From: Thermodesulfovibrionia bacterium | Lineage (GTDB): Bacteria > Nitrospirota > Thermodesulfovibrionia > UBA6902 | DNA length: 64,000 bases | Reading direction: 5' to 3' | Assembly (NCBI GenBank): GCA_038918635.1 | Contig: JBCKZY010000001.1 | Span: 12,050-76,049 of the forward strand | Part shown: positions 1 through 64,000 of the stretch, in pieces | How positions within the stretch are numbered: position 1 is the stretch's first letter | Layout: the number at the start of each line of letters is the position of its first letter | Program-made: the position numbers and the translations under genes | The notes under the pieces: model-generated | What the model was told of the DNA's origin: nothing | What the model saw: the letters and a program-made list of their open reading frames with translations, nothing else | The model's database searches: none

Positions 1-498
1 CCCGCGATAACTTCTCCTGCCCGTGGTATGTTCCGAATGGTTCATACCACAACTTCAGATGCTCAAGTATCTGCCGTATTACTGATGCTTCAGTTATAAA
101 ACTGATTATCCGCATCTCCCCTCCGCACTCCGGGCATTGCAGAGGATCTGCCTCCCATATCTTTTTGATACATTCTCTCCACGTCTTGGACGGTATCCGC
201 TTCGGCTCATACTCAGATACATCTATTATCTCAACTTCAGAAGCTGTTTCTAAAAGCTCATCGCCCGGTCTTACCATGCCCTGTTTCAGACGCATTCCCC
301 GTGACTTGTTTGAGTACCATCCGTAATAACGGACCATACTTCGACAAGCTCAGCACTGGTCTGAAACGATTTCTCCGGGATATGCTGGGTTATGGCCGCT
401 ATAAATTCCTCTGGTATGTACCGTCTGGTACATACTTCTGCAGTATATGCATTAAATGGATAGCGAACGTATTCCCCGTGTTCTTGCCACGGGTTCAA
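1..498 (-). pseudogene. IS91/Y2-type transposase, C-terminal part, frameshifted (copy A)
   Basis: ORF 286-498 ends ...ITQHIPEKSFQ. The expected continuation MVRYYGWYSNKSRG starts at 338 in another frame and runs off the window. Same 23-nt disruption as copy B (338-360). Confidence 0.65.
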
Positions 499-706
499 GC
501 GAGCGAATGCAATAAAATACTTCCTTGCATTAGATTCTCTGTGGTCTTGCCACAGGGAATATCAAATTCTTCTTATTTCTTCCGTGGGTCATTTTTGAGC
601 GGTAGATGACCGTCCCGTTTATATCGTTATAGGTCATCTTGTCAAGTGAGAAAGGATTGCGGAGGATATACTGCGCTACTGACTCCCTGCCTTTTTCATC
701 ATCCCT
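1..706 (-). mobile_element. IS91-family-like element, copy A (cut by the window edge; homology ends at 706)
   Basis: 1-706 is near-identical by eye to 3205-3976, except for a 69-bp block present only in copy B. It encodes the same ITQHIPEKSFQ / VRYYGWYSNKSRG / CPxCGGEMRI transposase motifs. Confidence 0.7.
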
Positions 707-725
707 GCCTGCCGGCAGGCAGGTC

Positions 726-1127
726 TTAAGATTCGCAGGCCATTTTTGCCTTGCTTACATATTTCAGGTCCCTGAAAGTCGCATCCGGACTGCCGAGCAT
801 TGTGTTGATATGCTTACTTATCCATTTATGGAAGAAATCGCCCTTGTTCCATCCGAACTTGTTAACCAGCCTGTTTATATCTCGAAGTTTTCCCCAACTG
901 TCATCTGCAAAATTATTAAAATCAAGAGTCTTCAGAATTTTACGGGTCTGGGCAGTTGTGAATCCAAGAGCAAAAAGTGTTGCGTTGATTGCTCCTGCTG
1001 ATGTGCCTCCTACTCTTATGATATTAGGCAGGATGCCTTCGTCTTTCAAGACCTGCATTGCGCCTACATAAGCAACTCCTTTTACGCCACCGCCTTCAAA
1101 AACAATATTTTTGAAATGATATGACAT
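726..1127 (-). pseudogene. Patatin-like phospholipase, N-terminal ~130 aa only (C-terminus lost at the junction with IS copy A)
   Basis: Carries FEGGGVKGVAYVG (GGGxxG) and GGTSAGA (GxSxG) patatin motifs. AGGAGG lies upstream of the ATG at 1127. The ORF stops about 20 bp from the end of IS homology, and patatins are normally more than 250 aa. Confidence 0.65.
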
Positions 1128-1176
1128 GGTCCCCTCCTTTAAAGATTCTAAGTATAAACTGCCGTTATTTATTTTT

Positions 1177-1283
1177 GTCATGCCCGAAGCCTGCCCCAGC
1201 AGTCAGTAAGCAGGGGTCTGTAATCGGGCATCCAGAACTCACTGAAAAGACTGGATTCCCGCTCAACAGACTGCGGGAATGAC
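1177..1283. repeat. MITE-like palindromic element, gtcat.ccc...gggaatgac family
   Basis: Termini gtcatgcccg / cgggaatgac, with an internal cgggcatccag ... ctggattcccg inverted pair. Same architecture at 5323-5428, 10618-10778, 27185-27311, 49553-49625, 50749-50959 and 58830-58950. Confidence 0.75.
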
Positions 1284-1355
1284 GGTTCAATGTTCGAGTT
1301 TATGGACAAACACTATGTTGTCAAGAATAAAATTGCCTGCAATAAGAGCTTATTC

Positions 1356-2834
1356 TTAAAGTGAATAAGCGAAATCATTGTAGGCCATCAGAGACAGGAT
1401 TGTTGAAATCCTGACGTGCTTCTTAAACACATATGGCAGTATTTTAATTATGAATTTTGAACGCTCTATATCGGGTGAAAACAGCAGGGTGAAAAGCCGC
1501 AAGGCAAATAGCAGGCGGTATTTAAACTTGACAGGATCAAGATCATTTGATCGCTTCCAGAAATCAATATTCCAGTAATGCTGAAGCTTGTTGAAGATTG
1601 AGTCAAATGAATAAGCGTCCCTGACAATGCTCCTGAATCCGTCATAAAGTTTTTCAGATGATAACGTTGGATGATCAAACACTACGTGTTTCGTATCATA
1701 TTTACTCCAATCCTTATGAAGTATCTTTCCTTCGTCGGACAGGCGCTTGAATAACTTTGTACCCGGAAAGGGCGTGAGGATATTAATAATCGGTACCAGC
1801 AATCTGGATTCACTGATAAATTCAGATAACTCTTTAAATGTATTTTCAGAATCAAAATTATAACCCACAATAAAAGAGCTGTGAACAAGTATTCCATGTG
1901 ACTGTATTTTATTAATGGCCTGAATATAGTCATATCTCTGATTGATCCCTTTATCCATGCTGGCAAGGTTTTCCTGAGAAATAGACTCAAAGCCGATAAA
2001 AATGGCACCGCACCCGCTTTCTCTCATTAATTCCAGCAGATCATTTTCCCGTGATATATTAATCGATGCCTGGCACATCCAGTTTATGTTTAACGGTTTT
2101 ATTGAGGTGAACAGTTCCCGGGCAAATTTTCTGTTAGCAATGATGTTATCATCGGCAAAGAATATGGCATGTTTCTTTTTATATTTAACAGTGGAGCTGT
2201 TAATGATTTGCAACTCGTTGACTACCTGTTCTACGGTTTTGCTTCTTATCTTTTGACCATCAAAGGCATGGACAGAGCAGAATTCGCAATGAAAGGGGCA
2301 GCCCTTTGTAGTCTGGACAATGTCGGACAGATACTGCTCCTTTGACATTGCCCTTCTGTCTGCAACAGGGTAATGAGTAAGGTCTGTGAGGCTGCCGGCT
2401 TTATATGTTTTCTGTAAACGGTTATTTTCAGCATCATCCAGAAGTAATTGCCAGACCTGCTCGGCCTCACCTATGACTACACTGTCACAATACTGTAGCG
2501 CCTCTTCAGTACACATGGAAGGATGGATCCCCCCAAGTACAGTCCTGACTCCTCTTTCCCGGAATTTGTCAGATATGGAATAGGCCCTATTTGCAAACAT
2601 TGTTCTGACGCTGATACCGACCAGATCAGCACCCCATTCATAATCGATTTCCTCTATGTTTTCATCAAAGACCCTTATTTCATGTTTTGAAGGAGTTAAG
2701 GACGTCAGAGTAGGAATGGCAAGAAGATATGATATATATTTATTAGAAAAAAGAAATTTTTTATAAAACCTGTAATCATAAAAGCTCTTTTCATTATCAG
2801 AGCTGCTAATTGGAATTATTAAGGCGATCCTCAT
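1356..2834 (-). CDS. B12-binding-domain radical SAM protein (class B)
   Basis: 492 aa. N-terminal Rossmann-like MRIALIIP... segment, then the CxxxCxxC cluster motif in TTKGCPFHCEFCSV, and a long C-terminal extension. AGGAG sits 11 nt upstream of the ATG. Confidence 0.8.
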   Translation of the reverse strand: MRIALIIPISSSDNEKSFYDYRFYKKFLFSNKYISYLLAIPTLTSLTPSKHEIRVFDENIEEIDYEWGADLVGISVRTMFANRAYSISDKFRERGVRTVLGGIHPSMCTEEALQYCDSVVIGEAEQVWQLLLDDAENNRLQKTYKAGSLTDLTHYPVADRRAMSKEQYLSDIVQTTKGCPFHCEFCSVHAFDGQKIRSKTVEQVVNELQIINSSTVKYKKKHAIFFADDNIIANRKFARELFTSIKPLNINWMCQASINISRENDLLELMRESGCGAIFIGFESISQENLASMDKGINQRYDYIQAINKIQSHGILVHSSFIVGYNFDSENTFKELSEFISESRLLVPIINILTPFPGTKLFKRLSDEGKILHKDWSKYDTKHVVFDHPTLSSEKLYDGFRSIVRDAYSFDSIFNKLQHYWNIDFWKRSNDLDPVKFKYRLLFALRLFTLLFSPDIERSKFIIKILPYVFKKHVRISTILSLMAYNDFAYSL

Positions 2835-3106
2835 TTTGTAACATCTCCTAGTCTCATAATAAACGGGAATATTCTAACAGGTTTAATGCATTATATCTTT
2901 AAATGATAAATGATAAGAAATCGCTTTTCAGGATTATTTGAATTTTATCGAACGGGAACAATTTTATCAACATTTATTCATGCCCGGGGATTATTCTCAG
3001 GACGAGGATAAGAGATCGTGTGTGCAGCTGTCGGTATTATGCGTGTTAACGGCATTACAGAGCATTAAAAAGACAAACCTCTCCTGTCAGCCTTCAGGGC
3101 TTTTCT

Positions 3107-3768
3107 TTATACGGCGACGGGGTCTCCGATTTGAGTCCAACTATCATCAAATGGCTCACATACCACTCCGCTACATTCTAAAGGTTCCCATTCCGGCGGG
3201 TCCCGGCTAAGCCACTCCTGCCCGTGGTATGTTCCGAATGGTTCATACCACAACTTCAGATGCTCAAGTATTTGCCGTACTACTGACTCCTCAGTAATAA
3301 AACTGACTATCCGCATCTCCCCGCCGCAGTGCGGACACTCCAGAGGATCTGCCTCCCATACCTGCCTGCTCGCTCGCCTCGGGGCGAAGCAACGGGCCGC
3401 GATGCGGCGCAGCGGGCCGGCAAGGCAGGTCTTCTTGATACATTCTCTCCACGTCTTGGACGGTATCCGCTTCGGCTCATACTCAGATACATCTATTATC
3501 TCAACTTCAGAAGCTGTTTCTAAAAGCTCATCGCCCGGTCTTACCATGCCCTGTTTCAGACGCATTCCCCGTGACTTGTTTGAGTACCATCCGTAATACC
3601 GGACCATACTTCGACAAGCTCAGCACTGGTCTGAAACGATTTCTCCGGGATATGCTGTGTTATGGCCGCTATAAATTCTTCTGGTATGTACCATCTGGTA
3701 CATACCTCTGCCGTATATGCGTTAAATGGATAGCGAGCGTATTTCCCGTGTTCTTGCCACGGGTTCAA
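3107..3768 (-). pseudogene. IS91/Y2-type transposase, frameshifted, with an in-frame 69-bp insertion (copy B)
   Basis: HIPEKSFQ and MVRYYGWYSNKSRG are separated by 23 nt (3608-3630) that break the frame. The C-terminal CPHCGGEMRI zinc motif is present. The N-terminal catalytic region is missing. Confidence 0.7.
3361..3429. repeat. 69-bp palindromic mini-element inserted in IS copy B (cctgcc...ggcagg termini)
   Basis: Copy A reads cccata|tct at 159/160. Copy B has 69 extra bp between the same flanks. Related short forms occur at 706-722 and about 61834-61866. Confidence 0.8.
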
Positions 3769-4207
3769 GCGAGCGAATGCAATAAAATACTTCCTTGCAT
3801 TAGATTCCCTGTGGTCTTGCCACTGGGAATATCAAATTCTTCTTATTTCGCCCATGGGTCATTTTTGACCGGTAGATGACTGTCCCGTTTGTATCGCTAT
3901 ACGTCATCTTGTCAAGTGAGAAAGGATTGCGGAGGATATACTGCGCCACTGATTCCCGGCCTTTTTCATCATCCCTTGAAATTTGCAGGCCATTATTTAT
4001 ACTGAAGCCGGCCTGTCCCGATTTATCCGTTCTCCGCCATGTACCGTACGGTGCACGGCTCCGTAGCAGCCTGCTTCGCCGAAGTGCTACGAAGGCTGAA
4101 CTGCGAAGGATGAATCGGGGAATGTCTCCACTTCATCAGTTTCGTAATTATCTCATCAGATATCTTTCCTTCCTCTTTAAGCATCGTGAATACACCGGCC
4201 CGGAAGA

Positions 4208-4483
4208 TTTCCATTTGCTCTCAGTGTAAGGGGTGACAGCATGGAGCCGGAGTTTCATGAAGGAGATGTTATTATAATTAATCCCGCTTTAAAACAGGAA
4301 CACAATGACTATCTGGTTGTTTCCAATGAGGAAGGAGAAGCAACATTCAAGCAGCTTAAGAAATATGGCAGAACAAGGGTGTTACATCCACTTAATCCAA
4401 AGTATGACGACATAGAGCTGAACAGAGAAGCAGAATATAGAGTAATAGGTGTGGTGATAGAAAAGAAGAAAAGGTACAGATGA
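4208..4483 (+). pseudogene. S24 (LexA/UmuD/phage-repressor type) peptidase domain remnant, N-terminal part lost
   Basis: Reading upstream in frame from the annotated ATG gives FPFALSVRGDSMEPEFHEGDVIIINP (the GDSM catalytic-Ser motif). The frame opens only at 4190, right against the IS copy B remnant, and there is no DNA-binding domain. Confidence 0.6.
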
Positions 4484-4614
4484 TGTCAGACCATACCTCA
4501 TTAAAGTCCACTGTTTTGAGAACTACAAAAAAAGAGGCCAGGGACTAACCCGCATACTGCATAAATGTGGCGGAAAGACCCGCCTGCTCATATGTCACGG
4601 GAAATATATATCGT

Positions 4615-5205
4615 TCAGAGCCATTTTACAACAGGAGGCCTCTTCTCCGGAGGTTCTGTAGTCCCTTCAGGATATCCTAAAAGGACAGGGCCAAAGATCT
4701 TCTCTCCCTCTTTCAGATCAAGCGCTTTAACGATCTCCTCATTGCCGGTCACCAATGAACCGAACTGGACCCAGCAGCTTCCAAGCCCCAGTGAGTAAGC
4801 CGCGAGCATCATATTCTGACACGCAAGGGGGCAGGAGAGGTCCGCATAGGTACCGGCGCCAATAACAAAGATGATCGCCGGCGCAGAATAGTAAATAGGG
4901 TCCTCCAGCTCTTCATAACGCTTCATGATAAGCTGATATCGCTCGGGGTTTGACTCTTTAAGCGGCTCCAGAAGCTTCTTTGCGTTAGGGACCGCTGTCT
5001 CAAGGAGTTTTTTATGAAGTACCATGTCCTCGACCACTACAAACCTCCATGGCTGGCTGTTCATACCTGACGGGGCCTGATTCCCGGCCTCGATGATTGT
5101 GTTCAGGAGATCTCCCGGTATCTTATCAGACTTATAAGACCTGACCGATCTTCTCTTCCCAATTGCATCCAGCACATCATTCTCAGATAAACCTGTCATT
5201 GCCAT
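4615..5205 (-). CDS. Nitroreductase family protein
   Basis: RRSVRSYKSDKIP...NQAPSGMNSQPWRFVVV is the typical nitroreductase N-terminal signature. AAGGAGG RBS present. Confidence 0.8.
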   Translation of the reverse strand: MAMTGLSENDVLDAIGKRRSVRSYKSDKIPGDLLNTIIEAGNQAPSGMNSQPWRFVVVEDMVLHKKLLETAVPNAKKLLEPLKESNPERYQLIMKRYEELEDPIYYSAPAIIFVIGAGTYADLSCPLACQNMMLAAYSLGLGSCWVQFGSLVTGNEEIVKALDLKEGEKIFGPVLLGYPEGTTEPPEKRPPVVKWL

Positions 5206-5295
5206 CCCCCTCCTTTTATAAGCAATCTTGATTGGTTTCTACCCGTTGTCTTCAATAATAATATCAGCTATAAGTTAATATGTTATCTTAGTATG

Positions 5296-5464
5296 AGAGG
5301 CTCTTGCAAAAGTCTTTATTCGTCATTCCCGAGGTCTTTATCGGGAATCCAGTATTCTTTAAAATTAAAGACTTCTGGATACCCGCTGGAGTTTATCCCG
5401 TACTTCGATACGGGGCGGGTATGACAACAATACCGATTTTCCCGATACTTTTGCAAGAGGCTCT
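5296..5464. repeat. Nested palindromic element: outer inverted repeat agaggctcttgcaaaagt enclosing a gtcattccc MITE
   Basis: 5296-5313 and 5447-5464 are reverse complements. The interior matches the gtcattccc/gggtatgac family. Confidence 0.75.
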
Positions 5465-5489
5465 TAGTTATAACCTTTTATGACAGCTT

Positions 5490-6728
5490 ATGAATAATAA
5501 AAAGAGAATAATAATTGATATTGACATCCCCGTTTATGGGGGAAGAAGTATCGGAAGATACAAAGGCAAGGTTGTAATGATAAAGGGAGCAGCCCTGCCC
5601 GGTGAGACTGTTGAGGCGGTAATAGAAAAGGAGAAGAAGGACTATATCACCGCGTCGATCAGGAAGATCATACAACCATCTCCTGACAGAGTTGAACCAC
5701 CCTGCCGGCATTATGGCACATGCGGCGGCTGCCACCTGCAGCACGCGCCTTACAAAATACAGGTCAATCTTAAAAAAGAAATTTTCAGGGATACGATAAG
5801 GAGGCTGGCAAAGATGGATCTTCATCTTGCCGGATCAATCATTACAGACAGCCCGTGGAATTACAGGTGCAGGGCACAGTTCAAGGTCTCAGGGGGAAAG
5901 ATCGGATTTTACAGAGAAAACAGCACCGACCTGATCGATGTAGATAACTGTCCTCTTATGCATGAGAAGATAAACAGATCACTTGAAAAAAGCAGGGCCC
6001 TGCTGAAAGAGGTTAACGCAGGGGAGATACATATATCATGCGGAGATACTTCAGTCGCATTTATAAAAATGGCTGAAAATGGAGCAGAATGTGACAGATT
6101 AGCGTCAGCTTTTATCGGTTCGGGGTTTTCAGGCCTGATGATAGAGACAGCCGGTAAGGAGTTATTAAGATACGGGAAACCTTATATCACACTGAACCTT
6201 CAGGAGATGAAGTATACCGTATCGGCGATCAGTTTTTTTCAGAGCCACTGGAAACTTAATAAATCCATGATAAGGCTTATTAAAGATACCCTCGGACAGA
6301 TCAACGGCAAAAAGGTCCTTGACTTATACTCAGGCGCCGGGAACTTCTCCCTGCCTCTTGCCGGGGATGCTGAAGTAACAGCCGTTGAGGATAGCCCTTA
6401 TGCCATCGAGGACGGCAGGAGAAACCTTGAGATAAACGGGATCAGGAATTACAGGTTTATAAACTCTTCAGCTGAAAGGTATCAGACACGCGAAAGGTTT
6501 GATATCCTCATCCTCGATCCGCCGAGACGCGGGCTCACTCAGAAGGTGTTAAAGAATGTGCTCGATATTATGGCTGAGCAGATTGTGTACATATCCTGCG
6601 ACCCTGCAACTTTTTCAAGGGACCTGAAGAAACTCTCCGTGAAATATGATATTGAGTCCGTAAGGATGGTTGATCTCTTTCCGCAGACTTTTCATATTGA
6701 GGCACTGGCTTTCCTGCAATTGCGATAA
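5490..6728 (+). CDS. rlmD: 23S rRNA (uracil-C5)-methyltransferase, RumA/RlmD family
   Basis: TRAM-like N-terminus, a 4-Cys cluster CRHYGTCGGCHLQH...C, the SAM-MTase motif DLYSGAGNF, then DPPRRG and YISCDPATFSRD. Confidence 0.85.
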   Translation: MNNKKRIIIDIDIPVYGGRSIGRYKGKVVMIKGAALPGETVEAVIEKEKKDYITASIRKIIQPSPDRVEPPCRHYGTCGGCHLQHAPYKIQVNLKKEIFRDTIRRLAKMDLHLAGSIITDSPWNYRCRAQFKVSGGKIGFYRENSTDLIDVDNCPLMHEKINRSLEKSRALLKEVNAGEIHISCGDTSVAFIKMAENGAECDRLASAFIGSGFSGLMIETAGKELLRYGKPYITLNLQEMKYTVSAISFFQSHWKLNKSMIRLIKDTLGQINGKKVLDLYSGAGNFSLPLAGDAEVTAVEDSPYAIEDGRRNLEINGIRNYRFINSSAERYQTRERFDILILDPPRRGLTQKVLKNVLDIMAEQIVYISCDPATFSRDLKKLSVKYDIESVRMVDLFPQTFHIEALAFLQLR

Positions 6729-7080
6729 ACGGCATTAATAATCGCTAATTTCTGAAAGATGCCTCAATTAATAACTCCCTGTAATAATTTCCTGTAATCC
6801 TGTTTTTAAATCTTGCCTAAGAATACGAGCTTGCAAAAGATAATCGATCATTTTATGAATAAAATAAGTATAAATAAAGTGATACGAATCACATACCTCT
6901 CGGCAGTGAAGTGATATCCTAAAGGTCTAATTTAATTTACGGTACAGGTATGTTAGTTGCTGAGAAGAACACCTTTTAAATAGTCTGATAAGGAACTCCA
7001 AGAAGAAAAATATTTTCTTACCAGACGATAAAAGATCTAATTTGTTAAAGACCACAAGGTACTAAAGTATTAAAATCCCA

Positions 7081-7848
7081 ATGTCCGTGAATAATATTGA
7101 TATCAAATTAAAGCACAATGCAGAACTATTCTCAAAAATAATTACTAACGATGTTGTATACATTATTAATACTGAGGAGAAGGAAAATTACCCTACAGAA
7201 GCATGTAGCAGAGTTTATTTAAATGGGAAGATTCTTTTTTCAAAAGATGCAGATTTCTCACATCTAATTGGAACGGATGATTACCAGTACAAGCTTTATA
7301 TATTTATGACACAACTTCATAAGCATGTAGTCGCTCAGTTTAATGATATGCTTAAGAAAAGCCAAAGGAATAAATCAGAATACCTTACTAAGGCCACATG
7401 TCTGCTCAGGCAAGGTAAACGTAAAGAGGCTTATCAGCTGCTCAAGAAGGGGTTAAAGGTTTTTCCGGACGAACCCATTCTTCTCTCGTATTATGGTTTT
7501 TTATGCTCAAAAGTAGAAAATAAGCCGAGGGAAGGAGTCAGAATATGCAGGGACGTAATTTTAAAACTTGAAGGCAGGTCTTCGGTTAACCGTGAATTTC
7601 TCTACCCGGTCGTCTACATGAACCTGGGCAAGGCATACCTTGAAGCCAATGAGAAGATAGAGGCTTTTAAGGCATTTAACATCGGCCTTAAGTCTGACCC
7701 GACAAATGCAGACCTCACTGCTGAGATGAAGAAGATAGGAAGGCGCAGGAAACCGTTGTTTACTTTTCTTGAAAGAAGCAATCCTCTGAACATATACACG
7801 GGTTTATTTCTGAGCACATGGTTGGAAATAATAAAGGTGACTAAGTAA
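7081..7848 (+). CDS. TPR-repeat protein, function unknown
   Basis: 255 aa. The C-terminal half has TPR-like repeats (AYQLLKKGLKVFPDEP, GKAYLEANEKIEAFKAFNIGLKSDP). The locus 6730-7970 is AT-rich. Confidence 0.55.
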   Translation: MSVNNIDIKLKHNAELFSKIITNDVVYIINTEEKENYPTEACSRVYLNGKILFSKDADFSHLIGTDDYQYKLYIFMTQLHKHVVAQFNDMLKKSQRNKSEYLTKATCLLRQGKRKEAYQLLKKGLKVFPDEPILLSYYGFLCSKVENKPREGVRICRDVILKLEGRSSVNREFLYPVVYMNLGKAYLEANEKIEAFKAFNIGLKSDPTNADLTAEMKKIGRRRKPLFTFLERSNPLNIYTGLFLSTWLEIIKVTK

Positions 7849-7974
7849 TCTCAAGCCTCCTTTTTACTCACTTTTAACCTGTAATCCTCCACTTACACAA
7901 GACTCCAAGATGAATTATTAACAGGTGTTATTATATATATACTTGCTAGTAGTTGTTTAGTAAAAAACCGTTAT

Positions 7975-8496
7975 TCAGGAAAAACGTGTAACTACCTCTT
8001 CCAGTAGCCCTGACCATACCTCATAACCCTTATCACTGAGATGAACTCCGTCAGCAAGCAGGTACTCCCTTATCACCCTTCCATCATCATGAGTAAAGTC
8101 ACGGTATATATCAAGATATTCTATCCCCGATTCATCGACGAGATCTTTCAGTGAACCATTTATATCCCAGATTGATGTGTTGCTGATAAAATCAACAGAG
8201 GTCGGCAAAAGACTATGAATGTATATACGTGCGTCCGGATATGCGGATTTTAACCTTATTATTATCTCTCTGTATGAATCGATAAATTCAAATTCTTCCA
8301 TTGCTACATCATTCAGACCGGACATTATAAAGATAAGATCAGCGGAATCATACTTGCCGGTTATACTCCCTATTCTCCTGAGGAGCCCCTCAACCATCTC
8401 CCCAGCCATCCCAAGATTAGCAACTTTATGGGCAGGGAACCTCTTCTGCCAGTCAAAGAACTCTATAAGAGAATGGCCGATAAAGAGAATGTTCAT
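7975..8496 (-). CDS. SGNH/GDSL-type hydrolase
   Basis: Block I ILFIGHSLIE, block III SGLNDV, block V DGVHLSDKGYEVW. Confidence 0.75.
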   Translation of the reverse strand: MNILFIGHSLIEFFDWQKRFPAHKVANLGMAGEMVEGLLRRIGSITGKYDSADLIFIMSGLNDVAMEEFEFIDSYREIIIRLKSAYPDARIYIHSLLPTSVDFISNTSIWDINGSLKDLVDESGIEYLDIYRDFTHDDGRVIREYLLADGVHLSDKGYEVWSGLLEEVVTRFS

Positions 8497-8775
8497 TTTA
8501 TTATCACAGGATGCGCCTTTTAGACAGGATTTACGGGTCGAAGCGGCTCTCAGCGAAAACTCGCACCGAGATATTCAGGATAAAATAACTGCCCCCCTTA
8601 GTCCTGATGAATCGGGGCGAGGTATCACGTCATCCCAAATGAGTAGATCATTAAACCCAATTCAGAGCACCGAGGAATTTATTGATAATTAAGAATTTAA
8701 AATCAATATATCCTGTTAATCCTGTCAGAGAAGTCTTTGTTTTGTTATTCGTGTTAATTCGTGGCTTATAACACC

Positions 8776-9516
8776 CTAATCGTCTTTCTGTATTTCATTC
8801 ATAAGATACTTGGCAACCACCGCCTCAAGAGAGCAAGGAGCTTCCTTCCCCTTAGACAAAAGGCGTAATGCCTCCATATCAGATTCCCAGGCGGTGTTAC
8901 CCGGCGCGAGAAAGCACCTGCTTCCCGGTTCATGGCTCAAGTACAGTCTGCTATCCCTATAGTAGTAAAAAGCCTCGTTTACTTCGGTTGGATAGGCGTG
9001 CATAAGAGGGGGTATGTCCTCCGGCTTGAACCAAAGTTTGATTTCACGTTCCGCTTCACTGTCGGTTGCTGACGCATGAATGATATTATCCATGCGTTCG
9101 CCGATCACGTTTCCGGCGGGATCTTTGAGAGGAACCACCGTTCCCAGAGAACGGATACACCCTGGTTTTTCATCACGCGCAATATGAGGATTTGTGGGCC
9201 CGGCAATATCCCGGATCTTTTTTACGGCATCCGGCCCCTGTTTCACGATTGCAACTACTCTATGCTTCCACGGCTGGTCAGGATAATGGATATATCCCAT
9301 AATGTACTCAAGTAGTGAAGGGTAGAAGACTTTACCCCGGTGTTCAGCATAGTGCTCTTCGGCAAGAATTTTACTGACATTAACGATCTTCATACCGGCA
9401 AAACGCAAGCCGGTATGAAATTCCGAAAGTTGAGATAAAACGTAGCCTGTCAAGGAATTCTTGAGCGCGTCCGGTTTGATAAATACAAGCGTCTGTTCAA
9501 GTTTTTTGTCCATCAA
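8776..9516 (-). CDS. ndk: Nucleoside-diphosphate kinase with internal inserts and a ~85-aa C-terminal extension
   Basis: TLVFIKPDA..., EHYAEHRGKVFY, and NIIHASATDSEAEREIKLWF (catalytic His context). 246 aa against about 140-150 for a typical NDK. Confidence 0.7.
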   Translation of the reverse strand: MMDKKLEQTLVFIKPDALKNSLTGYVLSQLSEFHTGLRFAGMKIVNVSKILAEEHYAEHRGKVFYPSLLEYIMGYIHYPDQPWKHRVVAIVKQGPDAVKKIRDIAGPTNPHIARDEKPGCIRSLGTVVPLKDPAGNVIGERMDNIIHASATDSEAEREIKLWFKPEDIPPLMHAYPTEVNEAFYYYRDSRLYLSHEPGSRCFLAPGNTAWESDMEALRLLSKGKEAPCSLEAVVAKYLMNEIQKDD

Positions 9517-9590
9517 TTACTCCTTCAGCTCAGAAAAGATTATGCTGCTTAATTCTAATATTATTACTCCCCTCTCATGAAAAGCCACAA

Positions 9591-10538
9591 CTAAATCCTC
9601 AGTTTTGTGACAAGCGCTCTCACTGATTCAGCGGACATCGCAAGCCCCTTCTTCTCTTCTTCTCCAAGGGAAAGCTCTACAATCTTTTCCAGGCCTTTCG
9701 AAGCGAGTAATACGGGCACTCCCAGATAAACACCCCTTATTCCATACTCACCGTCAAGATAGACCGAACACGGAAGTGGTTCATCTTTACCTTCAAACAT
9801 TGCCTCAATCATCTCAACAACCGAAGCCGCGGGAGCATAGTACGCGCTTCCTGTCTTTAAAAGTCCGACGATCTCCGCGCCGCCGTTCTTTGTCCTCTCA
9901 ATAATAGCCTTGACCTTCTGCTCAGGCATTACCTCGGTTATCTTTTCTCCTTTAATTGTTGTTAGACTCGGTATCGGCACCATCTGATCACCGTGACCCC
10001 CTAAAACCATCGCCTGAATATCTTCTGGAGAAACACCGGTTTCCAGTGAAATAAATGTCCTCATCCTTGTAGAATCAAGGACCCCTCCCATCCCTATTAC
10101 TCTATGAAATGGAAAACCTGTAACCTTTTGAGTAAGCTGAGCCATAACATCCATCGGGTTTGTAACTACAATGACTATCGCCTCAGGGGAGGTCCCTGCG
10201 ATTTCTTCGGCCACCTTTTGTACGATCTCCGCGTTTGCCTTTAGCAGATCATCCCTGCTCATACCGGGCTTTCTTGCAAGACCGGCGGTAATAACCACAA
10301 TATCCGATCCTGCGGTATCATCATAGCTGTTTGTACCCGTAACCCTGGCAGAAGATCTCCATATAGGACAGGCCTCCTGTATATCAAGGGCCTTACCCTG
10401 GGGAATCCCCTCAATAATATCTATAAGCACAACATCCGCCAGATTCCTTTCAGCAATAAACTGGGCTGTTGTGGTACCGACATTGCCTGCGCCGACTACC
10501 GTTATCTTTTTCCGCAATTTCACCTCGTTATTCATCAA
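9591..10538 (-). CDS. mdh: Malate dehydrogenase (LDH-like family)
   Basis: KITVVGAGNVG, ITAGLARKPGMSRDDLL, VTNPMD, GGHGDQMVP. Confidence 0.9.
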   Translation of the reverse strand: MMNNEVKLRKKITVVGAGNVGTTTAQFIAERNLADVVLIDIIEGIPQGKALDIQEACPIWRSSARVTGTNSYDDTAGSDIVVITAGLARKPGMSRDDLLKANAEIVQKVAEEIAGTSPEAIVIVVTNPMDVMAQLTQKVTGFPFHRVIGMGGVLDSTRMRTFISLETGVSPEDIQAMVLGGHGDQMVPIPSLTTIKGEKITEVMPEQKVKAIIERTKNGGAEIVGLLKTGSAYYAPAASVVEMIEAMFEGKDEPLPCSVYLDGEYGIRGVYLGVPVLLASKGLEKIVELSLGEEEKKGLAMSAESVRALVTKLRI

Positions 10539-10617
10539 AAAAATTTGACAGGATATACAGGATATACAGGATAAAACAACTCAAATCAGGCGATTATTAC
10601 TACTCTTTCTATATTCT

Positions 10618-10778
10618 GTCATTCCCCTTGACGGAAATCATTCCCCTGTCTTTAAGAAAGATTCCCGCCCCGGCGGGCCGCCTGAGGCGACTGGACATTT
10701 ATCATTTGCAACAATACAAAAAAGAAGCCAAGCCTGTCCCGACTGTCCCGATGCTTCGGGGACTTGTGGGGGAATGAC
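10618..10778. repeat. MITE-like element, gtcattcccc...ggggaatgac family
   Basis: Terminal inverted repeats with internal cctgtcccgactgtcccg modules. The related copy at 31491-31640 shares the ctactctttc..attctgtcattcccc leader. Confidence 0.7.
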
Positions 10779-10926
10779 AGACTTATTTTCACCCAATGGA
10801 TGATCTTATATCTTTTATTTATCTTTAATCTCATATAAGGATAAATCAAAAAAAGAAGAAGAAATCCTGTTATATCCCGTTAATCCTGTCAAAAGTGTCT
10901 TTTTTGTTATTTGTGTTTATTCGTGG

Positions 10927-11943
10927 TTAATAAAGCTGTAAACCCCAGGGGGCCCCGGAATAAGGGCTTTCGGGGGTAAGAGTGAGCTTTATAGTATCGA
11001 TAACCTTATTGCTATCCGTATCGATTATAGCGATAGACATATCTTCGTGATTAGCCACATACAACCTCTTTTTATCAGGATCAACCGCCACGCCTATCGG
11101 ACCCTTGCCGACATCAATCGAGGCAGCCACCTTGTCAGTTGCAGTATCAATAACCGATACTTTATTCTCTTCTCTCCTCGTTACATAGGCCCTGTTGTTT
11201 ATGGAATCTACAGCAACATACCACGCTGACTTGCCCACGTCTATATTCTTAATGACCTTATTGGTTTCAGCATCTATTACCGCTACCTTTCCTTTGCCGT
11301 GAATGGCTACGTATACCTTCTTCTTCTTCAGATCAACGTCAATCCCAAGAGGCGTATCAACGACTTTTATCTGTTCCAGCACCTTATGGCTTTTAGTATC
11401 AACAACAGCAACTGTCCCGTCACCCGTGTTACTTGTAAATATCTTGCCATTGATTAACTTAATGTCAAACGGCCCTATACCTACTTCGATCTTCTTTGTA
11501 ACAGTGAATGTTTTAAGATCAAATACTGACAGCGTTTTACTCAGGTTCTTTCCATCCACCAGGTTTTCAGTATCAGCCGCGTACCCTATGCCGGCGGCAG
11601 AGTCAATAGCAACAGCCATTGGACCGATGCCGACCTTTATCTTCTTTAACTCAGAGTTGCTGGCAACATCAATAACTGAAATAGTACTGTCCCCCTCACT
11701 TGAGTTTGCGATATAGAGTCTGCCGGCAGCGGGATCAAGCGCCATACCCGCAGGCCATACACCTGCCCTGAATGTTGCCACAACCTCTTTTTTTGGTATA
11801 TCAATTACAGAAATAGTGCTGTTACCTGCATTGGACACATACAGACGGCTGCCCCTGGAATGGCTGTTATCCTCCCCGTATCCTGAAACCGGCAGTATTA
11901 AAACAATTAAAAGCGCTACTAAAAAAAGGCCTTTTACTCTCAT
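10927..11943 (-). CDS. Secreted YVTN-family beta-propeller repeat protein
   Basis: Signal peptide MRVKGLFLVALLIVLILPVSG. Repeated LYV(S/A)N...ISVID / YVA...VAVID units. Confidence 0.75.
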   Translation of the reverse strand: MRVKGLFLVALLIVLILPVSGYGEDNSHSRGSRLYVSNAGNSTISVIDIPKKEVVATFRAGVWPAGMALDPAAGRLYIANSSEGDSTISVIDVASNSELKKIKVGIGPMAVAIDSAAGIGYAADTENLVDGKNLSKTLSVFDLKTFTVTKKIEVGIGPFDIKLINGKIFTSNTGDGTVAVVDTKSHKVLEQIKVVDTPLGIDVDLKKKKVYVAIHGKGKVAVIDAETNKVIKNIDVGKSAWYVAVDSINNRAYVTRREENKVSVIDTATDKVAASIDVGKGPIGVAVDPDKKRLYVANHEDMSIAIIDTDSNKVIDTIKLTLTPESPYSGAPWGLQLY

Positions 11944-12244
11944 ATTGTCTCCTTTATATTAATAATTTGCTATACCTATATGTATGGATATAATTGATGG
12001 CGTCGTAAAAAGTCCGATCTACTGCGTTGCAGCGTATTTTGAAATCCTCGACATACTATATGTATAGTCTCGTCTTTAAAAATACACTACGCCTTGTATA
12101 TCAAAATTTTTACTTAGCCATCCCATGATTTATTACGAGCTTATCATAATTAATCAAGACCTATTATGCTGAAATTAACAAACTGAATCAATATCAAAAC
12201 CTGACGGACATAACAAATATAGCCGTAAATGAGAAATAATAAGG

Positions 12245-13510
12245 CTATATCCTTGTTATCTTTATCTTTTCTATCTTCTTGCCTTCCATCTCCATTATAA
12301 GGAACTTCACGTCCTTGTACCTGAGCTGATCCCCAACCTTTGGAAGATGTCCAAAAAGGCCGAATATAAAGCCGCCTATCGTATTAAAATCTTCGCTCTC
12401 TATCTCAACCCCTATTAGTTCATTCATCTCGTCAATACCGGTAGAACCGGAGACAAGAATAGTCCTTTCATCTACCACCTCAACCTCTTTCTCTGCCTCA
12501 ATAGTTTCGAACTCGTCCTGAAGCCCTCCTACTATCTCTTCCATTATATCTTCAAGCGTGATAAGCCCTGCCGTACCCCCGTGCTCATCAATGACAATAG
12601 CGATATGGAACTTCTTCTTCTGCATTTCGTCTAGGAGTGACGTAACCATCTTGCTTTCAGGTATGTAGTAGGCCTCTCTCAGGAAGTCCCTGATCGGGGC
12701 CTTCGAACTTATCTCCTCATCCGCCATTTTTCTGACTATATCCTTAACAAACAGGATACCTATAATGTTATCCACAGTTCCCTTGATGACAGGATAGCGG
12801 GAATAACCTTTTTCTGAAACAAGGTTAAGGACGTCCGCGACAACGGCATCCTCTTCTATAGCCACTATCTCGGTCCTCGGAACCATCGCCTCGGATACCC
12901 CCTTGTCTCCAAACTCAAAGACGTTATGGAGCATCTCCTTCTCCTCTTTATCCAGAGTTCCATCCTCTTCCCCTATGCTTATCATCGCCTTCATCTCTTC
13001 CTCGGTCAGGAACGGGGAAGCTGGTTTTATTTCTCCTCCGTTAACCCGGCGGATAATAAGGTTGGAGAGTCTACTGAATACCCAGACAATAGGAGAGATT
13101 ATTCTAATATATATGTCTAATGGTTTTGCTATAGCCAGCGCGATCCTATCCGCATGGCTTACGGCAAATGTCTTCGGAGCCAGCTCCCCGAAAACAACTG
13201 TAAGAACGGTCATTACAACAGTTGCGACAATAATCCCGCTCTCTTCACCAAAAAAGTTCAGCGCAATTGCTGTCCCTATTGATGTGGCAAAAATCGTTAA
13301 GAGGTTTCCTGAAAGTATTACCGCACTGAAGAACCTGTCATGCTCTTCACGAATCTTTTGAACAGTTTTAGCTCTGCTGTTGCCTTTTTCAATCAGGTGT
13401 CTGAGCTTTAGTTTATTTACCGCGATAAAAGCTACTTCAGAGATTGAAAGGATGGCGATGAGAATGAGACATATTATTATGATGACAAAACTAATAGGGC
13501 CAGGGTCCAT
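12245..13510 (-). CDS. CNNM/TlyC-type hemolysin-family protein (DUF21-CBS pair-CorC_HlyC)
   Basis: N-terminal 4-TM DUF21, GELAPK, a CBS region, and a C-terminal transporter-associated domain. Confidence 0.8.
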   Translation of the reverse strand: MDPGPISFVIIIICLILIAILSISEVAFIAVNKLKLRHLIEKGNSRAKTVQKIREEHDRFFSAVILSGNLLTIFATSIGTAIALNFFGEESGIIVATVVMTVLTVVFGELAPKTFAVSHADRIALAIAKPLDIYIRIISPIVWVFSRLSNLIIRRVNGGEIKPASPFLTEEEMKAMISIGEEDGTLDKEEKEMLHNVFEFGDKGVSEAMVPRTEIVAIEEDAVVADVLNLVSEKGYSRYPVIKGTVDNIIGILFVKDIVRKMADEEISSKAPIRDFLREAYYIPESKMVTSLLDEMQKKKFHIAIVIDEHGGTAGLITLEDIMEEIVGGLQDEFETIEAEKEVEVVDERTILVSGSTGIDEMNELIGVEIESEDFNTIGGFIFGLFGHLPKVGDQLRYKDVKFLIMEMEGKKIEKIKITRI

Positions 13511-13516
13511 AGATAT

Positions 13517-14593
13517 CTAATTCAGTTTTGAAATAATGGCGTCAGCAACGCCGGATGTGGTTACAGCAGAAGGATCATCAGGTGTGGGTTTCATGTCATA
13601 AGTAACATACTTTCCCTCTCTTATAATAGAAGAGATCGCGCTGTCAAGCCTTTCAGCTGAGGATGTTTCTCCGATATGCCTCAACATCATAATTCCGCTC
13701 AGCATAACCGCCAGCGGGTTCACCTTGTTAAGTCCTTTATATTTAGGTGCGCTTCCGTGGGTAGCCTCAAAGACGGCATGTTCTTCTCCAATATTCGCAC
13801 CGGGGGCCAGCCCGAGCCCGCCTATCAACCCGGCTCCAAGGTCGGAGACGATATCTCCATAAAGGTTGGGCAGGACAAGGACATCATACAGTTCGGGCTT
13901 TTGAACAAGCTGCATACACATATTATCTATGATTTTATCTTCAAATTCAACATCAGGGTACTTCTTAGCGACCTCCCGGGCGACTTCAAGAAAGAGCCCG
14001 TCGGAAAATTTCATGATATTTGCCTTATGCACAGCGGTAACCTTGCGCCTTTTGTTCTTCCTCGCGTATTCAAAAGCATATCGGACAATCCTCTCGGAAC
14101 CGTAAACGGATATCGGCTTTATACTGATGCCTGAGTCCTCACGTATCTCCCGGCCGGAACTCTTCCTGACAGACTCAATAATAGACTTAGCGCCATCAGA
14201 GTCCTTACGGTATTCAATGCCGGCATAGAGGTCTTCCGTATTCTCTCTTATTATTACAATGTCAATATTTTCAAATCTTGACCTTACCCCTTCATAGCTC
14301 TTGCATGGCCTTACACAGCTGAAGAGATCCAGTCTCTGTCTGAGCTGTACATTTACGCTCCTGAAGCCGGAACCTACAGGGGTTGTAATGGGCCCCTTCA
14401 GCGCAATCTTATTCTCCCTGATCGAGTCAAGGACCCTCTCCGGCAAAGGGCTTCCCTCTTCCCTGAAGACCTCCTCTCCCGCGTTCTGGATATCCCATTT
14501 AAAAGATACTCCTGTTGCTTCAAGCACCCTCCGGGTTGCTTCCACTATCTCGGGGCCTGTTCCGTCACCTGGAATTAAAGTTATCTTATACAT
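13517..14593 (-). CDS. Isocitrate dehydrogenase, NAD-type (isocitrate/isopropylmalate DH family)
   Basis: [68 protein letters not shown]. Confidence 0.8.
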
Positions 14594-14770
14594 AATTAAG
14601 GTAGATGTTCAGCATAGTTTTTGCCAGCTTGCTCAACAAAATGCGGGAGGTCTGTACCCAGTCCCTGTTTGTAATATCAATAAGATATATTATATTCATG
14701 GAGAGATATTGATCTTCCCTTTGGCAAAACCACAAGGGAATCTAATGTAAGGAAAAATGTTTTATTTATT

Positions 14771-14826
14771 CACTCGCTTGACCCCGTGGCAAGAACACGG
14801 GGTATACACTCGCTATACATTTAACC
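14771..14826. repeat. Solo 55-bp hairpin segment homologous to an internal part of the IS91-like element
   Basis: About 48/55 identical by eye to the reverse complement of 3721-3775. The cccgtggcaagaacacggg hairpin is retained. Confidence 0.6.
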
Positions 14827-15063
14827 ACATTTTGATATGATTTACAACCGGGTTTAGAAAAACCGCTTAAACTGTAAAGGGTTAGACCAGTCAGCTGATG
14901 TCTTTTCCGGGTTAAGTCTTTTGTAAGACTTTACATTAATTCACATAACAAATTCTCTTAATAAATACTATCATAATTAATATATTAACTGTATGTTTAT
15001 ATTACACTTTATCCTGTCAGTAGATCAGTGGTCCGTTAGTCACTGCTTAGGGAAGAAAATACT

Positions 15064-16386
15064 ATGAATAAAGACAAAAGATTATTCAAGAGATACCCGA
15101 CAGAAATGGATACCTTCCTTTTCCTGAATAATAAGCCTGTCAGGGCAAAGATAATCGACTATTCACTTCAGGGTATAGGGGCATTTATTTTTGATGTACC
15201 GTTACTGCCGAAAGGCGCGCTGGTGCATAGTGATAATCCTTTATTAAGCTGTCCCGGGGAGATTATCCGGGCGGAAAAAGCAGGCTCTGGCCTGATGGTT
15301 GGTATTAAAAAGAAGGGGGATATTAAAGGCAGTATCAAGGACTACAGACTCAGCGATACCCTGATAGGACTGCAGAGAAGTCAACTAACCGGTCCGTTGA
15401 AGTTCATTAGCGGTGATATAACAAAGAGTATTTTTATCAGAAACGGTGAAATGATATTTTCCGCCTCGAGCCTGGAGCAGGACCGGCTCGGAGATATGCT
15501 TATGCAGAAAGGTCGAATAACGGACATTCAATATAATAATGCTGTAACGGAGATGAAGAAGACCGGTCAGAGATTGGGTCAGGTGCTCGTCAGGCTTAGG
15601 TATATTACACACGAGGAACTCTATAACGCAGTCAGGCACCACGTCGAAAAAATAATCCTGAGTCTTTTTGGTTTTGAAGACGGCCTATTTGAATTTATCG
15701 AGTACCGGCTTCCCGTAAAAGAGATTATAACATTAAAGATGTCGACCGCAAACCTGATATATCACGGGATAAAAAGTATAAATGATTTTAACATCCTGAG
15801 AAAAGATATGCCTCCTATGCAGACTGCACTCCATTTCTCATCAGACCCTGCCGATCTCTATCAGAATATAATCCTGGACCAGGCAGGAAAGAAAGTCATC
15901 TCCTGTATTGATAACAATGCATCCATAAAGGATATTATTCAATCAACAAAACTGGACAGGTTAGAGGTACTGAAGACCGTTTGCGCGCTACTGAATGCCC
16001 GCATAATCTCCCTGGCGCAGGATCTCGATCTGCCTGAAGAGTTGATAAAAGACTTTATAGAGGAGATAGTTGAAGATAGCGGACCGGTGATGGACCCCGG
16101 GGTCAGGAAATTAATGGAGGACATGTATAGGAGATATGAAAACCTCGGGTATTACGGTGTCCTTGGAGTAAAGGAGAACGCGTCTCCCCATGAGATAAAA
16201 CGCGCATACTATAAGACTGCAAAACAGTTTCACCCTGACATGCACTTTCTGTTTGCAGACGATTCCTTAAAGAAGAAATTGAGCACTATTTTTGCATATT
16301 CTTATGAGGCTTATTCCACTTTACTTAACCCTCAAAAGAGGAGAGAGTATGACAGGACCATATCACTCAAGGCCACAGGTATATAA
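15064..16386 (+). CDS. PilZ - DUF4388/PATAN-like - DnaJ (J-domain) fusion protein
   Basis: Both PilZ c-di-GMP motifs are present (RLFKR = RxxxR; DYSLQG = DxSxxG). The central segment is DUF4388-like (LTGPLKF...IFIRNGEMIFSAS...RLGQVLV). The C-terminal J domain reads YYGVLGV...EIKRAYYKTAKQFHPDM (HPD). Confidence 0.75.
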   Translation: MNKDKRLFKRYPTEMDTFLFLNNKPVRAKIIDYSLQGIGAFIFDVPLLPKGALVHSDNPLLSCPGEIIRAEKAGSGLMVGIKKKGDIKGSIKDYRLSDTLIGLQRSQLTGPLKFISGDITKSIFIRNGEMIFSASSLEQDRLGDMLMQKGRITDIQYNNAVTEMKKTGQRLGQVLVRLRYITHEELYNAVRHHVEKIILSLFGFEDGLFEFIEYRLPVKEIITLKMSTANLIYHGIKSINDFNILRKDMPPMQTALHFSSDPADLYQNIILDQAGKKVISCIDNNASIKDIIQSTKLDRLEVLKTVCALLNARIISLAQDLDLPEELIKDFIEEIVEDSGPVMDPGVRKLMEDMYRRYENLGYYGVLGVKENASPHEIKRAYYKTAKQFHPDMHFLFADDSLKKKLSTIFAYSYEAYSTLLNPQKRREYDRTISLKATGI

Positions 16387-16748
16387 ACCCAAAGGACAAG
16401 GCTCTGGCAATATTCGAAGAAGGTAAAAAATATTTTAAGAGTGAAGAGTATTTAAAAGCGGGAGATCTCTTCAGGCAGGCGATATCCTATAACGATATAA
16501 GGCCTGAATATCACTATTACCATGGCCTCACTTTAATAAAACTTGAGAAACTCAATCGCGCTAAAGAGTCGCTCATGACGGCATACAAGCTGGCGCCTTA
16601 TAATGATGAGTACATCGCCCAGCTTGGAACCGTCTATCTTGGGTTAGGGCTCAAAACAACGGCAAGAGGCATTTTCAAGAAGGCTCTGAGGATCGCTCCT
16701 GATAACGCTGTGGCGTTAGAAGGGCTGAAGATTGCAGGAAAGAATTAG
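16353..16748 (+). other. TPR-encoding open frame with no start codon, out of frame with the upstream J-domain gene
   Basis: The frame opens at 16353 and encodes NPKDKALAIFEEGKKYFKSEEYLKAGDLFRQAISYN...ALRIAPDNAVALEGL (TPR repeats). There is no ATG/GTG/TTG until about 16575. It overlaps the stop of 15064-16386. Confidence 0.55.
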
Positions 16749-16804
16749 ACGAAAAATATATTAATAACAATCACTCCATCTGCCGCCTACTTAAAATACG
16801 CGGG

Positions 16805-17398
16805 TTACTTCCATCTACTGAAAAGGCGATGGGTGATGCCCGCGCAGTCAAGGATTTTTCCAACGACAAAATCAACTATTTCATCAATGCTCTCCGGTTT
16901 TTGGTAAAAAGCGGGTAAAGGGGGCGCAATCGTCACACCAAGCCTCGCGAGTTTTAACATATTCTCAAGGTGTATGGCATTAAAGGGCATTTCCCGGGGT
17001 GAAACTATAAGCATTCTCCCCTCCTTGATAGCGACATCGGCAGATCTCTCGATCAGGTTATTCGCGTAACCCGAGGCGATTCCCGACAGGGTCTTCATTG
17101 AGCAAGGGAGAACAAACATCCCGTCAGTCAAGAACGACCCGCTTGAGACAGGAGCAGTGAGATCGTCTTCATTGTAGTATCTGATCTTCTTTGAAGAGAA
17201 GTGTTTTCTAATCCTCTTTTCTGTCTCGGCCGCGTTCCTTCCTGCAAGGTTTATCCCCGTTTCGGTCTTAATAACAAAAAAAGACTGTTTTGAGAGGCAG
17301 AGATGTATGTTCTCAACCGAATTAAGCAGCTCCTCTACAAGCCTTAGCCCATAAATAGAGCCGCTTGCGCCTGTTATCGCAACAATACAGGATTTCAT
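16805..17398 (-). CDS. ubiX: Flavin prenyltransferase UbiX
   Basis: IVAITGASGSIYGLRL, LPCSMKTLSGIASGYANNLIERSADV, REMPFNAIHLENM. Confidence 0.85.
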   Translation of the reverse strand: MKSCIVAITGASGSIYGLRLVEELLNSVENIHLCLSKQSFFVIKTETGINLAGRNAAETEKRIRKHFSSKKIRYYNEDDLTAPVSSGSFLTDGMFVLPCSMKTLSGIASGYANNLIERSADVAIKEGRMLIVSPREMPFNAIHLENMLKLARLGVTIAPPLPAFYQKPESIDEIVDFVVGKILDCAGITHRLFSRWK

Positions 17399-17555
17399 CT
17401 TTTCATTTTAACACATATGGGGAAACCGGCGAAACCGGCCATATCCTGGTGAACTGTCCGGTAAAATACTATTCAATGTTCACTTCCTTTTTCTGACGTT
17501 CATTTTCTCTTCGGTATCTATATAAAGAACTCATAATTGAATACTCATTAGACTG

Positions 17556-17613
17556 AAAATCTCCCCTCCCCCCTCGCCTCGGGGCGGAGCAACTGGTCTT
17601 TGCCAAAGAGGGG
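17556..17613 (-). repeat. 58-bp conserved repeat core (cccctctttgccaaagacc.gttgctccgccccgaggcgagggg..aggggagatttt), inverted copy
   Basis: Near-identical cores at 25107-25165, 31270-31328 and 55308-55364 (all + orientation). This copy is reverse-complemented. Confidence 0.85.
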
Positions 17614-17739
17614 CAATATTCCTCCCTGCTTAAAGCACCTACTGTTGGTTGGCAAAGGGAGGTTAGGAGGGATTTTCTGACAATCTGGTGCATATAATTT
17701 TGAGACTTTCAATTGTCCAGTTATTTGAGCGACACTACC

Positions 17740-18384
17740 CTACCTTCTCAGTTTAGGAAAAAACCTGCCGGTCTTTTGTATATATTCTCTGTACCCGGCT
17801 CCATGAGTGTCGATAAGATACGCCTCCTCGTCATTAGTCATTATAGAGACACAGGTATAGTGAATAATAAGGATTATCAGGGAAAATAATGTGGGAAGAA
17901 GACAGGCCATCCCCATGAGAATCAAAATCTGAAATGAATAGATCGGGTGCCGCACAAAGCGGTATATCCCATGATTTACAAGGACGGTCTTAACTTTACT
18001 GTTGACGCCCAGTCTCCAGGAATTACCGATCAATGCATAACACCAAAGAGTTCCGGCATAACCAGCCAGAGCCAGCAGAATACCTATAACAACTCCAGGG
18101 GGGATAAAGAGAGGTTCCGGATAAGAAAATAATGTAGTATGCCGGTAATAATGAATAACAAGAGGCTGCCCCAACCATCCCCCGATTATAATGAACCAGC
18201 CCAAAGATAACAGCTTCTCTTTAAGTGTCCTGTACTTCATCAGATTGGGGGAGCCGCCGATATTCCTGCGAACGCGATAGACATTAATGACGACACCGCC
18301 CCAGTATATTAAGGCAGATATAAGGACAACCGCCTCTCTCATGATTGAAGACTTATCTGACATTCGCGGTCTGTCGTCTGGCAA
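17740..18384 (-). CDS. Membrane methyltransferase, ICMT/PEMT (isoprenylcysteine carboxyl methyltransferase) family
   Basis: Multi-TM protein with GIYRFVRHPIYSFQILILMG (the RHPxY motif). The start is uncertain (ATGs at 18384, 18363 and 18342). It overlaps or abuts the upstream gene. Confidence 0.65.
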   Translation of the reverse strand: MPDDRPRMSDKSSIMREAVVLISALIYWGGVVINVYRVRRNIGGSPNLMKYRTLKEKLLSLGWFIIIGGWLGQPLVIHYYRHTTLFSYPEPLFIPPGVVIGILLALAGYAGTLWCYALIGNSWRLGVNSKVKTVLVNHGIYRFVRHPIYSFQILILMGMACLLPTLFSLIILIIHYTCVSIMTNDEEAYLIDTHGAGYREYIQKTGRFFPKLRR

Positions 18385-19429
18385 GTATAAGGCGCTTCAG
18401 TTCAAGGACCCAGTGTTTCTTGATGCTATACCATACATCCGCTGCCCACAGGATATGTTTACTTGAAGAGCTAAAGGTAACGGTCATCTCTGGTTCCTCT
18501 TCCGGGATATAATTATTTATCCAGTCCCTTATCTCCCGATCCTCTGCAAGATGCTTTGTTCCGGGAATTGTAATATGATTATACCCCAGCGGCAATTTTA
18601 CATTCCGGACCCTGGCCTTACCGTTTGCCTTAAACTTATTCATAGAGCCAAAGCCTAAATAATCGCCTCCGAGTAAATCCATCCCCATATAAAATCCTGT
18701 AAACTCTTCTACTGAATCCGGGATACTTCTCAGCCTGCCTATCATACTCCATTGATTTGGCAGAAGCCTGGTAAAGCCTCCGGCGCCGACAGCTGTTACA
18801 TATGACAACTTCATGTCTACAACAGGTAGTGATACCCCCGTAAGAGGATCTATAATATAAGTTCTATCCTCTTTCTCTTTTATTAAAGGATTCCAGACAG
18901 GCACTTCTTTGCTGAAGTTTCCTGCCAATATATGAAGGACCTTTACAGCCTGTATACCTCCCTGGCTATGTCCTACCATCATCGGCCTCATCCCCTCTCT
19001 TTCGTAATACCAGGCAATCAGTCCAGCGAGTTTTTCACTGCCGAAATAACAGCTATAAGAGTAGGTCCCGTCAATTGGACTGCGAATACTCTCTTCCGGA
19101 TAACCCATTGAGATCACTAATTCAGAGAAAGATTTCATGAGCATCTTCATAAAGAAGATCGGATATACCCCGCCATGTATATTTACAATCCTCGGGGCAG
19201 GCGCATTCGACAGGACCTCTTTTATATCTTTTTCTGTTATATTTTCAGGATCAAGAGCCAGTATCTTTTCCTCTAACGCAGGGGCAAGAGAATATTGCCG
19301 AAGAACTGTCCCTTTCTTTATTTCCTTTATAGGATAGTTATAAGTATATTCTGAAGTTGTAGTTGCACAGCTGCCTGCAAAAACCACAAAAAAGAATAAA
19401 AATATTATAAGAATATGATTTTTCTTCAT
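18353..19429 (-). CDS. Probable lipoprotein with alpha/beta-hydrolase (lipase/esterase-like) nucleophile motif
   Basis: N-terminal signal with ...VVFAGSC. GHSQG nucleophile elbow in MMVGHSQGGIQAV. Its start overlaps the upstream stop by 4 nt. Confidence 0.55.
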   Translation of the reverse strand: MKKNHILIIFLFFFVVFAGSCATTTSEYTYNYPIKEIKKGTVLRQYSLAPALEEKILALDPENITEKDIKEVLSNAPAPRIVNIHGGVYPIFFMKMLMKSFSELVISMGYPEESIRSPIDGTYSYSCYFGSEKLAGLIAWYYEREGMRPMMVGHSQGGIQAVKVLHILAGNFSKEVPVWNPLIKEKEDRTYIIDPLTGVSLPVVDMKLSYVTAVGAGGFTRLLPNQWSMIGRLRSIPDSVEEFTGFYMGMDLLGGDYLGFGSMNKFKANGKARVRNVKLPLGYNHITIPGTKHLAEDREIRDWINNYIPEEEPEMTVTFSSSSKHILWAADVWYSIKKHWVLELKRLILARRQTANVR

Positions 19430-20727
19430 GTTTGCATTATGTCCGGATTAGATATATATTTTGAATAATCTGAAATGATTTTTGCAATATCATCTTTAGA
19501 AAAAACGGTTTTTCTGTAACTTACACCAACATTCAAGACATCTTTGACCGTGGTCAGAGAAAATACAAGCGGGGTAACGGGCCCTGTTGAAACGGCCCTG
19601 AAGTAGTCTATTAGGGCCTTATCTTCAGTTTGATCCCAGATGGTGTTTAAATTTATATTAGATATGCCACCACACAGAGGATAATTCTTTGAGTAGAAAT
19701 TGTTGCGCCGCTTTCTGAAAAAAAAGGTGAGCAAAAAAAGAGCCAGGGCCTGGTCTAAAATTGTCCCGAGATAAAGCTTATCTCTCTTTATCTTCTCTGT
19801 GCGTAAGTGTATATCCTTTGCAAGGTCCTCAACTGGGATCCCTTCAGGTACGGAATGCGATATATTAAATGAACCCAGGAACATTCCAAATTTCCCGCAG
19901 TCATCTAAGGCTAAGTCCCTACGTATGTTGACTGAAGACACAACAGAGAGTTTTTTCCGTCTCGGCTCTAATCTTCGTTCTTCAGCCAAAGGAGAGAGGG
20001 TCTTCAGAATAATGGCAATAAAGACGTCATTCAGTGTTACACCCCAGCCCTTTGCCTTTTTTATCAGTGGTTGAAACCGCGGGGCACCGATAGAGAAATA
20101 GGCAAAGCCTACGCTCTGGTCGTTATAATCCGAATACCTCGGCCTGAAGGACGCCCTTAGGTCGGATATGTGTCCCGGAAGGCTGTACACCCATTTAAAG
20201 AGGCGTTTAGGATTAAGTAATGGGAGGCAGCTGAGACTACGCTGATAAAGGTTTAAGGGCTCATCAGGGATTTGAGAATTTCCGTCCATATAAGACCTGA
20301 CAATGCTTTTAAGCAGATAAACAATAGAATCTCCGCCTGAGATAAGATGATAATACACAATACCAAGGTAAAATGACCGCTCTTCAGTGACCGTGAAGAA
20401 CCTGAACGGAGTAATGCTGTCGCTTTTGTCAAAAGGCGTATTTAACTGTCTTTGAACTTCACCGCATAAAACAGGAATAGGGTCACCCTGCCCTTCAATA
20501 ATTTCAATTTCAGTATTTACGCTGCCGCCTTTAAAATGAAACCTCTTCCTCCTCCGGTCAACCTCAAGTCCGGTTAAACCCTTAATCTCCAAACACCTCT
20601 CTACAGTATCTTTCAGCCTTCCTAACTCAAGAGGTTCTGGAACTCTGACTACATGAACAGCATTATATGGGTGTATCTCGTCCCACAGCAATACCGTCCT
20701 TTGAGGAATGTTCAATTTACCTTTCAT
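19426..20727 (-). CDS. Condensation/CAT-fold-like acyltransferase candidate (degenerate HHxxxDG)
   Basis: 433 aa. VYYHLISGGDSIVYLLKSIV aligns by eye to HHxxxDGxS, with the second His retained but the Asp position occupied by Gly. No other motif recognised. Confidence 0.35.
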   Translation of the reverse strand: MKGKLNIPQRTVLLWDEIHPYNAVHVVRVPEPLELGRLKDTVERCLEIKGLTGLEVDRRRKRFHFKGGSVNTEIEIIEGQGDPIPVLCGEVQRQLNTPFDKSDSITPFRFFTVTEERSFYLGIVYYHLISGGDSIVYLLKSIVRSYMDGNSQIPDEPLNLYQRSLSCLPLLNPKRLFKWVYSLPGHISDLRASFRPRYSDYNDQSVGFAYFSIGAPRFQPLIKKAKGWGVTLNDVFIAIILKTLSPLAEERRLEPRRKKLSVVSSVNIRRDLALDDCGKFGMFLGSFNISHSVPEGIPVEDLAKDIHLRTEKIKRDKLYLGTILDQALALFLLTFFFRKRRNNFYSKNYPLCGGISNINLNTIWDQTEDKALIDYFRAVSTGPVTPLVFSLTTVKDVLNVGVSYRKTVFSKDDIAKIISDYSKYISNPDIMQT

Positions 20728-20738
20728 AACTATTCGGG

Positions 20739-21746
20739 TTAATTCTCAGATATCAGATCACTTTTGTCTTTGTACGTCTTCCAGCGATTATGGATCCAGA
20801 GGTACTGTTCCGGGTATTTTCTTATTATCGTCTCCATCGAACGGTTCATCTCACCGGTAAGACGAAAAATTTCAGCCTTCTCACTCTCAAAGCTCCCCGG
20901 GTAGATAGGATCAGAGACGAACCCTTCATAGGCCTGTCCGCCGGCCTTTCTGCAGCATGCCACGACAACAATCGGCCTGTTGTAAGTAATCGCCAAAATT
21001 GCCGGAACAGGGGTTGTCGTGGCCTTGCGGCCGAAATAATCAACGGAAACGCCCTTCATGGTGCTCTGGTCCGGCAGCATGCCGATTGATTTTCCCTGCT
21101 GCAGCATTCTTCGAAGCACAAAAAAAGCGTTCCTCTTTGGAATAATCAACTGTCCGCTGTCGGCTCGATGCGCATAGATAAGCCTTTCGAGGTAAGGGTT
21201 GTCAAGCGGTCTTACAACAACTGCAAGAGTTATTCCGACTACAGCGCTGATCGCCGGAAGGACCTCCCAGTTGCCGATATGCGGCGTTACAAATATACAG
21301 CCGCCTGCGTCATCATGTATTTTTCTGGCCTTTAAAAAGAGTTCATCAAGACCTTCTGTCGAGCGTCTTAGGCTGTTGATGGCATCCGGCCCCGTCAGGA
21401 GGGAACGGGATTTCATAACCTCCAGAAATGTGAGGAAGAATGATTGACAGCTCTGGCGGGCGATTCTCTTTATCTCGCCGTCGCTCTTTTCACCTTTAAA
21501 AGCTTTGCGGAGGTTATCTACAGCTATTTCGCGTCGACGTGCAGCAAGAAGATAAAGCAGATTACCCAGAAAACCGCTCACCGCGTTAAGTGCCCTGAAC
21601 GGCAGTATACCGGAGACCCGGAACAGAAGAGATACCGATATAAATTCGAGTATACAGATTAGCCGGTTTTTTTTTCGCTTTTTTTTCGCCACCCTATGCT
21701 TATGATACATCAAATCGCATGTATGTGTAATATCCTGCGGGACCAA
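20739..21746 (-). CDS. LpxL/HtrB-family (lipid A-type) lysophospholipid acyltransferase
   Basis: N-terminal TM segment, VTPHIGNWEV (HxGNWE), and C-terminal YPEQYLWIHNRWK. The ORF-track start is TTG at 21746; an ATG alternative lies at 21710. Confidence 0.7.
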   Translation of the reverse strand: MVPQDITHTCDLMYHKHRVAKKKRKKNRLICILEFISVSLLFRVSGILPFRALNAVSGFLGNLLYLLAARRREIAVDNLRKAFKGEKSDGEIKRIARQSCQSFFLTFLEVMKSRSLLTGPDAINSLRRSTEGLDELFLKARKIHDDAGGCIFVTPHIGNWEVLPAISAVVGITLAVVVRPLDNPYLERLIYAHRADSGQLIIPKRNAFFVLRRMLQQGKSIGMLPDQSTMKGVSVDYFGRKATTTPVPAILAITYNRPIVVVACCRKAGGQAYEGFVSDPIYPGSFESEKAEIFRLTGEMNRSMETIIRKYPEQYLWIHNRWKTYKDKSDLISEN

Positions 21747-21782
21747 AACTGTAAAGAATTTTGCGATGCCGTGATGTCAATC

Positions 21783-23078
21783 TTATCCCGTTTCAGTGCC
21801 GACCACCACTGATGAAGACTGACCACCTATACCGTAACTGACCGATATAAAATGCTCCTTATCACATTCCTGGGCAGTTCCGGCTATTCTAAGGTCCATA
21901 AATTCACTTTCAGCTTCATTAAAGTTTAGAGTGGCAGGGACCATCCCGTTCTTTACCGCCTTTAATCCAAATATGACCTCTGCGATATCACTTGCCGCGC
22001 CCATATGTCCGGTATACGGCTTCAACCCGCAGACCGGCACATCCTCTCTTTTATTGCCAAGCACCTTATGAACAGAATTCAACTCGGATCTGTCCCCTTT
22101 TCTGGTTCCGCTTCCATGCTGTATGATACAGGCAAGTTCCCCTGCTTCGATTCCCGCCTCATGGAGGGCCATGGTAATACTACGCCTGCTGACTTCCGGA
22201 GGAACCTCGATTCCATGTCCGGATGAGAACTCAATACAGTCTCCAAACCCCTTTATATTTCCGATCGGTTCTGCTCCTCTCTCCCGGGCAGTCTCAGATG
22301 ACTCCAGGAAGAGCGCGGCTCCCCCCTCTCCAGCGATAAAACCATCCCTGGACCTGTCAAAAGGCCTGAAGGAGCCAGCTCCGTCCCTACACCTTGAAAG
22401 TATTCCAAGGCCTTCGAGTTCGTAAAGAGAGAGCTCTGTTATCCAGTTGCAGCACCCTACCGCCATCGCGATATCTGCCTTGCCCTGCTTAATACTCCTG
22501 TACGCGTGTTCAATCGCCTGTCCCCCGCACGGCGAGAGGCTGGCCAGGCTCGTGTTAGGACCCATGAACTCAAAGTATGCTGACAAAAAACTGAACAGGT
22601 TATTATAAATGGACTCAAGCAGAAAAAAAGGATTTACGTTATCCAGAGTGGACCTGTTCAGTTTTTCATAATCCATCTCTTCCCACTTACCGCCGGTTCC
22701 GTCCTTTGTAGCCTGAAACATGAAGTCATACCCCACCTTGGTAAAGTCTCCTGAGCCGATATATAGCGCCCTGCGTTCCGGCGGTATCTTTGACATCTGT
22801 ATCCCGCATTGGGAGACCGCCTCACGGGCTGAGGCAAATCCGAGAAGAGATCCGCGATTAAGGAACTTCATCTGGCTTAACAGCTTGGGAGAAATATCAT
22901 CCGGGTTTTTAAAATTACTCACCTTGCCGGCATATGTTAAAAAGTCGGGCGCGTCATCCTTAGGGTAATGCAAGATACCCGTCTTCATCGCGCTCATGTT
23001 CTGCCAGTTCTCCTCAACACTGCCGCCAAGGGACGTTACAAGCCCGGCGCCGGTTATAACAACTTCTCTCTCCTTCAT
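21783..23078 (-). CDS. Beta-ketoacyl synthase paralogue with Ser at the catalytic Cys position (KS variant)
   Basis: KS fold throughout. NTSLASLSPCGGQAIE aligns with NTSIVSACAAGAQAIG of the neighbouring KS, placing Ser where Cys is expected. Both His contexts are retained (QHGSGT, TGHMG). Confidence 0.7.
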   Translation of the reverse strand: MKEREVVITGAGLVTSLGGSVEENWQNMSAMKTGILHYPKDDAPDFLTYAGKVSNFKNPDDISPKLLSQMKFLNRGSLLGFASAREAVSQCGIQMSKIPPERRALYIGSGDFTKVGYDFMFQATKDGTGGKWEEMDYEKLNRSTLDNVNPFFLLESIYNNLFSFLSAYFEFMGPNTSLASLSPCGGQAIEHAYRSIKQGKADIAMAVGCCNWITELSLYELEGLGILSRCRDGAGSFRPFDRSRDGFIAGEGGAALFLESSETARERGAEPIGNIKGFGDCIEFSSGHGIEVPPEVSRRSITMALHEAGIEAGELACIIQHGSGTRKGDRSELNSVHKVLGNKREDVPVCGLKPYTGHMGAASDIAEVIFGLKAVKNGMVPATLNFNEAESEFMDLRIAGTAQECDKEHFISVSYGIGGQSSSVVVGTETG

Positions 23079-23080
23079 TA

Positions 23081-23533
23081 TTATAAATTTAACTCCCTGG
23101 TCAAAAGCTGAAAAAATCTCTTCTGATCGCTCACATCTTCAATCTCAGATAGCGGCACAATTTCTCCCTCAAATTCCGTTCTGATCTTCTTCTTACCGTG
23201 TACCGTCCCGACTCCGGAGTAGACCCTGATATCCGTCTCCTTATCGGATATATTCCTCACCTCAAGCTCTACCTGGTCGCCGGGAAGGGCAAAGCCGTAA
23301 AAATTACTTTTTCTAACTTTGTTGATCAGAAACCAGCTGGTAAAGTCCGAAGAGGCCGCCTCAAGCCAACCGGCTAACTGGGCAAGAGACTCCAAAAGCA
23401 TGACTCCCGGCATAATGGGGTTTTTGGGGAAATGGAACTCAAGGAAATCCTCACTCATGGCAACGTTCTTGACCCCCCTGATCAACTCGCCGGACTTATA
23501 CTCAGTGATATGATCGATCAATAAGTAACGCAT
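23081..23533 (-). CDS. FabZ/FabA-like hot-dog beta-hydroxyacyl-ACP dehydratase
   Basis: FLEFHFPKNPIMPGVMLLESLAQLAG (His and Glu contexts). 150 aa. It ends 2 nt before the next gene starts. Confidence 0.75.
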   Translation of the reverse strand: MRYLLIDHITEYKSGELIRGVKNVAMSEDFLEFHFPKNPIMPGVMLLESLAQLAGWLEAASSDFTSWFLINKVRKSNFYGFALPGDQVELEVRNISDKETDIRVYSGVGTVHGKKKIRTEFEGEIVPLSEIEDVSDQKRFFQLLTRELNL

Positions 23534-23825
23534 CGTCTTTTATGCCCCCCATGATGTAATACCTTTCTCACCTAGAACCATGTTATAACTCATCAGATAG
23601 ACTCTGATCCCGCGCTTACAGCTGTGTTACATGGTGGTCTCTGATAATGAACTACCCCGCAGCAGAGCTGCAAGGTATCTCCCCTCCCCCCGATAAAAGA
23701 CTCGGGACAGGCCCGTCAAGGGGGAGGGAAATTGGATTAACCCCGATGCAAAACATCGAGGAATTCTCTTGATTAAACTGTTTCCTGTATCAAAAAAAAT
23801 ATATTTGTTTGGATAAAAACCAGTT

Positions 23826-24224
23826 TCATGATACATCTGCCTTATCACCCATCAGGATTACGGTTGCAACAGCATACTGTGCCGAATGTGAAATGGAGAC
23901 GGTTAACTGTCGTATCTTCTTCTTTCTGCCCATCTTTTCCGCCCAGCCGCTAATCGAGAGCCCGGGTTTCCCCGAAGGAGTTGAAGAGACCTCGATCTCC
24001 TGAAGCGTGTTATCAATACCGGAAAGCCCCATGCCCAGCGCCTTCATACATGCCTCTTTCGCGGCAAACCTGCCCGCGAAATGTTTATAAGGCTCTTTCA
24101 TGGAAAGACAGTACTTCCTTTCGCCTTCAGTAAATATTTCTGAAACCAGGTCCTTATTCCTCAAAAAGAGATCAGCAAACTTCGGTATCTCTACAAGGTC
24201 AACTCCCTGATATACCTGCATCAT
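23826..24224 (-). CDS. acpS: Holo-ACP synthase (AcpS-type 4'-phosphopantetheinyl transferase)
   Basis: GVDLVEI, FTEGERKY, FAGRFAAKEACMKALG, ISHSAQYAVATV. 132 aa. 4-nt overlap with the upstream KR gene. Confidence 0.8.
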   Translation of the reverse strand: MMQVYQGVDLVEIPKFADLFLRNKDLVSEIFTEGERKYCLSMKEPYKHFAGRFAAKEACMKALGMGLSGIDNTLQEIEVSSTPSGKPGLSISGWAEKMGRKKKIRQLTVSISHSAQYAVATVILMGDKADVS

Positions 24225-24973
24225 GAGATACTTAACCCCCCATCAACAGATATTGTCTGCCCTGTTACATAGTCTGCCATGTCAGAAGCAAGAAAGAGCA
24301 CAAGGTTTGCAACATCCACCGGCTCACCAAACCTGCCCAGAGGGATCCGCTCAAGGATACTTTCACCTGCCCTCTTTCTGACACGGGTGCTCATCTCTGT
24401 ACGGATCATCCCCGGCAATACTGCGTTCACCTGAATCCCCCTTGATGCCAGTTCAACTGCACATGCCCGGGTAAAAGCGGTTAACCCTCCTTTTGAAGAC
24501 GCGTAATTCGTCTGCCCGCGTCCACCCCGTATCGCGCCGATCGAGGCGATATTGATAATCTTTCCGGAGCGGCCGGCCATCATCATCTCCCCGGCTCTCC
24601 GGGTGCAGAGGAAAGCTCCCCTAAGGTTAACATTGTGGACATCGTCCCAGTCTGAGAGCTCCATCGCGAACAAAAGATTGTCTTTGATAATCCCGGCATT
24701 ATTAACAAGTATATCCAGTCTGCTGAAACCATCACTTATATATTGAAAAAGCGCTTCAACCTCTTCGGGTTTGGATATATCCGCCTGAAAAATATCAGCG
24801 GAATGTCTTTTCTCTAATATCTCGTCTCTCAGCTCCGCGGCCTGTTTTTCGGACCTGCTGAAATTAATGATAACCTTTGCACCTGCTTCTGAAAGGCGCA
24901 GGCATATCTCTCTTCCGATCCCGCGTGCCCCACCTGTTACAAGGGCAACCTTATCTGATAAATTAATTTGCAT
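24221..24973 (-). CDS. 3-oxoacyl-ACP reductase (FabG-like SDR)
   Basis: TGGARGIG, NNAGI, and the YASSKGG (YxxxK) catalytic motif. 250 aa. Confidence 0.8.
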   Translation of the reverse strand: MQINLSDKVALVTGGARGIGREICLRLSEAGAKVIINFSRSEKQAAELRDEILEKRHSADIFQADISKPEEVEALFQYISDGFSRLDILVNNAGIIKDNLLFAMELSDWDDVHNVNLRGAFLCTRRAGEMMMAGRSGKIINIASIGAIRGGRGQTNYASSKGGLTAFTRACAVELASRGIQVNAVLPGMIRTEMSTRVRKRAGESILERIPLGRFGEPVDVANLVLFLASDMADYVTGQTISVDGGLSIS

Positions 24974-25106
24974 ATTTTATCTCCATGCGGCAATGTTCGT
25001 TTTTCAAATATCTATTATAGACCGAATAGTATTAATTTTGGTTCTACCGGCTTTTGTGTAGATTGTTCTGTCAACTACACCATACAAAAGAGCAGATCGC
25101 ATATTT

Positions 25107-25165
25107 CCCCTCTTTTGCAAAGACCAGTTGCTCCGCCCCGAGGCGAGGGGGGCAGGGGAGATTTT
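25107..25165 (+). repeat. 58-bp conserved repeat core (copy inside the lipid cluster)
   Basis: See 17556-17613. It is embedded in a roughly 300-bp composite repeat filling the KR-KS intergenic gap 24974-25369. Confidence 0.85.
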
Positions 25166-25369
25166 ATGAATAATAAAGAGTTCCATATTCTTTTCCTTTA
25201 CACTTAAGACTCTATTCAAGCAAAGCATAATCTATGAAATCCCCCTCTATCCCCCTTTACTAAAGGGGGAGGTTAAAATAACATCCTACATAACTGAAAA
25301 GATTACATAAGTTTATAAGTTGTTTCCACACTATTGCTGAAAGAACCTTAATTTTATATCTTTATATTT

Positions 25370-26668
25370 TTACCAGCTATCCCGCACCCTATATTTTCTT
25401 ACAACAACAGTAGCATTTTGCCCGCCAAAACCAAAAGAATTCGATAGCGCGGCATTAACCGTTCCTGCCCTTTTTCCCTCGGCAACATAATCAAGGTCAC
25501 ACTTCGGGTCCGGGTTCGTAAGATTGATTGTCGGATGTATTTCATCCCGGTTAACGCTCAGGACTGTATAGATAAACTCTGGGCCGCCTGCCGCCGCGAT
25601 CAGGTGTCCTATCATTGATTTACTCGAGCTGATCGGCAGATTATAGGCATGATCACCAAAGACCTTCTTGATCGCCAGGGTTTCCGTGCTGTCATTCAGT
25701 TTTGTGCCGGTCCCATGAGCATTAATATAATCCACTTCCCCGGGCCTCATGCCTGCATCCTCAAGTGACGACCGCATTGCCCTCTCGGCCCCCCGACCCT
25801 GAGGGTGCGGCGCTGTTACCTGAAACGCGTCCATGCTTGTGCCATAACCGGCAACCTCCGCATAGATCCTTGCCCCTCTCTTCAGCGCCCTGCCTTCCTC
25901 TTCAAGGACAACCACCCCCGCGCCTTCCCCCATCACCAGCCCGGACCTCTTTCTGTCAAAAGGTCTGCATGCTTTCTCCGGGGACTCAGATGAGATCGCC
26001 GCCGCTTTTAAAAGCACAAATGTAATAAGCCCTACCGGGTTAATCATTGAATCAGCGCCGCCGGCCAGGATCATTTCTGCGTCACCTCTCCGGATCATTC
26101 TGTATCCCATACCGATTGCCTGAGTAGCGGCGGCACATGCTGAAGTTATTGTTGCGTTGTAACCGTTTAATCCATACTTTCTGGCTATCAGAGCAGAAGG
26201 TCTGTTTGAATTATTTCGTATCAGTGATTCCCTGTGGACCGAACCGTATTCTCTGCCGAACCTGCGGTAATCGAAGGTGCCGTCGCCGTCCGTCCAGCGC
26301 TGGAGATCTTCAGGCCTGTTTATGCCGAGCCCTGCGGCGAGAATTACTCCGCAGCGATCTGTACCGCCGTCATGATTCAAACTGCCCGAATCACCAAGTG
26401 CTGAATGAGCCGCCCATAAGGCAAAGAGGGTCCTCCTCTCTCCTTCAGCATCAGCCTCTCTCTTAAGAGCGCCCCTGATACTCTTCAGGTCATCCTCTTT
26501 CACCCCGCCTGCCGCCTTAACGGGCAGACCAACCGAACCGGGCAAAGAGATGCTTTTAATTCCTGATTCTCCAGCGAGGACACTCTTCCAGTTCTCTTCA
26601 ATATGCAGACCGAGCGGGGTGACGATCCCGAGTCCGGTAATAACAACCCTTTTCCTACTGCTCACCAT
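25370..26668 (-). CDS. Beta-ketoacyl-ACP synthase, FabF-like, canonical Cys-His-His
   Basis: TSACAAATQAIG (Cys), NAHGTGTKLND (His), SKSMIGHLIAAAG (His), C-terminal SFGFGGQNA. Confidence 0.85.
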   Translation of the reverse strand: MVSSRKRVVITGLGIVTPLGLHIEENWKSVLAGESGIKSISLPGSVGLPVKAAGGVKEDDLKSIRGALKREADAEGERRTLFALWAAHSALGDSGSLNHDGGTDRCGVILAAGLGINRPEDLQRWTDGDGTFDYRRFGREYGSVHRESLIRNNSNRPSALIARKYGLNGYNATITSACAAATQAIGMGYRMIRRGDAEMILAGGADSMINPVGLITFVLLKAAAISSESPEKACRPFDRKRSGLVMGEGAGVVVLEEEGRALKRGARIYAEVAGYGTSMDAFQVTAPHPQGRGAERAMRSSLEDAGMRPGEVDYINAHGTGTKLNDSTETLAIKKVFGDHAYNLPISSSKSMIGHLIAAAGGPEFIYTVLSVNRDEIHPTINLTNPDPKCDLDYVAEGKRAGTVNAALSNSFGFGGQNATVVVRKYRVRDSW

Positions 26669-26671
26669 GAC

Positions 26672-27115
26672 TTATCTGTTCCGGATACCGCTGTAATATC
26701 GGAACTTTTCTTTAAGCTCATCAGGGCTTATCCGCTGAAAATGAGTGTAAATTGTACGGTTCATAGAAGCGATAAGCTTACCTTCTGAGTACATCTCCGC
26801 TCTGCCCAGAGTATCTCTTTTGGACGTTGATATGATCTCAGCGTGGATCTCGGCTGTAAAACCGGGCCTTAATTGAGCTGAAAAATGGACGTCTTCAATC
26901 AAAGACATAATGGCCGCGAGTTTGAAGTCATGTGAATACATGATCAGCCATCCAAGGAGCTGCGCCATCGCCTCAATCATGATGACTCCGGGCACAAGGG
27001 CAACTTTGCTGAAGTGCCCTCTCAGAAACTCCTCGGAAAGGGCAAATGATTTGACCCCCCTGATAGAAGCGCCCTTCTCTATACTGTCTACCCTGTCATA
27101 AAATAAAAACCGCAT
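26672..27115 (-). CDS. FabZ/FabA-like hot-dog dehydratase (second copy)
   Basis: FLRGHFSKVALVPGVIMIEAMAQLLG. 147 aa. Confidence 0.75.
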   Translation of the reverse strand: MRFLFYDRVDSIEKGASIRGVKSFALSEEFLRGHFSKVALVPGVIMIEAMAQLLGWLIMYSHDFKLAAIMSLIEDVHFSAQLRPGFTAEIHAEIISTSKRDTLGRAEMYSEGKLIASMNRTIYTHFQRISPDELKEKFRYYSGIRNR

Positions 27116-27395
27116 TCACACCTCTTTTTGCCACAGATTAACGCTGATTTTTCTTTTTTTATAAACTATGTAAATCACCATTGCTGTCATACCCGCGAAG
27201 CTTGTCCCAGCAGGCAGTAAGCAGGGAGCGGGTATCCAGATGTTTTTGATTTCACAAAATACTGGATTCCCGATAAAAACCTCGGGCCTGTCCCGATTTA
27301 TCGGGGAATGACAAATAAAGACTCTTCTGAAAGCCTCCCCAACATAAATACCATAAGGCTTATCTTTATCCGTGTCAATCCGTGAAGGTCCGTGG
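27116..27395. repeat. Composite repeat filling the CLF-DH intergenic gap (gccacagatt word, gtcataccc MITE 27185-27311, ccgtg word array)
   Basis: Built entirely from modules seen elsewhere in the window. ORF 27116-27409 in the track lies within it and is rejected. Confidence 0.75.
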
Positions 27396-28673
27396 CTAAA
27401 CAGCCTCAATAATCAGGGAAGCACACTGCCCTTCATAACTCTGGCAGTTTACCATAATACGGCCTGATTTTTTCTTTAACGGCACGTCACTGACAAGTTG
27501 AAACCTGATCTCTTCATCCAGCGGTTCCGGTGTTAGGACCGCGGGAATGACGCCATTCTCAATCATATAAAGAGCAAGGATGACATCAACGGCCGGAGCA
27601 CCGGCATACATATGTCCCAGAGCGCTCTTTGATGAATACACAGTTATTGTATCGACACAGTCTGAAAAAACGGTATGGACCGCCTCCATCTCATTGGCAT
27701 CGCCCCGGTGCGTTCCGTCCCCGTTCGCAATAATAACATCTATATCTTTTGCGTCTACCCCTGCCTTCTCCAAAGCGGCCCGCATCGAACGGGTAATCGC
27801 GTCTGTCGTCGGAGCCGGATAATCTTTCCCCATCCCGAAAGAAGATCCATAACCGGTAATCATAGCCCTGTACGGGATACCGCGGTCATCCGCGGAGGAT
27901 TTCAGCTCAAGCGCGATCATGCCGCACCCTTCGCCCGGAACAGTCCCATTCCGGTCCGCGCTAAAAGGTCTGCAAGGGTTTTTATGGTCGGAGTCTTTTG
28001 TATTCAGGGTGTTTGACAGGTGGGCACGTGCAAGGCCTGATGGTGAGACCTTTTCGCTTACACCCCCGGCAAGAACCACCTTCGCCCTTTTATCGATAAG
28101 GACCTCAACCGCTTCTGAAATCGCCTGTATCCCTGAGTCGGCATGAGGGGAAAATACCGCGTTTTCACCCCGTATATCAAGACTGATGGCAACCTGACAG
28201 AAGCTTATATTATTGAGCATGGAGAGAGGCCAGAGGGGAAAGATCTCCTGATACCCTTCTGAGAAGAACTTTTCATAGCTGAAATTTCCCTGAGAATCTC
28301 TTGATTTCAGGACAGCCGGAAGCAGGTCATCCACCTTATAGTCAACCATTCCCATACCGGCAAATAGTCCTATCTCCTCTCCCGGGATACCCTGTCTGGC
28401 GATACCGGCCTGCGCGTAAGCGTCATGCGCGCATTTCATCAGCATAAAGGAGTGTTTGTCCATGATCCGGGCATCCCGGGGATGTATCTCCAGACCTGCA
28501 ACGTCAAGCCCGTTAACCTGCGCCGCCACACAACAGTCAAAACCGCTTGCGTCAAAATCTTTAATGGGCTTTATGCCGCTTCTGCCGGCAAGCAGAGAAT
28601 CCCATGTCTCCCGTGCCGTATGCCCGAGAGAACTTATAAGCCCCGTACCTGTCACTACGATACGATCGTCCAT
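27396..28673 (-). CDS. KS-like chain-length-factor-type protein (catalytic Cys replaced by Ala, first His lost)
   Basis: KS fold, but ENAVFSPHADSGIQAIS aligns Ala at the Cys position. IANGDGTHRGD replaces xAHGTGT. The second His is retained (ALGHMYAG). Confidence 0.7.
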   Translation of the reverse strand: MDDRIVVTGTGLISSLGHTARETWDSLLAGRSGIKPIKDFDASGFDCCVAAQVNGLDVAGLEIHPRDARIMDKHSFMLMKCAHDAYAQAGIARQGIPGEEIGLFAGMGMVDYKVDDLLPAVLKSRDSQGNFSYEKFFSEGYQEIFPLWPLSMLNNISFCQVAISLDIRGENAVFSPHADSGIQAISEAVEVLIDKRAKVVLAGGVSEKVSPSGLARAHLSNTLNTKDSDHKNPCRPFSADRNGTVPGEGCGMIALELKSSADDRGIPYRAMITGYGSSFGMGKDYPAPTTDAITRSMRAALEKAGVDAKDIDVIIANGDGTHRGDANEMEAVHTVFSDCVDTITVYSSKSALGHMYAGAPAVDVILALYMIENGVIPAVLTPEPLDEEIRFQLVSDVPLKKKSGRIMVNCQSYEGQCASLIIEAV

Positions 28674-29007
28674 AAATAAAATAATACAGGATGCGGGATG
28701 TGGGATACAAGGCAGAAGAGTATTGATTGTGGGCAGAAGACTTACTTTTTCTACAGGATATATTTATTGTTTTTTCTGTTTATAATGCTGCAATCTAGGC
28801 GTTGAGTACTGTTATCTTCTATCCTAAAACCTGTAAAAATTGAAGGTTGCAAAAAGTAATCTTGTCTCCCCAACACCAAGCTGATATAATGATGGCAGTA
28901 CGAATAAAATACTCTTTAATATATTAAAGTCAGAAAGTGGAAATATTGATGTGGAACTATCACCGCTTATCCCTCCCCTGAGATATATCCCTACACGCAA
29001 CAAAATG

Positions 29008-29035
29008 TTGCAAAAAAAAGCTTCTGGCCTATAAA
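29008..29035 (+). promoter_or_regulatory. Candidate sigma70-type promoter for 29074-29739
   Basis: TTGCAA, a 16-nt spacer, then TATAAA, about 40 nt upstream of the ATG. A gcaaca-aaa-tgttgc palindrome overlaps the -35. Pattern match only. Confidence 0.3.
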
Positions 29036-29073
29036 ATCTAATTGATAATGAAATCAATTTTTTATCATATAAA

Positions 29074-29739
29074 ATGGATATAAGGGAATTAGGCAATTAT
29101 TTTAATGAACTGTTAACCATGGAGAAATTAATCGAAGCTTTTTCTACAAAAAAGAAAGCTTATATTAAAACAGAATCATTGAAAGGTATACCTGAATCTG
29201 ACCTCGATTCAACTCAATTTGATAGAATTATTGATAGTCGCTATAATGATCATGAGAAAGTTGCAACATCATTTATAGAAGCATTAGATGCTATTACAAA
29301 TTGCCCCCTTGTTGTTCAGCCAAAAGTTCAAGAAGGAGAGACATACACTATATCGATTATACCAACAGAAAAAGGGCATCCTTATTTAAGTGAATATCAA
29401 CGTGATAAGGACATTGCAATCCTATTGACTTACCTTGGATTAGTTGCTAACAACTCATCAAATGATAGTGGATGGAGTGAAGAACAATTAGCTCACTTCG
29501 ATTTAGTTAATTTATATAAAACTCAATGCTTAGCAACAAGGATAAATGAATTTTACATTCATTTAAATCCTAAAGATGAAACAGATAGGATATATCTGCC
29601 TGGCAATGGATTTGTAACTGACGAAAAGAAGAATAAACTCCTAACTAAAGAATTCTATGAAAGAGCCATTGCAACCCTTACGAAATTGGAAAAATTAGTT
29701 GCGCCTAGATTGGAATTAACAATATATCCTATTGATTAG
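29074..29739 (+). CDS. Hypothetical protein (orphan), opposite strand, in an AT-rich insert inside the lipid cluster
   Basis: 221-aa ORF with no motif I recognise. The local sequence 28680-29870 is visibly much more AT-rich than the flanking KS genes. Confidence 0.5.
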   Translation: MDIRELGNYFNELLTMEKLIEAFSTKKKAYIKTESLKGIPESDLDSTQFDRIIDSRYNDHEKVATSFIEALDAITNCPLVVQPKVQEGETYTISIIPTEKGHPYLSEYQRDKDIAILLTYLGLVANNSSNDSGWSEEQLAHFDLVNLYKTQCLATRINEFYIHLNPKDETDRIYLPGNGFVTDEKKNKLLTKEFYERAIATLTKLEKLVAPRLELTIYPID

Positions 29740-29879
29740 ATAAGATTTGGGGTCAGCCGTTCGTATTATGGACGGCCCTTTTGTTATTACTGTTTCAACC
29801 AATAATCATCAACATCCCAATGCTCCAAAATTGATGAGTAGTAGGTGTATTCACAATTGGCGGGGCAATCCTTAAAACC

Positions 29880-31176
29880 TTATTCCTCAAACGCCCCTAA
29901 ACAGAGGCACGCGTTTTGTCCGCCGAATCCAAAGGAGTTTGAGATGGCCCTGCGGTGAGCCTGCTGCCTTGCTTCATTCGGAACGTAATCAAGCCTGCAC
30001 TTCGGGTCGCGGAACTCATAATTGATGGTTGGGAGTATGAGAGAACTGTTTATTCCCACAAGGGTCAGGATCGCCTCAATAGCGCCTGTCGCGGCTATGG
30101 TATGTCCGAGCATCGACTTGTTTGAGCTGACGGGAATCTCCTTTGCCCTCTCTCCAAAGACCTCCTTAATGGCGTATGTTTCCCCGATGTCATTCTGAGT
30201 GGTTGATGTGCCGTGAGCGTTGATATAGTCTATATCATCCGGTAAAAGCGATGCATCTTCCAGCGCCCCGCGCATGGCAAAGATAGCCCCCCCTGCCTTT
30301 CGGATGCGTATCGGTAATCCTGTAGGCATCCGCTGACGCGCCATATCCCAGAAGCTCTCCGAGGATCGGCACTCCCCGTGACCGGGCATGTTCCAGCTCC
30401 TCCAGTACCATTGCTCCCGCCCCCTCTGACATGACAAACCCGTTTCTCTTGCGGTCAAAGGGCCTTGACGCCTCCTGAGGAGTGCTGTATTTTTCGCAAA
30501 GCGCGCGTATCAGGACAAACCCGACAAAGCCGGTAAAATTCAGGTCGGCCTCACAGCCGCCGGCAATCATTACATCACTCCTGCCTTCCTGTATCATTCT
30601 TTGCGCCTCCCCGATCGCCTGCGCGCCCGCGGCACAGGCAGATACGATGGAAGTATTAACTCCCTTGCAGTTGAAGAGTATTGAGAGAATGGCCATGGCG
30701 GCGTCAGGTTTTCTGCGGAAGAAGTTCAGGTAGGAATACCCCCCGGCCTTCATCAGCCCCCTGATATCCCAGTTGCCTCTGCCGTCAAAAAACCGGTGAG
30801 CAAACATCATGTCCTCTACAGAAGGGGTATCACCATGAGAACCGAGTGAAACGCCGATCCTCTCACGGTCTTCTACTTCATCAAGCCTGGCCTGCCCGGC
30901 CGCCTCAAGGGTAGCGATCCTCATCAGCCTGAGGGCCCGGGATGACACCTTATCAAACCGGTGAGCGGTATTGTCTTCAATATCTTCCAGCCATCTGTCA
31001 TCAATCTCTCCACCGATTCGACACGGCAGGCCGGTTGTGTCAAATGACTTTATATAATCTATTCCGGACTCTCCTTTACTGGCTTTCTCAAAGGTCTCCT
31101 CCGTGTTCTTCCCAAGCGGGGTGACCATCCCGTACCCTGTAATGACCACCCTGCGTTTATTTGAACTGTCTGTCAT
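29880..31176 (-). pseudogene. Beta-ketoacyl-ACP synthase, FabF-like (Cys-His-His), interrupted by a frameshift in a C7/G7 homopolymer
   Basis: ORFs 30235-31176 and 29880-30458 are the N- and C-terminal parts of one KS (SACAAGAQAIG; [11 protein letters not shown]; [11 protein letters not shown]). The frames switch at 30287-30293. Removing one base gives [20 protein letters not shown]. Confidence 0.8.
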
Positions 31177-31269
31177 AGCATCCTGTCACTTTGAATTATT
31201 AGTGAAGCTCTCCACCTACAAGGCGGGGATTCAAAAGAATATTTCATTAATGATTATTCAATTTGTATT

Positions 31270-31328
31270 CCCCTCTTTAGCAAAGACCCGTTGCTCCGCC
31301 CCGAGGCGAGGGGGGCAGGGGAGATTTT
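31270..31328 (+). repeat. 58-bp conserved repeat core, within a ~270-bp composite element (31190-31460) homologous to 55240-55545
   Basis: Shared flanking modules: ...ctacaaggcgg..., the core, then aatcccc..tt.gaaaaggggg, then cttttcatc.ccgtttacaaaacggggtatt.aagtt. Confidence 0.8.
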
Positions 31329-31822
31329 TATAAAGGAATTATTCATAAAATCCCCCTCAATCCCCCTTTTCCAAAGGGGGGAGAACAATAAGGAAAACTT
31401 TTCATCCCCGTTTACAAAACGGGGTATTCAAGTTCTTTATTCATAAAATTAGACACAAATTATACGATTCTTGCTACTCTTTCCTTTATTCTGTCATTCC
31501 CCGACGGAGTCGGGGAATGACACTAGTTGTAGGATATGTGAAGCGGTTGAAAGAATAGATTTCGACACCTTAAGAGCGGCATTATCTAGCCTGTCCCGCC
31601 TGTCCCGATTCTTCGGGGATACTTCGGGGCTTGTAGAACATTCACCTCTAAGGTGATTAAATACTTACCCGCTTCGCCGAATCGAGGCGAGCAGGCGCAA
31701 TCGGACAAATCCCATCGAGTTATCTATTCTTGTCCGCCACATTATGTATAATGTGGCGAGATCTCGCCTTAGGCGGAAAAGCGCTTTGCATAACCACATT
31801 GCTAATTAATCACTAAATTGGA

Positions 31823-32386
31823 TTAAAATATCTTCTTCTCTTCCTGTACCTTTGTGAGCCATTCCTTGATAAGATCATCACCATTCATAAAGACGGCATT
31901 TTCTCCACATGATCCGCATTTAACACGCACACCATCCTCGGATTTCCATTCCGATTTTCCACAGTGTGAACACTGCTCGGGAAGGCTGTCAAGGACGTCC
32001 ATCACCCCCGCTGACATTGACCCTGCTGTTACGAACGAAGGGATTTCGTCCATATCCATCCCTGCGCTTAATCCTGCAAGGTTCTCCCCCAGCCTCTCTT
32101 TTAAAAGTACGATCGCCTTCTCTGTCAACCTACCATCTTCATCGATCGCAGAGCCTTCACCGAACATCTCCTCAACATGCTCAAGGACAAAATGTCGCGC
32201 CATCTTGATCCCGAAGGCCTGTTCAAGCCTGTAGTTTATATCCAGAAAGTCCAGGGATTCAGCTCCCAGGTCACCTATTAAAGAACTTTCTTTCTTTATT
32301 GCGTCCTCATCGACCCTTAGTGTCTCAATAATTGCCTTCTTAAGTTCATCAAAGACCTTCTCTTCAGTAATAAGATTCTGCTTCAT
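31823..32386 (-). CDS. Acyl carrier protein fused to a C-terminal extension ending in a CxxC...CxxC zinc-ribbon-like motif
   Basis: DLGAESLDFLDINYRLEQAFG (phosphopantetheine Ser context), then about 120 extra residues ending in CSHCG-x14-CGSCG. AAGGGGG RBS before the ATG at 32386; the track's upstream start at 32449 lies in a repeat. Confidence 0.7.
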   Translation of the reverse strand: MKQNLITEEKVFDELKKAIIETLRVDEDAIKKESSLIGDLGAESLDFLDINYRLEQAFGIKMARHFVLEHVEEMFGEGSAIDEDGRLTEKAIVLLKERLGENLAGLSAGMDMDEIPSFVTAGSMSAGVMDVLDSLPEQCSHCGKSEWKSEDGVRVKCGSCGENAVFMNGDDLIKEWLTKVQEEKKIF

Positions 32387-32667
32387 AATGCCCCCTTTAT
32401 TTATAATTTTGCCACTGACCCGCTTCGCCGAAGCGAGGCGAGCTTTCACAGACTAAAAAATAAAATATAAATAAGAAAAGCCTGTTTTCTCTTTTGTTCT
32501 GTTTTAAGTCTTAACTTTATTTAAGTCTGTGTAAATCTGTACACGATGCATAAAGCAGAGTGACTAAGTGTTTGTTGTTTTCTTATGTTTTTGTCTCTAC
32601 GTTAAAAGTCTGTGTGAATCTGTGGCAAATTATCTTTTATTTTGTCTTCATTCGTGTAAATTCGTGG
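32387..32667 (-). repeat. Composite hairpin element (cacagactt word family), same orientation as transcription; homologous to 46211-46385
   Basis: It shares what looks by eye like an identical ~75-nt core (cacagacttaaataaagttaagacttaaaacagaacaaaagagaaaacaggcttttcttatttatatttt) flanked by inverted gccacaga..cacagact words. The 3' arm is interrupted by a 27-bp mini-palindrome. Confidence 0.8.
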
Positions 32668-33447
32668 CTAAATCCCCTTAGGAGGACGGTAAAGCCTGTT
32701 GCTAAGGCCCCTGTCCACCACGATGGTCTGACCGCGAATCCCCCTGCTAGCCTCACTGCACAAAAACAGTACAGCATCGGCTATCTCATCAGTATCAACT
32801 ATAAGCTCTTCAGGTATCTGTTCAATCTCTTCCATATGCTGTCTTAAAACCTTAAAGGAGTCTGTCTTAACAATACCGCCGCAAACCCCGTTAACTGATA
32901 CACCCTTTTCGCCCAAGCTCTCCGCGCAGTCCCTTACAACAGCCTCCATCGCCGCCTTCATACTGCCCAGAGGATAGGAGGGGTTGTAAAAACGGCTCCC
33001 AAGGCTTGAAATAAATACAATACTGCCTTTGCTCTTCTGAAGAAGCGGAAGCGCCTCCTGAATACAGAAGATATTTCCAAAGAAGTTGGTCTCAACCAGC
33101 TGTCTGAGCTCGCGCTCAAGGAGCCTCTCAATTGATTTAAAAGGCGCTTTTGCGGCGTTTAAGATAAGGAAGTCTAAACCGCCGCACTTCTCTTCTGTCT
33201 CTTTCAGCAGGCCTTTAACCTCTCCCTTAATCGATATGTCCGCCTGCACCAGAAAGGCGCGGCTCCCTGCATCCTGCATCTCCCTGCATAACCCTTCTCC
33301 TCTTTCCCGGGACCGGCCCCCGGCCGTTCTGTTGTTAATAACAACATCCGCTCCGGATAGGGAAAATCTTCTGGCAATGGCGGCGCCGATACCGCGCGTA
33401 CCGCCTGTTACAAGAGCAACCTTATTACTGAAAGGACGATTCTGCAT
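32668..33447 (-). CDS. SDR-family oxidoreductase, FabL-like (candidate enoyl-ACP reductase)
   Basis: TGGTRGIGAAIA, NAAKAPF, ISSLGSRFYNPSYPLGSMKAAMEA and VNGVCGGIVKTD resemble B. subtilis FabL (ISSLGS...Y...SKAALEA, VNAVSGGAIDTD) as I recall it. KR versus ER cannot be settled by eye. Confidence 0.55.
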   Translation of the reverse strand: MQNRPFSNKVALVTGGTRGIGAAIARRFSLSGADVVINNRTAGGRSRERGEGLCREMQDAGSRAFLVQADISIKGEVKGLLKETEEKCGGLDFLILNAAKAPFKSIERLLERELRQLVETNFFGNIFCIQEALPLLQKSKGSIVFISSLGSRFYNPSYPLGSMKAAMEAVVRDCAESLGEKGVSVNGVCGGIVKTDSFKVLRQHMEEIEQIPEELIVDTDEIADAVLFLCSEASRGIRGQTIVVDRGLSNRLYRPPKGI

Positions 33448-33626
33448 AGCAGGTTATTTTATTAAAATACTATGACTTAAGTAAACCTCGTGATAAATAA
33501 AAAAATAGTTACAAAGGCACAAAGTAGCAAAGGCACAAAGTATAAAATCAGGATATAAAACTTTTCTTGTTTTTCTGTTAACCTTTGTGCCTATGTCCCT
33601 TTGTCACTTTGAACCTGAGCAGTTAT

Positions 33627-34442
33627 CTATTCATCTATGTAAAGATCAAGGAGTTTCTCAAACCTCTCTCCAAATTTCTCTTTAAGCAGAGGGTTAAATC
33701 GTTTGGCAATCTTCATGAAGTATATATCATGACGTATATAGTCCTCTGCCAGCATGACTAATCCCTCATTCATGCTCCAGATAGCCTCCACCTCTTCAGG
33801 CCCGTCAATTTTGCCGGTCAAAACCTCTTTTGAGTCAGCTATGAGTGTAAAACCTCTTGTATCCCTCTCGGTGTAGATCGTCTCTTCAACGGGGTGCCTG
33901 TAAAGGCTGGTGATCTTTATATTTGTTGCCCCGTAATGCACCACCGCAACTTTTGTTCCCCTCTGCTCTGCATCAAGCAGGATTTCTGAAAGGGCATTCA
34001 TCTCTTTTTTCCATATCATAATAAGGATAGTCTCCCGGGCGGTATCGATCATCCTCCTGCCCCTCAGTATAAAACTGCTGTAATCTTTAATACGCCAGGT
34101 ATAGCTCGTATCAAGACCGGTCTTAACTCCCTTCAGCTCTGCTTCCACCGCCTGCAGGTTATCATTCATGGATGATCTGAAACCCTTTATAAGCTCCTCA
34201 GGGGATACAGGGATAAACATCTTCGAACGCTCGCCGTGAATGGACTGTACTATCTCTTTTGATATGAGTTTATTGATAACCTCATAGATCTTTGAGGTCG
34301 GAATTCCGGAATTTTTCGCTATTTCATAAGCACTTGCGGGATTTTCTTTCAAGAGTGCCGTGTAGGCTTTTGCCTCATATTCGGTCAGTCCCAGCCTGGT
34401 TAGCTTTGAAATTGCCGTCTGCATCCACCTATTAACTACCAT
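33627..34442 (-). CDS. TrmB-family transcriptional regulator
   Basis: N-terminal wHTH LGLTEYEAKAYTALLKENPASAYEIAKNSGIPTSKIYEVINKL. 271 aa. Confidence 0.75.
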   Translation of the reverse strand: MVVNRWMQTAISKLTRLGLTEYEAKAYTALLKENPASAYEIAKNSGIPTSKIYEVINKLISKEIVQSIHGERSKMFIPVSPEELIKGFRSSMNDNLQAVEAELKGVKTGLDTSYTWRIKDYSSFILRGRRMIDTARETILIMIWKKEMNALSEILLDAEQRGTKVAVVHYGATNIKITSLYRHPVEETIYTERDTRGFTLIADSKEVLTGKIDGPEEVEAIWSMNEGLVMLAEDYIRHDIYFMKIAKRFNPLLKEKFGERFEKLLDLYIDE

Positions 34443-34526
34443 AGTAGTTAATAAATGTCAAGACCTGCTAATCTAAACTTAGCGCCCTTAGGGCGGACTT
34501 TCTTAATGTCACTCTGCGGTCTCCGT

Positions 34527-34570
34527 GTCATTCCGGCCTGTCCCGAAGTATCGGGACAGGCCGGAATGAC
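34527..34570. repeat. Perfect 20-bp-stem palindrome gtcattccggcctgtcccga-agta-tcgggacaggccggaatgac
   Basis: Read directly. A minimal member of the gtcattcc family. Confidence 0.85.
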
Positions 34571-34822
34571 AGCATACAAAAGTTCTTTACCTCAACTTAA
34601 CCGCCTTCGGCGAGACTTTTTAAACAGGTCGGAATCGACTCGTATCGAGATATACAAGATCTTCAGGATACAATAATAAGAAATATCTTGTTAATCATGT
34701 TAATCCTGTCAGAAAAATAGAAATTCCTATGCTATCGGGGTAAACCCCCTTATGATCATAGAAATAAAAATCCTTCTGAGAGAACGGTTTTGATATGGAG
34801 GTTAGAGTGAAGAGATTTCCTG

Positions 34823-35458
34823 TTATGGACGGGTTGAAGCGGTATACCTGCTGATAAGTTCCCTTATAGCGTTTCCTATAAGAGTAAATTCCCGGGTATC
34901 AAGCCATTCCTTTTTGAATATGCTCCCGCCAAAGGCAACCGCCGAAGCACCGCTTGAGAAGAACGATCCTATGCTGTCTGATGTAATACCCCCGCACGCA
35001 AGGAGTTTAACATCCCCAAACGGTCCCCTTATCTCCTTAAAGTAGTCAGGGCCGAAGAACTTCGCGGGAAACACCTTCACCATCGTAGCGCCTGCAGACC
35101 AGGCATTATATATTTCCTGCGGGGTGAAGGCGCCGGGAAAGACAGGGATAGAGTGAGTAGCGCAATACTCAACAACATCAGGTATCATTACCGGCATGAC
35201 GATAAAAGAGGCGCCCGCATCGAGTGCGGAACGAAGATCATCCATGCTCAGAACAGTTCCGGCGCCGATAGTCAGACGGTTATCCGCGGCCCCTGCCATC
35301 TTCCGTATCAGGGACGAGGCATCATCTGTATTCATGGTGATCTCTACAGTCTTCAGGCCGGAAGATACTATAGTTTCAGTAAGGGGTTCTATCGCGTCAG
35401 CCCCTATTCCACGCAGAATTCCCAGGATTGGCAATTCATTAAAACGGTCTACATCCAT
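34823..35458 (-). CDS. eda: KDPG/KHG aldolase (Eda family)
   Basis: ILGILRGI, LKTVEITMNT, GAGTVL, FIVMP, PGAFTPQEI, GATMVKVFPA. Confidence 0.8.
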   Translation of the reverse strand: MDVDRFNELPILGILRGIGADAIEPLTETIVSSGLKTVEITMNTDDASSLIRKMAGAADNRLTIGAGTVLSMDDLRSALDAGASFIVMPVMIPDVVEYCATHSIPVFPGAFTPQEIYNAWSAGATMVKVFPAKFFGPDYFKEIRGPFGDVKLLACGGITSDSIGSFFSSGASAVAFGGSIFKKEWLDTREFTLIGNAIRELISRYTASTRP

Positions 35459-35464
35459 AAGAAA

Positions 35465-36412
35465 CTAGCCTATATCCAAAAGGCTATTATAAAAATCTTT
35501 GTAATTCTCCTTCTCTTCGCTGTCACGTAGCGCCATTGCAGCCTTTGGGTGAACGTTCAACATTCCGGAAACTGCATAAGGGATGATATATCCCCATTCA
35601 ATCTTCTCTCTTAGAGGTATAAACTCTTTGGATATCAGATCGAGAATCGGGCGTATATCATACTTGGGGTTCTTAAGAAAACCCAGAAGCAATTCGAGGG
35701 GGCAATTTCCCGCACCGCGGCCGATTCCAAATACCGTTGCATCAAGGTAATTTGCGTCGTGAATAATCGCCTCTATAGTGTTGCTGAACGCAAGCTGCTG
35801 CGGATTATGCCCGTGAAAACCGATCCCTTTTGTCTTAACAATAGATTTGAACCTCTTCACAAGGTCTTCGATGTTTTCCTGATACAATGCCCCGAAACTA
35901 TCAACTATGTTAACGACATCAACCTTGGCCTCTCCCTCTATCTGATGAAGCGCCTCGTCCAGTTCAGGGCCTCTGTCGCGCGATATAGCCATTATGTTGA
36001 TAGCCGTCTCGTAGCCTTTTTCAGCAAAATGGTTTGTCATATATATAGCCTTGTCTATGTCCTTGACATAAGAGGCGGTCCTTATCACATCCACAGGACT
36101 CTCATCAGCCGGCTTTACATCGTCCAGATTTACCCGCCCCACATCAACCATAACGGAAATTTTGGTCTTGGACTCTATACCTTCAATGACCCGCCTTATA
36201 TCGTCATCGTCACAGAACTTCCATGGGCCATAATCCTCGGGAGAAAAAAACTTCCTGGAATTCTTATACCCTATCTCAATATAATCCACTCCTGCTTCTG
36301 ATATCGCCCTGTATACCTCGCGCACAAGCCGATGGTCGAAATCATGCTTGTTGATCAGACCTCCATCTCTAATTGTACAATCCAGCACCTTAATCTCTTC
36401 CCTGAACATCAT
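35465..36412 (-). CDS. HMGL-like (DRE-TIM metallolyase / pyruvate carboxyltransferase domain) aldolase
   Basis: VLDCTIRDGG...GVDYIEIGY at the N-terminus, and HGHNPQQLAFSNT later on. Confidence 0.6.
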   Translation of the reverse strand: MMFREEIKVLDCTIRDGGLINKHDFDHRLVREVYRAISEAGVDYIEIGYKNSRKFFSPEDYGPWKFCDDDDIRRVIEGIESKTKISVMVDVGRVNLDDVKPADESPVDVIRTASYVKDIDKAIYMTNHFAEKGYETAINIMAISRDRGPELDEALHQIEGEAKVDVVNIVDSFGALYQENIEDLVKRFKSIVKTKGIGFHGHNPQQLAFSNTIEAIIHDANYLDATVFGIGRGAGNCPLELLLGFLKNPKYDIRPILDLISKEFIPLREKIEWGYIIPYAVSGMLNVHPKAAMALRDSEEKENYKDFYNSLLDIG

Positions 36413-36499
36413 TCCTCCTATTTTGCTCTTCAGATGATATAATTTGAACTATAATTTTAATTAAATGCTGTCTGTATTGTAAAGGATTACTTTTTATTC

Positions 36500-36817
36500 A
36501 TGCGAAAGAAGCCCTCTGAACCTCCGGTTCCTGCTGAAAGGCAGGAGACCGTCAGACAGGAGATCACAAGTCTTCTTGAAGGAGAAACACTCTCTGCAAA
36601 AGAGATGTCTTCAATCGTAAGGGCCTCTGAAAAAGAAGTATATGACCACCTCGGGCATATACAGAAGAACCGGGCGGTTAAACTCCGTACGGTCCCGGCT
36701 GAATGCAGGAAGTGCGGGTTTGTATTCAGAAAACGCCAGAGACTAAAAAAACCGGGGAAGTGCCCGGTATGTAAAGGTGAACTGATAAAAGAACCGTTAT
36801 TCTCAATAAAGATGTGA
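36500..36817 (+). CDS. Small HTH + zinc-ribbon transcriptional regulator (COG3357-like)
   Basis: TVRQEITSLLEGETLSAKEMSSIV... then CRKCG-x17-CPVCKG. Confidence 0.6.
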   Translation: MRKKPSEPPVPAERQETVRQEITSLLEGETLSAKEMSSIVRASEKEVYDHLGHIQKNRAVKLRTVPAECRKCGFVFRKRQRLKKPGKCPVCKGELIKEPLFSIKM

Positions 36818-36926
36818 TCCGTAAATGGTTGGCACAAAGTGAAAAATAAGGTTAATAAATATTTCTTGTATTTCTGTTACTTTGTGCCTTTGTGCCTATG
36901 ACACTTTGCCCCTGTGTAGTTACCTT

Positions 36927-37730
36927 TTAAACCCTCCCCTGCTTAAGTTTTTCATCTACAAACTTTTTTAATGACAAAACCACACCGGTTATCTCCTCTG
37001 CCGCGGGCAGATGCTCTATAATCCTGTCCATATAACCTTTTTTCAGTAATAGCAGGTAAGATGCCTTATAATGCAGGGCATAAGTCCAGGACAGGTTCAT
37101 CAGTTTGAAATCATTCAATGTCCTGAGCATGGAATAAGAGACCTTCTCTTTATTATAAAGCCGTTCAAGAATCTCCTTCGAATATTCAGGCATATCCGGT
37201 AATCCAAAGGCCGTGGCAGAGGCCCTCTGCTCTTGAGGGCTTTCGTAGTACTCTATAAAGACACGTAAAATATCAAGCTTGTCCGCGTCACGGATCAGTT
37301 TAACAAAAAAAATTAAATTCTCATCTTCCAGTCGGGGTATCTTAAAAACATTGTGAAACTTTACTGACTGGACTATCAGGTGCCGCTCTTCTCCGGTCAG
37401 TTCCTGCAGGACCTTCTCCTTAAGAAGTGTCTCCGAACCAAGGAGGCCGTGATTAACCGATTTACTATCCTCAAATGTCCTGTATTGCTCATATTGCGGG
37501 AACCTGCCGATGTCATGAAAGAGCGCTATCGCCTCAGCCAGCATCACTCTCTCCTCAGTCAGAGAAAGTGCTTTTCCAATATCAGTGATATTTGCGCGCA
37601 CATTGTGAGTATGCTCTATCTTAAGTCTTAAGTTCTTATTATGCCCCTCATCAGACGAAAAAAAAGAGCTCGTGAAGTCAGAAAACCAGTCTGTAAGTGT
37701 GGTCAGATCATTTTCAGTCATTTCCGTCAT
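36927..37730 (-). CDS. HD-domain phosphohydrolase family protein
   Basis: H...ALFHDIGRF HD motif. 267 aa. Confidence 0.7.
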   Translation of the reverse strand: MTEMTENDLTTLTDWFSDFTSSFFSSDEGHNKNLRLKIEHTHNVRANITDIGKALSLTEERVMLAEAIALFHDIGRFPQYEQYRTFEDSKSVNHGLLGSETLLKEKVLQELTGEERHLIVQSVKFHNVFKIPRLEDENLIFFVKLIRDADKLDILRVFIEYYESPQEQRASATAFGLPDMPEYSKEILERLYNKEKVSYSMLRTLNDFKLMNLSWTYALHYKASYLLLLKKGYMDRIIEHLPAAEEITGVVLSLKKFVDEKLKQGRV

Positions 37731-38418
37731 TCTTCCTGATTACAACAACATTCGGATATGAAAAAGAGAGTGCCGCTATATCCTCGGGCCTGCCATCTGT
37801 TATCTTCTCATCAGTATAACCAAGCCTTTCACAAACATATAAAGTCAGTAACAAATTACGAGTGACAGGTAACGAGTTAAGTACTTTTGCTATTTCCGAA
37901 GGATTATTAATCCTGTCAGTCAGTATTCCAATTATTCGGTGCTTATCTAAAAGCTCAGGTATATCTGTAATCTCATATTCAAGCTTCCTTCTCTTTTTAG
38001 GATCAGGCCCCCCGTGGAGGCTGAATAGAAAGGCTTCGCCCCAGGGTTCTTTAATCCTTGAAAACGCGACCTGCATGCTTGATAGATCAGGGTAGACCTC
38101 CAGAGAGTCCCTGCCAAACTCCTTGATCAGGAGCCTGCCTATCCCAAAGAACATAGGGTCACCTGAGGCAAGAACAGAAACAGATTTCTTCTTATAGTTT
38201 TCGCGGATAATGTTCATGGTCTCATGAACATTATTCACAATAATTATCTTACCCCTGACCTGCTCATAATCCTCATAAGACCTGAAGATCTCCATAAGAC
38301 CTTCATTAGAGACTATAATGTCCGATAGACTGATAATTTCCCTTGCCCTTTTCTCAAGCGGCCTGTAACCGATTCCTATTACATGTATTTTATTCACTCT
38401 TTCTCCTTCTCTTCTCAA
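37714..38418 (-). CDS. cbiE: CbiE-like precorrin-6Y/cobalt-precorrin-7 C5-methyltransferase
   Basis: IHVIGIG, LASGDPMFFGIG, SSMQVAFSRIKEPW..SLHG. No other cobalamin genes nearby. Confidence 0.6.
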   Translation of the reverse strand: MRREGERVNKIHVIGIGYRPLEKRAREIISLSDIIVSNEGLMEIFRSYEDYEQVRGKIIIVNNVHETMNIIRENYKKKSVSVLASGDPMFFGIGRLLIKEFGRDSLEVYPDLSSMQVAFSRIKEPWGEAFLFSLHGGPDPKKRRKLEYEITDIPELLDKHRIIGILTDRINNPSEIAKVLNSLPVTRNLLLTLYVCERLGYTDEKITDGRPEDIAALSFSYPNVVVIRKNDGND

Positions 38419-38788
38419 TGCTACCAGACACTATCTCAATGAGTTTATTCTCATGGTTTCTGATCCGGAAAACAACAGAAACCTCAACCCGGCTCTCTAC
38501 ATAAGGAAAAGGCGCCGCCTTCTTCACGATCTTCACTGTAGCTTCATCAAGCATGCCGGAGCCTGAGCTTCTGGCAATTATAATATCTTCAGGTGTACCA
38601 TCAGGAGTTATCCTGAAATTTATGTAAGTTGTTCCCTCTATACCCCTCTTTTTAGCCAGACGCGGGTATACTTTTGCTTTCTCTATCAAAGCCCTTATGG
38701 TATCAGAATAATCAGGAGGCAGGAATCCCTCCCCTTTAACATAAAATTCTCCTTTTCCTGCAACAATACCCGCTGCAGCATAGCGCAT
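38390..38788 (-). CDS. TonB C-terminal-domain protein lacking the N-terminal membrane anchor (possibly a remnant)
   Basis: YPRLAKKRGIEGTTYINFRITPDGTPEDIIIARSSGSGMLDEATVKIVKKAAPFP. The upstream in-frame sequence (to about 39100) encodes an acidic/lysine-rich linker with no start codon, and runs into the vapC remnant. Confidence 0.55.
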   Translation of the reverse strand: MRYAAAGIVAGKGEFYVKGEGFLPPDYSDTIRALIEKAKVYPRLAKKRGIEGTTYINFRITPDGTPEDIIIARSSGSGMLDEATVKIVKKAAPFPYVESRVEVSVVFRIRNHENKLIEIVSGSIEKRRRKSE

Positions 38789-39071
38789 CTCTACATAGTC
38801 ATCCGGAGAAATTTCAACATCTTCACCCTCCTCTTCAACGTCATCGCCCGCGATATTTTCATTTGCCTCATCCGGAGCCGATTTTTCGTTAACATTAATT
38901 TTATCCTTTATTTCAGACTCAGGCTTTTTTGAAATATGAGTGACGGCTTCCGTTTTTTTAAAAACAGACTGCTTAATCTGTTTTATAAGAGAAGGCTTGA
39001 CCTCTTCAGCAGAATGACTCTTTTCAGCTGTCTCAACCCTCCCATTTGAAAGGTTTACAAATATAAATCTC

Positions 39072-39385
39072 TCAGCAAGCCTTTTGCTGCTGCCCCCGAA
39101 AAACCCTGATAATGTCGTCGGCTGTTACATCGAGGATTGTAATGCCGAGCGTGCTGATATCCTGATAGAAGAAAGAGTGCTGCATTAGGAATTGTGCCTC
39201 TGTCGTGATTCTGTCAACTTCAAAAAGTCTCTTAAGGTTGGAGATGATTTCAATGATGGTTATCGAGGATATGAGGATATAAAGATAGGCTCTTTGGATT
39301 CGTCAAAAATCCTGGAAACCGCGGTCGAGCCTTTCTCCAGTTGGTATCGCTTAAAAAGAGAGCTTGTGTCTATAAAAAAGGGCAT
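39072..39385 (-). pseudogene. vapC: PIN-domain toxin (VapC-like), frameshifted by an 8-bp tandem duplication and internally deleted
   Basis: MPFFIDTSSLFKRYQLEKGS... then a premature stop. The tandem gaggatat gaggatat at 39265-39280 causes the shift. Removing one copy restores ...ISSITIIEIISNLKRL...ILDVTADDII. Confidence 0.7.
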
Positions 39386-39388
39386 GAG

Positions 39389-39562
39389 TTAGCGCGTTTC
39401 TCTTCCCTCTATAACCCTCTTGGAAAGTGACACGCCGATTCCGGACAAACTCCGCCGTATATCCTTTAAAGTAGCATCTGTGCGGATATGCTTCTTCAGA
39501 CGGCGGTGAAGCTTCGTGCTAACATGCGGCTGTCCCTCAGCTTTTAAAAGTGCTTTTGCCAT
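39389..39562 (-). CDS. Small antitoxin-like protein (57 aa) upstream of the vapC remnant; not in the ORF track
   Basis: ATG at 39562 preceded by AAGGAG. Encodes MAKALLKAEGQPHVSTKLHRRLKKHIRTDATLKDIRRSLSGIGVSLSKRVIEGRETR and ends 3 nt before the vapC ATG. Confidence 0.55.
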   Translation of the reverse strand: MAKALLKAEGQPHVSTKLHRRLKKHIRTDATLKDIRRSLSGIGVSLSKRVIEGRETR

Positions 39563-39692
39563 AGGTTTGATATCTCCTTTATAGCTCAGTTTATCAATAG
39601 GGCAGGATAAAGGTCAAGACGGCGGGTGATCGCGAAGAAGATTGAGGGGGGAGCAATATTACTATATTGTTCCCCCCTTTTTCATTCTGTTT

Positions 39693-40088
39693 TTAATAAC
39701 CCGGCGACTGTTTCTTTTCCATCATCGGCATTTCCTTCATCTTCTTCTTCATTCCCAATGACCTGATATATGCAACGATATCCATCATCTGGTTTGACGC
39801 TGTGTCAATAGACTTTCCCTTAATGGCCATCTCAATACATAAATTAACCGCTTCTTCAAGGCTATTCTGCTTTTTACCCATTATGTTGAACTCTTTTTTA
39901 TCTGCGGCCCTCTCTAATCCATTTCCGTCGGGATGGCATGAATTACAGGACTTTCCTGATGTCGCACCCGCAAACTCTGTGTCATTGAAGAGCGTCTTGC
40001 CCTTTTCAACGTCACCGCCTGCAAAAGCTGCGGTAAAGAGCAATCCTGTTGCTATAATGCATACGATTACTATTGCCAGTGTCTTCAT
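39693..40088 (-). CDS. Small secreted c-type cytochrome
   Basis: Signal peptide, a single CNSCH heme-binding motif, and a distal Met-rich C-terminus. Confidence 0.75.
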   Translation of the reverse strand: MKTLAIVIVCIIATGLLFTAAFAGGDVEKGKTLFNDTEFAGATSGKSCNSCHPDGNGLERAADKKEFNIMGKKQNSLEEAVNLCIEMAIKGKSIDTASNQMMDIVAYIRSLGMKKKMKEMPMMEKKQSPGY

Positions 40089-40586
40089 TATGTTTCACCT
40101 CCTTTCCTCTGACAGGGGTTTCTGATTAGATATTATCAACAAATCAGAGCAGATGCAACAATTATTATTTCATGCCGATTTCTATTTGAGACAACGGCCG
40201 TACAGGATAGAGAAGCTAAACCATGGAAGCCGGTCTTCCATAATATTAACTGTGACGAACTCGTAAAAAGTCGTCATTCCTGCCTCGTATGATGACTTTT
40301 TACGAGTACATCAAGTTTGTTTTTATTTGGCATCGGATATATTGTATATGTAGCTTTTATACTTAACCCAAAAAATGCATTTCAAATAATGCAGATGTTG
40401 GAAAACAATTTAATTTTTCCGCCCCGGTCGAAGACTCGACGAGGAGAGCGGATCCGCCTGAGGAGGACGATACCTTATACGCAATATTCACTAATTGAAG
40501 GACACACAATTTAATCCAAAGGAATATGCAATATTTATTGAAAATTCATCGAGTTAATTAAATTATTTTTTTAATATCTGCATTAT

Positions 40587-42797
40587 ATGGGAGCCATGGA
40601 ACAGACAATGCTTGATACTCTAAAAAAGGTTTTCGGTTTTCAGGATTTTCGGCCTAACCAGGAGGCCATTATCAGGAATATCCTCGACAAAAAAGATGTC
40701 TTTGCAGTAATGCCTACCGGGGGAGGGAAATCGCTCTGCTACCAGCTTCCCGCCAGGCTGATGAAGGGCACAACGGTCGTTATAAGCCCGCTCATATCCC
40801 TGATGAAGGACCAGGTGGATGCCGCATTGGAAAATGGTATCTCCGCAGCCTTTATAAACAGCTCCCTTAAGCCGCAGGAAATATCTTCTGTATACCATAA
40901 ACTTAAAGGCCGGGAGATAGAACTTCTTTACGTTGCTCCAGAGCGGTTTGCAATGCGGACCTTTACTGACCTGCTTAAAACCCTCCCCGTCTCTCTGTTT
41001 GCCATAGATGAAGCTCACTGCGTCTCTGAATGGGGACACGACTTCAGGCCTGATTATCTGCGCCTCTCAAATATTACAAATACCTTTCCAGATATCCCGG
41101 TTGCGGCCTTTACCGCAACAGCCACCTCAAAGGTGCAGGATGATATTATCAGCAAAATAGGCCTCAGGTCCCCGTTTACAGTGCGCGCATCATTTAACCG
41201 GCCCAATCTCTTTTATAAGGTGAAGAACAAAAACGGTATGGACTCCCAGCTCCTTGAGTTTCTAAGGGAACATCACGGAGAACCGGGCATAATCTACCGT
41301 ACCACCCGCGATTCCGTTGAAGACCTTGCCGCCCTTCTGTCTGCCAACGGCGTTAAGGCCCTGCCGTATCATGCCGGCCTTACCTCTGAAGAGAGAAAGA
41401 ATAACCAGGAGGCATTTAACAGGGATGAGACAACTATTATTGTGGCAACGATCGCCTTCGGCATGGGCATAGACAAATCCAATGTCCGCTTTGTAATCCA
41501 TGCCGACCTGCCGAAAAATATAGAGAGCTATTACCAGGAGACTGGCCGTGCGGGGCGCGACGGCGAGCCTGCCGACTGCATACTCTTCTTTGGAAGGGGT
41601 GACATCCCGAAGATCAGGTACTTTATTGATCAGGTGGCTGACGATAAAGAGCGGTTGATAGCCATGGAGAAGCTGAGCCGGACGGTGCGGTATGCATCGC
41701 ATAATCTCTGCAGGCGCAGACAGTTACTTGAATATTTCGGTGAAAATTATCCTGAAAAGGATTGTAAAGCCTGTGACATCTGTACCGGCATGGTTGAAAA
41801 GATCGATGTTACGGTTGACGCGCAGATGCTGATGTCAGCCTTATCAAGGACCGGCCAGCGTTTCGGGATAACTCACATTATCAATATAGTTACCGGCGCA
41901 GATACAAAACGTATACGCGAGCTGGGCCATGAAAAGATAAAGACCTATGGGAAGGGTAAAGACAAAGATAAAAACCACTGGCGCTTCCTCGTTGACGAGC
42001 TCCTTGCCCAGGACATCATCTGCCAGGACGGCGACAGGTATCCGGTATTAAAGCTGACGGCAAAGGGGAATAATGTCCTCGAAGGCAAAGAAGGGGTCAC
42101 GGCATTAAAGAGAGAGGAGAGAAAAAAGCGGTATCCTGTTGGAAAAAGCGGGAAGTTTGAGCCATATGACAATGCCCTGTTTGAAAAGCTTCGCGCCCTG
42201 CGAAAAGAGGTCGCTGATGAACAGCAGGTCCCCCCTTATATAATATTTTCAGACAGGACCCTCCATGAAATGTGCAGATACTATCCTGCGGATTTGTCTG
42301 ATATGACTAATATCAGCGGCATAGGAGATGCCAAACTTGAGCGGTACGGGACCGCTTTTGTAAAAGTGATAAAGACATATCTTGATGAAAATCCCGGCAT
42401 CTCGATCCCTGACAAAGAGGCATTTACTCTGCCTCCCGGCCGGACGCGGAAAAAGAAGAAGGGAGAGAGCCTTGAAAAGACCTGCGACCTGTTTAAGAAA
42501 GGAGGCTCCATAGAGAGCATTGCACAGGAACGCGGCCTTGCGGCATCAACTATTGCGGGTCACCTTGAAGAGCTTATAAGAGCAGGAGATGACATTGATA
42601 TAGACCGCCTTGTTGAACCTGCAGCGCAGAAAAAGATCAGGGAGTTCTTTCTCTCCAGAAGAGAGTGGCAGCTCAATCCTGTCATTGAACACTTCAAAGG
42701 CGCAGTAAGTTATGAAGAGGCAAAACTTGTAAGAGCCTTTCTTCAGCGGAAAACCCGAACTATTGAGGTCGGACCTCCAAAGTTTACCCCCCGATGA
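40587..42797 (+). CDS. recQ: ATP-dependent DNA helicase RecQ (with HRDC and C-terminal HTH-like extension)
   Basis: [68 protein letters not shown], a zinc-binding Cys cluster, and an HRDC region. Confidence 0.9.
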
Positions 42798-43200
42798 TCT
42801 TCACAAGCACCCGCTTCTTTCTTCTGCCGTCAAACTCTCCATAGAATATACGCTCCCATGTTCCGAAATCGAGCTTGCCGTCTGTCACAGCCACCACAAC
42901 CTCCCTGCCCATAATCTGTCTCTTCATGTGTGCGTCCGCGTTATCCTCGCCCACATTGTGCCTGTATTGTGAAGGGGGAGCATGCGGCGCCAGTTTTTCA
43001 AGCCAGACATCATAATCATGATGCAGACCGGACTCATCATCATTGATAAAAACAGAGGCTGTTATGTGCATCGCATTGCACAGTACTAATCCGTTTTTAA
43101 TGCCGCTCTCCTTCAGACACTCTTCAACCTGCGGGGTGATGTTAATAAACGCGCGTCTTGTCGGTACTTCAAACCATAGTTCCTTTCGATAGCTTTTCAT
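42784..43200 (-). CDS. YjbQ/UPF0047 family protein (secondary thiamine-phosphate synthase-like)
   Basis: ITPQVEE...[31 protein letters not shown]. Convergent 14-nt overlap with recQ. Confidence 0.75.
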
Positions 43201-43428
43201 ATCTCCTCCAATTAATTCTTAAATACGGTCTCCTGTTAATGAAGCCTGCAAGTCAATTATTTTATAGAATAAAATAATGGTGCTTTCATACATTGTCCTC
43301 TTTTTCATGCTATTATTGACATATTATAGTCCTAAACTTCAAAGTGCTTTGCACGGTTCCATATAATTATGATAATATAGTTGTTTCTAAAAAATATTTG
43401 TTTTCATTCACAAAGGAGAAGAGACTTT

Positions 43429-44415
43429 ATGAGGCTAGCGGTTGGAGTTGATATAGGCGGTACCAACATCAAGACCGTTATCGTATCCGAGGAAGGTAAA
43501 ATACTCTCAAGCCTGTCGCATCCTACCCCCGGCAAAGAGGATAAAGTTGCCTTAAAAGACCTCATGGTAGGAGTACTGAAAGAGATTATAAATGAGGATT
43601 ATCTTAAAAAAAATTCATCTTCAGAAGCAGGTATAGATGATATCGCTGGCATCGGATTCGGGATTGCCGGACTTATTGACAGTAAAGAGGGTGTTGTTAT
43701 TGAATCACCTAATATCCCGAATATCAACGGACTCAAGATAAAAGAGATCTTTGAAAAAGAATTTCCTTTTCCGGTGGTAGTGAATAATGACGCAAATATC
43801 TGTGCTTATGGTGAAAAATGGGGTGGAACGGGAAAAGATTTTGACAACTTCATAGTTCTCACGCTGGGTACGGGATTAGGAGGAGGGTTTATATACAAGG
43901 GAGAGTTATTCGAGGGCGCTTTTGAGGTCGGACATATGGTTGTCGAACCAAACGGCCTCTTCTGTACATGCGGCAGTTCAGGATGCCTCGAATCATACGC
44001 ATCCGGAAGGGCTATTGTGGAGAGGGCTACCACGGCCATGGAGAAGGGGACGGAAAGCATACTCACCAAATGCTGTGAGGGCAATTTTTACAAAATAACC
44101 CCGGAAGACATTTACAAAGCCGCTCTTGACGGGGACAACCTGAGCAGGGAACTCTTCAGGCCTATGGGACATTACCTGGGGATAGGTATTGCAAACCTTA
44201 TTAACCTCTTAAGCCCCGAGGCGGTAATCATCGGCGGCGGGCTTGTTGGGGCGTGGGACCTCTTTATCAAAGAACTGGAAAAAGAGGTATCAAAGAGGGC
44301 ATTTAAGCCTCTTAACGCACGGGTGAAAATCCTTAAGACGGTATTAAATAAAGAATGCGGTTCTATAGGTGCCGCCGGGCTGGCCTTTAACGCCGCAAAG
44401 CATTCCGCAGAATAA
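43429..44415 (+). CDS. ROK-family sugar kinase (glucokinase-like)
   Basis: [28 protein letters not shown], and the ROK Cys motif [16 protein letters not shown] sits before the ATG at 43429; the track start at 43381 is TTG. Confidence 0.8.
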
Positions 44416-44419
44416 GCAC

Positions 44420-46210
44420 ATGTCCTTAACCAACACCAGAAACTTCTCCATTATCGCCCATATTGATCACGGAAAATCCACGTTAGCAGACCGTATCCTT
44501 GAGGTTACCGGCGCCCTGTCCCAGAGGGAAATGAAAAAACAGGTGCTTGACTCAATGGACCTGGAACAGGAACGCGGGATCACCATCAAAGCACACGCCG
44601 TAAGGCTCGTTTACAAAGCCATGGACGGTAAAGATTACATTCTTAACCTGATCGACACGCCGGGTCATGTAGACTTCTCCTACGAGGTATCAAGAAGCCT
44701 CGCATCCTGTGAAGGTGCGCTTCTTGTAGTTGATGCCACTCAGGGTGTGGAGGCCCAGACACTTGCTAACGCCTATCTGGCCGCCGAGCATAACCTTGAG
44801 ATTATACCGGTAATCAACAAGATCGATCTTCCCGGGGCCGAGCCTGACAGGGTTAAGGAACAGATTGAGGACTCAATAGGAATAGACTGCAGCGACTCCA
44901 TAATCACCTCGGCAAAAGAGGGCATCGGTATCAGGGAGACACTGGAAGCTATAGTGAAAAGGATACCTCCTCCAGGCGGCATTCTGAACAAACCACTGAA
45001 GGCCCTGATATTTGATTTGTGGTTTGATAATTTTCAGGGGATAGTCGTGCTTGTCAGGGTGTTTGACGGCAGTTTGAAGCGCGGGACCAAAATAAGGCTG
45101 ATGGCCAAAGAAAAATCATATGAAGTCCTTGAGGTGGGGTTTTTTACTCCTCACAAAAAGATCGTTGATGAATTGAAAGCAGGTGACGTCGGCTATATAG
45201 TTGCGGGCATAAGAGATGTTGCGGATACAAAAGTCGGCGACACAATAACCGATGCCGAAAATCCGGCTCCCGAGCCATGTCCCGGTTATAAAGATATAAA
45301 ACCGATGGTATTTTCAGGTCTTTATACCACAGAGGCAATCCAGTATGAGGAATTAAAAGACGCGCTCGAGAAACTCAAACTCAACGACTTTTCATTTCAT
45401 TATGAACCGGAGAGCTCAACTGCCCTGGGTTTCGGCTTCAGGTGCGGTTTTCTCGGACTTCTGCATATGGAGATTGTCAAGGAACGGCTTGAAAGGGAAT
45501 TCAAACTCACCCTTCTAAATACCGCTCCCACCGTTATTTTTCGTGTTTCAAAAACCGACGGCAACATAATATATATCGACAGTCCGGCAAAACTGCCCAA
45601 GGTATATGATAAAATTGAGGAACCTTTTGTTAAAGCCATGATATTCGTTCCGTCAAGATATATCGGGCAGATTTTTGAACTTTGCCAAAACAGGCAGGGG
45701 GTTCAGAAAGACTTCACTTATATAGGGAAAGACCGGATAATGGTCACTTATGAACTGCCATTAAGCGAGATTTTATGGGATTTTCATGATAAGCTTAAAT
45801 CTTCTTCAAGCGGCTACGCGTCCATGGATTATGAATTCATCGGGTACAGGGAATCAAAACTTAAAAAACTTGATCTCCTCTTAAACGGGGAACCTGTTGA
45901 CGCTTTATCAATAATAGTTCACACTGACAACGCCTATCAGATGGGCCGGCAAATTGCAGAAAAACTGCGCAAGGTAATTCCAAGGCAGAACTTTGAAGTC
46001 GTAATCCAGGCGGCTATCGGGAGTAAGATAGTAGCAAGGGAGACCATAAAGGCTCTTATGAAGAATGTGACGGCAAAGTGTTATGGCGGTGACATAACCA
46101 GAAAGAGAAAACTCCTAGAAAAACAGAAAGCGGGTAAGCGCAGAATGAAACTGGTCGGCAAGGTAGAAATCCCTCAGGAAGCTTTTCTTTCAGTACTTAA
46201 GTTAAAATAA
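44420..46210 (+). CDS. lepA: Elongation factor 4 (LepA)
   Basis: [33 protein letters not shown], and the conserved LepA C-terminal domain. ATG at 44420 gives the canonical N-terminus. Confidence 0.9.
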
Positions 46211-46385
46211 TACCACTGAATTTTTGCCACAGATTTACACAGACTTTTAAAGTAGAGAAAAAACAAATATTTGGCCACAGACTCACACAGACTTAAATAA
46301 AGTTAAGACTTAAAACAGAACAAAAGAGAAAACAGGCTTTTCTTATTTATATTTTTTTCTTTAGTCTGTGTGAATCTGTGGCTAA
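46211..46385 (+). repeat. Composite hairpin element (cacagactt word family) in the lepA-lepB gap
   Basis: Two direct gccacaga...cacagactt words, the ~75-nt core, then the inverted word agtctgtgtgaatctgtggc. Co-linear with the reverse complement of 32387-32667. Confidence 0.8.
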
Positions 46386-47136
46386 AAAAAAGAGGAAATG
46401 GAGAAATAGATTGGCAGTCAAAAAGACCAGGAAATCAAGGTTCAGAGAATACACCGAGGCCTTTATAATAGCCATTATTATGGCCCTTGTGATCAGGGCC
46501 TATGTTGTACAGGCATTCAAGATACCCTCGGGCTCCATGATACCCTCCCTGTTAGTGGGAGACCATCTACTCGCAAATAAGTTTATTTACGGCCTTACAG
46601 CCCCTTTTTCCGACGGACGCTTTCTGGTATTCAGACAGCCTAAAAGGAAGGATATAGTCGTCTTTTCATTTCCTGAAAACAAGAAAAAAGAAGAGTGCAG
46701 CAGTACATCAAAAAATATCCTGAACAGGATGGAGAATGTCTTTAATACAGGGAACCCCTCATATATATTCAAAGATAACTGCAGGGATTTTATCAAAAGA
46801 ATTATAGGTGTCGGAGGAGATAAGGTCGAGGTAAAGGCTAAAAAGGTATACGTCAATGATATACTTCTTGATGAACCCTATACAATATACAGGGATACAG
46901 GGCTTATGAAGCAGGGGCTGACACCCCGGGATAACTTCGGACCTGTTACAGTCCCCCGAAATAAATTTTTTATGATGGGAGATAATAGAGATCAGAGTTT
47001 TGACAGCCGCTTTTGGGGTTTTGTAGATATGGAAGACATTAAAGGTAAGGCCTTAATAATCTACTGGTCATGGGACAGCGATTACGCCTGGTACAAGAAA
47101 GTTCGCTGGGACAGGATCGGGGATCTAATAGAATAA
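46378..47136 (+). CDS. lepB: Signal peptidase I
   Basis: IPSGSMIPSLLVGDHLL (Ser), RIIGVGGDKV (Lys region), GDNRDQSFDSRFWG. The only plausible start is the GTG at 46378, inside the last repeat word. Confidence 0.85.
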   Translation: MAKKKRKWRNRLAVKKTRKSRFREYTEAFIIAIIMALVIRAYVVQAFKIPSGSMIPSLLVGDHLLANKFIYGLTAPFSDGRFLVFRQPKRKDIVVFSFPENKKKEECSSTSKNILNRMENVFNTGNPSYIFKDNCRDFIKRIIGVGGDKVEVKAKKVYVNDILLDEPYTIYRDTGLMKQGLTPRDNFGPVTVPRNKFFMMGDNRDQSFDSRFWGFVDMEDIKGKALIIYWSWDSDYAWYKKVRWDRIGDLIE

Positions 47137-47147
47137 GGAGGTTACCA

Positions 47148-47477
47148 ATGATTAAAAAGCTTATTGTGTTTTTACTGCTGGCTGGAGCGATAACCTACGT
47201 AGGCATTTTGTTCGGTGCCCCCCAGTATCATTATCACGGGATTAAAAGCGACATAAAAGAACTTGTTACCTTAAGAAATATGCAAATTAAAGAGATGAGG
47301 AAAGAGGTACAGGAAAGCATCCACTACTACGATGTGCCTGTAAAGATGAGCTCGGTTTCAATTCAAAGGATGGCGAAGGGATACGCAATAAGTTTCTCCT
47401 GGGAAGAAACCGTTAATTTGCTGGATTTATATGAAAAAACCTATAGTTTTTCCATAAATGAGGGTTCACAAACCTGA
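47148..47477 (+). CDS. Small membrane-anchored hypothetical protein
   Basis: AAGGAGG RBS, then N-terminal TM segment MIKKLIVFLLLAGAITYVGILFG. The TGATG stop/start overlaps ribE. Confidence 0.55.
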   Translation: MIKKLIVFLLLAGAITYVGILFGAPQYHYHGIKSDIKELVTLRNMQIKEMRKEVQESIHYYDVPVKMSSVSIQRMAKGYAISFSWEETVNLLDLYEKTYSFSINEGSQT

Positions 47478-48112
47478 TGTTTACGGGTCTTATAGAAACA
47501 CCAGGAATCATTAAATCATTAGAGAAGACCGCAAACGGCATGAAGTTGTCAGTTAAACCGCTCTCCGGAATCGAGCTTCGCGTAGGCGACAGCATCTCTG
47601 TTAACGGTGTCTGTCTGACCACCACCTCTGATAAAGAGCTGATAATGTTTGATATATCTCCCGAAACAGTGCAGAGCACCAGCCTTGGAGAACTCAAGAT
47701 CAACGAAAAGGTGAATCTGGAGCGCGCGCTCAGACTATCGGACCGGCTCGGAGGACATATGGTTACCGGTCATGTAGACGCTGTAGGTCTGATCAGGGAC
47801 AGAAAAGGGGCCGGGGAATATACGTTCTATACCATTGAAGCCTCTAAAGATATCCTCAGATACATTGTTAAAAAAGGCTCTGTAGCCATCGACGGCATCA
47901 GCCTTACGGTTACAGGTCTTGACCGGCAGTCATTCAGTGTCGCCATTATCCCCCATACCATGACAGCCACTAACATCGGTGAGAAGAGAGTTGGAGACAA
48001 GGTAAATATAGAGGTTGACATAATCGGAAAGTATGTTGAAAAATTTATACAAATAGATGGGGCAGGCAGTGACCTTGCCGGATTGCTGAAAGAGAAAGGG
48101 TTTACAGATTAA
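47477..48112 (+). CDS. ribE: Riboflavin synthase alpha chain
   Basis: [45 protein letters not shown]. Confidence 0.9.
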
Positions 48113-48113
48113 A

Positions 48114-49331
48114 ATGCGAAGCAAATACAGTTTTAACTCAATAGAAGACGCGATCAAGGATATTAAAAAGGGCAAAATGGTCATCCTCGTGGATGACGAG
48201 GACCGAGAGAACGAGGGGGACCTTACAATCGCGGCAGAGAAGATAACCCCTCAGGCCATAAATTTCATGGCCAAATTCGGCCGCGGACTTATCTGTCTTT
48301 CATTAACTCCTGAAAAAGTGGCCAGTTTAAAGCTTCCGATGATGGCCGATATCAATACTTCACATTTCGGTACCGCCTTCACCATATCCATAGAGGCAAA
48401 AAAGGGTGTAACAACCGGCATATCTGCGGCCGACAGGGCAAAGACGATCATTACAGCTATTAATCCCAAGGCAAAGGCCTCAGACCTATCAAGTCCCGGC
48501 CATGTATTCCCTTTAAAGTCAAAACCCGGCGGTGTCCTTCAGCGCGCGGGGCAGACCGAAGGCTCTGTCGATCTGGCAAGGCTGGCGGGACTGGACCACT
48601 CCGGTGTCATATGCGAGATAATGAATGACGACGGCACAATGGCCAGGGTGCCTCAACTCGTGAAATTCGCAGCCAAACACAAACTGAAGCTCGTTACAAT
48701 AAAAGATTTAATTAAGTACAGGATGAAGAATGAATGCCTTGTATCCAGGCTTGCCACTACAAAACTCCCTACCAAACACGGGGGTGATTTTACGGCTATC
48801 GTAATGGGGAACATGGTTGATAATACCGAGCACCTGGCCCTGGTAAAAGGGGAAATTTCATCAGACGATACGGTTCTTGTTCGTGTCCATTCCGAATGCC
48901 TTACCGGTGATGTGCTGAGTTCAAAGAGATGCGACTGCGGCGGACAGCTCCAGAAAGCGATGGAGATGATCAAAAAAGAGGGTAAGGGTGTGCTTGTATA
49001 TATGAGGCAGGAAGGAAGGGGTATAGGACTGGCAAATAAGCTGAAGGCCTATGAACTTCAGGACCAGGGTTATGATACTGTGGAGGCCAACGTAAAGCTC
49101 GGTTTTAAGCCAGACCTGAGAGACTACGGCATCGGAGCCCAGATACTCGTTAATCTCGGTGTCAGGAAGATGCGTCTGATAACAAACAACCCAAAAAAAA
49201 TAATAGGACTCGAAGGTTATGGTCTCGAGATAGTAGAGAGAGTGCCCATTGAGACAAAACCTCACCGGAAGAATATCAAATACCTGAAGACAAAGAAGAA
49301 GAAATTGGGACACCTGTTGGATAATATATAA
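48114..49331 (+). CDS. ribBA: Bifunctional DHBP synthase / GTP cyclohydrolase II
   Basis: [56 protein letters not shown]. Confidence 0.9.
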
Positions 49332-49552
49332 AACAAAGGTTCAGGGGTTCAAAGGTTCAGAAGTTCAAGGAAATGATTTAATTATTAAAACCGCTACGGG
49401 ATAACATATAAAATAGGGCAACTTCTCAGGTCTCCCCCTTTGTAAAAGGGGGAGAAAGAACATATGACTGTGCAGTTAAAAATAAGGGTTCAAGGGGTCA
49501 TATATATATAATTGGCTCAACATGTAGTAGTGTGGATAACTATGTTTTTCCG

Positions 49553-49625
49553 TCATTCCCGAAGTCTGTTGATCGGGAATCCAGCGAGCAAAAGAACTGG
49601 ATTCCGCATTAAATGCGGAATGACA
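49553..49625. repeat. MITE-like element, gtcattccc...gcggaatgac family (short form)
   Basis: Terminal inverted repeats read directly. It lies between ribBA and ribH with other word repeats (ggttcaagg array 49340-49372). Confidence 0.75.
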
Positions 49626-49648
49626 AAAGATAATCACAATTGGAGGAT

Positions 49649-50113
49649 ATGATGAAGATTTATGAAGGTGAACTCCTGGCAAAGGGACTTAAGTTTGCGA
49701 TAATAGTGAGTCGTTTCAATGATTTCATAACAAACAAGCTTCTTGACGGCGCCGTTGACGCCCTCTTAAGACACGGGGCAGTGGAACAGAATGTTGATAT
49801 AATAAAGGTCCCGGGGGCCTTTGAAATCCCGCTTGCGGCAAAGATCATTGCTGAAAAGAAAAAACACAACGCCATAATATGTCTGGGAACAATTATCAGA
49901 GGCGCAACTTCCCATTTTGAGTATGTTGCCGCTGAAGCAACAAAGGGGATTGCCACTGTCTCACTTGAAACAGGCCTTCCCATATCGTTCGGTATCCTGA
50001 CGACCGAATCGATAGAGCAGGCCGTGGAGAGAGCCGGTTCAAAAAGCGGAAACAAGGGATGGGATGCCGCTTTAGTGGCAATCGAGATGGCACAGCTTAT
50101 TAAGAGACTATAG
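49649..50113 (+). CDS. ribH: 6,7-dimethyl-8-ribityllumazine synthase
   Basis: [36 protein letters not shown] sits before the ATGATG at 49649/49652. Confidence 0.9.
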
Positions 50114-50304
50114 GCAGTAACCAGTTAACGGTGTCCAGTAACCGGTGAACGATAAACAGTGGACAATGACCAATAACCTATGACCAGTAATAGGACTGCC
50201 AAGTAGTCCCGTGCTTAGAGCATAGGGCTTAGTGCTTAAGGGCAATGATTCAATAACTTAATAACCAATTACCCGTTACCCGTCACTGTCTTAACTGTCT
50301 TATT

Positions 50305-50733
50305 ATGAGTAGACGCCGCGCAAGGGAATACGCCCTTCAGATATTATTCCAGATCGACCTTACATCTTCTGAGTTAAACCAGAAACTTAAGGATGACTTC
50401 TGGGAGGGAAACCGGGAAGATAACGACATTAAGGAGTTCACAGAATCAATCGTCAAGGGAACCATAGAGAATATCGCCAGCCTGGATGATGTTATCCAAA
50501 AAGCCGCTACAAACTGGCAGCTCGAAAGAATGGCAGTTATTGACAAGAACATCCTGAGGATAGCCGCGTACGAACTGATATACATGCCGGACATACCCCC
50601 TTCAGTCACCATCAACGAAGCTATCGAGATCTCAAAGAAATACTCGACAGAAGAGTCGGCATCTTTTATAAACGGAATACTTGACAGGATATCAAAGCTG
50701 CCCGGAAAAGAGGAAAAGGAGAATAAACAATAA
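50305..50733 (+). CDS. nusB: Transcription antitermination factor NusB
   Basis: RRRAREYALQILFQ, DKNILRIAAYEL, INEAIEISKKY. Confidence 0.85.
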   Translation: MSRRRAREYALQILFQIDLTSSELNQKLKDDFWEGNREDNDIKEFTESIVKGTIENIASLDDVIQKAATNWQLERMAVIDKNILRIAAYELIYMPDIPPSVTINEAIEISKKYSTEESASFINGILDRISKLPGKEEKENKQ

Positions 50734-50748
50734 ATCGAAAATGATGCA

Positions 50749-50959
50749 CTCGTAAAAAGTCGTCATACCCGCCCCGTATGAGAAACGGGATAAACTCCAG
50801 CGGGTATCCAGGGAATATGTAACTATTTAAAAATACTGGATTCCCGTTCCCTGCTTACTACCTGCTGGGACAAGCTTCACGGGCCTGTCCCGCCTGTCCC
50901 GATTATTCGGGGATGTGTCGGGGAATGACAATAAACTACTTTTCAGGATTTATTACGAG
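50749..50959. repeat. Full-length ~210-bp MITE (ctcgtaaaaagtcgtcat ... atttattacgag termini)
   Basis: The outer termini match 58830-58950 (inverted) and the short form at 40268-40310. The interior holds gtcataccc / gggaatgac and cctgtcccg modules. Confidence 0.8.
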
Positions 50960-51005
50960 TCTATCATCATTGACCAATAACCAGTATTTTTTTGAGGAGG
51001 CTGCC

Positions 51006-52307
51006 TTGATACCACGATATTCCAGACAGGAGATGAGCAAAATCTGGGAACCTCAAAACAGGTTTCAGAAGTGGCTTGATGTTGAGATAGCTGCGTGTGA
51101 AGCATGGGCAAAACTGGGGGAGATACCGAAAAAAAGCCTATCAATAATAAAAAAACGGGCTAAATTCAACATCTCAAGGATTGATAAAATAGAGAAGACC
51201 GTAAAGCATGATGTCATAGCCTTTTTAACATCTGTTTCTGAAAATGTCGGCCCTGAAGCCCGCTATATTCATAAAGGCCTCACTTCATCGGATATACTGG
51301 ATACTTCTCTGGCCATACTCATGAGAGAATCAGCCGATATTCTGATCAAAGATCTCAAAGACTTAATGGCGGTCTTGAAGAAGAACGCGTATAAGTACAG
51401 AGAGACCCTGCAGATGGGCAGAAGCCACGGAATCCATGCCGAACCCACCACCTTCGGCCTCACCTTTGCCCTCTGGTATGAAGAGATGAAGAGAAACATG
51501 GCCCGTCTGAAGACCGCAAGAGAGACTATAAGTTATGGAAAACTCTCAGGCCCTGTCGGGACATTCTCAAGCATCCCTCCTTCAATTGAGAATTATGTAT
51601 GCAAAAAACTCCGCTTAAAGCCCGCTCCGGTATCAACCCAGATCATTCAGAGGGACAGACACGCTGAATACATGAATGCGCTTGCTTTAACCGCTGCATC
51701 TATTGAGAAGATCGCTGTTGAGATCAGACACCTCCAGAGAACAGAGGTTTTGGAAGTAGAAGAACCCTTTGAAAAAGGGCAGAAAGGCTCCTCAGCCATG
51801 CCGCATAAAAGAAACCCGATAGGATCTGAAAACCTTTGCGGTCTCGCAAGGGTCGTGCGGTCAAACGCGATCGCCGCAATGGAAAATATCCCCCTGTGGC
51901 ATGAGAGGGACATCAGCCATTCTTCAGTTGAGAGGGTCATAATTCCCGATAGCGCTATACTGGTCGATTACATGCTCGCAAGGTTAACGAACATACTTAA
52001 GGACCTACAGGTTTATCCCCAAGCAATGCGTGAAAATATTGACAGAAGCCACGGGCTTTACTGTTCTCAACGCGTGCTCCTGAGTCTTGTGGAGAAGGGC
52101 CTGAGCCGGGAAGATGCCTATAGCCTTGTTCAGAAGAAGGCGATGCTGAGCTGGCAGAAGAAGAAGGATTTTAAAGAGACGCTTATGAAAGACGCGCTTA
52201 TAGGTAAATATCTTTCGGTCAAGGATCTGGATAGGATATTCGATCTCTCCTATTACCTGAAGAACGTGAATTATATATATAAAAGGGTGTTTGGAAAGCA
52301 AGGGTAA
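51006..52307 (+). CDS. purB: Adenylosuccinate lyase
   Basis: The canonical N-terminus (M)IPRYSRQEMSKIW requires the TTG at 51006, 6 nt after GAGGAGG. SSAMPHKRNP signature present. The track start at 50913 lies inside the MITE. Confidence 0.9.
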   Translation: MIPRYSRQEMSKIWEPQNRFQKWLDVEIAACEAWAKLGEIPKKSLSIIKKRAKFNISRIDKIEKTVKHDVIAFLTSVSENVGPEARYIHKGLTSSDILDTSLAILMRESADILIKDLKDLMAVLKKNAYKYRETLQMGRSHGIHAEPTTFGLTFALWYEEMKRNMARLKTARETISYGKLSGPVGTFSSIPPSIENYVCKKLRLKPAPVSTQIIQRDRHAEYMNALALTAASIEKIAVEIRHLQRTEVLEVEEPFEKGQKGSSAMPHKRNPIGSENLCGLARVVRSNAIAAMENIPLWHERDISHSSVERVIIPDSAILVDYMLARLTNILKDLQVYPQAMRENIDRSHGLYCSQRVLLSLVEKGLSREDAYSLVQKKAMLSWQKKKDFKETLMKDALIGKYLSVKDLDRIFDLSYYLKNVNYIYKRVFGKQG

Positions 52308-52421
52308 TTATAAAGAAGTTATTAGTTGTTTGTTGTGAGATTAATTATGAAAACCTGAAGCCTGCTTCAAGAAATAACCAGTTCAATAACTAGTAATAAC
52401 GTTTATTAGAGACTTCTCTTA

Positions 52422-53519
52422 TTACTTCTGCAATTTCCCGTCTTTTAACAATATCTTTCTCACTTTATTGCTGTGTATCAGCGTAACCGTCGGTTTAAAG
52501 AAAATAAAATCCTGGTGGAACGGCGTTCTCACCTTCCCTCCGAAAGAGCTGTTATCCCCCAGCGCTATATGAATGGTACCCAATATCTTCTCTGATTCAA
52601 GGATGTTATCAGGCCTTGAGGCCATATTATTGGTACCTATCCCCAGCTCCGCAATGTTTGCGTTTTCCGGTCTCTTTGAGATCATCTCCTTCAGGTAACC
52701 TGTATATCTTTCACTTCCCTCAACTGACTGTACCTTCCCTTTTTCTATATTAAGGATTATACTGCTCCTCAATTTTCTTGTCGGTGCCCATTCAAGTACC
52801 AGCCTGCCACTGGATGTCCCTTCAAGCGGGGCCAGATAAACCTCTCCAGCTGGCAGGTTGCTGAATTCACCGGGTTTTCTTATTATTCCCGTATCTGACC
52901 CTACTTCCCTACCGCTCTTCTTCAATGTCAGTGATGTACCATTAGGCGTAATTATCTCTATAAAATCACACTTTTTTACCCTGCCGGCTATCTTATTTGT
53001 CCTTTTATACATCTCTTTCCAGTCAACTCTCATTGCTGTCCTGAGCATCGACTCATCAAAAATAGGCATACTGGCATAGCGTGTACCGCATAATCTGGTA
53101 AGCAGGTCCCTGAAGCTTGTATGGGATGTTGAATGATAGGAGAGTGCCACTACAACATTCACAGCCTCTTCTTTAAACCTCCTCACAACCCTTTCAGTCT
53201 CTTTCTGATCTTTTCCGGTTGCTCTCTTTTTTATAATTGCATCTAATATTTTATTTTTCTTCAATTCGTTAAAGATATTACTTCCGAATGCCGCAAGCCA
53301 CAGTTCTTCAGGAGGCTCGGATCCGTGACTGTCCGTTTTTGTAAAACTGACAAGGTTAATATCTGTTGTGAAGTTCTTACCTGCTTCTGTAAAGAGTTTT
53401 GCGATATTATTCAGTCTGCCTCTTTTACTGTCAGTGAAGACTATAACTTTTTCTCTTTTCTTTACGCCAAGGTTAGTTTTAAATACCTCTTTAATTGTAT
53501 TTTTGTCTGTTGAGTTCAT
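52422..53519 (-). CDS. M29-family (aminopeptidase T/AmpS-like) aminopeptidase candidate
   Basis: GEVYLAP, AELGIGTN, ESEKILGTIHIALG resemble M29 metal-binding blocks. Assigned from memory of the family. Confidence 0.5.
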   Translation of the reverse strand: MNSTDKNTIKEVFKTNLGVKKREKVIVFTDSKRGRLNNIAKLFTEAGKNFTTDINLVSFTKTDSHGSEPPEELWLAAFGSNIFNELKKNKILDAIIKKRATGKDQKETERVVRRFKEEAVNVVVALSYHSTSHTSFRDLLTRLCGTRYASMPIFDESMLRTAMRVDWKEMYKRTNKIAGRVKKCDFIEIITPNGTSLTLKKSGREVGSDTGIIRKPGEFSNLPAGEVYLAPLEGTSSGRLVLEWAPTRKLRSSIILNIEKGKVQSVEGSERYTGYLKEMISKRPENANIAELGIGTNNMASRPDNILESEKILGTIHIALGDNSSFGGKVRTPFHQDFIFFKPTVTLIHSNKVRKILLKDGKLQK

Positions 53520-53794
53520 ATTTTCTGACAGGATTAACAGGATATAGAAGATTTTTTCTCTTCTTTCTTTTATTTTATCCTGAACATCTTGTATATGTTG
53601 TCTAATAAGTTTCGCCGAAGGCGTTTAAGTTTTTTTAGTTAACACATTAACGTTCTTTTCTTATTATAATATTATATATATTTAAGAATAATAGTAAGAA
53701 TAAGGATGTTGATAATGTTAGTAAGTATATAACCTGATCAATAAATAAAAGAAATTCAGGTGTTGGTTTTTCGTTGATAGTATTATATGTAATC

Positions 53795-53823
53795 TTGACA
53801 AATTACAACTAAAATGATAAATT
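53795..53823 (+). promoter_or_regulatory. Candidate sigma70-type promoter in the AT-rich gap upstream of serC
   Basis: TTGACA, a 17-nt spacer, then TAAATT. This would give a ~230-nt leader. Pattern match only. Confidence 0.25.
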
Positions 53824-54055
53824 TCTAAGTCGGTAATAACACTTTCTGTTTCCTAAGTCTCTGTCGTATAACTATATTAACAACGTTATCTCAGGAATGG
53901 TATGCAATGGTGTAAAAGTCCTATACGTTGTTTAATGTGGATTATTCACAAACGCTCAACAGTTTTTGTACCTGTTATAATTAAATTGATAAATAGGGTT
54001 CAAGGATTCAAGGGGTCCAGGAGTCAAGTGAAAGGATCAAAAAAGGGAGATATTT

Positions 54056-55138
54056 ATGTCTAGAGTTTACAATTTCAGCGCCGGTCCGGCCATGCTGCCG
54101 AAAAAGGTGATAGAACAGGCTGCCGGGGAGATGACAGACTGGCAAGGGACAGGTATGTCTGTAATGGAGATGAGCCACAGGAGTAAGGAGTTTATATCTA
54201 TTGCCGAAAAAGCTGAATCTGATCTCAGGGAGATAATGGCAATTCCTGATAACTACAGGGTTTTATTCCTGCAGGGAGGGGCATCAAGCCAGTTTGCCAT
54301 GGTACCGATGAACCTGTTGATAGGCAAAGAGACAGCGGATTATATAAATACCGGTCAGTGGTCCAAAAAAGCGATTGCTGAGGCGGAGCTCTTTTGCAGA
54401 ATAAATATAGCGGCTTCCGGTGAATCCGGTAATTTCACGGGTATTCCACAACTTAAAGACTGGTCTCTTAACATTGATGCCGCTTATGTTCACTATACAC
54501 CCAATGAGACGATCGGCGGGGTTGAGTTCCATTCAATCCCTGAAGTCGGCAACGTGCCTCTTGTGGCAGATATGTCTTCAACTATACTCTCCCGTCCCAT
54601 CGATATCTCAAAATACGGTGTAATATATGCTGGGGCACAGAAGAATATCGGTCCCGCGGGGCTTACCGTTGTGATAATAAGAGATGATCTTATCGGTCAT
54701 GAAAGACCCGGTACCCCTAAAATGTTCTGCTACAGTATACATTCCAAGGCCAAATCGATGTATAATACACCGCCGACATACAGCTGGTATATTGCAGGTC
54801 TGGTCTTCGCGTGGATAAAAGATCTGGGAGGTCTGGAGGCGATGGCTGAGATAAACCGGCGCAAGACCGGTAAGTTGTACTCAGCCATTGACAATTCTGA
54901 ATTCTATAGCAACCCGGTTGACCCGGACTGCCGCTCATGGATGAACGTCCCATTTACGCTGGCCGATCCCGGGCTGGACGGCAGGTTCCTTGAAGAGGCG
55001 GCATTAGCGGGCCTCATAACACTCAAAGGTCATAGATCAGTCGGCGGGATGCGCGCGAGCATATATAACGCAATGCCCGAAGAGGGTGTGGATGCGTTAG
55101 TAGGCTTCATGGCCGACTTTGAGAAGAAGAAGGGGTGA
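54056..55138 (+). CDS. serC: Phosphoserine aminotransferase
   Basis: YNFSAGPAMLP, EMSHRSKEF, GGASSQF, AQKNIGPAG (PLP Lys), GGMRASIYNAM. Confidence 0.9.
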   Translation: MSRVYNFSAGPAMLPKKVIEQAAGEMTDWQGTGMSVMEMSHRSKEFISIAEKAESDLREIMAIPDNYRVLFLQGGASSQFAMVPMNLLIGKETADYINTGQWSKKAIAEAELFCRINIAASGESGNFTGIPQLKDWSLNIDAAYVHYTPNETIGGVEFHSIPEVGNVPLVADMSSTILSRPIDISKYGVIYAGAQKNIGPAGLTVVIIRDDLIGHERPGTPKMFCYSIHSKAKSMYNTPPTYSWYIAGLVFAWIKDLGGLEAMAEINRRKTGKLYSAIDNSEFYSNPVDPDCRSWMNVPFTLADPGLDGRFLEEAALAGLITLKGHRSVGGMRASIYNAMPEEGVDALVGFMADFEKKKG

Positions 55139-55307
55139 AACAAAAAAGGTAATCGGTTATTGGTTATAGGTGATGGGTAAAAGAGAACAGCCAGTAAACA
55201 ATAACTAATAAACAGTTGCCGGTGAAAAGAAAACAGTAAGTGAAGCTCCCCGTCTACAAGGCGGAGCTTTAAAATAATATTTTACTAATGATATTTTAAT
55301 CTGTATT

Positions 55308-55364
55308 CCCCTCTTTGCCAAAGACCCGTTGCTCCGCCCCGAGGCGAGGGGGTTAGGGGAGATT
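55308..55364 (+). repeat. 58-bp conserved repeat core, within the composite element 55240-55545
   Basis: See 31270-31328. Confidence 0.85.
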
Positions 55365-55608
55365 ATTAAAACAAATTATTAAATTTTTAATACCCCACAG
55401 TCTCGCTTAGAAGCGCCTACTTCTGGCTGCTGTGGGGTTTCCTCTTAATCCCCACTTTGGAAAAGGGGGAAACTTGAAAGGAGAACTTTTCATCTCCGTT
55501 TACAAAACGGGGTATTTAAGTTCATTTTTCATAAAGTATGGTAAACTCTATAGGTTGGTCAATGACCTATAACCTATGACCTATAACCTGTTTACCGTTC
55601 ACTAACCT

Positions 55609-57192
55609 ATGAAAGTTCTTGTAAGCGACAACATATCTCCAAAGGGTGTTGATATCCTGAAGAAGGCCGGGCTTGAGGTTGATGTACATACAGGTCTCAG
55701 CCCTGAGGAGCTCAAAAAAGAGATAGGAAAGTATGACGCCCTTATCATCAGGAGCGCGACAAAGGTGACAGCCGAAATTATTGAGGCCGCCGGTAACCTG
55801 AAGGTGATCGGCCGGGCCGGTTCGGGGCTGGATAATGTTGACAGAGTCGCCGCCACAAAAAAGGGGATCGTTGTGATGAATACGCCCGGCGGAAATACCA
55901 TCACGACCGCAGAACACGCGGTCTCCCTTATGCTCTCCATGGCGAGACAGATACCGCAGGCTACCGCCTCCATGAAGGCGGGCAAGTGGGAGAAGAAGAA
56001 GTTCCGGGGCGTAGAGCTCTACGGCAAGACCCTCGGTATTATGGGGCTCGGCAACATCGGGGCGCATGTCGCCAGGGTTGCCCAGGGGATGGGGATGAAT
56101 GTAATAACCCATGACCCGTTTTTAAGTGAAGAGAAGGCAAAACGGCTGGGAGTCAAAGCGGTTGCGCTTGACGCACTGATAGGGAGTTCGGATTTTATCA
56201 CGATCCACACCCCTTTAACCAAAGAGACTAAGGGATGCATTAATAAAGAGAGCATATCAAGGATGAAGGACGGAGTAAGGATCATCAATGCCGCGCGCGG
56301 CGGCATAGTGGATGAAGGGGCCCTCTGTGAAGCGCTCAAGTCAGGCAAGGTGGCGGCAGCTGCCTTTGATGTCTTTGAGAAGGAGCCCCCTGAGGGTTCA
56401 CCCCTTCTGGAGCTGGACAATATGGTCACAACGCCTCACTTAGGGGCCTCGACTGACGAGGCGCAGGAGAACGTCGCTACAGCCGTTTCAGAACAGATAG
56501 TGGATTTCCTGTTACACGGGACCATAAGAAACGCGGTCAATATCCCATCGGTCTCAGCGGACCTCCTGCCGGGTATTCAGCCCTACATGAATCTTGCCGA
56601 ACGTCTCGGCAGCTTTCTCGCCCAGACCTTTGAAGGCGGGATCGAAGAGGTGACGATTGAGTACAGGGGAGAGGTCGCGAAGCTTCTGCCTGAGCCTATA
56701 AAGATAGCTGTTCTGAAGGGACTGCTGGAGCCTGTACTTGAGGAGACGGTGAACCTGGTCAATGCGCCTCTGATCGCTAAAGACAGGGGGATTGATGTAA
56801 GGGAGACAACAACGGATGAAGCGGGCGAGTATCACAGTATGCTCGTTATAAAGGTACGGGCCGGATCAAAGGAGAGCGCTGTCTCAGGGGTGCTTCATGG
56901 AAAGAATGCCCCGCGTATAATAACGATTGATTCACATGTGATAGAGGTTGTTCCACGCGGATACATGCTGTTTCTTACAAACAATGACAAGCCGGGTGTT
57001 ATCGGGGACGTTGGAACACTGCTTGGAAAGAACAGGATTAACATAGCCAGAATGCAGTTTGGCCGTGAAAATGAAGGCGGGATAGCCATCTCTGTCGTGA
57101 GTATAGATTCACCTGCTTCCAAAGAGATTCTCTCAGATATAAAAAAGCTTCCAAATGTACTCACAGTAAAGCAGATCCATATGCCGCAATAG
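55609..57192 (+). CDS. serA: D-3-phosphoglycerate dehydrogenase (long form with ACT domain)
   Basis: GRAGSGLDNVD, GIMGLGNIG, HTPLT, ARGGIVDE, TPHLGAST, and a C-terminal ACT domain. Confidence 0.9.
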   Translation: MKVLVSDNISPKGVDILKKAGLEVDVHTGLSPEELKKEIGKYDALIIRSATKVTAEIIEAAGNLKVIGRAGSGLDNVDRVAATKKGIVVMNTPGGNTITTAEHAVSLMLSMARQIPQATASMKAGKWEKKKFRGVELYGKTLGIMGLGNIGAHVARVAQGMGMNVITHDPFLSEEKAKRLGVKAVALDALIGSSDFITIHTPLTKETKGCINKESISRMKDGVRIINAARGGIVDEGALCEALKSGKVAAAAFDVFEKEPPEGSPLLELDNMVTTPHLGASTDEAQENVATAVSEQIVDFLLHGTIRNAVNIPSVSADLLPGIQPYMNLAERLGSFLAQTFEGGIEEVTIEYRGEVAKLLPEPIKIAVLKGLLEPVLEETVNLVNAPLIAKDRGIDVRETTTDEAGEYHSMLVIKVRAGSKESAVSGVLHGKNAPRIITIDSHVIEVVPRGYMLFLTNNDKPGVIGDVGTLLGKNRINIARMQFGRENEGGIAISVVSIDSPASKEILSDIKKLPNVLTVKQIHMPQ

Positions 57193-57318
57193 AAGGGTAA
57201 GGGGTTATTGGTAATAGGTGATAAGAAGAGAATAGAAGAACGGTAATTGGTTGTCAGTGATCAATAACCTATAACCAATGACCAATAACCAAAATATTCC
57301 AATCCGTATTCAGCATAA

Positions 57319-58671
<1,353 letters not shown>

Positions 58672-58829
58672 GTAAGTCAGTTGCCGGTTGTCAGTTGTCG
58701 GTTATCAGTTTTTAGTTTCTAAAATAACCAATTACCCATCACCTATCACTGTCTTTTTTCACCCCGTTTGTGATATAGTGATAAGCTGTTTTTTACACCG
58801 GATATTTTGTTATACTAAACATTGACAAA

Positions 58830-58950
58830 CTCGTAATAAATCCTGGAAAGTAGTTTTTTGTCATTCTCGTGGAAACGGGAATCCAGTCTTCTAAAGTAGT
58901 TACATATTTTCTGGATACCCGCTTTCGCGGGTATGACGACTTTTTACGAG
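58830..58950. repeat. MITE, same family as 50749-50959 (opposite orientation, shorter)
   Basis: ctcgtaataaatcctggaaagtag...gtcattctcg...gggtatgacgactttttacgag. Confidence 0.8.
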
Positions 58951-58993
58951 TGCATCAACATTGTTCTTTTAAAACTTTATACTGTTTATACGT

Positions 58994-59069
58994 GGGCCGC
59001 TAGCTCAGTTGGTAGAGCAACGCCCTTTTAAGGCGTGGGTCGTTGGTTCGAATCCAACGCGGCTCACCA
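58994..59069 (+). tRNA. tRNA-Lys (anticodon UUU), CCA encoded
   Basis: The cloverleaf folds by hand: acceptor gggccgc/gcggctc, D arm gctc..gagc, anticodon stem acgcc/ggcgt with loop cTTTTaa, T arm gttgg-ttcgaat-ccaac. Confidence 0.9.
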
Positions 59070-59214
59070 TTTATACTGCAGCTAACAGTTCACCGTTGAC
59101 TGTTGATTATTAACCAGTCACTGATAACTGGTAATAGTTGCTGGTTTTTTCGCTTTGTTTGTGAATGGTTTTTAACTGGCAACTGTTAACTGACAACTGT
59201 TAACTGTTTTTGAT

Positions 59215-59292
59215 GTCCCCATCGTCTAGTCTGGCCTAGGACACCGCCCTTTCACGGCGGCGACAGGGGTTCAAATCCCCTTGGGGACGCCA
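59215..59292 (+). tRNA. tRNA-Glu (anticodon UUC), CCA encoded
   Basis: Acceptor gtcccca/tggggac, anticodon stem ccgcc/ggcgg with loop cTTTCac, T arm agggg-ttcaaat-cccct. Confidence 0.9.
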
Positions 59293-59303
59293 GAACTATA
59301 TTG

Positions 59304-59338
59304 AGGGCTGCACCGAAGAGGCGCAGTCCTTTTTTTTT
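59304..59338 (+). terminator. Rho-independent terminator after tRNA-Glu
   Basis: Imperfect hairpin gggctgcacc-gaag-aggcgcagtcc followed by T9. Confidence 0.6.
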
Positions 59339-59409
59339 GGGTTCTCCGCACAACTCTTCAGAGTTTGCGAGACCTCGCCTCCGGCGGGAAATCCCCTTGG
59401 GGACGCCAG
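59339..59409 (+). other. Pseudo 3'-half of tRNA-Glu, unit 1 (T-arm + acceptor 3' strand, with a 44-nt insert in the T-loop)
   Basis: gggttc | tccgcacaactcttcagagtttgcgagacctcgcctccggcggg | aaatccccttggggacgccag. Confidence 0.75.
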
Positions 59410-59418
59410 CAATTTCAA

Positions 59419-59446
59419 GGGGTTACGGAAACGTGACCCCCTTTTT
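59419..59446 (+). terminator. Rho-independent terminator (GAAA tetraloop hairpin + T5)
   Basis: ggggttacg-gaaa-cgtgacccc then cttttt. Confidence 0.6.
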
Positions 59447-59457
59447 AGAGTGTGTTA

Positions 59458-59540
59458 GACAGGGGTTCTCCACCAAATTCTGTAGAATTTGGTGAGATCT
59501 CGCCTACGGCGGAAAATCCGATATCCCTTGGGGACGCCAG
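59458..59540 (+). other. Pseudo 3'-half of tRNA-Glu, unit 2 (45-nt T-loop insert containing a perfect 10-bp hairpin)
   Basis: gacaggggttc | tccaccaaattctgtagaatttggtgagatctcgcctacggcgga | aaatccgatatcccttggggacgccag. Confidence 0.75.
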
Positions 59541-59551
59541 ATATTTATGAA

Positions 59552-59577
59552 GGGCTTGCGAAAGCGGGCCCTTTTTT
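59552..59577 (+). terminator. Rho-independent terminator (GAAA tetraloop hairpin + T6)
   Basis: gggcttgc-gaaa-gcgggccc then tttttt. Confidence 0.6.
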
Positions 59578-59582
59578 GTTTT

Positions 59583-59637
59583 GACAGGGGTTCTCGTAGA
59601 TCTCGCCTACGGCGGAAAATCCCCTTGGGGACGCCAG
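59583..59637 (+). other. Pseudo 3'-half of tRNA-Glu, unit 3 (23-nt T-loop insert)
   Basis: gacaggggttc | tcgtagatctcgcctacggcgga | aaatccccttggggacgccag, followed by the same spacer and hairpin as unit 1. Confidence 0.75.
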
Positions 59638-59646
59638 CAATTTCAA

Positions 59647-59684
59647 GGGGTTACGGAAACGTGACCCCTTTCTTCTTTTTCTTT
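59647..59684 (+). terminator. Rho-independent terminator (copy of 59419-59446)
   Basis: ggggttacg-gaaa-cgtgacccc followed by a T-rich tract. Confidence 0.55.
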
Positions 59685-59805
59685 GTGTACAATTTAATAT
59701 CCCTTTCAAGGATATGAATGTAAGGAAGTGCGTTTATTATATCCGTTCATTAACATGAACTATTCATTCGGTGAGGTCTGATGTCAATAGTGGACACCAA
59801 ATGGC

Positions 59806-59940
59806 TCATGCTGATAATCTTTTTTCATAGAACTTTTTCTCATAAGCAGCAGGCGATAGATACCCCAGACGCTTCTGCCTTCTCTGACGGTTATAGAATA
59901 TCTCTATGTACTCTGTAATATCCTGAATTGCTTCCTTCCT
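59806..59940 (-). pseudogene. IS3-family transposase, extreme C-terminal fragment
   Basis: EAIQDITEYIEIFYNRQRRQKRLGYLSPAAYEKKF matches the conserved IS3 integrase-core tail (YNxxRxHxxLGYxSPxxF pattern). Nothing of the element lies upstream. Confidence 0.65.
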
Positions 59941-60184
59941 GGTCCAAATGATCATCGTACCAAGGCAGCCAACGTCTATCCGAGTAAGAGGCAAGGCTTT
60001 CATTGTCATTGCCGCAGGCTTCTTCCATAGTTATTGCCCAAGCGGAAGAAACAGAGAAATACATGGCAAATAAAATCGCCATGCCAAGGATGACCGGATA
60101 TTTTCGAGATGTGATATTCATCAAGTAGACCGCTGCATCTTGTGCTACCTAGTCTGAGAAGTAATTATTTCCCCTGGGACTTTT

Positions 60185-60835
60185 CTAGTCCTTTAAGGAA
60201 TTCTCCATGGCTTTACCTGCCTCTTCAGGGCTCATTTCTTCTCCGCCCTGTTGGAATTGCTGCTGCCAATTGCCAGCATTTTCCTGCATATGGCGTCCTG
60301 CTTTTTCGCCCCCCATAGCCATCATGGCCAGGACCAAACCAATTACACCGAATACCGCCCAAGAAGCTTTTGTACTGCGAGCATGGACATTGATCGAGGC
60401 CAGGGCAAAAAGAGCCATGGGCCAGACGGCGCCGACGATGGCTCCCAGGTAGGGGATAATGTTCAGAACAGCGGCAACGGGAGCATAGGCATAGGAATAT
60501 GCCATACAGCGATAGGCGGTCTCAAAGTTCTCTTCGGAGCCCATGATTTTCCATATCACAAACAGTATTGCTGCCCCGACAAAGCCGAAGATCGCAGCCA
60601 TGATCGGAAAAATGATAATCCCCATAAAACCCATAGCCATCATACCGAAGGTGCCGAATCCCAGCATCCCTATCACAGCCATAACTACAGCGGTGGCCAG
60701 AGCCATAGCCACCATGAAAACCAGCGGAGCGACATAACCGCCTTCCTTGGGCATATTCTTGAAAAAATCAGCCGGTTTGGTGAGCACTGCCACCATATCA
60801 GTGACGATTGAGCCAAAAAGATCTTCGTTTGCCAT
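60185..60835 (-). CDS. Yip1-domain membrane protein
   Basis: N-terminal FFKNMPKEGGYVAPLVF, then 5 hydrophobic helices, then a Gln/Glu-rich tail. Confidence 0.6.
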   Translation of the reverse strand: MANEDLFGSIVTDMVAVLTKPADFFKNMPKEGGYVAPLVFMVAMALATAVVMAVIGMLGFGTFGMMAMGFMGIIIFPIMAAIFGFVGAAILFVIWKIMGSEENFETAYRCMAYSYAYAPVAAVLNIIPYLGAIVGAVWPMALFALASINVHARSTKASWAVFGVIGLVLAMMAMGGEKAGRHMQENAGNWQQQFQQGGEEMSPEEAGKAMENSLKD

Positions 60836-61041
60836 TTTTCCCTCCTTGATAATTTTTTAAAGCTGTCAGTGTTTATGTTTATTTGTTGATGGTCAATTAC
60901 CCTTAATATTGATCAGGCCGTAACAATTATGTTTCTTCTTGCAAAATAGGATGTCCTGAGGTAATTATTCCTCTCTGGATGTCTAAGTTCTTCACCCGTA
61001 TCGTAGCGTATGGAGCAACTTAGCACTCCTGTTCCAGCAGC

Positions 61042-61668
61042 CTAGTCCGTATACTTACCTGTTACAAGATCATTATGGTGTACCATTCCTATCGCGTGTC
61101 CGATTTCATGTACAACGGCAGCTCCCAGCAACCCCCCGACAACCCTGTTGGTAAAGCTTTCCAACCCTAATGCCTTATAGTTTCTTGTAATAAGCCGGGT
61201 AATCCCCTCGGGATAAACAGACACCTTGTAGGTATCTCTCAAGGGAAAAGAAAGGTATCGACCGATCTTGATAGGCCCTGGAAGTTTCCAGTTATAACCA
61301 TTACTGTCCGGGGCGCCCGGGCCAGGGAATGAACCATCATTTTGGAGATATATGGCAAATTGCTTTTGAGAGGAATGCTTATCGCTGGTATTAAAATTAA
61401 CCCAGCGCTTAATGGAATCTAGATGGAGCTTTCCAGTATCTTTCATCATGGAAGGATCAATAAGATGCCAATTTAGATCAGCCGGGTTGAACGGTTTGTA
61501 CCAAAGATTAAATAACCCGTCCCTGACCTCTCTGAGCCTGCCGCCAAATATAATTAAGCCACCTATCCCCTGTTCAACAAGTGACCTGTAATAGTCAAAC
61601 TTATTTAAGATATCCACGCCGTTGAGCCGGGCAATTATTAACTGGGCTATCTTTATCTTGTTATCCAT
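61042..61668 (-). CDS. Metzincin-motif zinc peptidase fragment or chimera (HEIGHAIGMVH near the C-terminus)
   Basis: An exact HExxHxxGxxH sits 11 aa from the stop, so there is no room for a Met-turn. The first ~45 aa (KIAQLIIARLNG...GIGGLIIFGG) resemble the N-terminus of GH3/NagZ-type proteins. No signal peptide. Confidence 0.45.
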   Translation of the reverse strand: MDNKIKIAQLIIARLNGVDILNKFDYYRSLVEQGIGGLIIFGGRLREVRDGLFNLWYKPFNPADLNWHLIDPSMMKDTGKLHLDSIKRWVNFNTSDKHSSQKQFAIYLQNDGSFPGPGAPDSNGYNWKLPGPIKIGRYLSFPLRDTYKVSVYPEGITRLITRNYKALGLESFTNRVVGGLLGAAVVHEIGHAIGMVHHNDLVTGKYTD

Positions 61669-61721
61669 GAGGATAAAGTAGCATCAGGGTCGGGGTATTG
61701 TCAAAAAAGATAATTCGCCAC

Positions 61722-61767
61722 AGACCCGCTTCGCCGAAGCGAGGCGAGCTTACACAGACTTTTAACA
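61722..61767 (+). repeat. gccacaga...cacagactt word interrupted by the 27-bp mini-palindrome cccgcttcgccgaagcgaggcgagct
   Basis: The same insertion point within the word as at 32412-32455. Stand-alone mini-palindrome at about 31668-31693. Confidence 0.8.
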
Positions 61768-62029
61768 TAGAGGTGAAGAAAGAATAAAATAAAAAAGGTT
61801 TAGCCGCTCTGCTCTATGCATCATGGACAAACCTGCCTGCTCATGAATCGTAGGCCGGCAGGCAAAGATTTAAGGGTTCCAGGTTTCGAGGATTTTGATG
61901 GTTAGTTATTTTATGTGTTTTCCACTAGAGTCCCTGTCTGGGTTATAATTAAAGCTCATAAGAAAATAGTGTGAAAAGACTCCTCAACCCGTTGTGGAGA
62001 TCCTTCCCAGCCATCAAATTTGCCATGTA

Positions 62030-63781
62030 TCACTCACTACATTGATCATAAGGCATCAGCGGTTTCAAGAACTCGACATTAACGAAGCCGGTTTCGTCAA
62101 TCGGTGTCGAAGACCCCATACAGGTTACATTGCCGGTGCGGCCAATCTGAATAATTCTCACGTTCTGGGTCTGATCGTTGAGGGTAAAGGAGAATGTTCT
62201 GTTGTAAGTTACGTTACAGGTAATTGTCTGGCCTTGGGCTGTAATGGATTGCGTACCAGTCATCACAGAAGTCGCTTCCACATAACGTTTGCTTTCAGTG
62301 TCTGCTTCTGCCGGAAATTCAAAACTGATTGGGCCGCTCATATCGAAGGTGATTTGGGCCTGTTCGACGTTAGAGGTCCCAAGCAGGTAAAGATCCCCAG
62401 CCCACGGCCCGGAAGGATAGTTGCAGGTCGATATAAGCGCGCTGTCTCTCACCCCGGAGGGATATATTGCTTCCCGGTCCCATGAAAAATACTGCCCCGG
62501 CGCATCATGCCATACCATCGACATGGTGACGCTGTCGGTTTTTCTATTGAAGATTTCCTGCAAGGCACCGCCAATACTAAAATAATTTCCCAAAGCCTGT
62601 TGGATGTTGTAGGTGGCGGTAACGGTGTTAAACTCCATTTCAAGAGAACCTACGCCGTCGGCAGCCTCAATCTTAGCCGTGAACTCTTGCGAAGTCGCTC
62701 CGTCGCTCTCTGTGATTGAAAAAGCACCGCCCGGTTTCATTCTGCCATGGGCCGGTACTAGAGAGGTGGGTATATCCCAATCCACCCGCATCGGTGAAAT
62801 AGGACCATCTTTGGGTAAAGAAATACCAGCCATTTTTCCGCACTCAATAACCTCATCAGGAAAATCAAACACAAATTTGGCCGTGGCGGTAAATACTACA
62901 GAGTCGCCGGTCTTCCCATCGTGCCCTTCATGGGCATCCTGCTGGGAAAGAGTAAGCGATGTCTCGACGCCGACCTGAAGAATTGCTGAATGGATCAAGT
63001 CCAATATGCTGACGGGTTGGGATAAATTATCCGCCAAACCTCTCGCGTTATTCACGAGCCCCCAAAGAGGGCTGGACTTTATCTTGGATAGGACATTGTC
63101 ACAAACGCTCGCCGACGGGCGTATCAAATTTGGTTCCACAACAAGACGTTGACTGGTTGCATTCCCGTTGGGCGGAATGAAGGTATCAAGGATGAGAAGC
63201 CATTCCTGTAGCGGCGTTATCGATGGATCGCCTGTAAAATCGAGCCCCATGGCACTCAAAAGGCTTGGCAAAAAATCGCCTGAATTGGCGTCGTAGGTGT
63301 CTTTGTATAAGGCAAGAAGCGCTTCCTGGGAATCCAGGTCTGACGGCAGCCCCCAGGCAGCGAGCATGGTATAATAATCTGTGAATGGATAGGGTGTTTC
63401 CGTTGCCATTCTCACTAATAGCGGAACCTCGAAATCATACAGCCAGAAATCGTCCTCACCGGTCTCAGAGCCGTCCATCACATGTTCGCCGGAAGCCGTG
63501 TATACCCCGACCCCAAGCTGGTTTAAAAGCGACCACACCCCAAGATTGGCGGTGGAAGAATCTGCAAGAGCAGTGACTATCTCATTGGTATCACTTAACA
63601 AATTAGCTGGCGCCGTCTTTGTTCCTTGAGTTGTTGATTCATCACCGGGAGTAGAGGTGTCTGGAGGAGAAGGGTTATCGGGGTTGCTGGGGGTTGTATC
63701 TCCGCCGCCACCGCAGGAAGGGAGGTATAAAAGAGAAAAAATGACGCACAGTGCAATTGCTAAGGTGGAAAGCTTTTTCAT
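62030..63781 (-). CDS. Large probable lipoprotein, function unknown
   Basis: Signal sequence + LLYLPSCGGGG, a Pro/Ser/Thr-rich linker, then 520 aa with no motif I recognise. Confidence 0.6.
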   Translation of the reverse strand: MKKLSTLAIALCVIFSLLYLPSCGGGGDTTPSNPDNPSPPDTSTPGDESTTQGTKTAPANLLSDTNEIVTALADSSTANLGVWSLLNQLGVGVYTASGEHVMDGSETGEDDFWLYDFEVPLLVRMATETPYPFTDYYTMLAAWGLPSDLDSQEALLALYKDTYDANSGDFLPSLLSAMGLDFTGDPSITPLQEWLLILDTFIPPNGNATSQRLVVEPNLIRPSASVCDNVLSKIKSSPLWGLVNNARGLADNLSQPVSILDLIHSAILQVGVETSLTLSQQDAHEGHDGKTGDSVVFTATAKFVFDFPDEVIECGKMAGISLPKDGPISPMRVDWDIPTSLVPAHGRMKPGGAFSITESDGATSQEFTAKIEAADGVGSLEMEFNTVTATYNIQQALGNYFSIGGALQEIFNRKTDSVTMSMVWHDAPGQYFSWDREAIYPSGVRDSALISTCNYPSGPWAGDLYLLGTSNVEQAQITFDMSGPISFEFPAEADTESKRYVEATSVMTGTQSITAQGQTITCNVTYNRTFSFTLNDQTQNVRIIQIGRTGNVTCMGSSTPIDETGFVNVEFLKPLMPYDQCSE

Positions 63782-63964
63782 ACTATCGTCTCCTATTCAA
63801 TTTCTGTAAACAGAGGTGGCCCCGATTTGTAGGAAAGGCAAGCAAAGAAAACTGGGGAACTTCCGTATGATTTTGCCGGCAATATATCTCTGACTGGTGT
63901 TACCAGGCTGAAGTGAATCCTTATTAATATGCATTATTCGGTGTTTTGTTGTCAAGACGCAAAC

Positions 63965-64000
63965 TGATAAGAAATCGCTTTTCAGGATTATTTAAATTTT
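63965..64000 (-). mobile_element. Terminus of a third IS91-like element copy (runs off the window)
   Basis: tgataagaaatcgcttttcaggattatttaaatttt differs from 2911-2946 at one position. Confidence 0.65.

Follow-up and report, generated by a model that had tools for sequence, protein, structure and literature searches.

A conserved type II fatty acid synthase-like cluster with four ketosynthase paralogues in Nitrospirota and Nitrospinota, and its possible role in lipid A acylation

The 64,000 bp of Thermodesulfovibrionia DNA analysed here (the window) carries a dedicated type II FAS/PKS-like lipid cluster with four ketosynthase (KS) paralogues, the product of which would go to an LpxL-type acyltransferase; this central claim of the first-pass annotation is supported. 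Our best explanation, held with moderate confidence, is a dedicated FAS-like elongation system from which an LpxL/LpxM-family enzyme would deliver the acyl chain; in lipid A, the most likely destination, it would be a secondary (acyloxyacyl) chain. Like the first annotator, we found no characterised cluster with such a content, nor any prior characterisation of this one.

Gene organization

The cluster comprises 14 genes (17740-33447) which, together with an upstream TrmB gene, all lie on the minus strand. In the order of transcription they specify a FabL-like SDR, an acyl carrier protein (ACP), KS1, a CLF-like KS, a dehydratase (DH1), KS2, a ketoreductase (KR), AcpS, a second dehydratase (DH2), KS3, an LpxL-like acyltransferase, a condensation (C)-domain protein, a GHSQG lipoprotein and an ICMT-type methyltransferase. 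Pfam, NCBIfam and structure models bear out the gene list and family assignments originally proposed. The overlaps or gaps of ≤11 nt described for the cluster exist at six junctions: DH1/KS2 (3 nt), KR/AcpS (4-nt overlap), DH2/KS3 (2 nt), LpxL/C-like (11 nt), C-like/lipoprotein (4-nt overlap) and lipoprotein/ICMT (overlap). They do not extend to the others, five of which have spacers of 280-1206 nt containing a dispersed repeat of about 60 nt. One copy is at 25101..25165 on the plus strand (four matches in the window versus none expected), the others being at 17563-17619 (inverted), 31268-31328 and about 55318-55351. Every copy within the cluster is housed in a long spacer.

Between KS1 and the CLF-like gene an ORF of 221 aa (29074..29739) occupies the opposite, plus strand in a low-GC stretch (0.407 across 28-30 kb), and is followed by its own terminator-like hairpin at 29756-29776. 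It has no Pfam or NCBIfam match and is missing from all related loci, one of which (L004) has other genes inserted at this junction; it is not part of the system. The TrmB-family transcriptional regulator directly upstream (33627..34442, minus strand; Pfam TrmB 76.6 bits, plus Regulator_TrmB) possibly regulates the cluster locally. It adjoins the cluster only here and in L024, unrelated genes being upstream in the other relatives, and it lies outside the conserved core.

Genes for FabD (malonyl-CoA:ACP transacylase), FabH and ACC are found neither in the cluster nor in the 64-kb window, nor within 10 kb of the cluster in related loci. The cluster had been called self-contained; since it lacks FabD and FabH, it is not.

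The four ketosynthase paralogues

Active sites were scored against C164/H304/K336/H341 of E. coli FabF, and the active-site calls made earlier proved correct. KS1 (29880..31176), an active-type enzyme with C/H/K/H, is broken into two ORFs by a single surplus G, which makes a run of G7 at about 30293; in a 93%-identical relative the run is G6 and the gene, of 431 aa, is unbroken. The repaired KS1, likewise of 431 aa, is 94% identical to its L004 counterpart, with a dN/dS of 0.09. The CLF-like inactive paralogue (27396..28673) has A/N/K/H, that is Cys to Ala and His to Asn, and lacks the Gln. It is the most divergent core protein (39-60% identity across loci) and is presumed to be the heterodimer partner of KS1. 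KS2 (25370..26668) is a FabF-like active enzyme (C/H/K/H) which scores 443.5 bits against TIGR03150, under the cutoff of 493.75, and 428.8 bits against subfamily NF005589, above the cutoff of 387.

KS3 (21783..23078) has Ser at the Cys position (S/H/K/H); this Ser, the Pro that follows it and the H/K/H residues are invariant in 120 KS3 homologues. We propose that it either decarboxylates malonyl-ACP for priming or transfers acyl groups in a Ser-dependent manner. The roles given here to the CLF-like protein, the second dehydratase and KS3 itself are guesses.

Carrier protein, reductases and dehydratases

The conserved core opens with a FabL/FabI-like SDR (32668..33447; adh_short_C2 164 bits), the top NCBIfam match of which is FabL (183.6 bits, under the cutoff of 328). 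Leu replaces the classical SDR Tyr and a Tyr stands six residues ahead of the conserved Lys, an ENR-like spacing; the protein is a probable enoyl-ACP reductase. The dedicated ACP (31823..32386) consists of an N-terminal PP-binding domain (DLGAESLD) followed by a C-terminal extension of about 100 aa with CxxC...CxxC (Cys4), which has no match in PDB. Judged from the orthologue alignment, it most likely starts at 32386, giving 187 aa, rather than at the GTG at 32449. It shows about 35% identity to AcpP over 49 residues and is under every ACP cutoff. Clustered at 50%, the family has dozens of full-length members, which always adjoin KS/CLF pairs.

The FabG-like 3-ketoacyl-ACP reductase (24221..24973) scores 285 bits against TIGR01830 (cutoff 297.75) and 251.6 bits against NF009466, above the cutoff of 222. 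It is followed by an AcpS-type phosphopantetheinyl transferase (23826..24224; TIGR00516 78 bits, above the cutoff of 59.8), present in most relatives and missing in L005, L006, L023 and L032. Both dehydratases are FabZ-like. DH1 (26672..27115; FabA domain 54 bits, FabZ NCBIfam matches) keeps the catalytic His and Glu and is translationally coupled to KS2. DH2 (23081..23533; domain and NCBIfam matches), similarly coupled to KS3, is the most conserved gene, with 98% identity to L004 and a dN/dS of 0.058.

This set of enzymes had been described as like those of aryl-polyene (APE) clusters, and one may envisage an APE/flexirubin/xanthomonadin-type pigment pathway with an altered parts list, making a (partly reduced) polyene that is membrane-anchored and methyl-esterified. 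The common theme is a KS paired with a CLF-like protein, together with a KR, a lipid acyltransferase and two dehydratases of the hot-dog type; in addition, precomputed Pfam gives "ApeI-like" (PF22818) for DH2 orthologues, and the KR scores 238 bits against the flexirubin FlxB model, albeit under the cutoff of 340. In BLASTP comparisons with the ape cluster of CFT073, however, every protein is nearer to E. coli FabF, FabG, FabZ, AcpP or LpxL than to the Ape proteins (the KR is 41% identical to E. coli FabG versus 33% to ApeQ), and no cluster protein matched ApeC (short CLF), ApeD (PlsC-type acyltransferase), ApeI or ApeP. In the KS phylogeny which the first-pass annotation had called for, run as an NJ tree, none of the four groups with ApeO or ApeR, and KS1 and KS2 fall inside the FabF radiation. 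Pfam revealed no adenylating or aryl-priming enzyme, thioesterase, LolA, MMPL or GT2 among the cluster genes, in agreement with the gaps already listed for aryl-priming, thioesterase and LolA/MMPL functions. The acyltransferase is of the LpxL type as against the PlsC-type ApeD, and the ENR-like reductase, a conserved core gene, suggests that the chain is largely saturated and not the polyene put forward earlier. We consider it very unlikely that this is a pigment cluster.

The LpxL-like acyltransferase and the accessory tail

The last gene of the conserved core (20739..21746) specifies an LpxL/LpxM-family acyl-ACP-dependent acyltransferase with a full-length Lip_A_acyltrans domain (160.7 bits) and an N-terminal hydrophobic segment at residues 29-50. 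Its best PDB match is LpxM of A. baumannii, with PHIGNWE aligned to the H-x4-E dyad; LpxM outscores mycobacterial PatA (27.5 bits). The NCBIfam lipid A (lauroyl) acyltransferase models all score under cutoff.

Three accessory genes follow. The first (19426..20727) specifies a free-standing condensation-domain protein of the PapA5/NRPS C type. The Pfam Condensation match (25 bits) is under the gathering score; the AlphaFold model (pLDDT 86.8) retrieves C domains in Foldseek at E 1e-22 (AzeD TM 0.78, PapA5 also matched), and His127 is invariant. It is probably a carrier-protein-dependent acyltransferase. The second (18353..19429) is a lipoprotein predicted to act outside the cytoplasm; its fold is alpha/beta-hydrolase-like, though divergent, and its nucleophile elbow reads GHSQGG. 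It has no Pfam or NCBIfam match, and its 2677 homologues are all annotated as hypothetical; C21 and G153-G158 are invariant, as are D251/D256 and H285. Its model (pLDDT 85) gives weak lipase/esterase matches, the best at E 7e-3. The third is an integral-membrane methyltransferase (17740..18384) with four or five hydrophobic segments, which matches ICMT (39.9 bits) and PEMT (38.8 bits) above cutoff and, weakly, the NCBIfam models for isoprenylcysteine methyltransferase (62 bits) and the Leptospira lipid A 1-phosphate methyltransferase LmtA (31 bits). The methyl acceptor may be a carboxylate or a phosphate.

Conservation and selection

The order SDR-ACP-KS1-CLF-DH1-KS2-KR-(AcpS)-DH2-KS3-LpxL is found again, at 55-93% identity, in at least 13 independent long contigs from Nitrospirota and Nitrospinota, and in compact relatives the intergenic gaps of the core are 10-60 nt. 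Relative to the closest relative, all 11 genes compared have dN/dS values of 0.06-0.18 and are under purifying selection. There are departures: L024 has lost or replaced the CLF-like gene and KS2, and a high-GC relative (L100) has the core with no adjoining LpxL gene.

Could this be a plain housekeeping FAS lying beside lpxL, as fabZ does in the lpxD-fabZ-lpxA operon elsewhere? KS2 and KR score close to the equivalog cutoffs for FabF and FabG and exceed those of subfamily models, AcpS passes the acpS model, and the core-genome context and strong purifying selection would agree with such a role. Against this, fabD, fabH and plsX were not found at these loci, two of the four KS paralogues would be unable to condense in the normal way, and the losses in L024 would kill if this were the sole FAS. 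The ACP, with its Cys4 extension and low similarity to AcpP, also speaks against it; a canonical AcpP is required by many other pathways. This explanation is highly improbable.

In Nitrospinota and marine Nitrospirae versions (L005, L006, L008) a co-oriented B12-binding radical-SAM gene lies between DH1 and KS2. One might therefore imagine radical chemistry on the growing chain yielding an exotic lipid (branched, cyclised or ladderane-like), of which the window copy would be a reduced version, and divergent FabF paralogues do accompany B12-radical-SAM genes in anammox and Desulfotalea clusters (PMC2649909). Those clusters, however, also have phytoene-desaturase-like, CoA-ligase and MMPL genes, all missing here; most loci, the window among them, have no radical-SAM gene, and mid-chain methylation is a simpler explanation of a single radical-SAM methylase. 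Of the explanations considered this is the least probable.

At its 3' end the core consistently closes with the LpxL-like gene; the genes beyond it vary. The C-like/lipoprotein/ICMT tail is confined to a sub-clade, many loci with the core and LpxL-like gene being without it, and is best read as a lineage-specific tailoring module. A methyl-esterified product, put forward earlier as a trait of the cluster, is therefore at best a lineage-specific decoration.

The acceptor

The genes that surround the cluster in relatives lend independent support to the earlier suggestion of a lipid-A-like acceptor. L001 has lpxB-waaA-lpxK 3 kb away from its DH2-KS3-LpxL genes. In both L006 and L007 the genes convergent with the LpxL-like gene are those for an ABC exporter, the best model for which is MsbA (508-519 bits), a Wzy_C/WaaL-like protein and glycosyltransferases. 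Lastly, a 31%-identical member of the ACP-plus-extension family occurs in a KS-KS-ACP-SDR arrangement 3 nt upstream of lpxA in L098 and L099, this lpxA passing the NCBIfam equivalog cutoff (297 versus 226). Of about 14 long cluster loci, only three adjoin LPS genes; the window and most relatives are flanked by housekeeping genes of no related function.

The same chain machinery could instead serve another acceptor, forming an acyloxyacyl aminolipid or glycolipid comparable to ornithine/glycine lipids or acylated PIM, with the C-domain enzyme N- or O-acylating a small head group and the ICMT/PEMT enzyme methylating it. PF03279 also holds enzymes that do not act on lipid A, such as the PIM acyltransferase PatA, itself matched here; C-domain enzymes such as PapA5 acylate non-LPS lipids, the methyltransferase matches the ICMT and PEMT families equally well, and LPS genes are not near most loci. 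Moreover, a member of the same ACP family stands at the head of a locus arranged like the koreenceine kec cluster, which would place the ACP/KS-CLF module in a non-LPS pathway; the KS/CLF pairs of kec have been proposed to extend a FAS-derived C10 primer (PMC6498172). On the other side, the three tail genes are absent from many loci with the core and LpxL-like gene, so the tail cannot define the acceptor; LpxM scores above PatA; and LPS genes are adjacent in three lineages, as is lpxA for the distant ACP homologue. A non-lipid-A acceptor is possible, though we regard it as unlikely.

Proposed pathway and relationship to known systems

For the preferred reading, delivery to lipid A, all steps of the following course are inferred from family chemistry. 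AcpS would convert the ACP to its holo form, and housekeeping FabD, encoded outside the cluster, would load it with malonate. KS3 might decarboxylate malonyl-ACP to provide a primer, or otherwise gate the entry or exit of chains; the primer could be made de novo or be an acyl group taken from the housekeeping FAS, and for extension of a FAS-derived primer by KS/CLF pairs the kec proposal is a precedent. Extension would be carried out by the KS1/CLF-like heterodimer and by KS2, each round being processed by the KR, the two KS-coupled dehydratases and the FabL/FabI-like reductase to give a largely saturated chain, probably long or otherwise unusual. The LpxL-like enzyme would then move this chain from the ACP to a membrane acceptor at the inner face of the inner membrane. 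In the sub-clade to which the window belongs three further tailoring enzymes could act: the cytoplasmic C-domain protein adding or joining an acyl group, the ICMT-type enzyme methylating a carboxylate or phosphate, and the hydrolase-like lipoprotein remodelling the product after export.

The closest known analogue, which the first-pass annotation did not name, is the acpXL-fabZXL-fabF2XL-fabF1XL-adhA2XL-lpxXL cluster of rhizobia, responsible for the C28 fatty acid found in lipid A. It shares the ACP-DH-KS-KS-dehydrogenase-LpxL layout (PMC11901934) and is a precedent for the lipid A reading. The operon described here is real, conserved and uncharacterised in Nitrospirota and Nitrospinota and would be in its logic an enlarged counterpart of the rhizobial lipid A VLCFA genes.

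Gene content and active sites

The minus-strand genes between positions 17740 and 33447 are best classed as a dedicated, FAS-like donor pathway to which an LpxL-type transferase is coupled; several uncharacterised protein families are among them. The ORF listing and the profile searches agree with the gene list of the first-pass annotation. In order of transcription the genes encode an SDR (32668-33447), an ACP with a C-terminal CxxC...CxxC extension of about 100 amino acids (31823-32386, start revised by alignment), the ketosynthase KS1 (29880-31176, split by a frameshift), a CLF-like KS (27396-28673), the FabZ-like dehydratase DH1 (26672-27115), KS2 (25370-26668), a FabG-like KR (24221-24973), AcpS (23826-24224), a second dehydratase, DH2 (23081-23533), KS3 (21783-23078) and an LpxL-like Lip_A_acyltrans protein (20739-21746). 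A tail of three genes completes the set: a protein with a weak "Condensation" match (19426-20727), a lipoprotein without a family match (18353-19429) and an ICMT/PEMT methyltransferase (17740-18384). A TrmB regulator (33627-34442) lies upstream and a UbiX-family flavin prenyltransferase (16805-17398) directly downstream, both again on the minus strand. No UbiD partner of the latter was seen nearby; its place beside the cluster is probably inherited synteny, a functional link being the alternative.

Alignment with E. coli FabF (C164/H304/K336/H341) gives C/H/K/H for KS1 and KS2, A/N/K/H for the CLF-like protein and S/H/K/H for KS3, which bears out the earlier calls of a Cys to Ala paralogue and of a KS with Ser at the Cys position. 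KS1 and the CLF-like protein, an active KS and its Cys-less paralogue, are neighbours in all compact relatives. In aromatic type II PKS the CLF carries an active-site Gln, the decarboxylative priming residue; this Gln is absent here, and the residue is Ala (SPHADSG). Among 120 homologues of KS3 the Ser, the Pro that follows it and the His/Lys/His set are invariant; the Cys two residues later varies. FabF tops the PDB matches of both the CLF-like protein and KS3, ahead of the actinorhodin (act KS/CLF) and ishigamide (Iga) KS, and both also matched a heteromeric KS pair (9S5H). The FabZ His and Glu are present in DH1 and DH2. The SDR is without the classical YxxxK tyrosine; its Tyr stands six residues ahead of the Lys, a trait of FabI/FabL-type enoyl reductases, and FabL is its top NCBIfam model.

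KS1 is frameshifted by one surplus G, which makes a G7 run at about 30293. The closest relative (L004, a Thermodesulfovibrionia MAG contig, 93% identical) has G6 and an intact gene of 431 amino acids, and after repair KS1 has a dN/dS of 0.09; the surplus base is due to a sequencing error or else to very recent slippage (slipped-strand variation).

Conservation and variants among relatives

Comparison with relatives shows the cluster to be a genuine, conserved unit. Homologues of KS3 at 60-75% identity number in the hundreds, and every one that carries a name belongs to Nitrospirae/Nitrospirota, Thermodesulfovibrionales, Dissulfurispiraceae, Nitrospinota or the unclassified MAGs. In the DNA around these homologues the order SDR-ACP-KS1-CLF-DH1-KS2-KR-(AcpS)-DH2-KS3-LpxL recurs in L004, L005, L006, L010, L011, L020, L023, L026, L030, L032, L037 and L048. 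A high-GC contig, L100, also shows the core order at 44-56% identity. All 11 genes common to the window and L004 have dN/dS values of 0.06-0.18.

Variation is found within and beyond this core. One locus, L024 (4986-6808), is degenerate: KS2 is lost, and a dual-specificity phosphatase gene on the opposite strand stands in place of CLF. The remaining genes are intact. The LpxL-like gene closes the conserved core, and the genes 3' of it differ between loci. Since the C-like/lipoprotein/ICMT tail is restricted to the window, L004, L009, L011, L018, L040 and L042, it is an accessory module of one sub-clade. The UbiX-family neighbour is also seen 3' of the cluster in L009, L024 and L047, including where the three tail genes are missing.

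In L005 (6007-7311) a co-oriented B12-binding radical-SAM gene of 434 amino acids with DUF4070 is found between DH1 and KS2, and the corresponding gap in L006 and L008 also holds a B12-binding radical-SAM gene (Nitrospinota/marine Nitrospirae versions). This suggests that in those lineages the chain is methylated or otherwise modified by radical chemistry. An exotic lipid chemistry of radical-SAM type for the family as a whole would find its precedent in the anammox/Desulfotalea "ladderane" clusters, which were considered and rejected: they are made up of other parts, namely a CoA ligase, MMPL, several SAM enzymes and phytoene-desaturase-like genes, and share with the window family the B12-radical-SAM theme alone, and this only in the Nitrospinota variants. 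We regard such a chemistry as barely credible here.

Comparison with known lipid and pigment pathways

The cluster had been described as APE-like and self-contained, and as making and anchoring a special lipid; in spirit the last of these stands and the first two do not. The cluster resembles APE, flexirubin and xanthomonadin clusters in its type II organization: alongside a KS and its inactive partner there are a KR, a pair of hot-dog dehydratases and dedicated ACP(s), plus a lipid acyltransferase and a methyltransferase. APE identity was rejected by direct comparison with the ape cluster of E. coli CFT073 (L013) and with E. coli FAS and LpxL genes. By BLASTP the window proteins are all closer to FabF/FabG/FabZ/AcpP/LpxL than to ApeO/R, ApeQ, ApeI/P and ApeE/F; each of the four KS paralogues scores higher against FabF than against ApeO or ApeR; both dehydratases match E. 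coli FabZ and not ApeI/ApeP, the NCBIfam matches being to FabZ models only, although the precomputed Pfam assignments place DH2 orthologues in PF22818 ("ApeI-like"); and ApeC (a short CLF of 240 amino acids) and ApeD (a PlsC-type LPLAT) have no match among the window proteins. A neighbour-joining tree places KS1 and KS2 inside the FabF radiation and the CLF-like protein and KS3 on separate long branches, and no window KS groups with ApeO or ApeR. Profile searches of the ORFs at 16.8-34.4 kb found no Pfam families of an aryl-starter enzyme (ApeH adenylase/ammonia lyase), a thioesterase, LolA or MMPL. In contrast to APE clusters, then, the window cluster is without the ApeH adenylase, thioesterase, LolA, MMPL and GT2, and has an ENR-like reductase and AcpS. 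An APE-like polyene is a very unlikely product.

Housekeeping type II FAS has fabH, fabD and a canonical AcpP of about 78 amino acids in or beside the operon. The window cluster has neither FabH nor FabD, its ACP is below cutoff, and KS2 (443.5 vs 493.75) and KR (285.1 vs 297.75) also fall short of the FabF and FabG equivalog cutoffs; a housekeeping role is highly improbable. Nor is the cluster self-contained: no gene for FabD, FabH or ACC turned up in the window, nor, across about 40 related loci, at a distance of up to 10 kb from the cluster.

Judged by gene layout, the characterised cluster closest to it in design is the rhizobial/Agrobacterium acpXL-fabZXL-fabF2XL-fabF1XL-adhA2XL-lpxXL cluster, which makes the 27-OH-C28:0 VLCFA of lipid A (PMC11901934). 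Each cluster has an ACP of its own, several FabF paralogues, a FabZ-type dehydratase and an extra dehydrogenase, and closes with an LpxL-family gene; set against the published gene list (PMC11901934), the window shows this layout of ACP, DH, at least two FabF paralogues and terminal LpxL-family gene with no FabD/FabH. Because neither has its own FabD/FabH, both depend on the housekeeping FAS. The window cluster differs in its four KS paralogues (including the inactive CLF-like one and the Ser variant), two dehydratases, its own KR and AcpS, an SDR-type instead of a zinc-ADH-type reductase, an ACP of 187 amino acids with a Cys4 extension, and its phylum. The earlier remark that no characterised cluster has this content agrees with our literature searches, in which no such pathway was found; those on the cluster, on Nitrospirota lipid A and on Thermodesulfovibrio hydroxy fatty acids likewise returned no characterisation.

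The ACP family and its contexts

The window ACP scores 42-49 bits against NCBIfam cutoffs of 66-106. In a search space of 1.84 billion representative proteins the ACP-plus-extension architecture forms its own family, with dozens of full-length matches at identities down to about 25%, and a KS and an inactive KS partner adjoin it in every context examined. The match to the "specialized ACP" RPA2022 (PDB 2KW2; 48.7 bits) is not above those to ordinary ACPs, the search profile being biased by the included E. coli AcpP; this PDB search was uninformative on the C-terminal domain.

Two other contexts are of interest. In L098 (177-4792) and L099, on a GC-rich metagenomic contig, the order is KS(Asp)-KS-ACP-SDR-lpxA; the ACP has 31% identity, and lpxA, which starts 3 nt past the SDR, passes its NCBIfam equivalog cutoff (297 vs 226). 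This module may be a dedicated 3-hydroxyacyl-ACP supply for the first step of lipid A. In L101 (1756-11608) and L102 a kec-like gene order (kecA-H), so called from gene order alone and not from comparison with the published kec sequences, is opened by an ACP of the extended family (189 amino acids, 29% identity, aligning with the whole of the window ACP, extension included), and KS/CLF pairs follow. Since the extended ACP heads the kec-like locus, the C-terminal extension seems to be shared generally by ACPs that partner these KS/CLF pairs. Together these contexts indicate that several lipid pathways make use of the ACP/KS-CLF module, at least two of them ending in lipid A acyltransferases.

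In koreenceine biosynthesis (kecA-K) of Pseudomonas koreensis, the KS/CLF pairs are proposed to work with a dedicated ACP, on which they extend an acyl primer that comes from FAS (PMC6498172). By analogy this is a plausible model for KS1/CLF in the window. The kec cluster differs in that it ends in a reductase-aminotransferase, makes an alkaloid, and is without DH, ENR, AcpS and an LpxL-type transferase.

The LpxL-like acyltransferase and its acceptor

The LpxL-like protein matches PF03279 (Lip_A_acyltrans) with 160.7 bits against a cutoff of 22.3, over profile positions 5-295 of 295. Its PHIGNWE aligns with PHFGTWE of LpxM, the H-x4-E dyad, and an N-terminal hydrophobic segment (residues 29-50) is a predicted membrane anchor. 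The protein is about 25% identical to E. coli LpxL and below all NCBIfam equivalog cutoffs (best 144.9 bits vs 273); its best PDB match is A. baumannii LpxM (5KN7, 42 bits), ahead of PatA (27.5 bits). Unlike LpxL and LpxM, it is encoded in an operon with its own acyl-donor factory.

Neighbourhoods in three lineages tie the gene to LPS. In L001 lpxB-waaA-lpxK lies 3 kb downstream of it, and L006 and L007 carry a convergent ABC exporter, for which MsbA is the best model (508-519 bits vs a cutoff of 602), as well as a Wzy_C/WaaL-like gene and glycosyltransferases next to it. Counting against a lipid A link, most loci, the window included, have no LPS genes nearby, and L100 has no adjacent LpxL gene; in four further loci the LpxL-like gene is followed by genes with no LPS function, save MlaC in L030. 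On balance an acceptor other than lipid A is unlikely, though the chance of it is appreciable.

The tail proteins

A model of the C-like protein based upon an alignment of 30 homologues (pLDDT 86.8) has the fold of an NRPS condensation domain; Foldseek gives E values of 1e-18 to 1e-22 (7.6e-22) and a TM of 0.78 to AzeD, and PapA5 was matched too. The Pfam Condensation score is 25 against a gathering score of 30.6. The protein is like the AzeD dehydratase and the free-standing acyltransferases of PapA5 type in fold and catalytic His (His127, invariant in the 30 sequences), and has the motif (F/Y)HxI(A/S)G(A/G)DS instead of HHxxxDG.

The lipoprotein has 2677 detectable homologues, of which not one carries an annotation or a Pfam domain. 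It has the lipobox AGSC with an invariant C21, an invariant GHSQGG between the strand 150-154 and the helix 156-168, and invariant D251/D256 and H285. Its model (pLDDT 85) makes it a candidate alpha/beta-hydrolase-like protein; the matches to lipases and esterases are weak, with a best Foldseek E of 7e-3 (none reaches 0.001) and a TM of at most 0.3.

The methyltransferase scores 39.9 bits with PF04140 (cutoff 24) and 38.8 bits with PF04191 (cutoff 25) and has four or five hydrophobic segments. Leptospira LmtA, the lipid A 1-phosphate methyltransferase, is likewise polytopic, of ICMT/PEMT fold and encoded beside lipid-modifying genes. The LmtA model gives only 31 bits (cutoff 325), and the generic isoprenylcysteine methyltransferase model 62 bits; by these profile scores the window enzyme is a generic ICMT/PEMT member.

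Spacers, repeats and inserts

The many tight junctions reported earlier come to six, the cluster also containing five spacers of 280-1206 nt; in the compact relatives every gap is 10-60 nt. A GC-rich dispersed repeat of about 60 nt with the core GCAAAGACCAGTTGCTCCGCCCCGAGGCGAGGGG has four copies in the window (17563-17619 on the minus strand, 25101-25165, 31268-31328 and about 55318-55351) against 0 expected, and three of these fall in cluster spacers. It looks REP/MITE-like. The repeat yields spurious short ORFs with the common peptide "SAPRRGGRGDF". A near-perfect 15-bp palindrome, CGCTTCGCCGAAGCG, has four sites in the window (4072, 31670, 32421 and 61727; 0.07 expected), two of them in the SDR-ACP and ACP-KS1 spacers; as a cluster operator it was rejected, being dispersed, with the further copies at 4072 and 61727.

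The KS1-CLF spacer contains an ORF of 221 amino acids (29074-29739, plus strand), which runs opposite to the cluster genes, lies in a stretch of low GC and is accompanied by a hairpin at 29756-29776. It had no family match in the profile searches and is unrelated to the cluster. At the same junction L004 (3260-4802) has two other foreign genes, encoding a SWIB-domain protein and DUF5996, and this difference between the window and L004 marks the site as a hot spot for insertions.

Promoter and terminator scans were not above shuffled controls. The AT-rich spacer between TrmB and the SDR (33448-33626) contains TTTGTGCCTTTG twice as direct copies and GGCACAAAGG once inverted, a set which is a candidate operator of the adjacent TrmB-family regulator.

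Elsewhere in the window, tRNA-Lys(TTT) (58994-59069) and tRNA-Glu(TTC) (59215-59292) are the sole Rfam/ARAGORN matches, and the protein encoded at 15064-16386 (plus strand) has an unusual mix of PilZ, DUF4388 and a C-terminal DnaJ (J) domain.

Proposed pathway and significance

From the sequence evidence we infer the following mechanism, its product and acceptor included. AcpS would prime the special ACP, with malonyl groups coming from the housekeeping FabD. KS Cys to Ser/Gln variants keep decarboxylase activity, and KS3, with its Ser, His, His and Lys, may serve as a malonyl-ACP decarboxylase or gatekeeper. KS1/CLF and KS2, together with KR, DH1, DH2 and the ENR-like SDR, would extend a primer into a special, mostly saturated chain, which the LpxL-like enzyme would move onto lipid A or, less likely, onto another membrane lipid. 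The tail enzymes may add a further acyl or ester link and a methyl group and carry out periplasmic remodelling.

As a joint reading, which we advance tentatively as possible and not as probable, Nitrospirota, Nitrospinota and some uncultured lineages have an unrecognised, vertically conserved "second fatty acid synthase" of the outer membrane. Its core would be a new ACP-plus-zinc-ribbon family that recruits KS/CLF pairs, and its product a structurally new lipid A acyl chain, modified in some lineages by B12-radical-SAM enzymes and in that of the window by a C-domain acyltransferase, a phosphate/carboxyl methyltransferase and a new family of periplasmic lipoprotein hydrolases. The invariant Ser-for-Cys KS would depart from canonical chemistry, either as a dedicated decarboxylase for priming or by transferring O-acyl groups; in other bacteria LpxA would be supplied by this ACP family; and the whole would be a general bacterial route for keeping LPS acyl chains apart from those of phospholipids.

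Clusters like this one are FAS-derived membrane-lipid pathways and not pigment or antibiotic clusters, which is a caution for genome mining. Three of the enzyme families have uncharacterised chemistry: the Ser-ketosynthase, the Cys4-extension ACP with its KS/CLF pairs, and the lipoprotein family of more than 2,000 members without a Pfam model. The cluster is conserved and widespread in poorly studied phyla, its carriers including sulfate-reducing and magnetotactic Thermodesulfovibrionia and nitrite-oxidising Nitrospinota relatives. If the lipid A reading is right, the acpXL/lpxXL principle reaches far beyond the Alphaproteobacteria, and these mostly uncultured, environmentally important bacteria build part of their outer-membrane lipid on a separate synthase; the unusual lipid A that is then predicted could be a useful biomarker and could alter immune recognition.

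Follow-up and report, generated by a model that had tools for sequence, protein, structure and literature searches.

A conserved acyl carrier protein of more than twice the usual size, with a Cys4 ribbon, in an accessory gene cluster of Nitrospirota

The 64,000-nucleotide stretch of Thermodesulfovibrionia DNA analysed here (the window) encodes a real, conserved acyl carrier protein (ACP) that is more than twice the usual size. To our knowledge, nearly all type II carriers are four-helix bundles of about 80 residues. The protein described here, called ACP-Zn, is predicted to be such a four-helix bundle interrupted by an insertion of about 45 residues and followed by a ribbon and a further helix. 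An earlier note on this DNA had pointed out an oversized carrier with a C4 ribbon, and the invariance of the cysteines and the number of homologues (789 at E<=1e-3) establish it as a genuine family. On balance, ACP-Zn is probably the dedicated carrier of an accessory lipid pathway, with the extra lobe serving as a pathway-specific recognition surface.

The gene is complete (Table 1). Its ATG occupies positions 32386-32384 and its TAA positions 31825-31823 of the minus strand, and the MKQ or MSQ start is common to the aligned relatives. The attachment serine, Ser44 (codon 32255-32257), lies inside GAESLDF, and the motif GDLGAESLDFLDINYRLEQAFG is present. The CxxC-x14-CxxC pattern reported previously is found in the 187-residue frame as C139-S-H-C142, 14 residues and C157-G-S-C160. 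The protein had, however, also been said to end at the ribbon, whereas 27 more residues (ENAVFMNGDDLIKEWLTKVQEEKKIF) come after it and are part of the conserved C-terminal helix.

Table 1. Positions in the window of ACP-Zn, its structural elements and the accompanying genes
Feature	Position	Strand	Basis or remark
ACP-Zn (enlarged carrier protein) CDS, complete	31823..32386	(-)	187 aa + stop; ORF, translation, homologues
Shine-Dalgarno AAGGGGG of ACP-Zn	32391..32397	(-)	4 nt 5' of ATG, read from sequence
ACP N-half, residues 8-62: helix I (8-23), loop, helix II (44-58) from Ser44	32201..32365	(-)
Family-specific insertion, residues 63-107	32066..32200	(-)	AF2 pLDDT 87-96, Foldseek gaps
Predicted equivalents of ACP helix III (112-118) and helix IV (121-132), residues 108-135	31982..32065	(-)	AF2, Foldseek
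C4 zinc ribbon (metal inferred), residues 136-165 (P136, C139xxC142, C157xxC160)	31892..31981	(-)	Cys invariant, AF2
C-terminal amphipathic helix, residues 166-187 (NGDDLIKEWLTKVQEEKKIF)	31826..31891	(-)	AF2 helix 169-184
FabL-like SDR, probable enoyl- or ketoacyl-ACP reductase	32668..33447	(-)	Pfam adh_short_C2; upstream partner
Canonical KS, downstream partner	29880..31176	(-)	Two overlapping ORFs with KS N- and C-domains
AcpS-type phosphopantetheinyl transferase	23826..24224	(-)	PF01648; syntenic in relatives
Rest of co-occurring pathway	17740..28673	(-)	Pfam, NCBIfam, synteny

Nearly all of the 789 homologues have 185-190 residues, and the best 120 of them span 182-191. The four cysteines are invariant both in 30 close sequences and in 24 divergent sequences having 23-68% identity. 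Ser44 is likewise invariant in the close set and nearly invariant in the divergent set, down to 23% identity. The insert is conserved to about the same degree as the N-terminal half of the ACP. Conservation on this scale far exceeds what chance would produce. A frameshift or mis-assembly that joined a normal-sized ACP gene to an ORF following it, which the earlier note had named as a way in which its observation might fail, is refuted because of the size of the family and its conservation in close and divergent homologues; its probability is negligible. It is true that the adjacent KS carries a homopolymer frameshift in the same assembly. However, the same protein of 185-190 residues occurs in hundreds of independent assemblies, conservation is uniform across the supposed junction, and the predicted model folds as a single domain.

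The extension alone, used as a query, retrieves 57 representatives among 1.84 billion, all having the same architecture, and every full-length match carries the N-terminal half of the ACP at the identical position. Long matches that might have placed the extension in other fusions are unrelated BED or other zinc-finger repeat proteins. Two short matches considered as stand-alone extensions, P0146 and P0124, trace back to a single long-read assembly in which many genes are broken by frameshifts; a 42-residue ORF with the missing N-terminal part lies just upstream of P0146. The relatives of ACP-Zn occur in Nitrospirota, Desulfobacterota, Nitrospinota and NC10, their hosts including Thermodesulfovibrionia, magnetotactic Nitrospirota, Syntrophobacteraceae and NC10 bacteria, and the architecture has stayed the same across several phyla and between clusters of different types. 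Subsurface or hydrothermal MAGs are the source of many members.

Curated families recognise only the N-terminal part of the protein. Pfam PP-binding (PF00550) matches residues 13-70 only, with 30.2 bits (gathering cut-off 20.8), and the ACPs found in the PDB cover residues 7-63. ACP-Zn scores below the cut-offs of all NCBIfam ACP models, with matches over the N-terminal half only. The best score among the housekeeping-AcpP models (TIGR00517 / PRK00982) is 49.3 bits compared to a cut-off of 71, and TIGR00517 itself gives 42.6 compared to 70.45. ACP-Zn and its homologues, at about 187 residues, are also well outside the size of the small free-standing ACPs (about 75-100 residues). The fusion had not been recognised previously, in agreement with the finding that the extra 120 or so residues have no curated family in Pfam, NCBIfam or the PDB. 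No ACP with a zinc ribbon is described in the literature searched. Current annotation calls members of the family "hypothetical protein" or simply "acyl carrier protein", and two thirds of the sequence lie outside every model, which makes the family relevant to annotation.

The proposed profile check of the C-terminal part gives only generic zinc-ribbon similarity. In a profile search of the PDB, the whole protein matches ACPs only, and the extension matches generic zinc ribbons only. The latter are eS27 (E=4e-4), followed by S27e, LysW, RNA polymerase subunit P/Rpb12 and L37Ae with E-values of 0.002-0.03. The Pfam zinc-ribbon models have E>0.1, and Pfam matches to the extension at E<=10 are generic, insignificant zinc-finger matches. 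We infer that zinc is the metal of the Cys4 site. Binding of iron in a rubredoxin-like manner, or a redox- or metal-sensing site with an electron-transfer or regulatory role, is very improbable. Such a site would suit anaerobic hosts with plentiful iron proteins, and in many members each of the two knuckles has the CxxCG form. However, the two CxxC pairs are separated by roughly 12-16 residues in the family, a spacing which, like the best profile matches (eS27, LysW, Rpb12 and L37Ae), is that of zinc ribbons and not of rubredoxins, and Pfam gives no rubredoxin match to ACP-Zn even at E<=10. In addition, neither Pfam nor NCBIfam indicates, among the genes of the cluster, a desaturase, P450 or radical-SAM enzyme in need of such an electron donor.

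Prediction of the structure of ACP-Zn alone, as the earlier note had recommended, gives one compact domain with a pLDDT of 94.1 and a pTM of 0.88 in an AF2 model built on a diverse alignment of only 24 sequences, on which the reading of a split fold depends. The model obtained from 30 close homologues is poor, with a pLDDT of 66 overall and of less than 50 in the ACP core. The high pTM speaks for one compact globule and therefore argues against the flexible tether that had been suggested for the extension. Residues 1-60 had been described as a normal ACP followed by a tail. They do represent the N-terminal half of a carrier, but not a complete ACP, as the equivalents of helices III and IV are predicted at residues 112-132.

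The best 50 Foldseek matches of the model are all ACPs. The TM-score normalised to the target is 0.61-0.71 for alignments that cover helices I and II only, and rises to as much as 0.80 for those in which residues 112-132 take the place of helices III and IV. The latter alignments extend over 120-122 columns against ACPs of 75-101 residues and therefore contain a gap of at least about 45 residues. The gap corresponds to the insertion, which in the AF2 model and the Foldseek alignments is situated in the normally short loop between helices II and III of the ACP fold. Upon in-silico deletion of residues 63-107, the ACP matches become longer and score higher, and the phmmer alignment of the deletion construct reaches into DMDEIPS. 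Helix IV was not detected by sequence with phmmer or hhalign.

In the AF2 model the insertion consists of a helix (residues 67-75), a turn with the conserved pattern FGEG...DG.LT and a second helix (residues 89-99). It has no Pfam or PDB sequence match, and its G76 and T88 are nearly invariant among the 24 divergent sequences. The ribbon has predicted strands at residues 147-149 and 155-157. In the C-terminal helix, close relatives show no variation at N168, G169, D170, W176 and L177, and a GD..L...W pattern is retained in the divergent set.

Zinc ribbons are often purely structural, and the Cys4 site might merely stabilise the fold, in which case the enlarged ACP would act as any small dedicated ACP does and the extension would confer neither specificity nor chain binding. 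The pTM of 0.88, which indicates that the ribbon is integrated into the fold, and the subsurface or hydrothermal origin of many members are consistent with such neutral elaboration. Nevertheless, over a wide divergence the insert and the C-terminal helix show a degree of conservation similar to that of the ACP half, the conserved positions other than cysteine include G76, T88 and P136, and the same architecture recurs across several phyla and among clusters of different types. This constraint on the insert, ribbon and helix makes it hard to accept that they have no function, and neutral elaboration is thus unlikely.

The genes around ACP-Zn form a conserved set. In 80 of 80 related loci the gene immediately upstream of ACP-Zn is the FabL-like SDR, whose best NCBIfam match is FabL, with 183.6 bits, under the cut-off of 328. 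The KS is downstream in every one of these loci whose contig reaches that far, and in relatives the ACP-Zn stop is separated from the KS start by 1 nt. In the window, a G7 run (about 30285-30291) with one G too many splits the KS, whereas it is intact in relatives, as in the 431-residue ORF of the closest relative (L001) and in L014. The pathway is therefore possibly inactive in this genome, or the assembly is wrong. The remaining genes (positions 17740 to 28673) encode a CLF-like KS, a FabA-like dehydratase, a KS, FabG, AcpS, a second dehydratase, a third KS, a C-domain-like protein, an ICMT-type methyltransferase, a 358-residue protein having no family match in Pfam or NCBIfam and, at the end of the cluster, an LpxL-type acyltransferase that scores below the NCBIfam equivalog cut-offs. 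Pfam and NCBIfam scans of the cluster found no aryl-starter or adenylating enzyme and no LolA/MMPL-type genes. Two small ORFs (27116-27409 and 25004-25228), considered as extra ACPs, have non-ACP sequences and no family match. The PP-binding genes of the assembled genome (68% complete) are ACP-Zn and the housekeeping AcpP only.

The AcpS of the cluster, which is syntenic in relatives, is the presumed activator of ACP-Zn, and would transfer the phosphopantetheine. One complete relative genome (G001) has this AcpS paralogue in its cluster and a second AcpS elsewhere that is 36% identical to the cluster AcpS of the window; a single AcpS is seen in the genome studied here, whose assembly is 68% complete. 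The pI of the cluster AcpS is 7.8-8.9 and that of the second AcpS of G001 is 6.9, and no charge-reversed AcpS is seen in this lineage. A distant member of the family has an AcpS gene directly after ACP-Zn.

Among 301 genomes of Nitrospirota, 13 have ACP-Zn, and exactly the same 13 have the CLF-like KS, even when the two genes are unlinked and located on different contigs. The survey of the fusion that had been suggested thus revealed strict co-occurrence with this KS. An orthologue of the LpxL-type acyltransferase is present in 12 of the 13 genomes and in two others. Distant members (25-46% identity) are also found among KS, CLF, KR and DH genes; one distant member adjoins an LpxA-like gene, and another distant locus has Lip_A_acyltrans nearby. 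In 15 of the 80 loci, all in one subclade, the SDR-ACPZn-KS trio is near LpxI and GnnA/GnnB-like genes. The cluster is an unstudied lipid-building gene set that occurs patchily in Nitrospirota and in a small number of further phyla.

These neighbours bear on a different role for the extra parts, namely that the insertion and ribbon enlarge or cap the pocket and sequester a very long or unusual acyl chain until it reaches an LpxL- or LpxA-type acyltransferase, as the specialised ACP of the AcpXL type does with the C28 chain of rhizobial lipid A. We regard this role as rather unlikely. The modelled insertion is located at the mouth of the ACP pocket, and RPA2022 (PDB 2KW2/3LMO), a protein of the AcpXL type, is among the best PDB matches by both sequence and fold. 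The position of the LpxL-type acyltransferase at the cluster end and its orthologues in nearly all ACP-Zn genomes, as well as the LpxA-like, Lip_A_acyltrans and LpxI/Gnn neighbours, also agree with it. However, the LpxI/Gnn neighbourhood, being limited to one subclade, might reflect shared ancestry only. Furthermore, AcpXL handles C28 chains with about 100 residues, and 187 residues therefore seem to be more than a pocket requires.

The face of ACPs formed by helix II, the following loop and helix III is the site of docking onto the enzymes as well as the route by which the acyl chain moves into and out of the pocket. A lobe added there is therefore most likely an additional recognition surface. 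In the preferred reading, ACP-Zn would be phosphopantetheinylated and would carry the acyl chains of an accessory lipid pathway of the type II fatty-acid or polyketide-like kind that comprises the FabL-like reductase, the KS, the CLF-like KS, two hot-dog dehydratases, FabG, its own AcpS and the LpxL-type acyltransferase. The four-helix ACP fold would be rebuilt into one globule of about 20 kDa by the helical insertion of about 45 residues in the loop between helices II and III. The Cys4 zinc ribbon and the amphipathic helix would pack against it to form a second lobe, in which the metal serves as a structural staple. Only the KS/CLF, reductases, dehydratases, AcpS and acyltransferase of the cluster would engage ACP-Zn, and this restriction of partners would insulate the pathway from the housekeeping AcpP system. 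The extra lobe may also shield the growing chain. A docking or specificity role of the lobe towards the KS/CLF partners is plausible from its position, the synteny and the co-occurrence, as well as from topology and analogy.

A more far-reaching version is possible but doubtful. ACP-Zn may represent an undescribed class of carrier, in which the zinc-stapled second lobe is an obligatory adaptor, required for recognition by the co-inherited KS/CLF-reductase-AcpS set and also for the transfer of an unusual, possibly very long chain to LpxL/LpxA-type acyltransferases. If this were true, Nitrospirota, Desulfobacterota, Nitrospinota and NC10 would possess a new pathway for the acylation of an envelope lipid (lipid A-like).

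Fatty-acid and polyketide synthesis revolve around carrier proteins. The ways in which these select partners and keep their cargo protected are under active study and form a bottleneck in engineering. In the ACP-Zn family the minimal carrier fold appears to have been enlarged by an internal insert and a metal-stapled lobe, which are kept across phyla. Should the lobe be a module for specificity or chain shielding, the family would provide a natural orthogonal set of carrier and enzymes. A functional module would also offer a handle on an uncharacterised lipid pathway, possibly of an outer-membrane lipid, in environmentally important anaerobes.

The housekeeping AcpP of the same genome has 79 residues and is encoded in a fabG-acpP-fabF locus on another contig (C95), whereas ACP-Zn belongs to the accessory cluster found in 13 of 301 genomes of the phylum. 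The two proteins have the same N-terminal half, with the attachment motif DLGADSLD in AcpP and DLGAESLD in ACP-Zn, and share the predicted four-helix bundle. They are aligned by hhalign with a probability of 98% and an identity of 34% over 56 columns (residues 11-66), with no extension past helix II. ACP-Zn is 2.4 times as long as AcpP, which lacks the insertion, the ribbon and the C-terminal helix. In helix II, ACP-Zn has Tyr52-Arg53 where AcpP has Met-Ala.

Several other carriers share single properties with ACP-Zn. AcpM of Mycobacterium tuberculosis (115 residues, PDB 1KLP) is a dedicated ACP of long-chain (meromycolate) FAS-II synthesis that has extra C-terminal residues. It is a weak sequence match over helices I and II of ACP-Zn. 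The extension of AcpM is a flexible, unstructured tail without metal ligands, unlike the extra parts of ACP-Zn, which are predicted to be folded and integrated. LysW (PDB 3WWL, 5K2M) is a carrier protein whose C4 zinc-ribbon body is recognised by the enzymes of its pathway. However, LysW has about 54 residues, carries its substrate on the C-terminal glutamate and has neither phosphopantetheine nor the ACP fold; the match of its ribbon to ACP-Zn (E=0.007) is weak and probably represents generic zinc-ribbon similarity. The DUF35 zinc-ribbon/OB-fold scaffold proteins of thiolase-HMG-CoA synthase complexes (PMC12960953) are small ribbon proteins that cooperate with thiolase-superfamily condensing enzymes. 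They are neither carriers nor of the ACP fold, and ACP-Zn has no DUF35 match in Pfam, so that the likeness is one of analogy only. A specialised ACP of the biotin type, as in Desulfovibrio (PMC10102598), was also considered; that protein is not described there as oversized, and no bio genes were found among the ORFs of the window that were scanned.

The tandem ACPs ApeE and ApeF of aryl-polyene synthesis and the carriers of highly reducing type II PKSs belong to KS/CLF-type iterative systems with a KR and ApeI-like hot-dog dehydratases, as here (ApeE/ApeF: PMC12624758). The clusters of ACP-Zn relatives match PF22818 (ApeI-like). The aryl-polyene systems use small ACPs, whereas the ACP-Zn cluster has a single enlarged one together with an additional FabL-like SDR, an AcpS, and an acyltransferase of the LpxL rather than the PlsC type. 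Scans of the cluster found neither a second ACP nor aryl-starter genes, and it is not assigned to the aryl-polyene group.

A close parallel in organisation is the rhizobial cluster for very-long-chain-fatty-acid lipid A, acpXL-fabZXL-fabF2XL-fabF1XL-adhA2XL-lpxXL. The specialised role of AcpXL in this lipid A has been described (PMC9386255). The similarity of ACP-Zn to the AcpXL type does not extend over the full length, as RPA2022 of Rhodopseudomonas palustris is matched by residues 11-62 only, that is, helices I and II, and the fold alignment has large gaps. AcpXL-type proteins have about 90-100 residues and lack the 45-residue insert, the zinc ribbon and the extra C-terminal helix, all of which are present in ACP-Zn. 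On the other hand, both are second, pathway-dedicated ACPs beside AcpP, and both systems have their own KS paralogues, hot-dog dehydratases (FabA-like in the ACP-Zn cluster) and an enzyme of the lipid A late-acyltransferase type, which in the ACP-Zn cluster belongs to the LpxL family.

The enlarged acyl carrier protein ACP-Zn is encoded on the minus strand by an open reading frame that translates, from an ATG at 32386 to a TAA at 31823, into 187 residues; the plus-strand reading of the same interval contains many stops. The ATG is preceded, at a distance of 4 nt, by the ribosome-binding site AAGGGGG. A mechanical ORF listing also allows an upstream GTG start (208 aa), and the homologues begin at an MKQ/MSQ methionine corresponding to the 187-residue start. 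The Pfam PP-binding match is limited to residues 13-70 (30.2 bits, cut-off 20.8), the attachment serine is Ser44, within GAESLDF, and the cysteines are arranged as C139xxC142-x14-C157xxC160. These features confirm the oversized carrier with a ribbon described in the earlier note. The cysteine spacing is also as claimed there, but the protein does not end at the ribbon, which is followed by 27 conserved residues.

Searching 5.8 billion proteins through a word index gave 789 matches. The 120 listed are 182-191 aa long, at least 71% identical, mostly from Nitrospirota MAGs, and annotated as "hypothetical" or "acyl carrier protein". When the extension (residues 61-187) alone was compared with 1.84 billion cluster representatives, just 57 proteins matched, and every full-length match (about 183-226 aa) has an ACP N-terminal half ahead of it at the same offset, down to 25% identity. 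The few long matches are BED-type zinc-finger repeat proteins, not other fusions, and the two apparent stand-alone pieces of the extension that were looked up are broken genes of one error-rich long-read assembly. In an alignment of 24 divergent members the four cysteines are invariant, and Ser44, G76, T88 and P136 nearly so. The insert (residues 63-107) is conserved about as well as the ACP half, with values of 0.74 and 0.84, respectively, in close relatives and 0.36 and 0.41 in distant ones. On these grounds the architecture is obligatory, and the sequencing frameshift that had been considered a possible source of the extension is excluded.

AlphaFold2 produced a poor model from 30 close homologues (pLDDT 66) and one with a pLDDT of 94.1 and a pTM of 0.88 from a divergent alignment. 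The best 50 Foldseek matches of the ACP-Zn model in the PDB are ACPs only. Helices I and II alone (53-58 columns) superimpose with target-normalised TM-scores of 0.61-0.71, and alignments of 120-122 columns to ACPs of 75-101 residues reach 0.80. The latter require a gap of at least about 45 residues in the target, so that helices III and IV come after the insert. The sequence agrees with this: upon deletion of residues 63-107 in silico, the best PDB ACP match rose from 38.3 to 44.8 bits, the alignment extended into DMDEIPS, and significant ACP matches increased from 26 to 50. Helix IV was undetected by sequence methods alone, and its placement therefore relies on the predicted structure. In the resulting model of ACP-Zn an insertion splits the ACP fold, a zinc ribbon and a helix follow at the C-terminus, and the whole is predicted to be one globule. 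The ribbon is C-terminal, as the earlier note had it, but in the model the ACP fold is interrupted by the insert and there is no floppy tail.

Predicted structural elements of ACP-Zn, features of the window and surroundings of distant family members (P-handles)
Feature	Position or gene order	Basis or remark
Helix I	residues 8-23	AlphaFold2 model
Helix II, beginning at Ser44	residues 44-58	AlphaFold2 model
First insert helix	residues 67-75	AlphaFold2 model
Short turn with conserved FGEG...DG.LT	residues ~76-88	AlphaFold2 model
Second insert helix	residues 89-99	AlphaFold2 model
Helix III equivalent	residues 112-118	AlphaFold2 model
Helix IV equivalent	residues 121-132	AlphaFold2 model
Cys4 segment	residues 136-165	AlphaFold2 model; strands at 147-149 and 155-157
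C-terminal helix	residues 169-184	AlphaFold2 model
FabL-like SDR	32668-33447	
Gap, SDR/ACP-Zn	32387-32667	281 nt
ACP-Zn ORF	31823-32386	minus strand
Gap, ACP-Zn/KS	31177-31822	646 nt
Canonical KS	29880-31176	
G7 run in KS	30285-30291	minus strand; one extra G
Insert, KS/CLF-like KS	28674-29879	~1.2 kb
Orphan ORF in this insert	29074-29739	221 aa, opposite strand
PilZ/DUF4388/DnaJ protein	15064-16386	plus strand, 440 aa
46%-identical member	same cluster as window	
P0150	KS-CLF-ACPZn-KR-LpxA-like	
P0159	ACPZn-KS-x-KS-KS-aminotransferase	
P0138	ACPZn-AcpS-SDR-SDR-ApeI-like DH-KS	adjoins 2-hydroxyacyl-CoA-dehydratase-like genes
P0177	ACPZn, then small ACP and SDR	
P0155		adjoins APS-kinase fusion and NMO-domain protein

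The C-terminal ~120 residues have no significant match in Pfam. In the PDB, a profile of this extension matched C4 zinc ribbons of the classic type, with eS27 (E=4e-4) followed by S27e, LysW, RNA polymerase subunit P/Rpb12 and L37Ae; the insert had no match in this search. At the Cys4 site, zinc would act as a staple of the structure. Given a Pfam scan with no rubredoxin match even at E<=10, and PDB profile matches that are zinc ribbons, a rubredoxin-like or redox function is improbable.

ACP-Zn sits between the SDR and the canonical KS. Downstream of the KS are, in order, a CLF-like KS, a FabA-like dehydratase, a KS, FabG, AcpS, a second dehydratase and a third KS, then an LpxL-family acyltransferase, a condensation-domain-like protein, a 358-aa protein without family match and an ICMT-type methyltransferase. 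The KS beside ACP-Zn is broken in this assembly into two overlapping ORFs by the extra G; the frame with six G gives a 431-aa KS, and the orthologue is intact in L001, the closest relative, at 95% identity (L001 5480-6775). Only two PP-binding genes occur in the source genome, a 68%-complete MAG: ACP-Zn and the housekeeping acpP of a fabG-acpP-fabF locus. The cluster's small ORFs do not encode ACPs, which leaves ACP-Zn as the sole carrier found for it.

The KS of most relatives begins 1 nt past the ACP-Zn stop (e.g. 6564/6566 in the related locus L014), so the gaps flanking ACP-Zn in the window suggest that intergenic sequence has invaded this operon. The SDR/ACP-Zn/KS intergenic regions of the window showed no promoter-like or terminator-like site. 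The first KS and the CLF-like KS, adjacent in most other relatives, are parted by an insert whose orphan ORF has no Pfam or NCBIfam match; L001 has a different insert of ~2 kb (6776-8783) at this junction, with two opposite-strand ORFs. Elsewhere in the window, one protein combines PilZ, DUF4388 and C-terminal DnaJ (J) domains.

Among GTDB species representatives, all 80 related loci have the order SDR-ACPZn-KS, the KS being absent only at contig ends, and about half run straight on into CLF-KS, DH, KS, FabG, AcpS and DH. Most hosts are Thermodesulfovibrionia or other Nitrospirota; the rest include Syntrophobacteraceae, Desulfosarcina/Desulfobacteraceae, Nitrospinota, Binatia, NC10 and one Chloroflexota-labelled MAG. 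In 15 of the 80 loci, from one Thermodesulfovibrionia subclade (e.g. L014 238-3163), the trio is a few kb from LpxI, a GFO/IDH/MocA oxidoreductase and a DegT aminotransferase, with a divergently oriented SLT/LysM gene in between; the last two enzymes may be GnnA/GnnB-like and serve a GlcN3N lipid A backbone.

The survey of co-occurrence with the cluster, proposed in the earlier note, supports the association. Among 301 genomes drawn across Nitrospirota, the extension occurs in 13, and the CLF-like KS (E<=1e-60) in exactly the same 13, even where the two are separated by 47 kb or fall on different contigs. An LpxL-type orthologue (E<=1e-95) is present in 12 of these and in 2 others. The complete genome of the relative G001 has the trio at 2.34 Mb and, at 0.6 Mb, a KS-FabG-AcpS-DH-KS-LpxL block; elsewhere it encodes another AcpS, 36% identical to that of the window cluster. 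The idea of a charge-reversed AcpS does not hold in this lineage: the cluster AcpS has a pI of 7.8-8.9, and this second AcpS of G001 one of 6.9. G235 and G303, from the family of the window genome, keep a close LpxL-type orthologue (with an internal stop in G303) without ACP-Zn or the CLF-like KS. These acyltransferases may be remnants of cluster loss or have an independent role.

A 41%-identical ACP-Zn belongs to a different cluster in L092 (JGI metagenome contig, 1436-12341), where it is followed by AcpS, two SDRs, an ApeI-like DH and a KS; a 127-aa ACP, two HGD-D/BcrAD-type (2-hydroxyacyl-CoA dehydratase-like) proteins, a nitroreductase and a class III aminotransferase are also present. In L083 (6445-10465) a 30%-identical ACP-Zn has a PUA_2/APS-kinase fusion on one side and a 617-aa nitronate-monooxygenase (FabK-like)-domain protein on the other, with ABC exporters and glycosyltransferases nearby, hinting that the lipid product of that lineage is sulfated or glycosylated.

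ACP-Zn is a conserved, single-domain carrier bearing both the serine and the Cys4 site, and is co-inherited with one particular set of enzymes for condensation, reduction, dehydration, activation and transfer. It is very probably the dedicated carrier of the cluster pathway. Ser44 would be phosphopantetheinylated, probably via the cluster AcpS. Since its point of insertion is precisely the helix II-III loop, the extra lobe would alter the ACP face that is read by enzymes and through which the acyl chain flips. The role tentatively favoured for the lobe, with a likelihood slightly short of even, is that of a built-in recognition or insulation module. Arg53 in helix II is invariant in close relatives and is Arg or Lys in about 11 of 24 divergent sequences; this basic residue is compatible with altered partner electrostatics, which is only suggestive. 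The chief alternative, which could also hold alongside this one, is that the lobe shields a long or unusual acyl chain in the manner of AcpXL; the recurrent LpxL-/LpxA-type neighbours and the AcpXL-type structural matches support it. Overall, the earlier interpretation stands as to a real, conserved carrier with a ribbon and falls as to a plain ACP with a tail.

ACP-Zn resembles ACPs in sequence, serine and predicted fold, but not in size, and no NCBIfam ACP model gives it a score that reaches the curated cut-off. The full-text literature covered, mostly non-subscription, yielded no account of a zinc ribbon on an ACP, so an earlier description is possible. The nearest described system in logic is the specialised AcpXL with its FabZ/FabF paralogues and LpxXL; the likeness to AcpXL is confined to helices I-II, however, and both the insert and the ribbon are missing from AcpXL. 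The ACP-Zn clusters have KS/CLF, KR and ApeI-like dehydratases in common with APE clusters, whose ACPs, however, are small and occur in tandem (PMC12624758). LysW, a zinc-ribbon carrier protein, is a functional analogue and no relative. ACP-Zn is a new structural variant within the known ACP kind. Its family is small, phylogenetically wide and lacks annotation, and is linked to a lipid pathway that has yet to be characterised.
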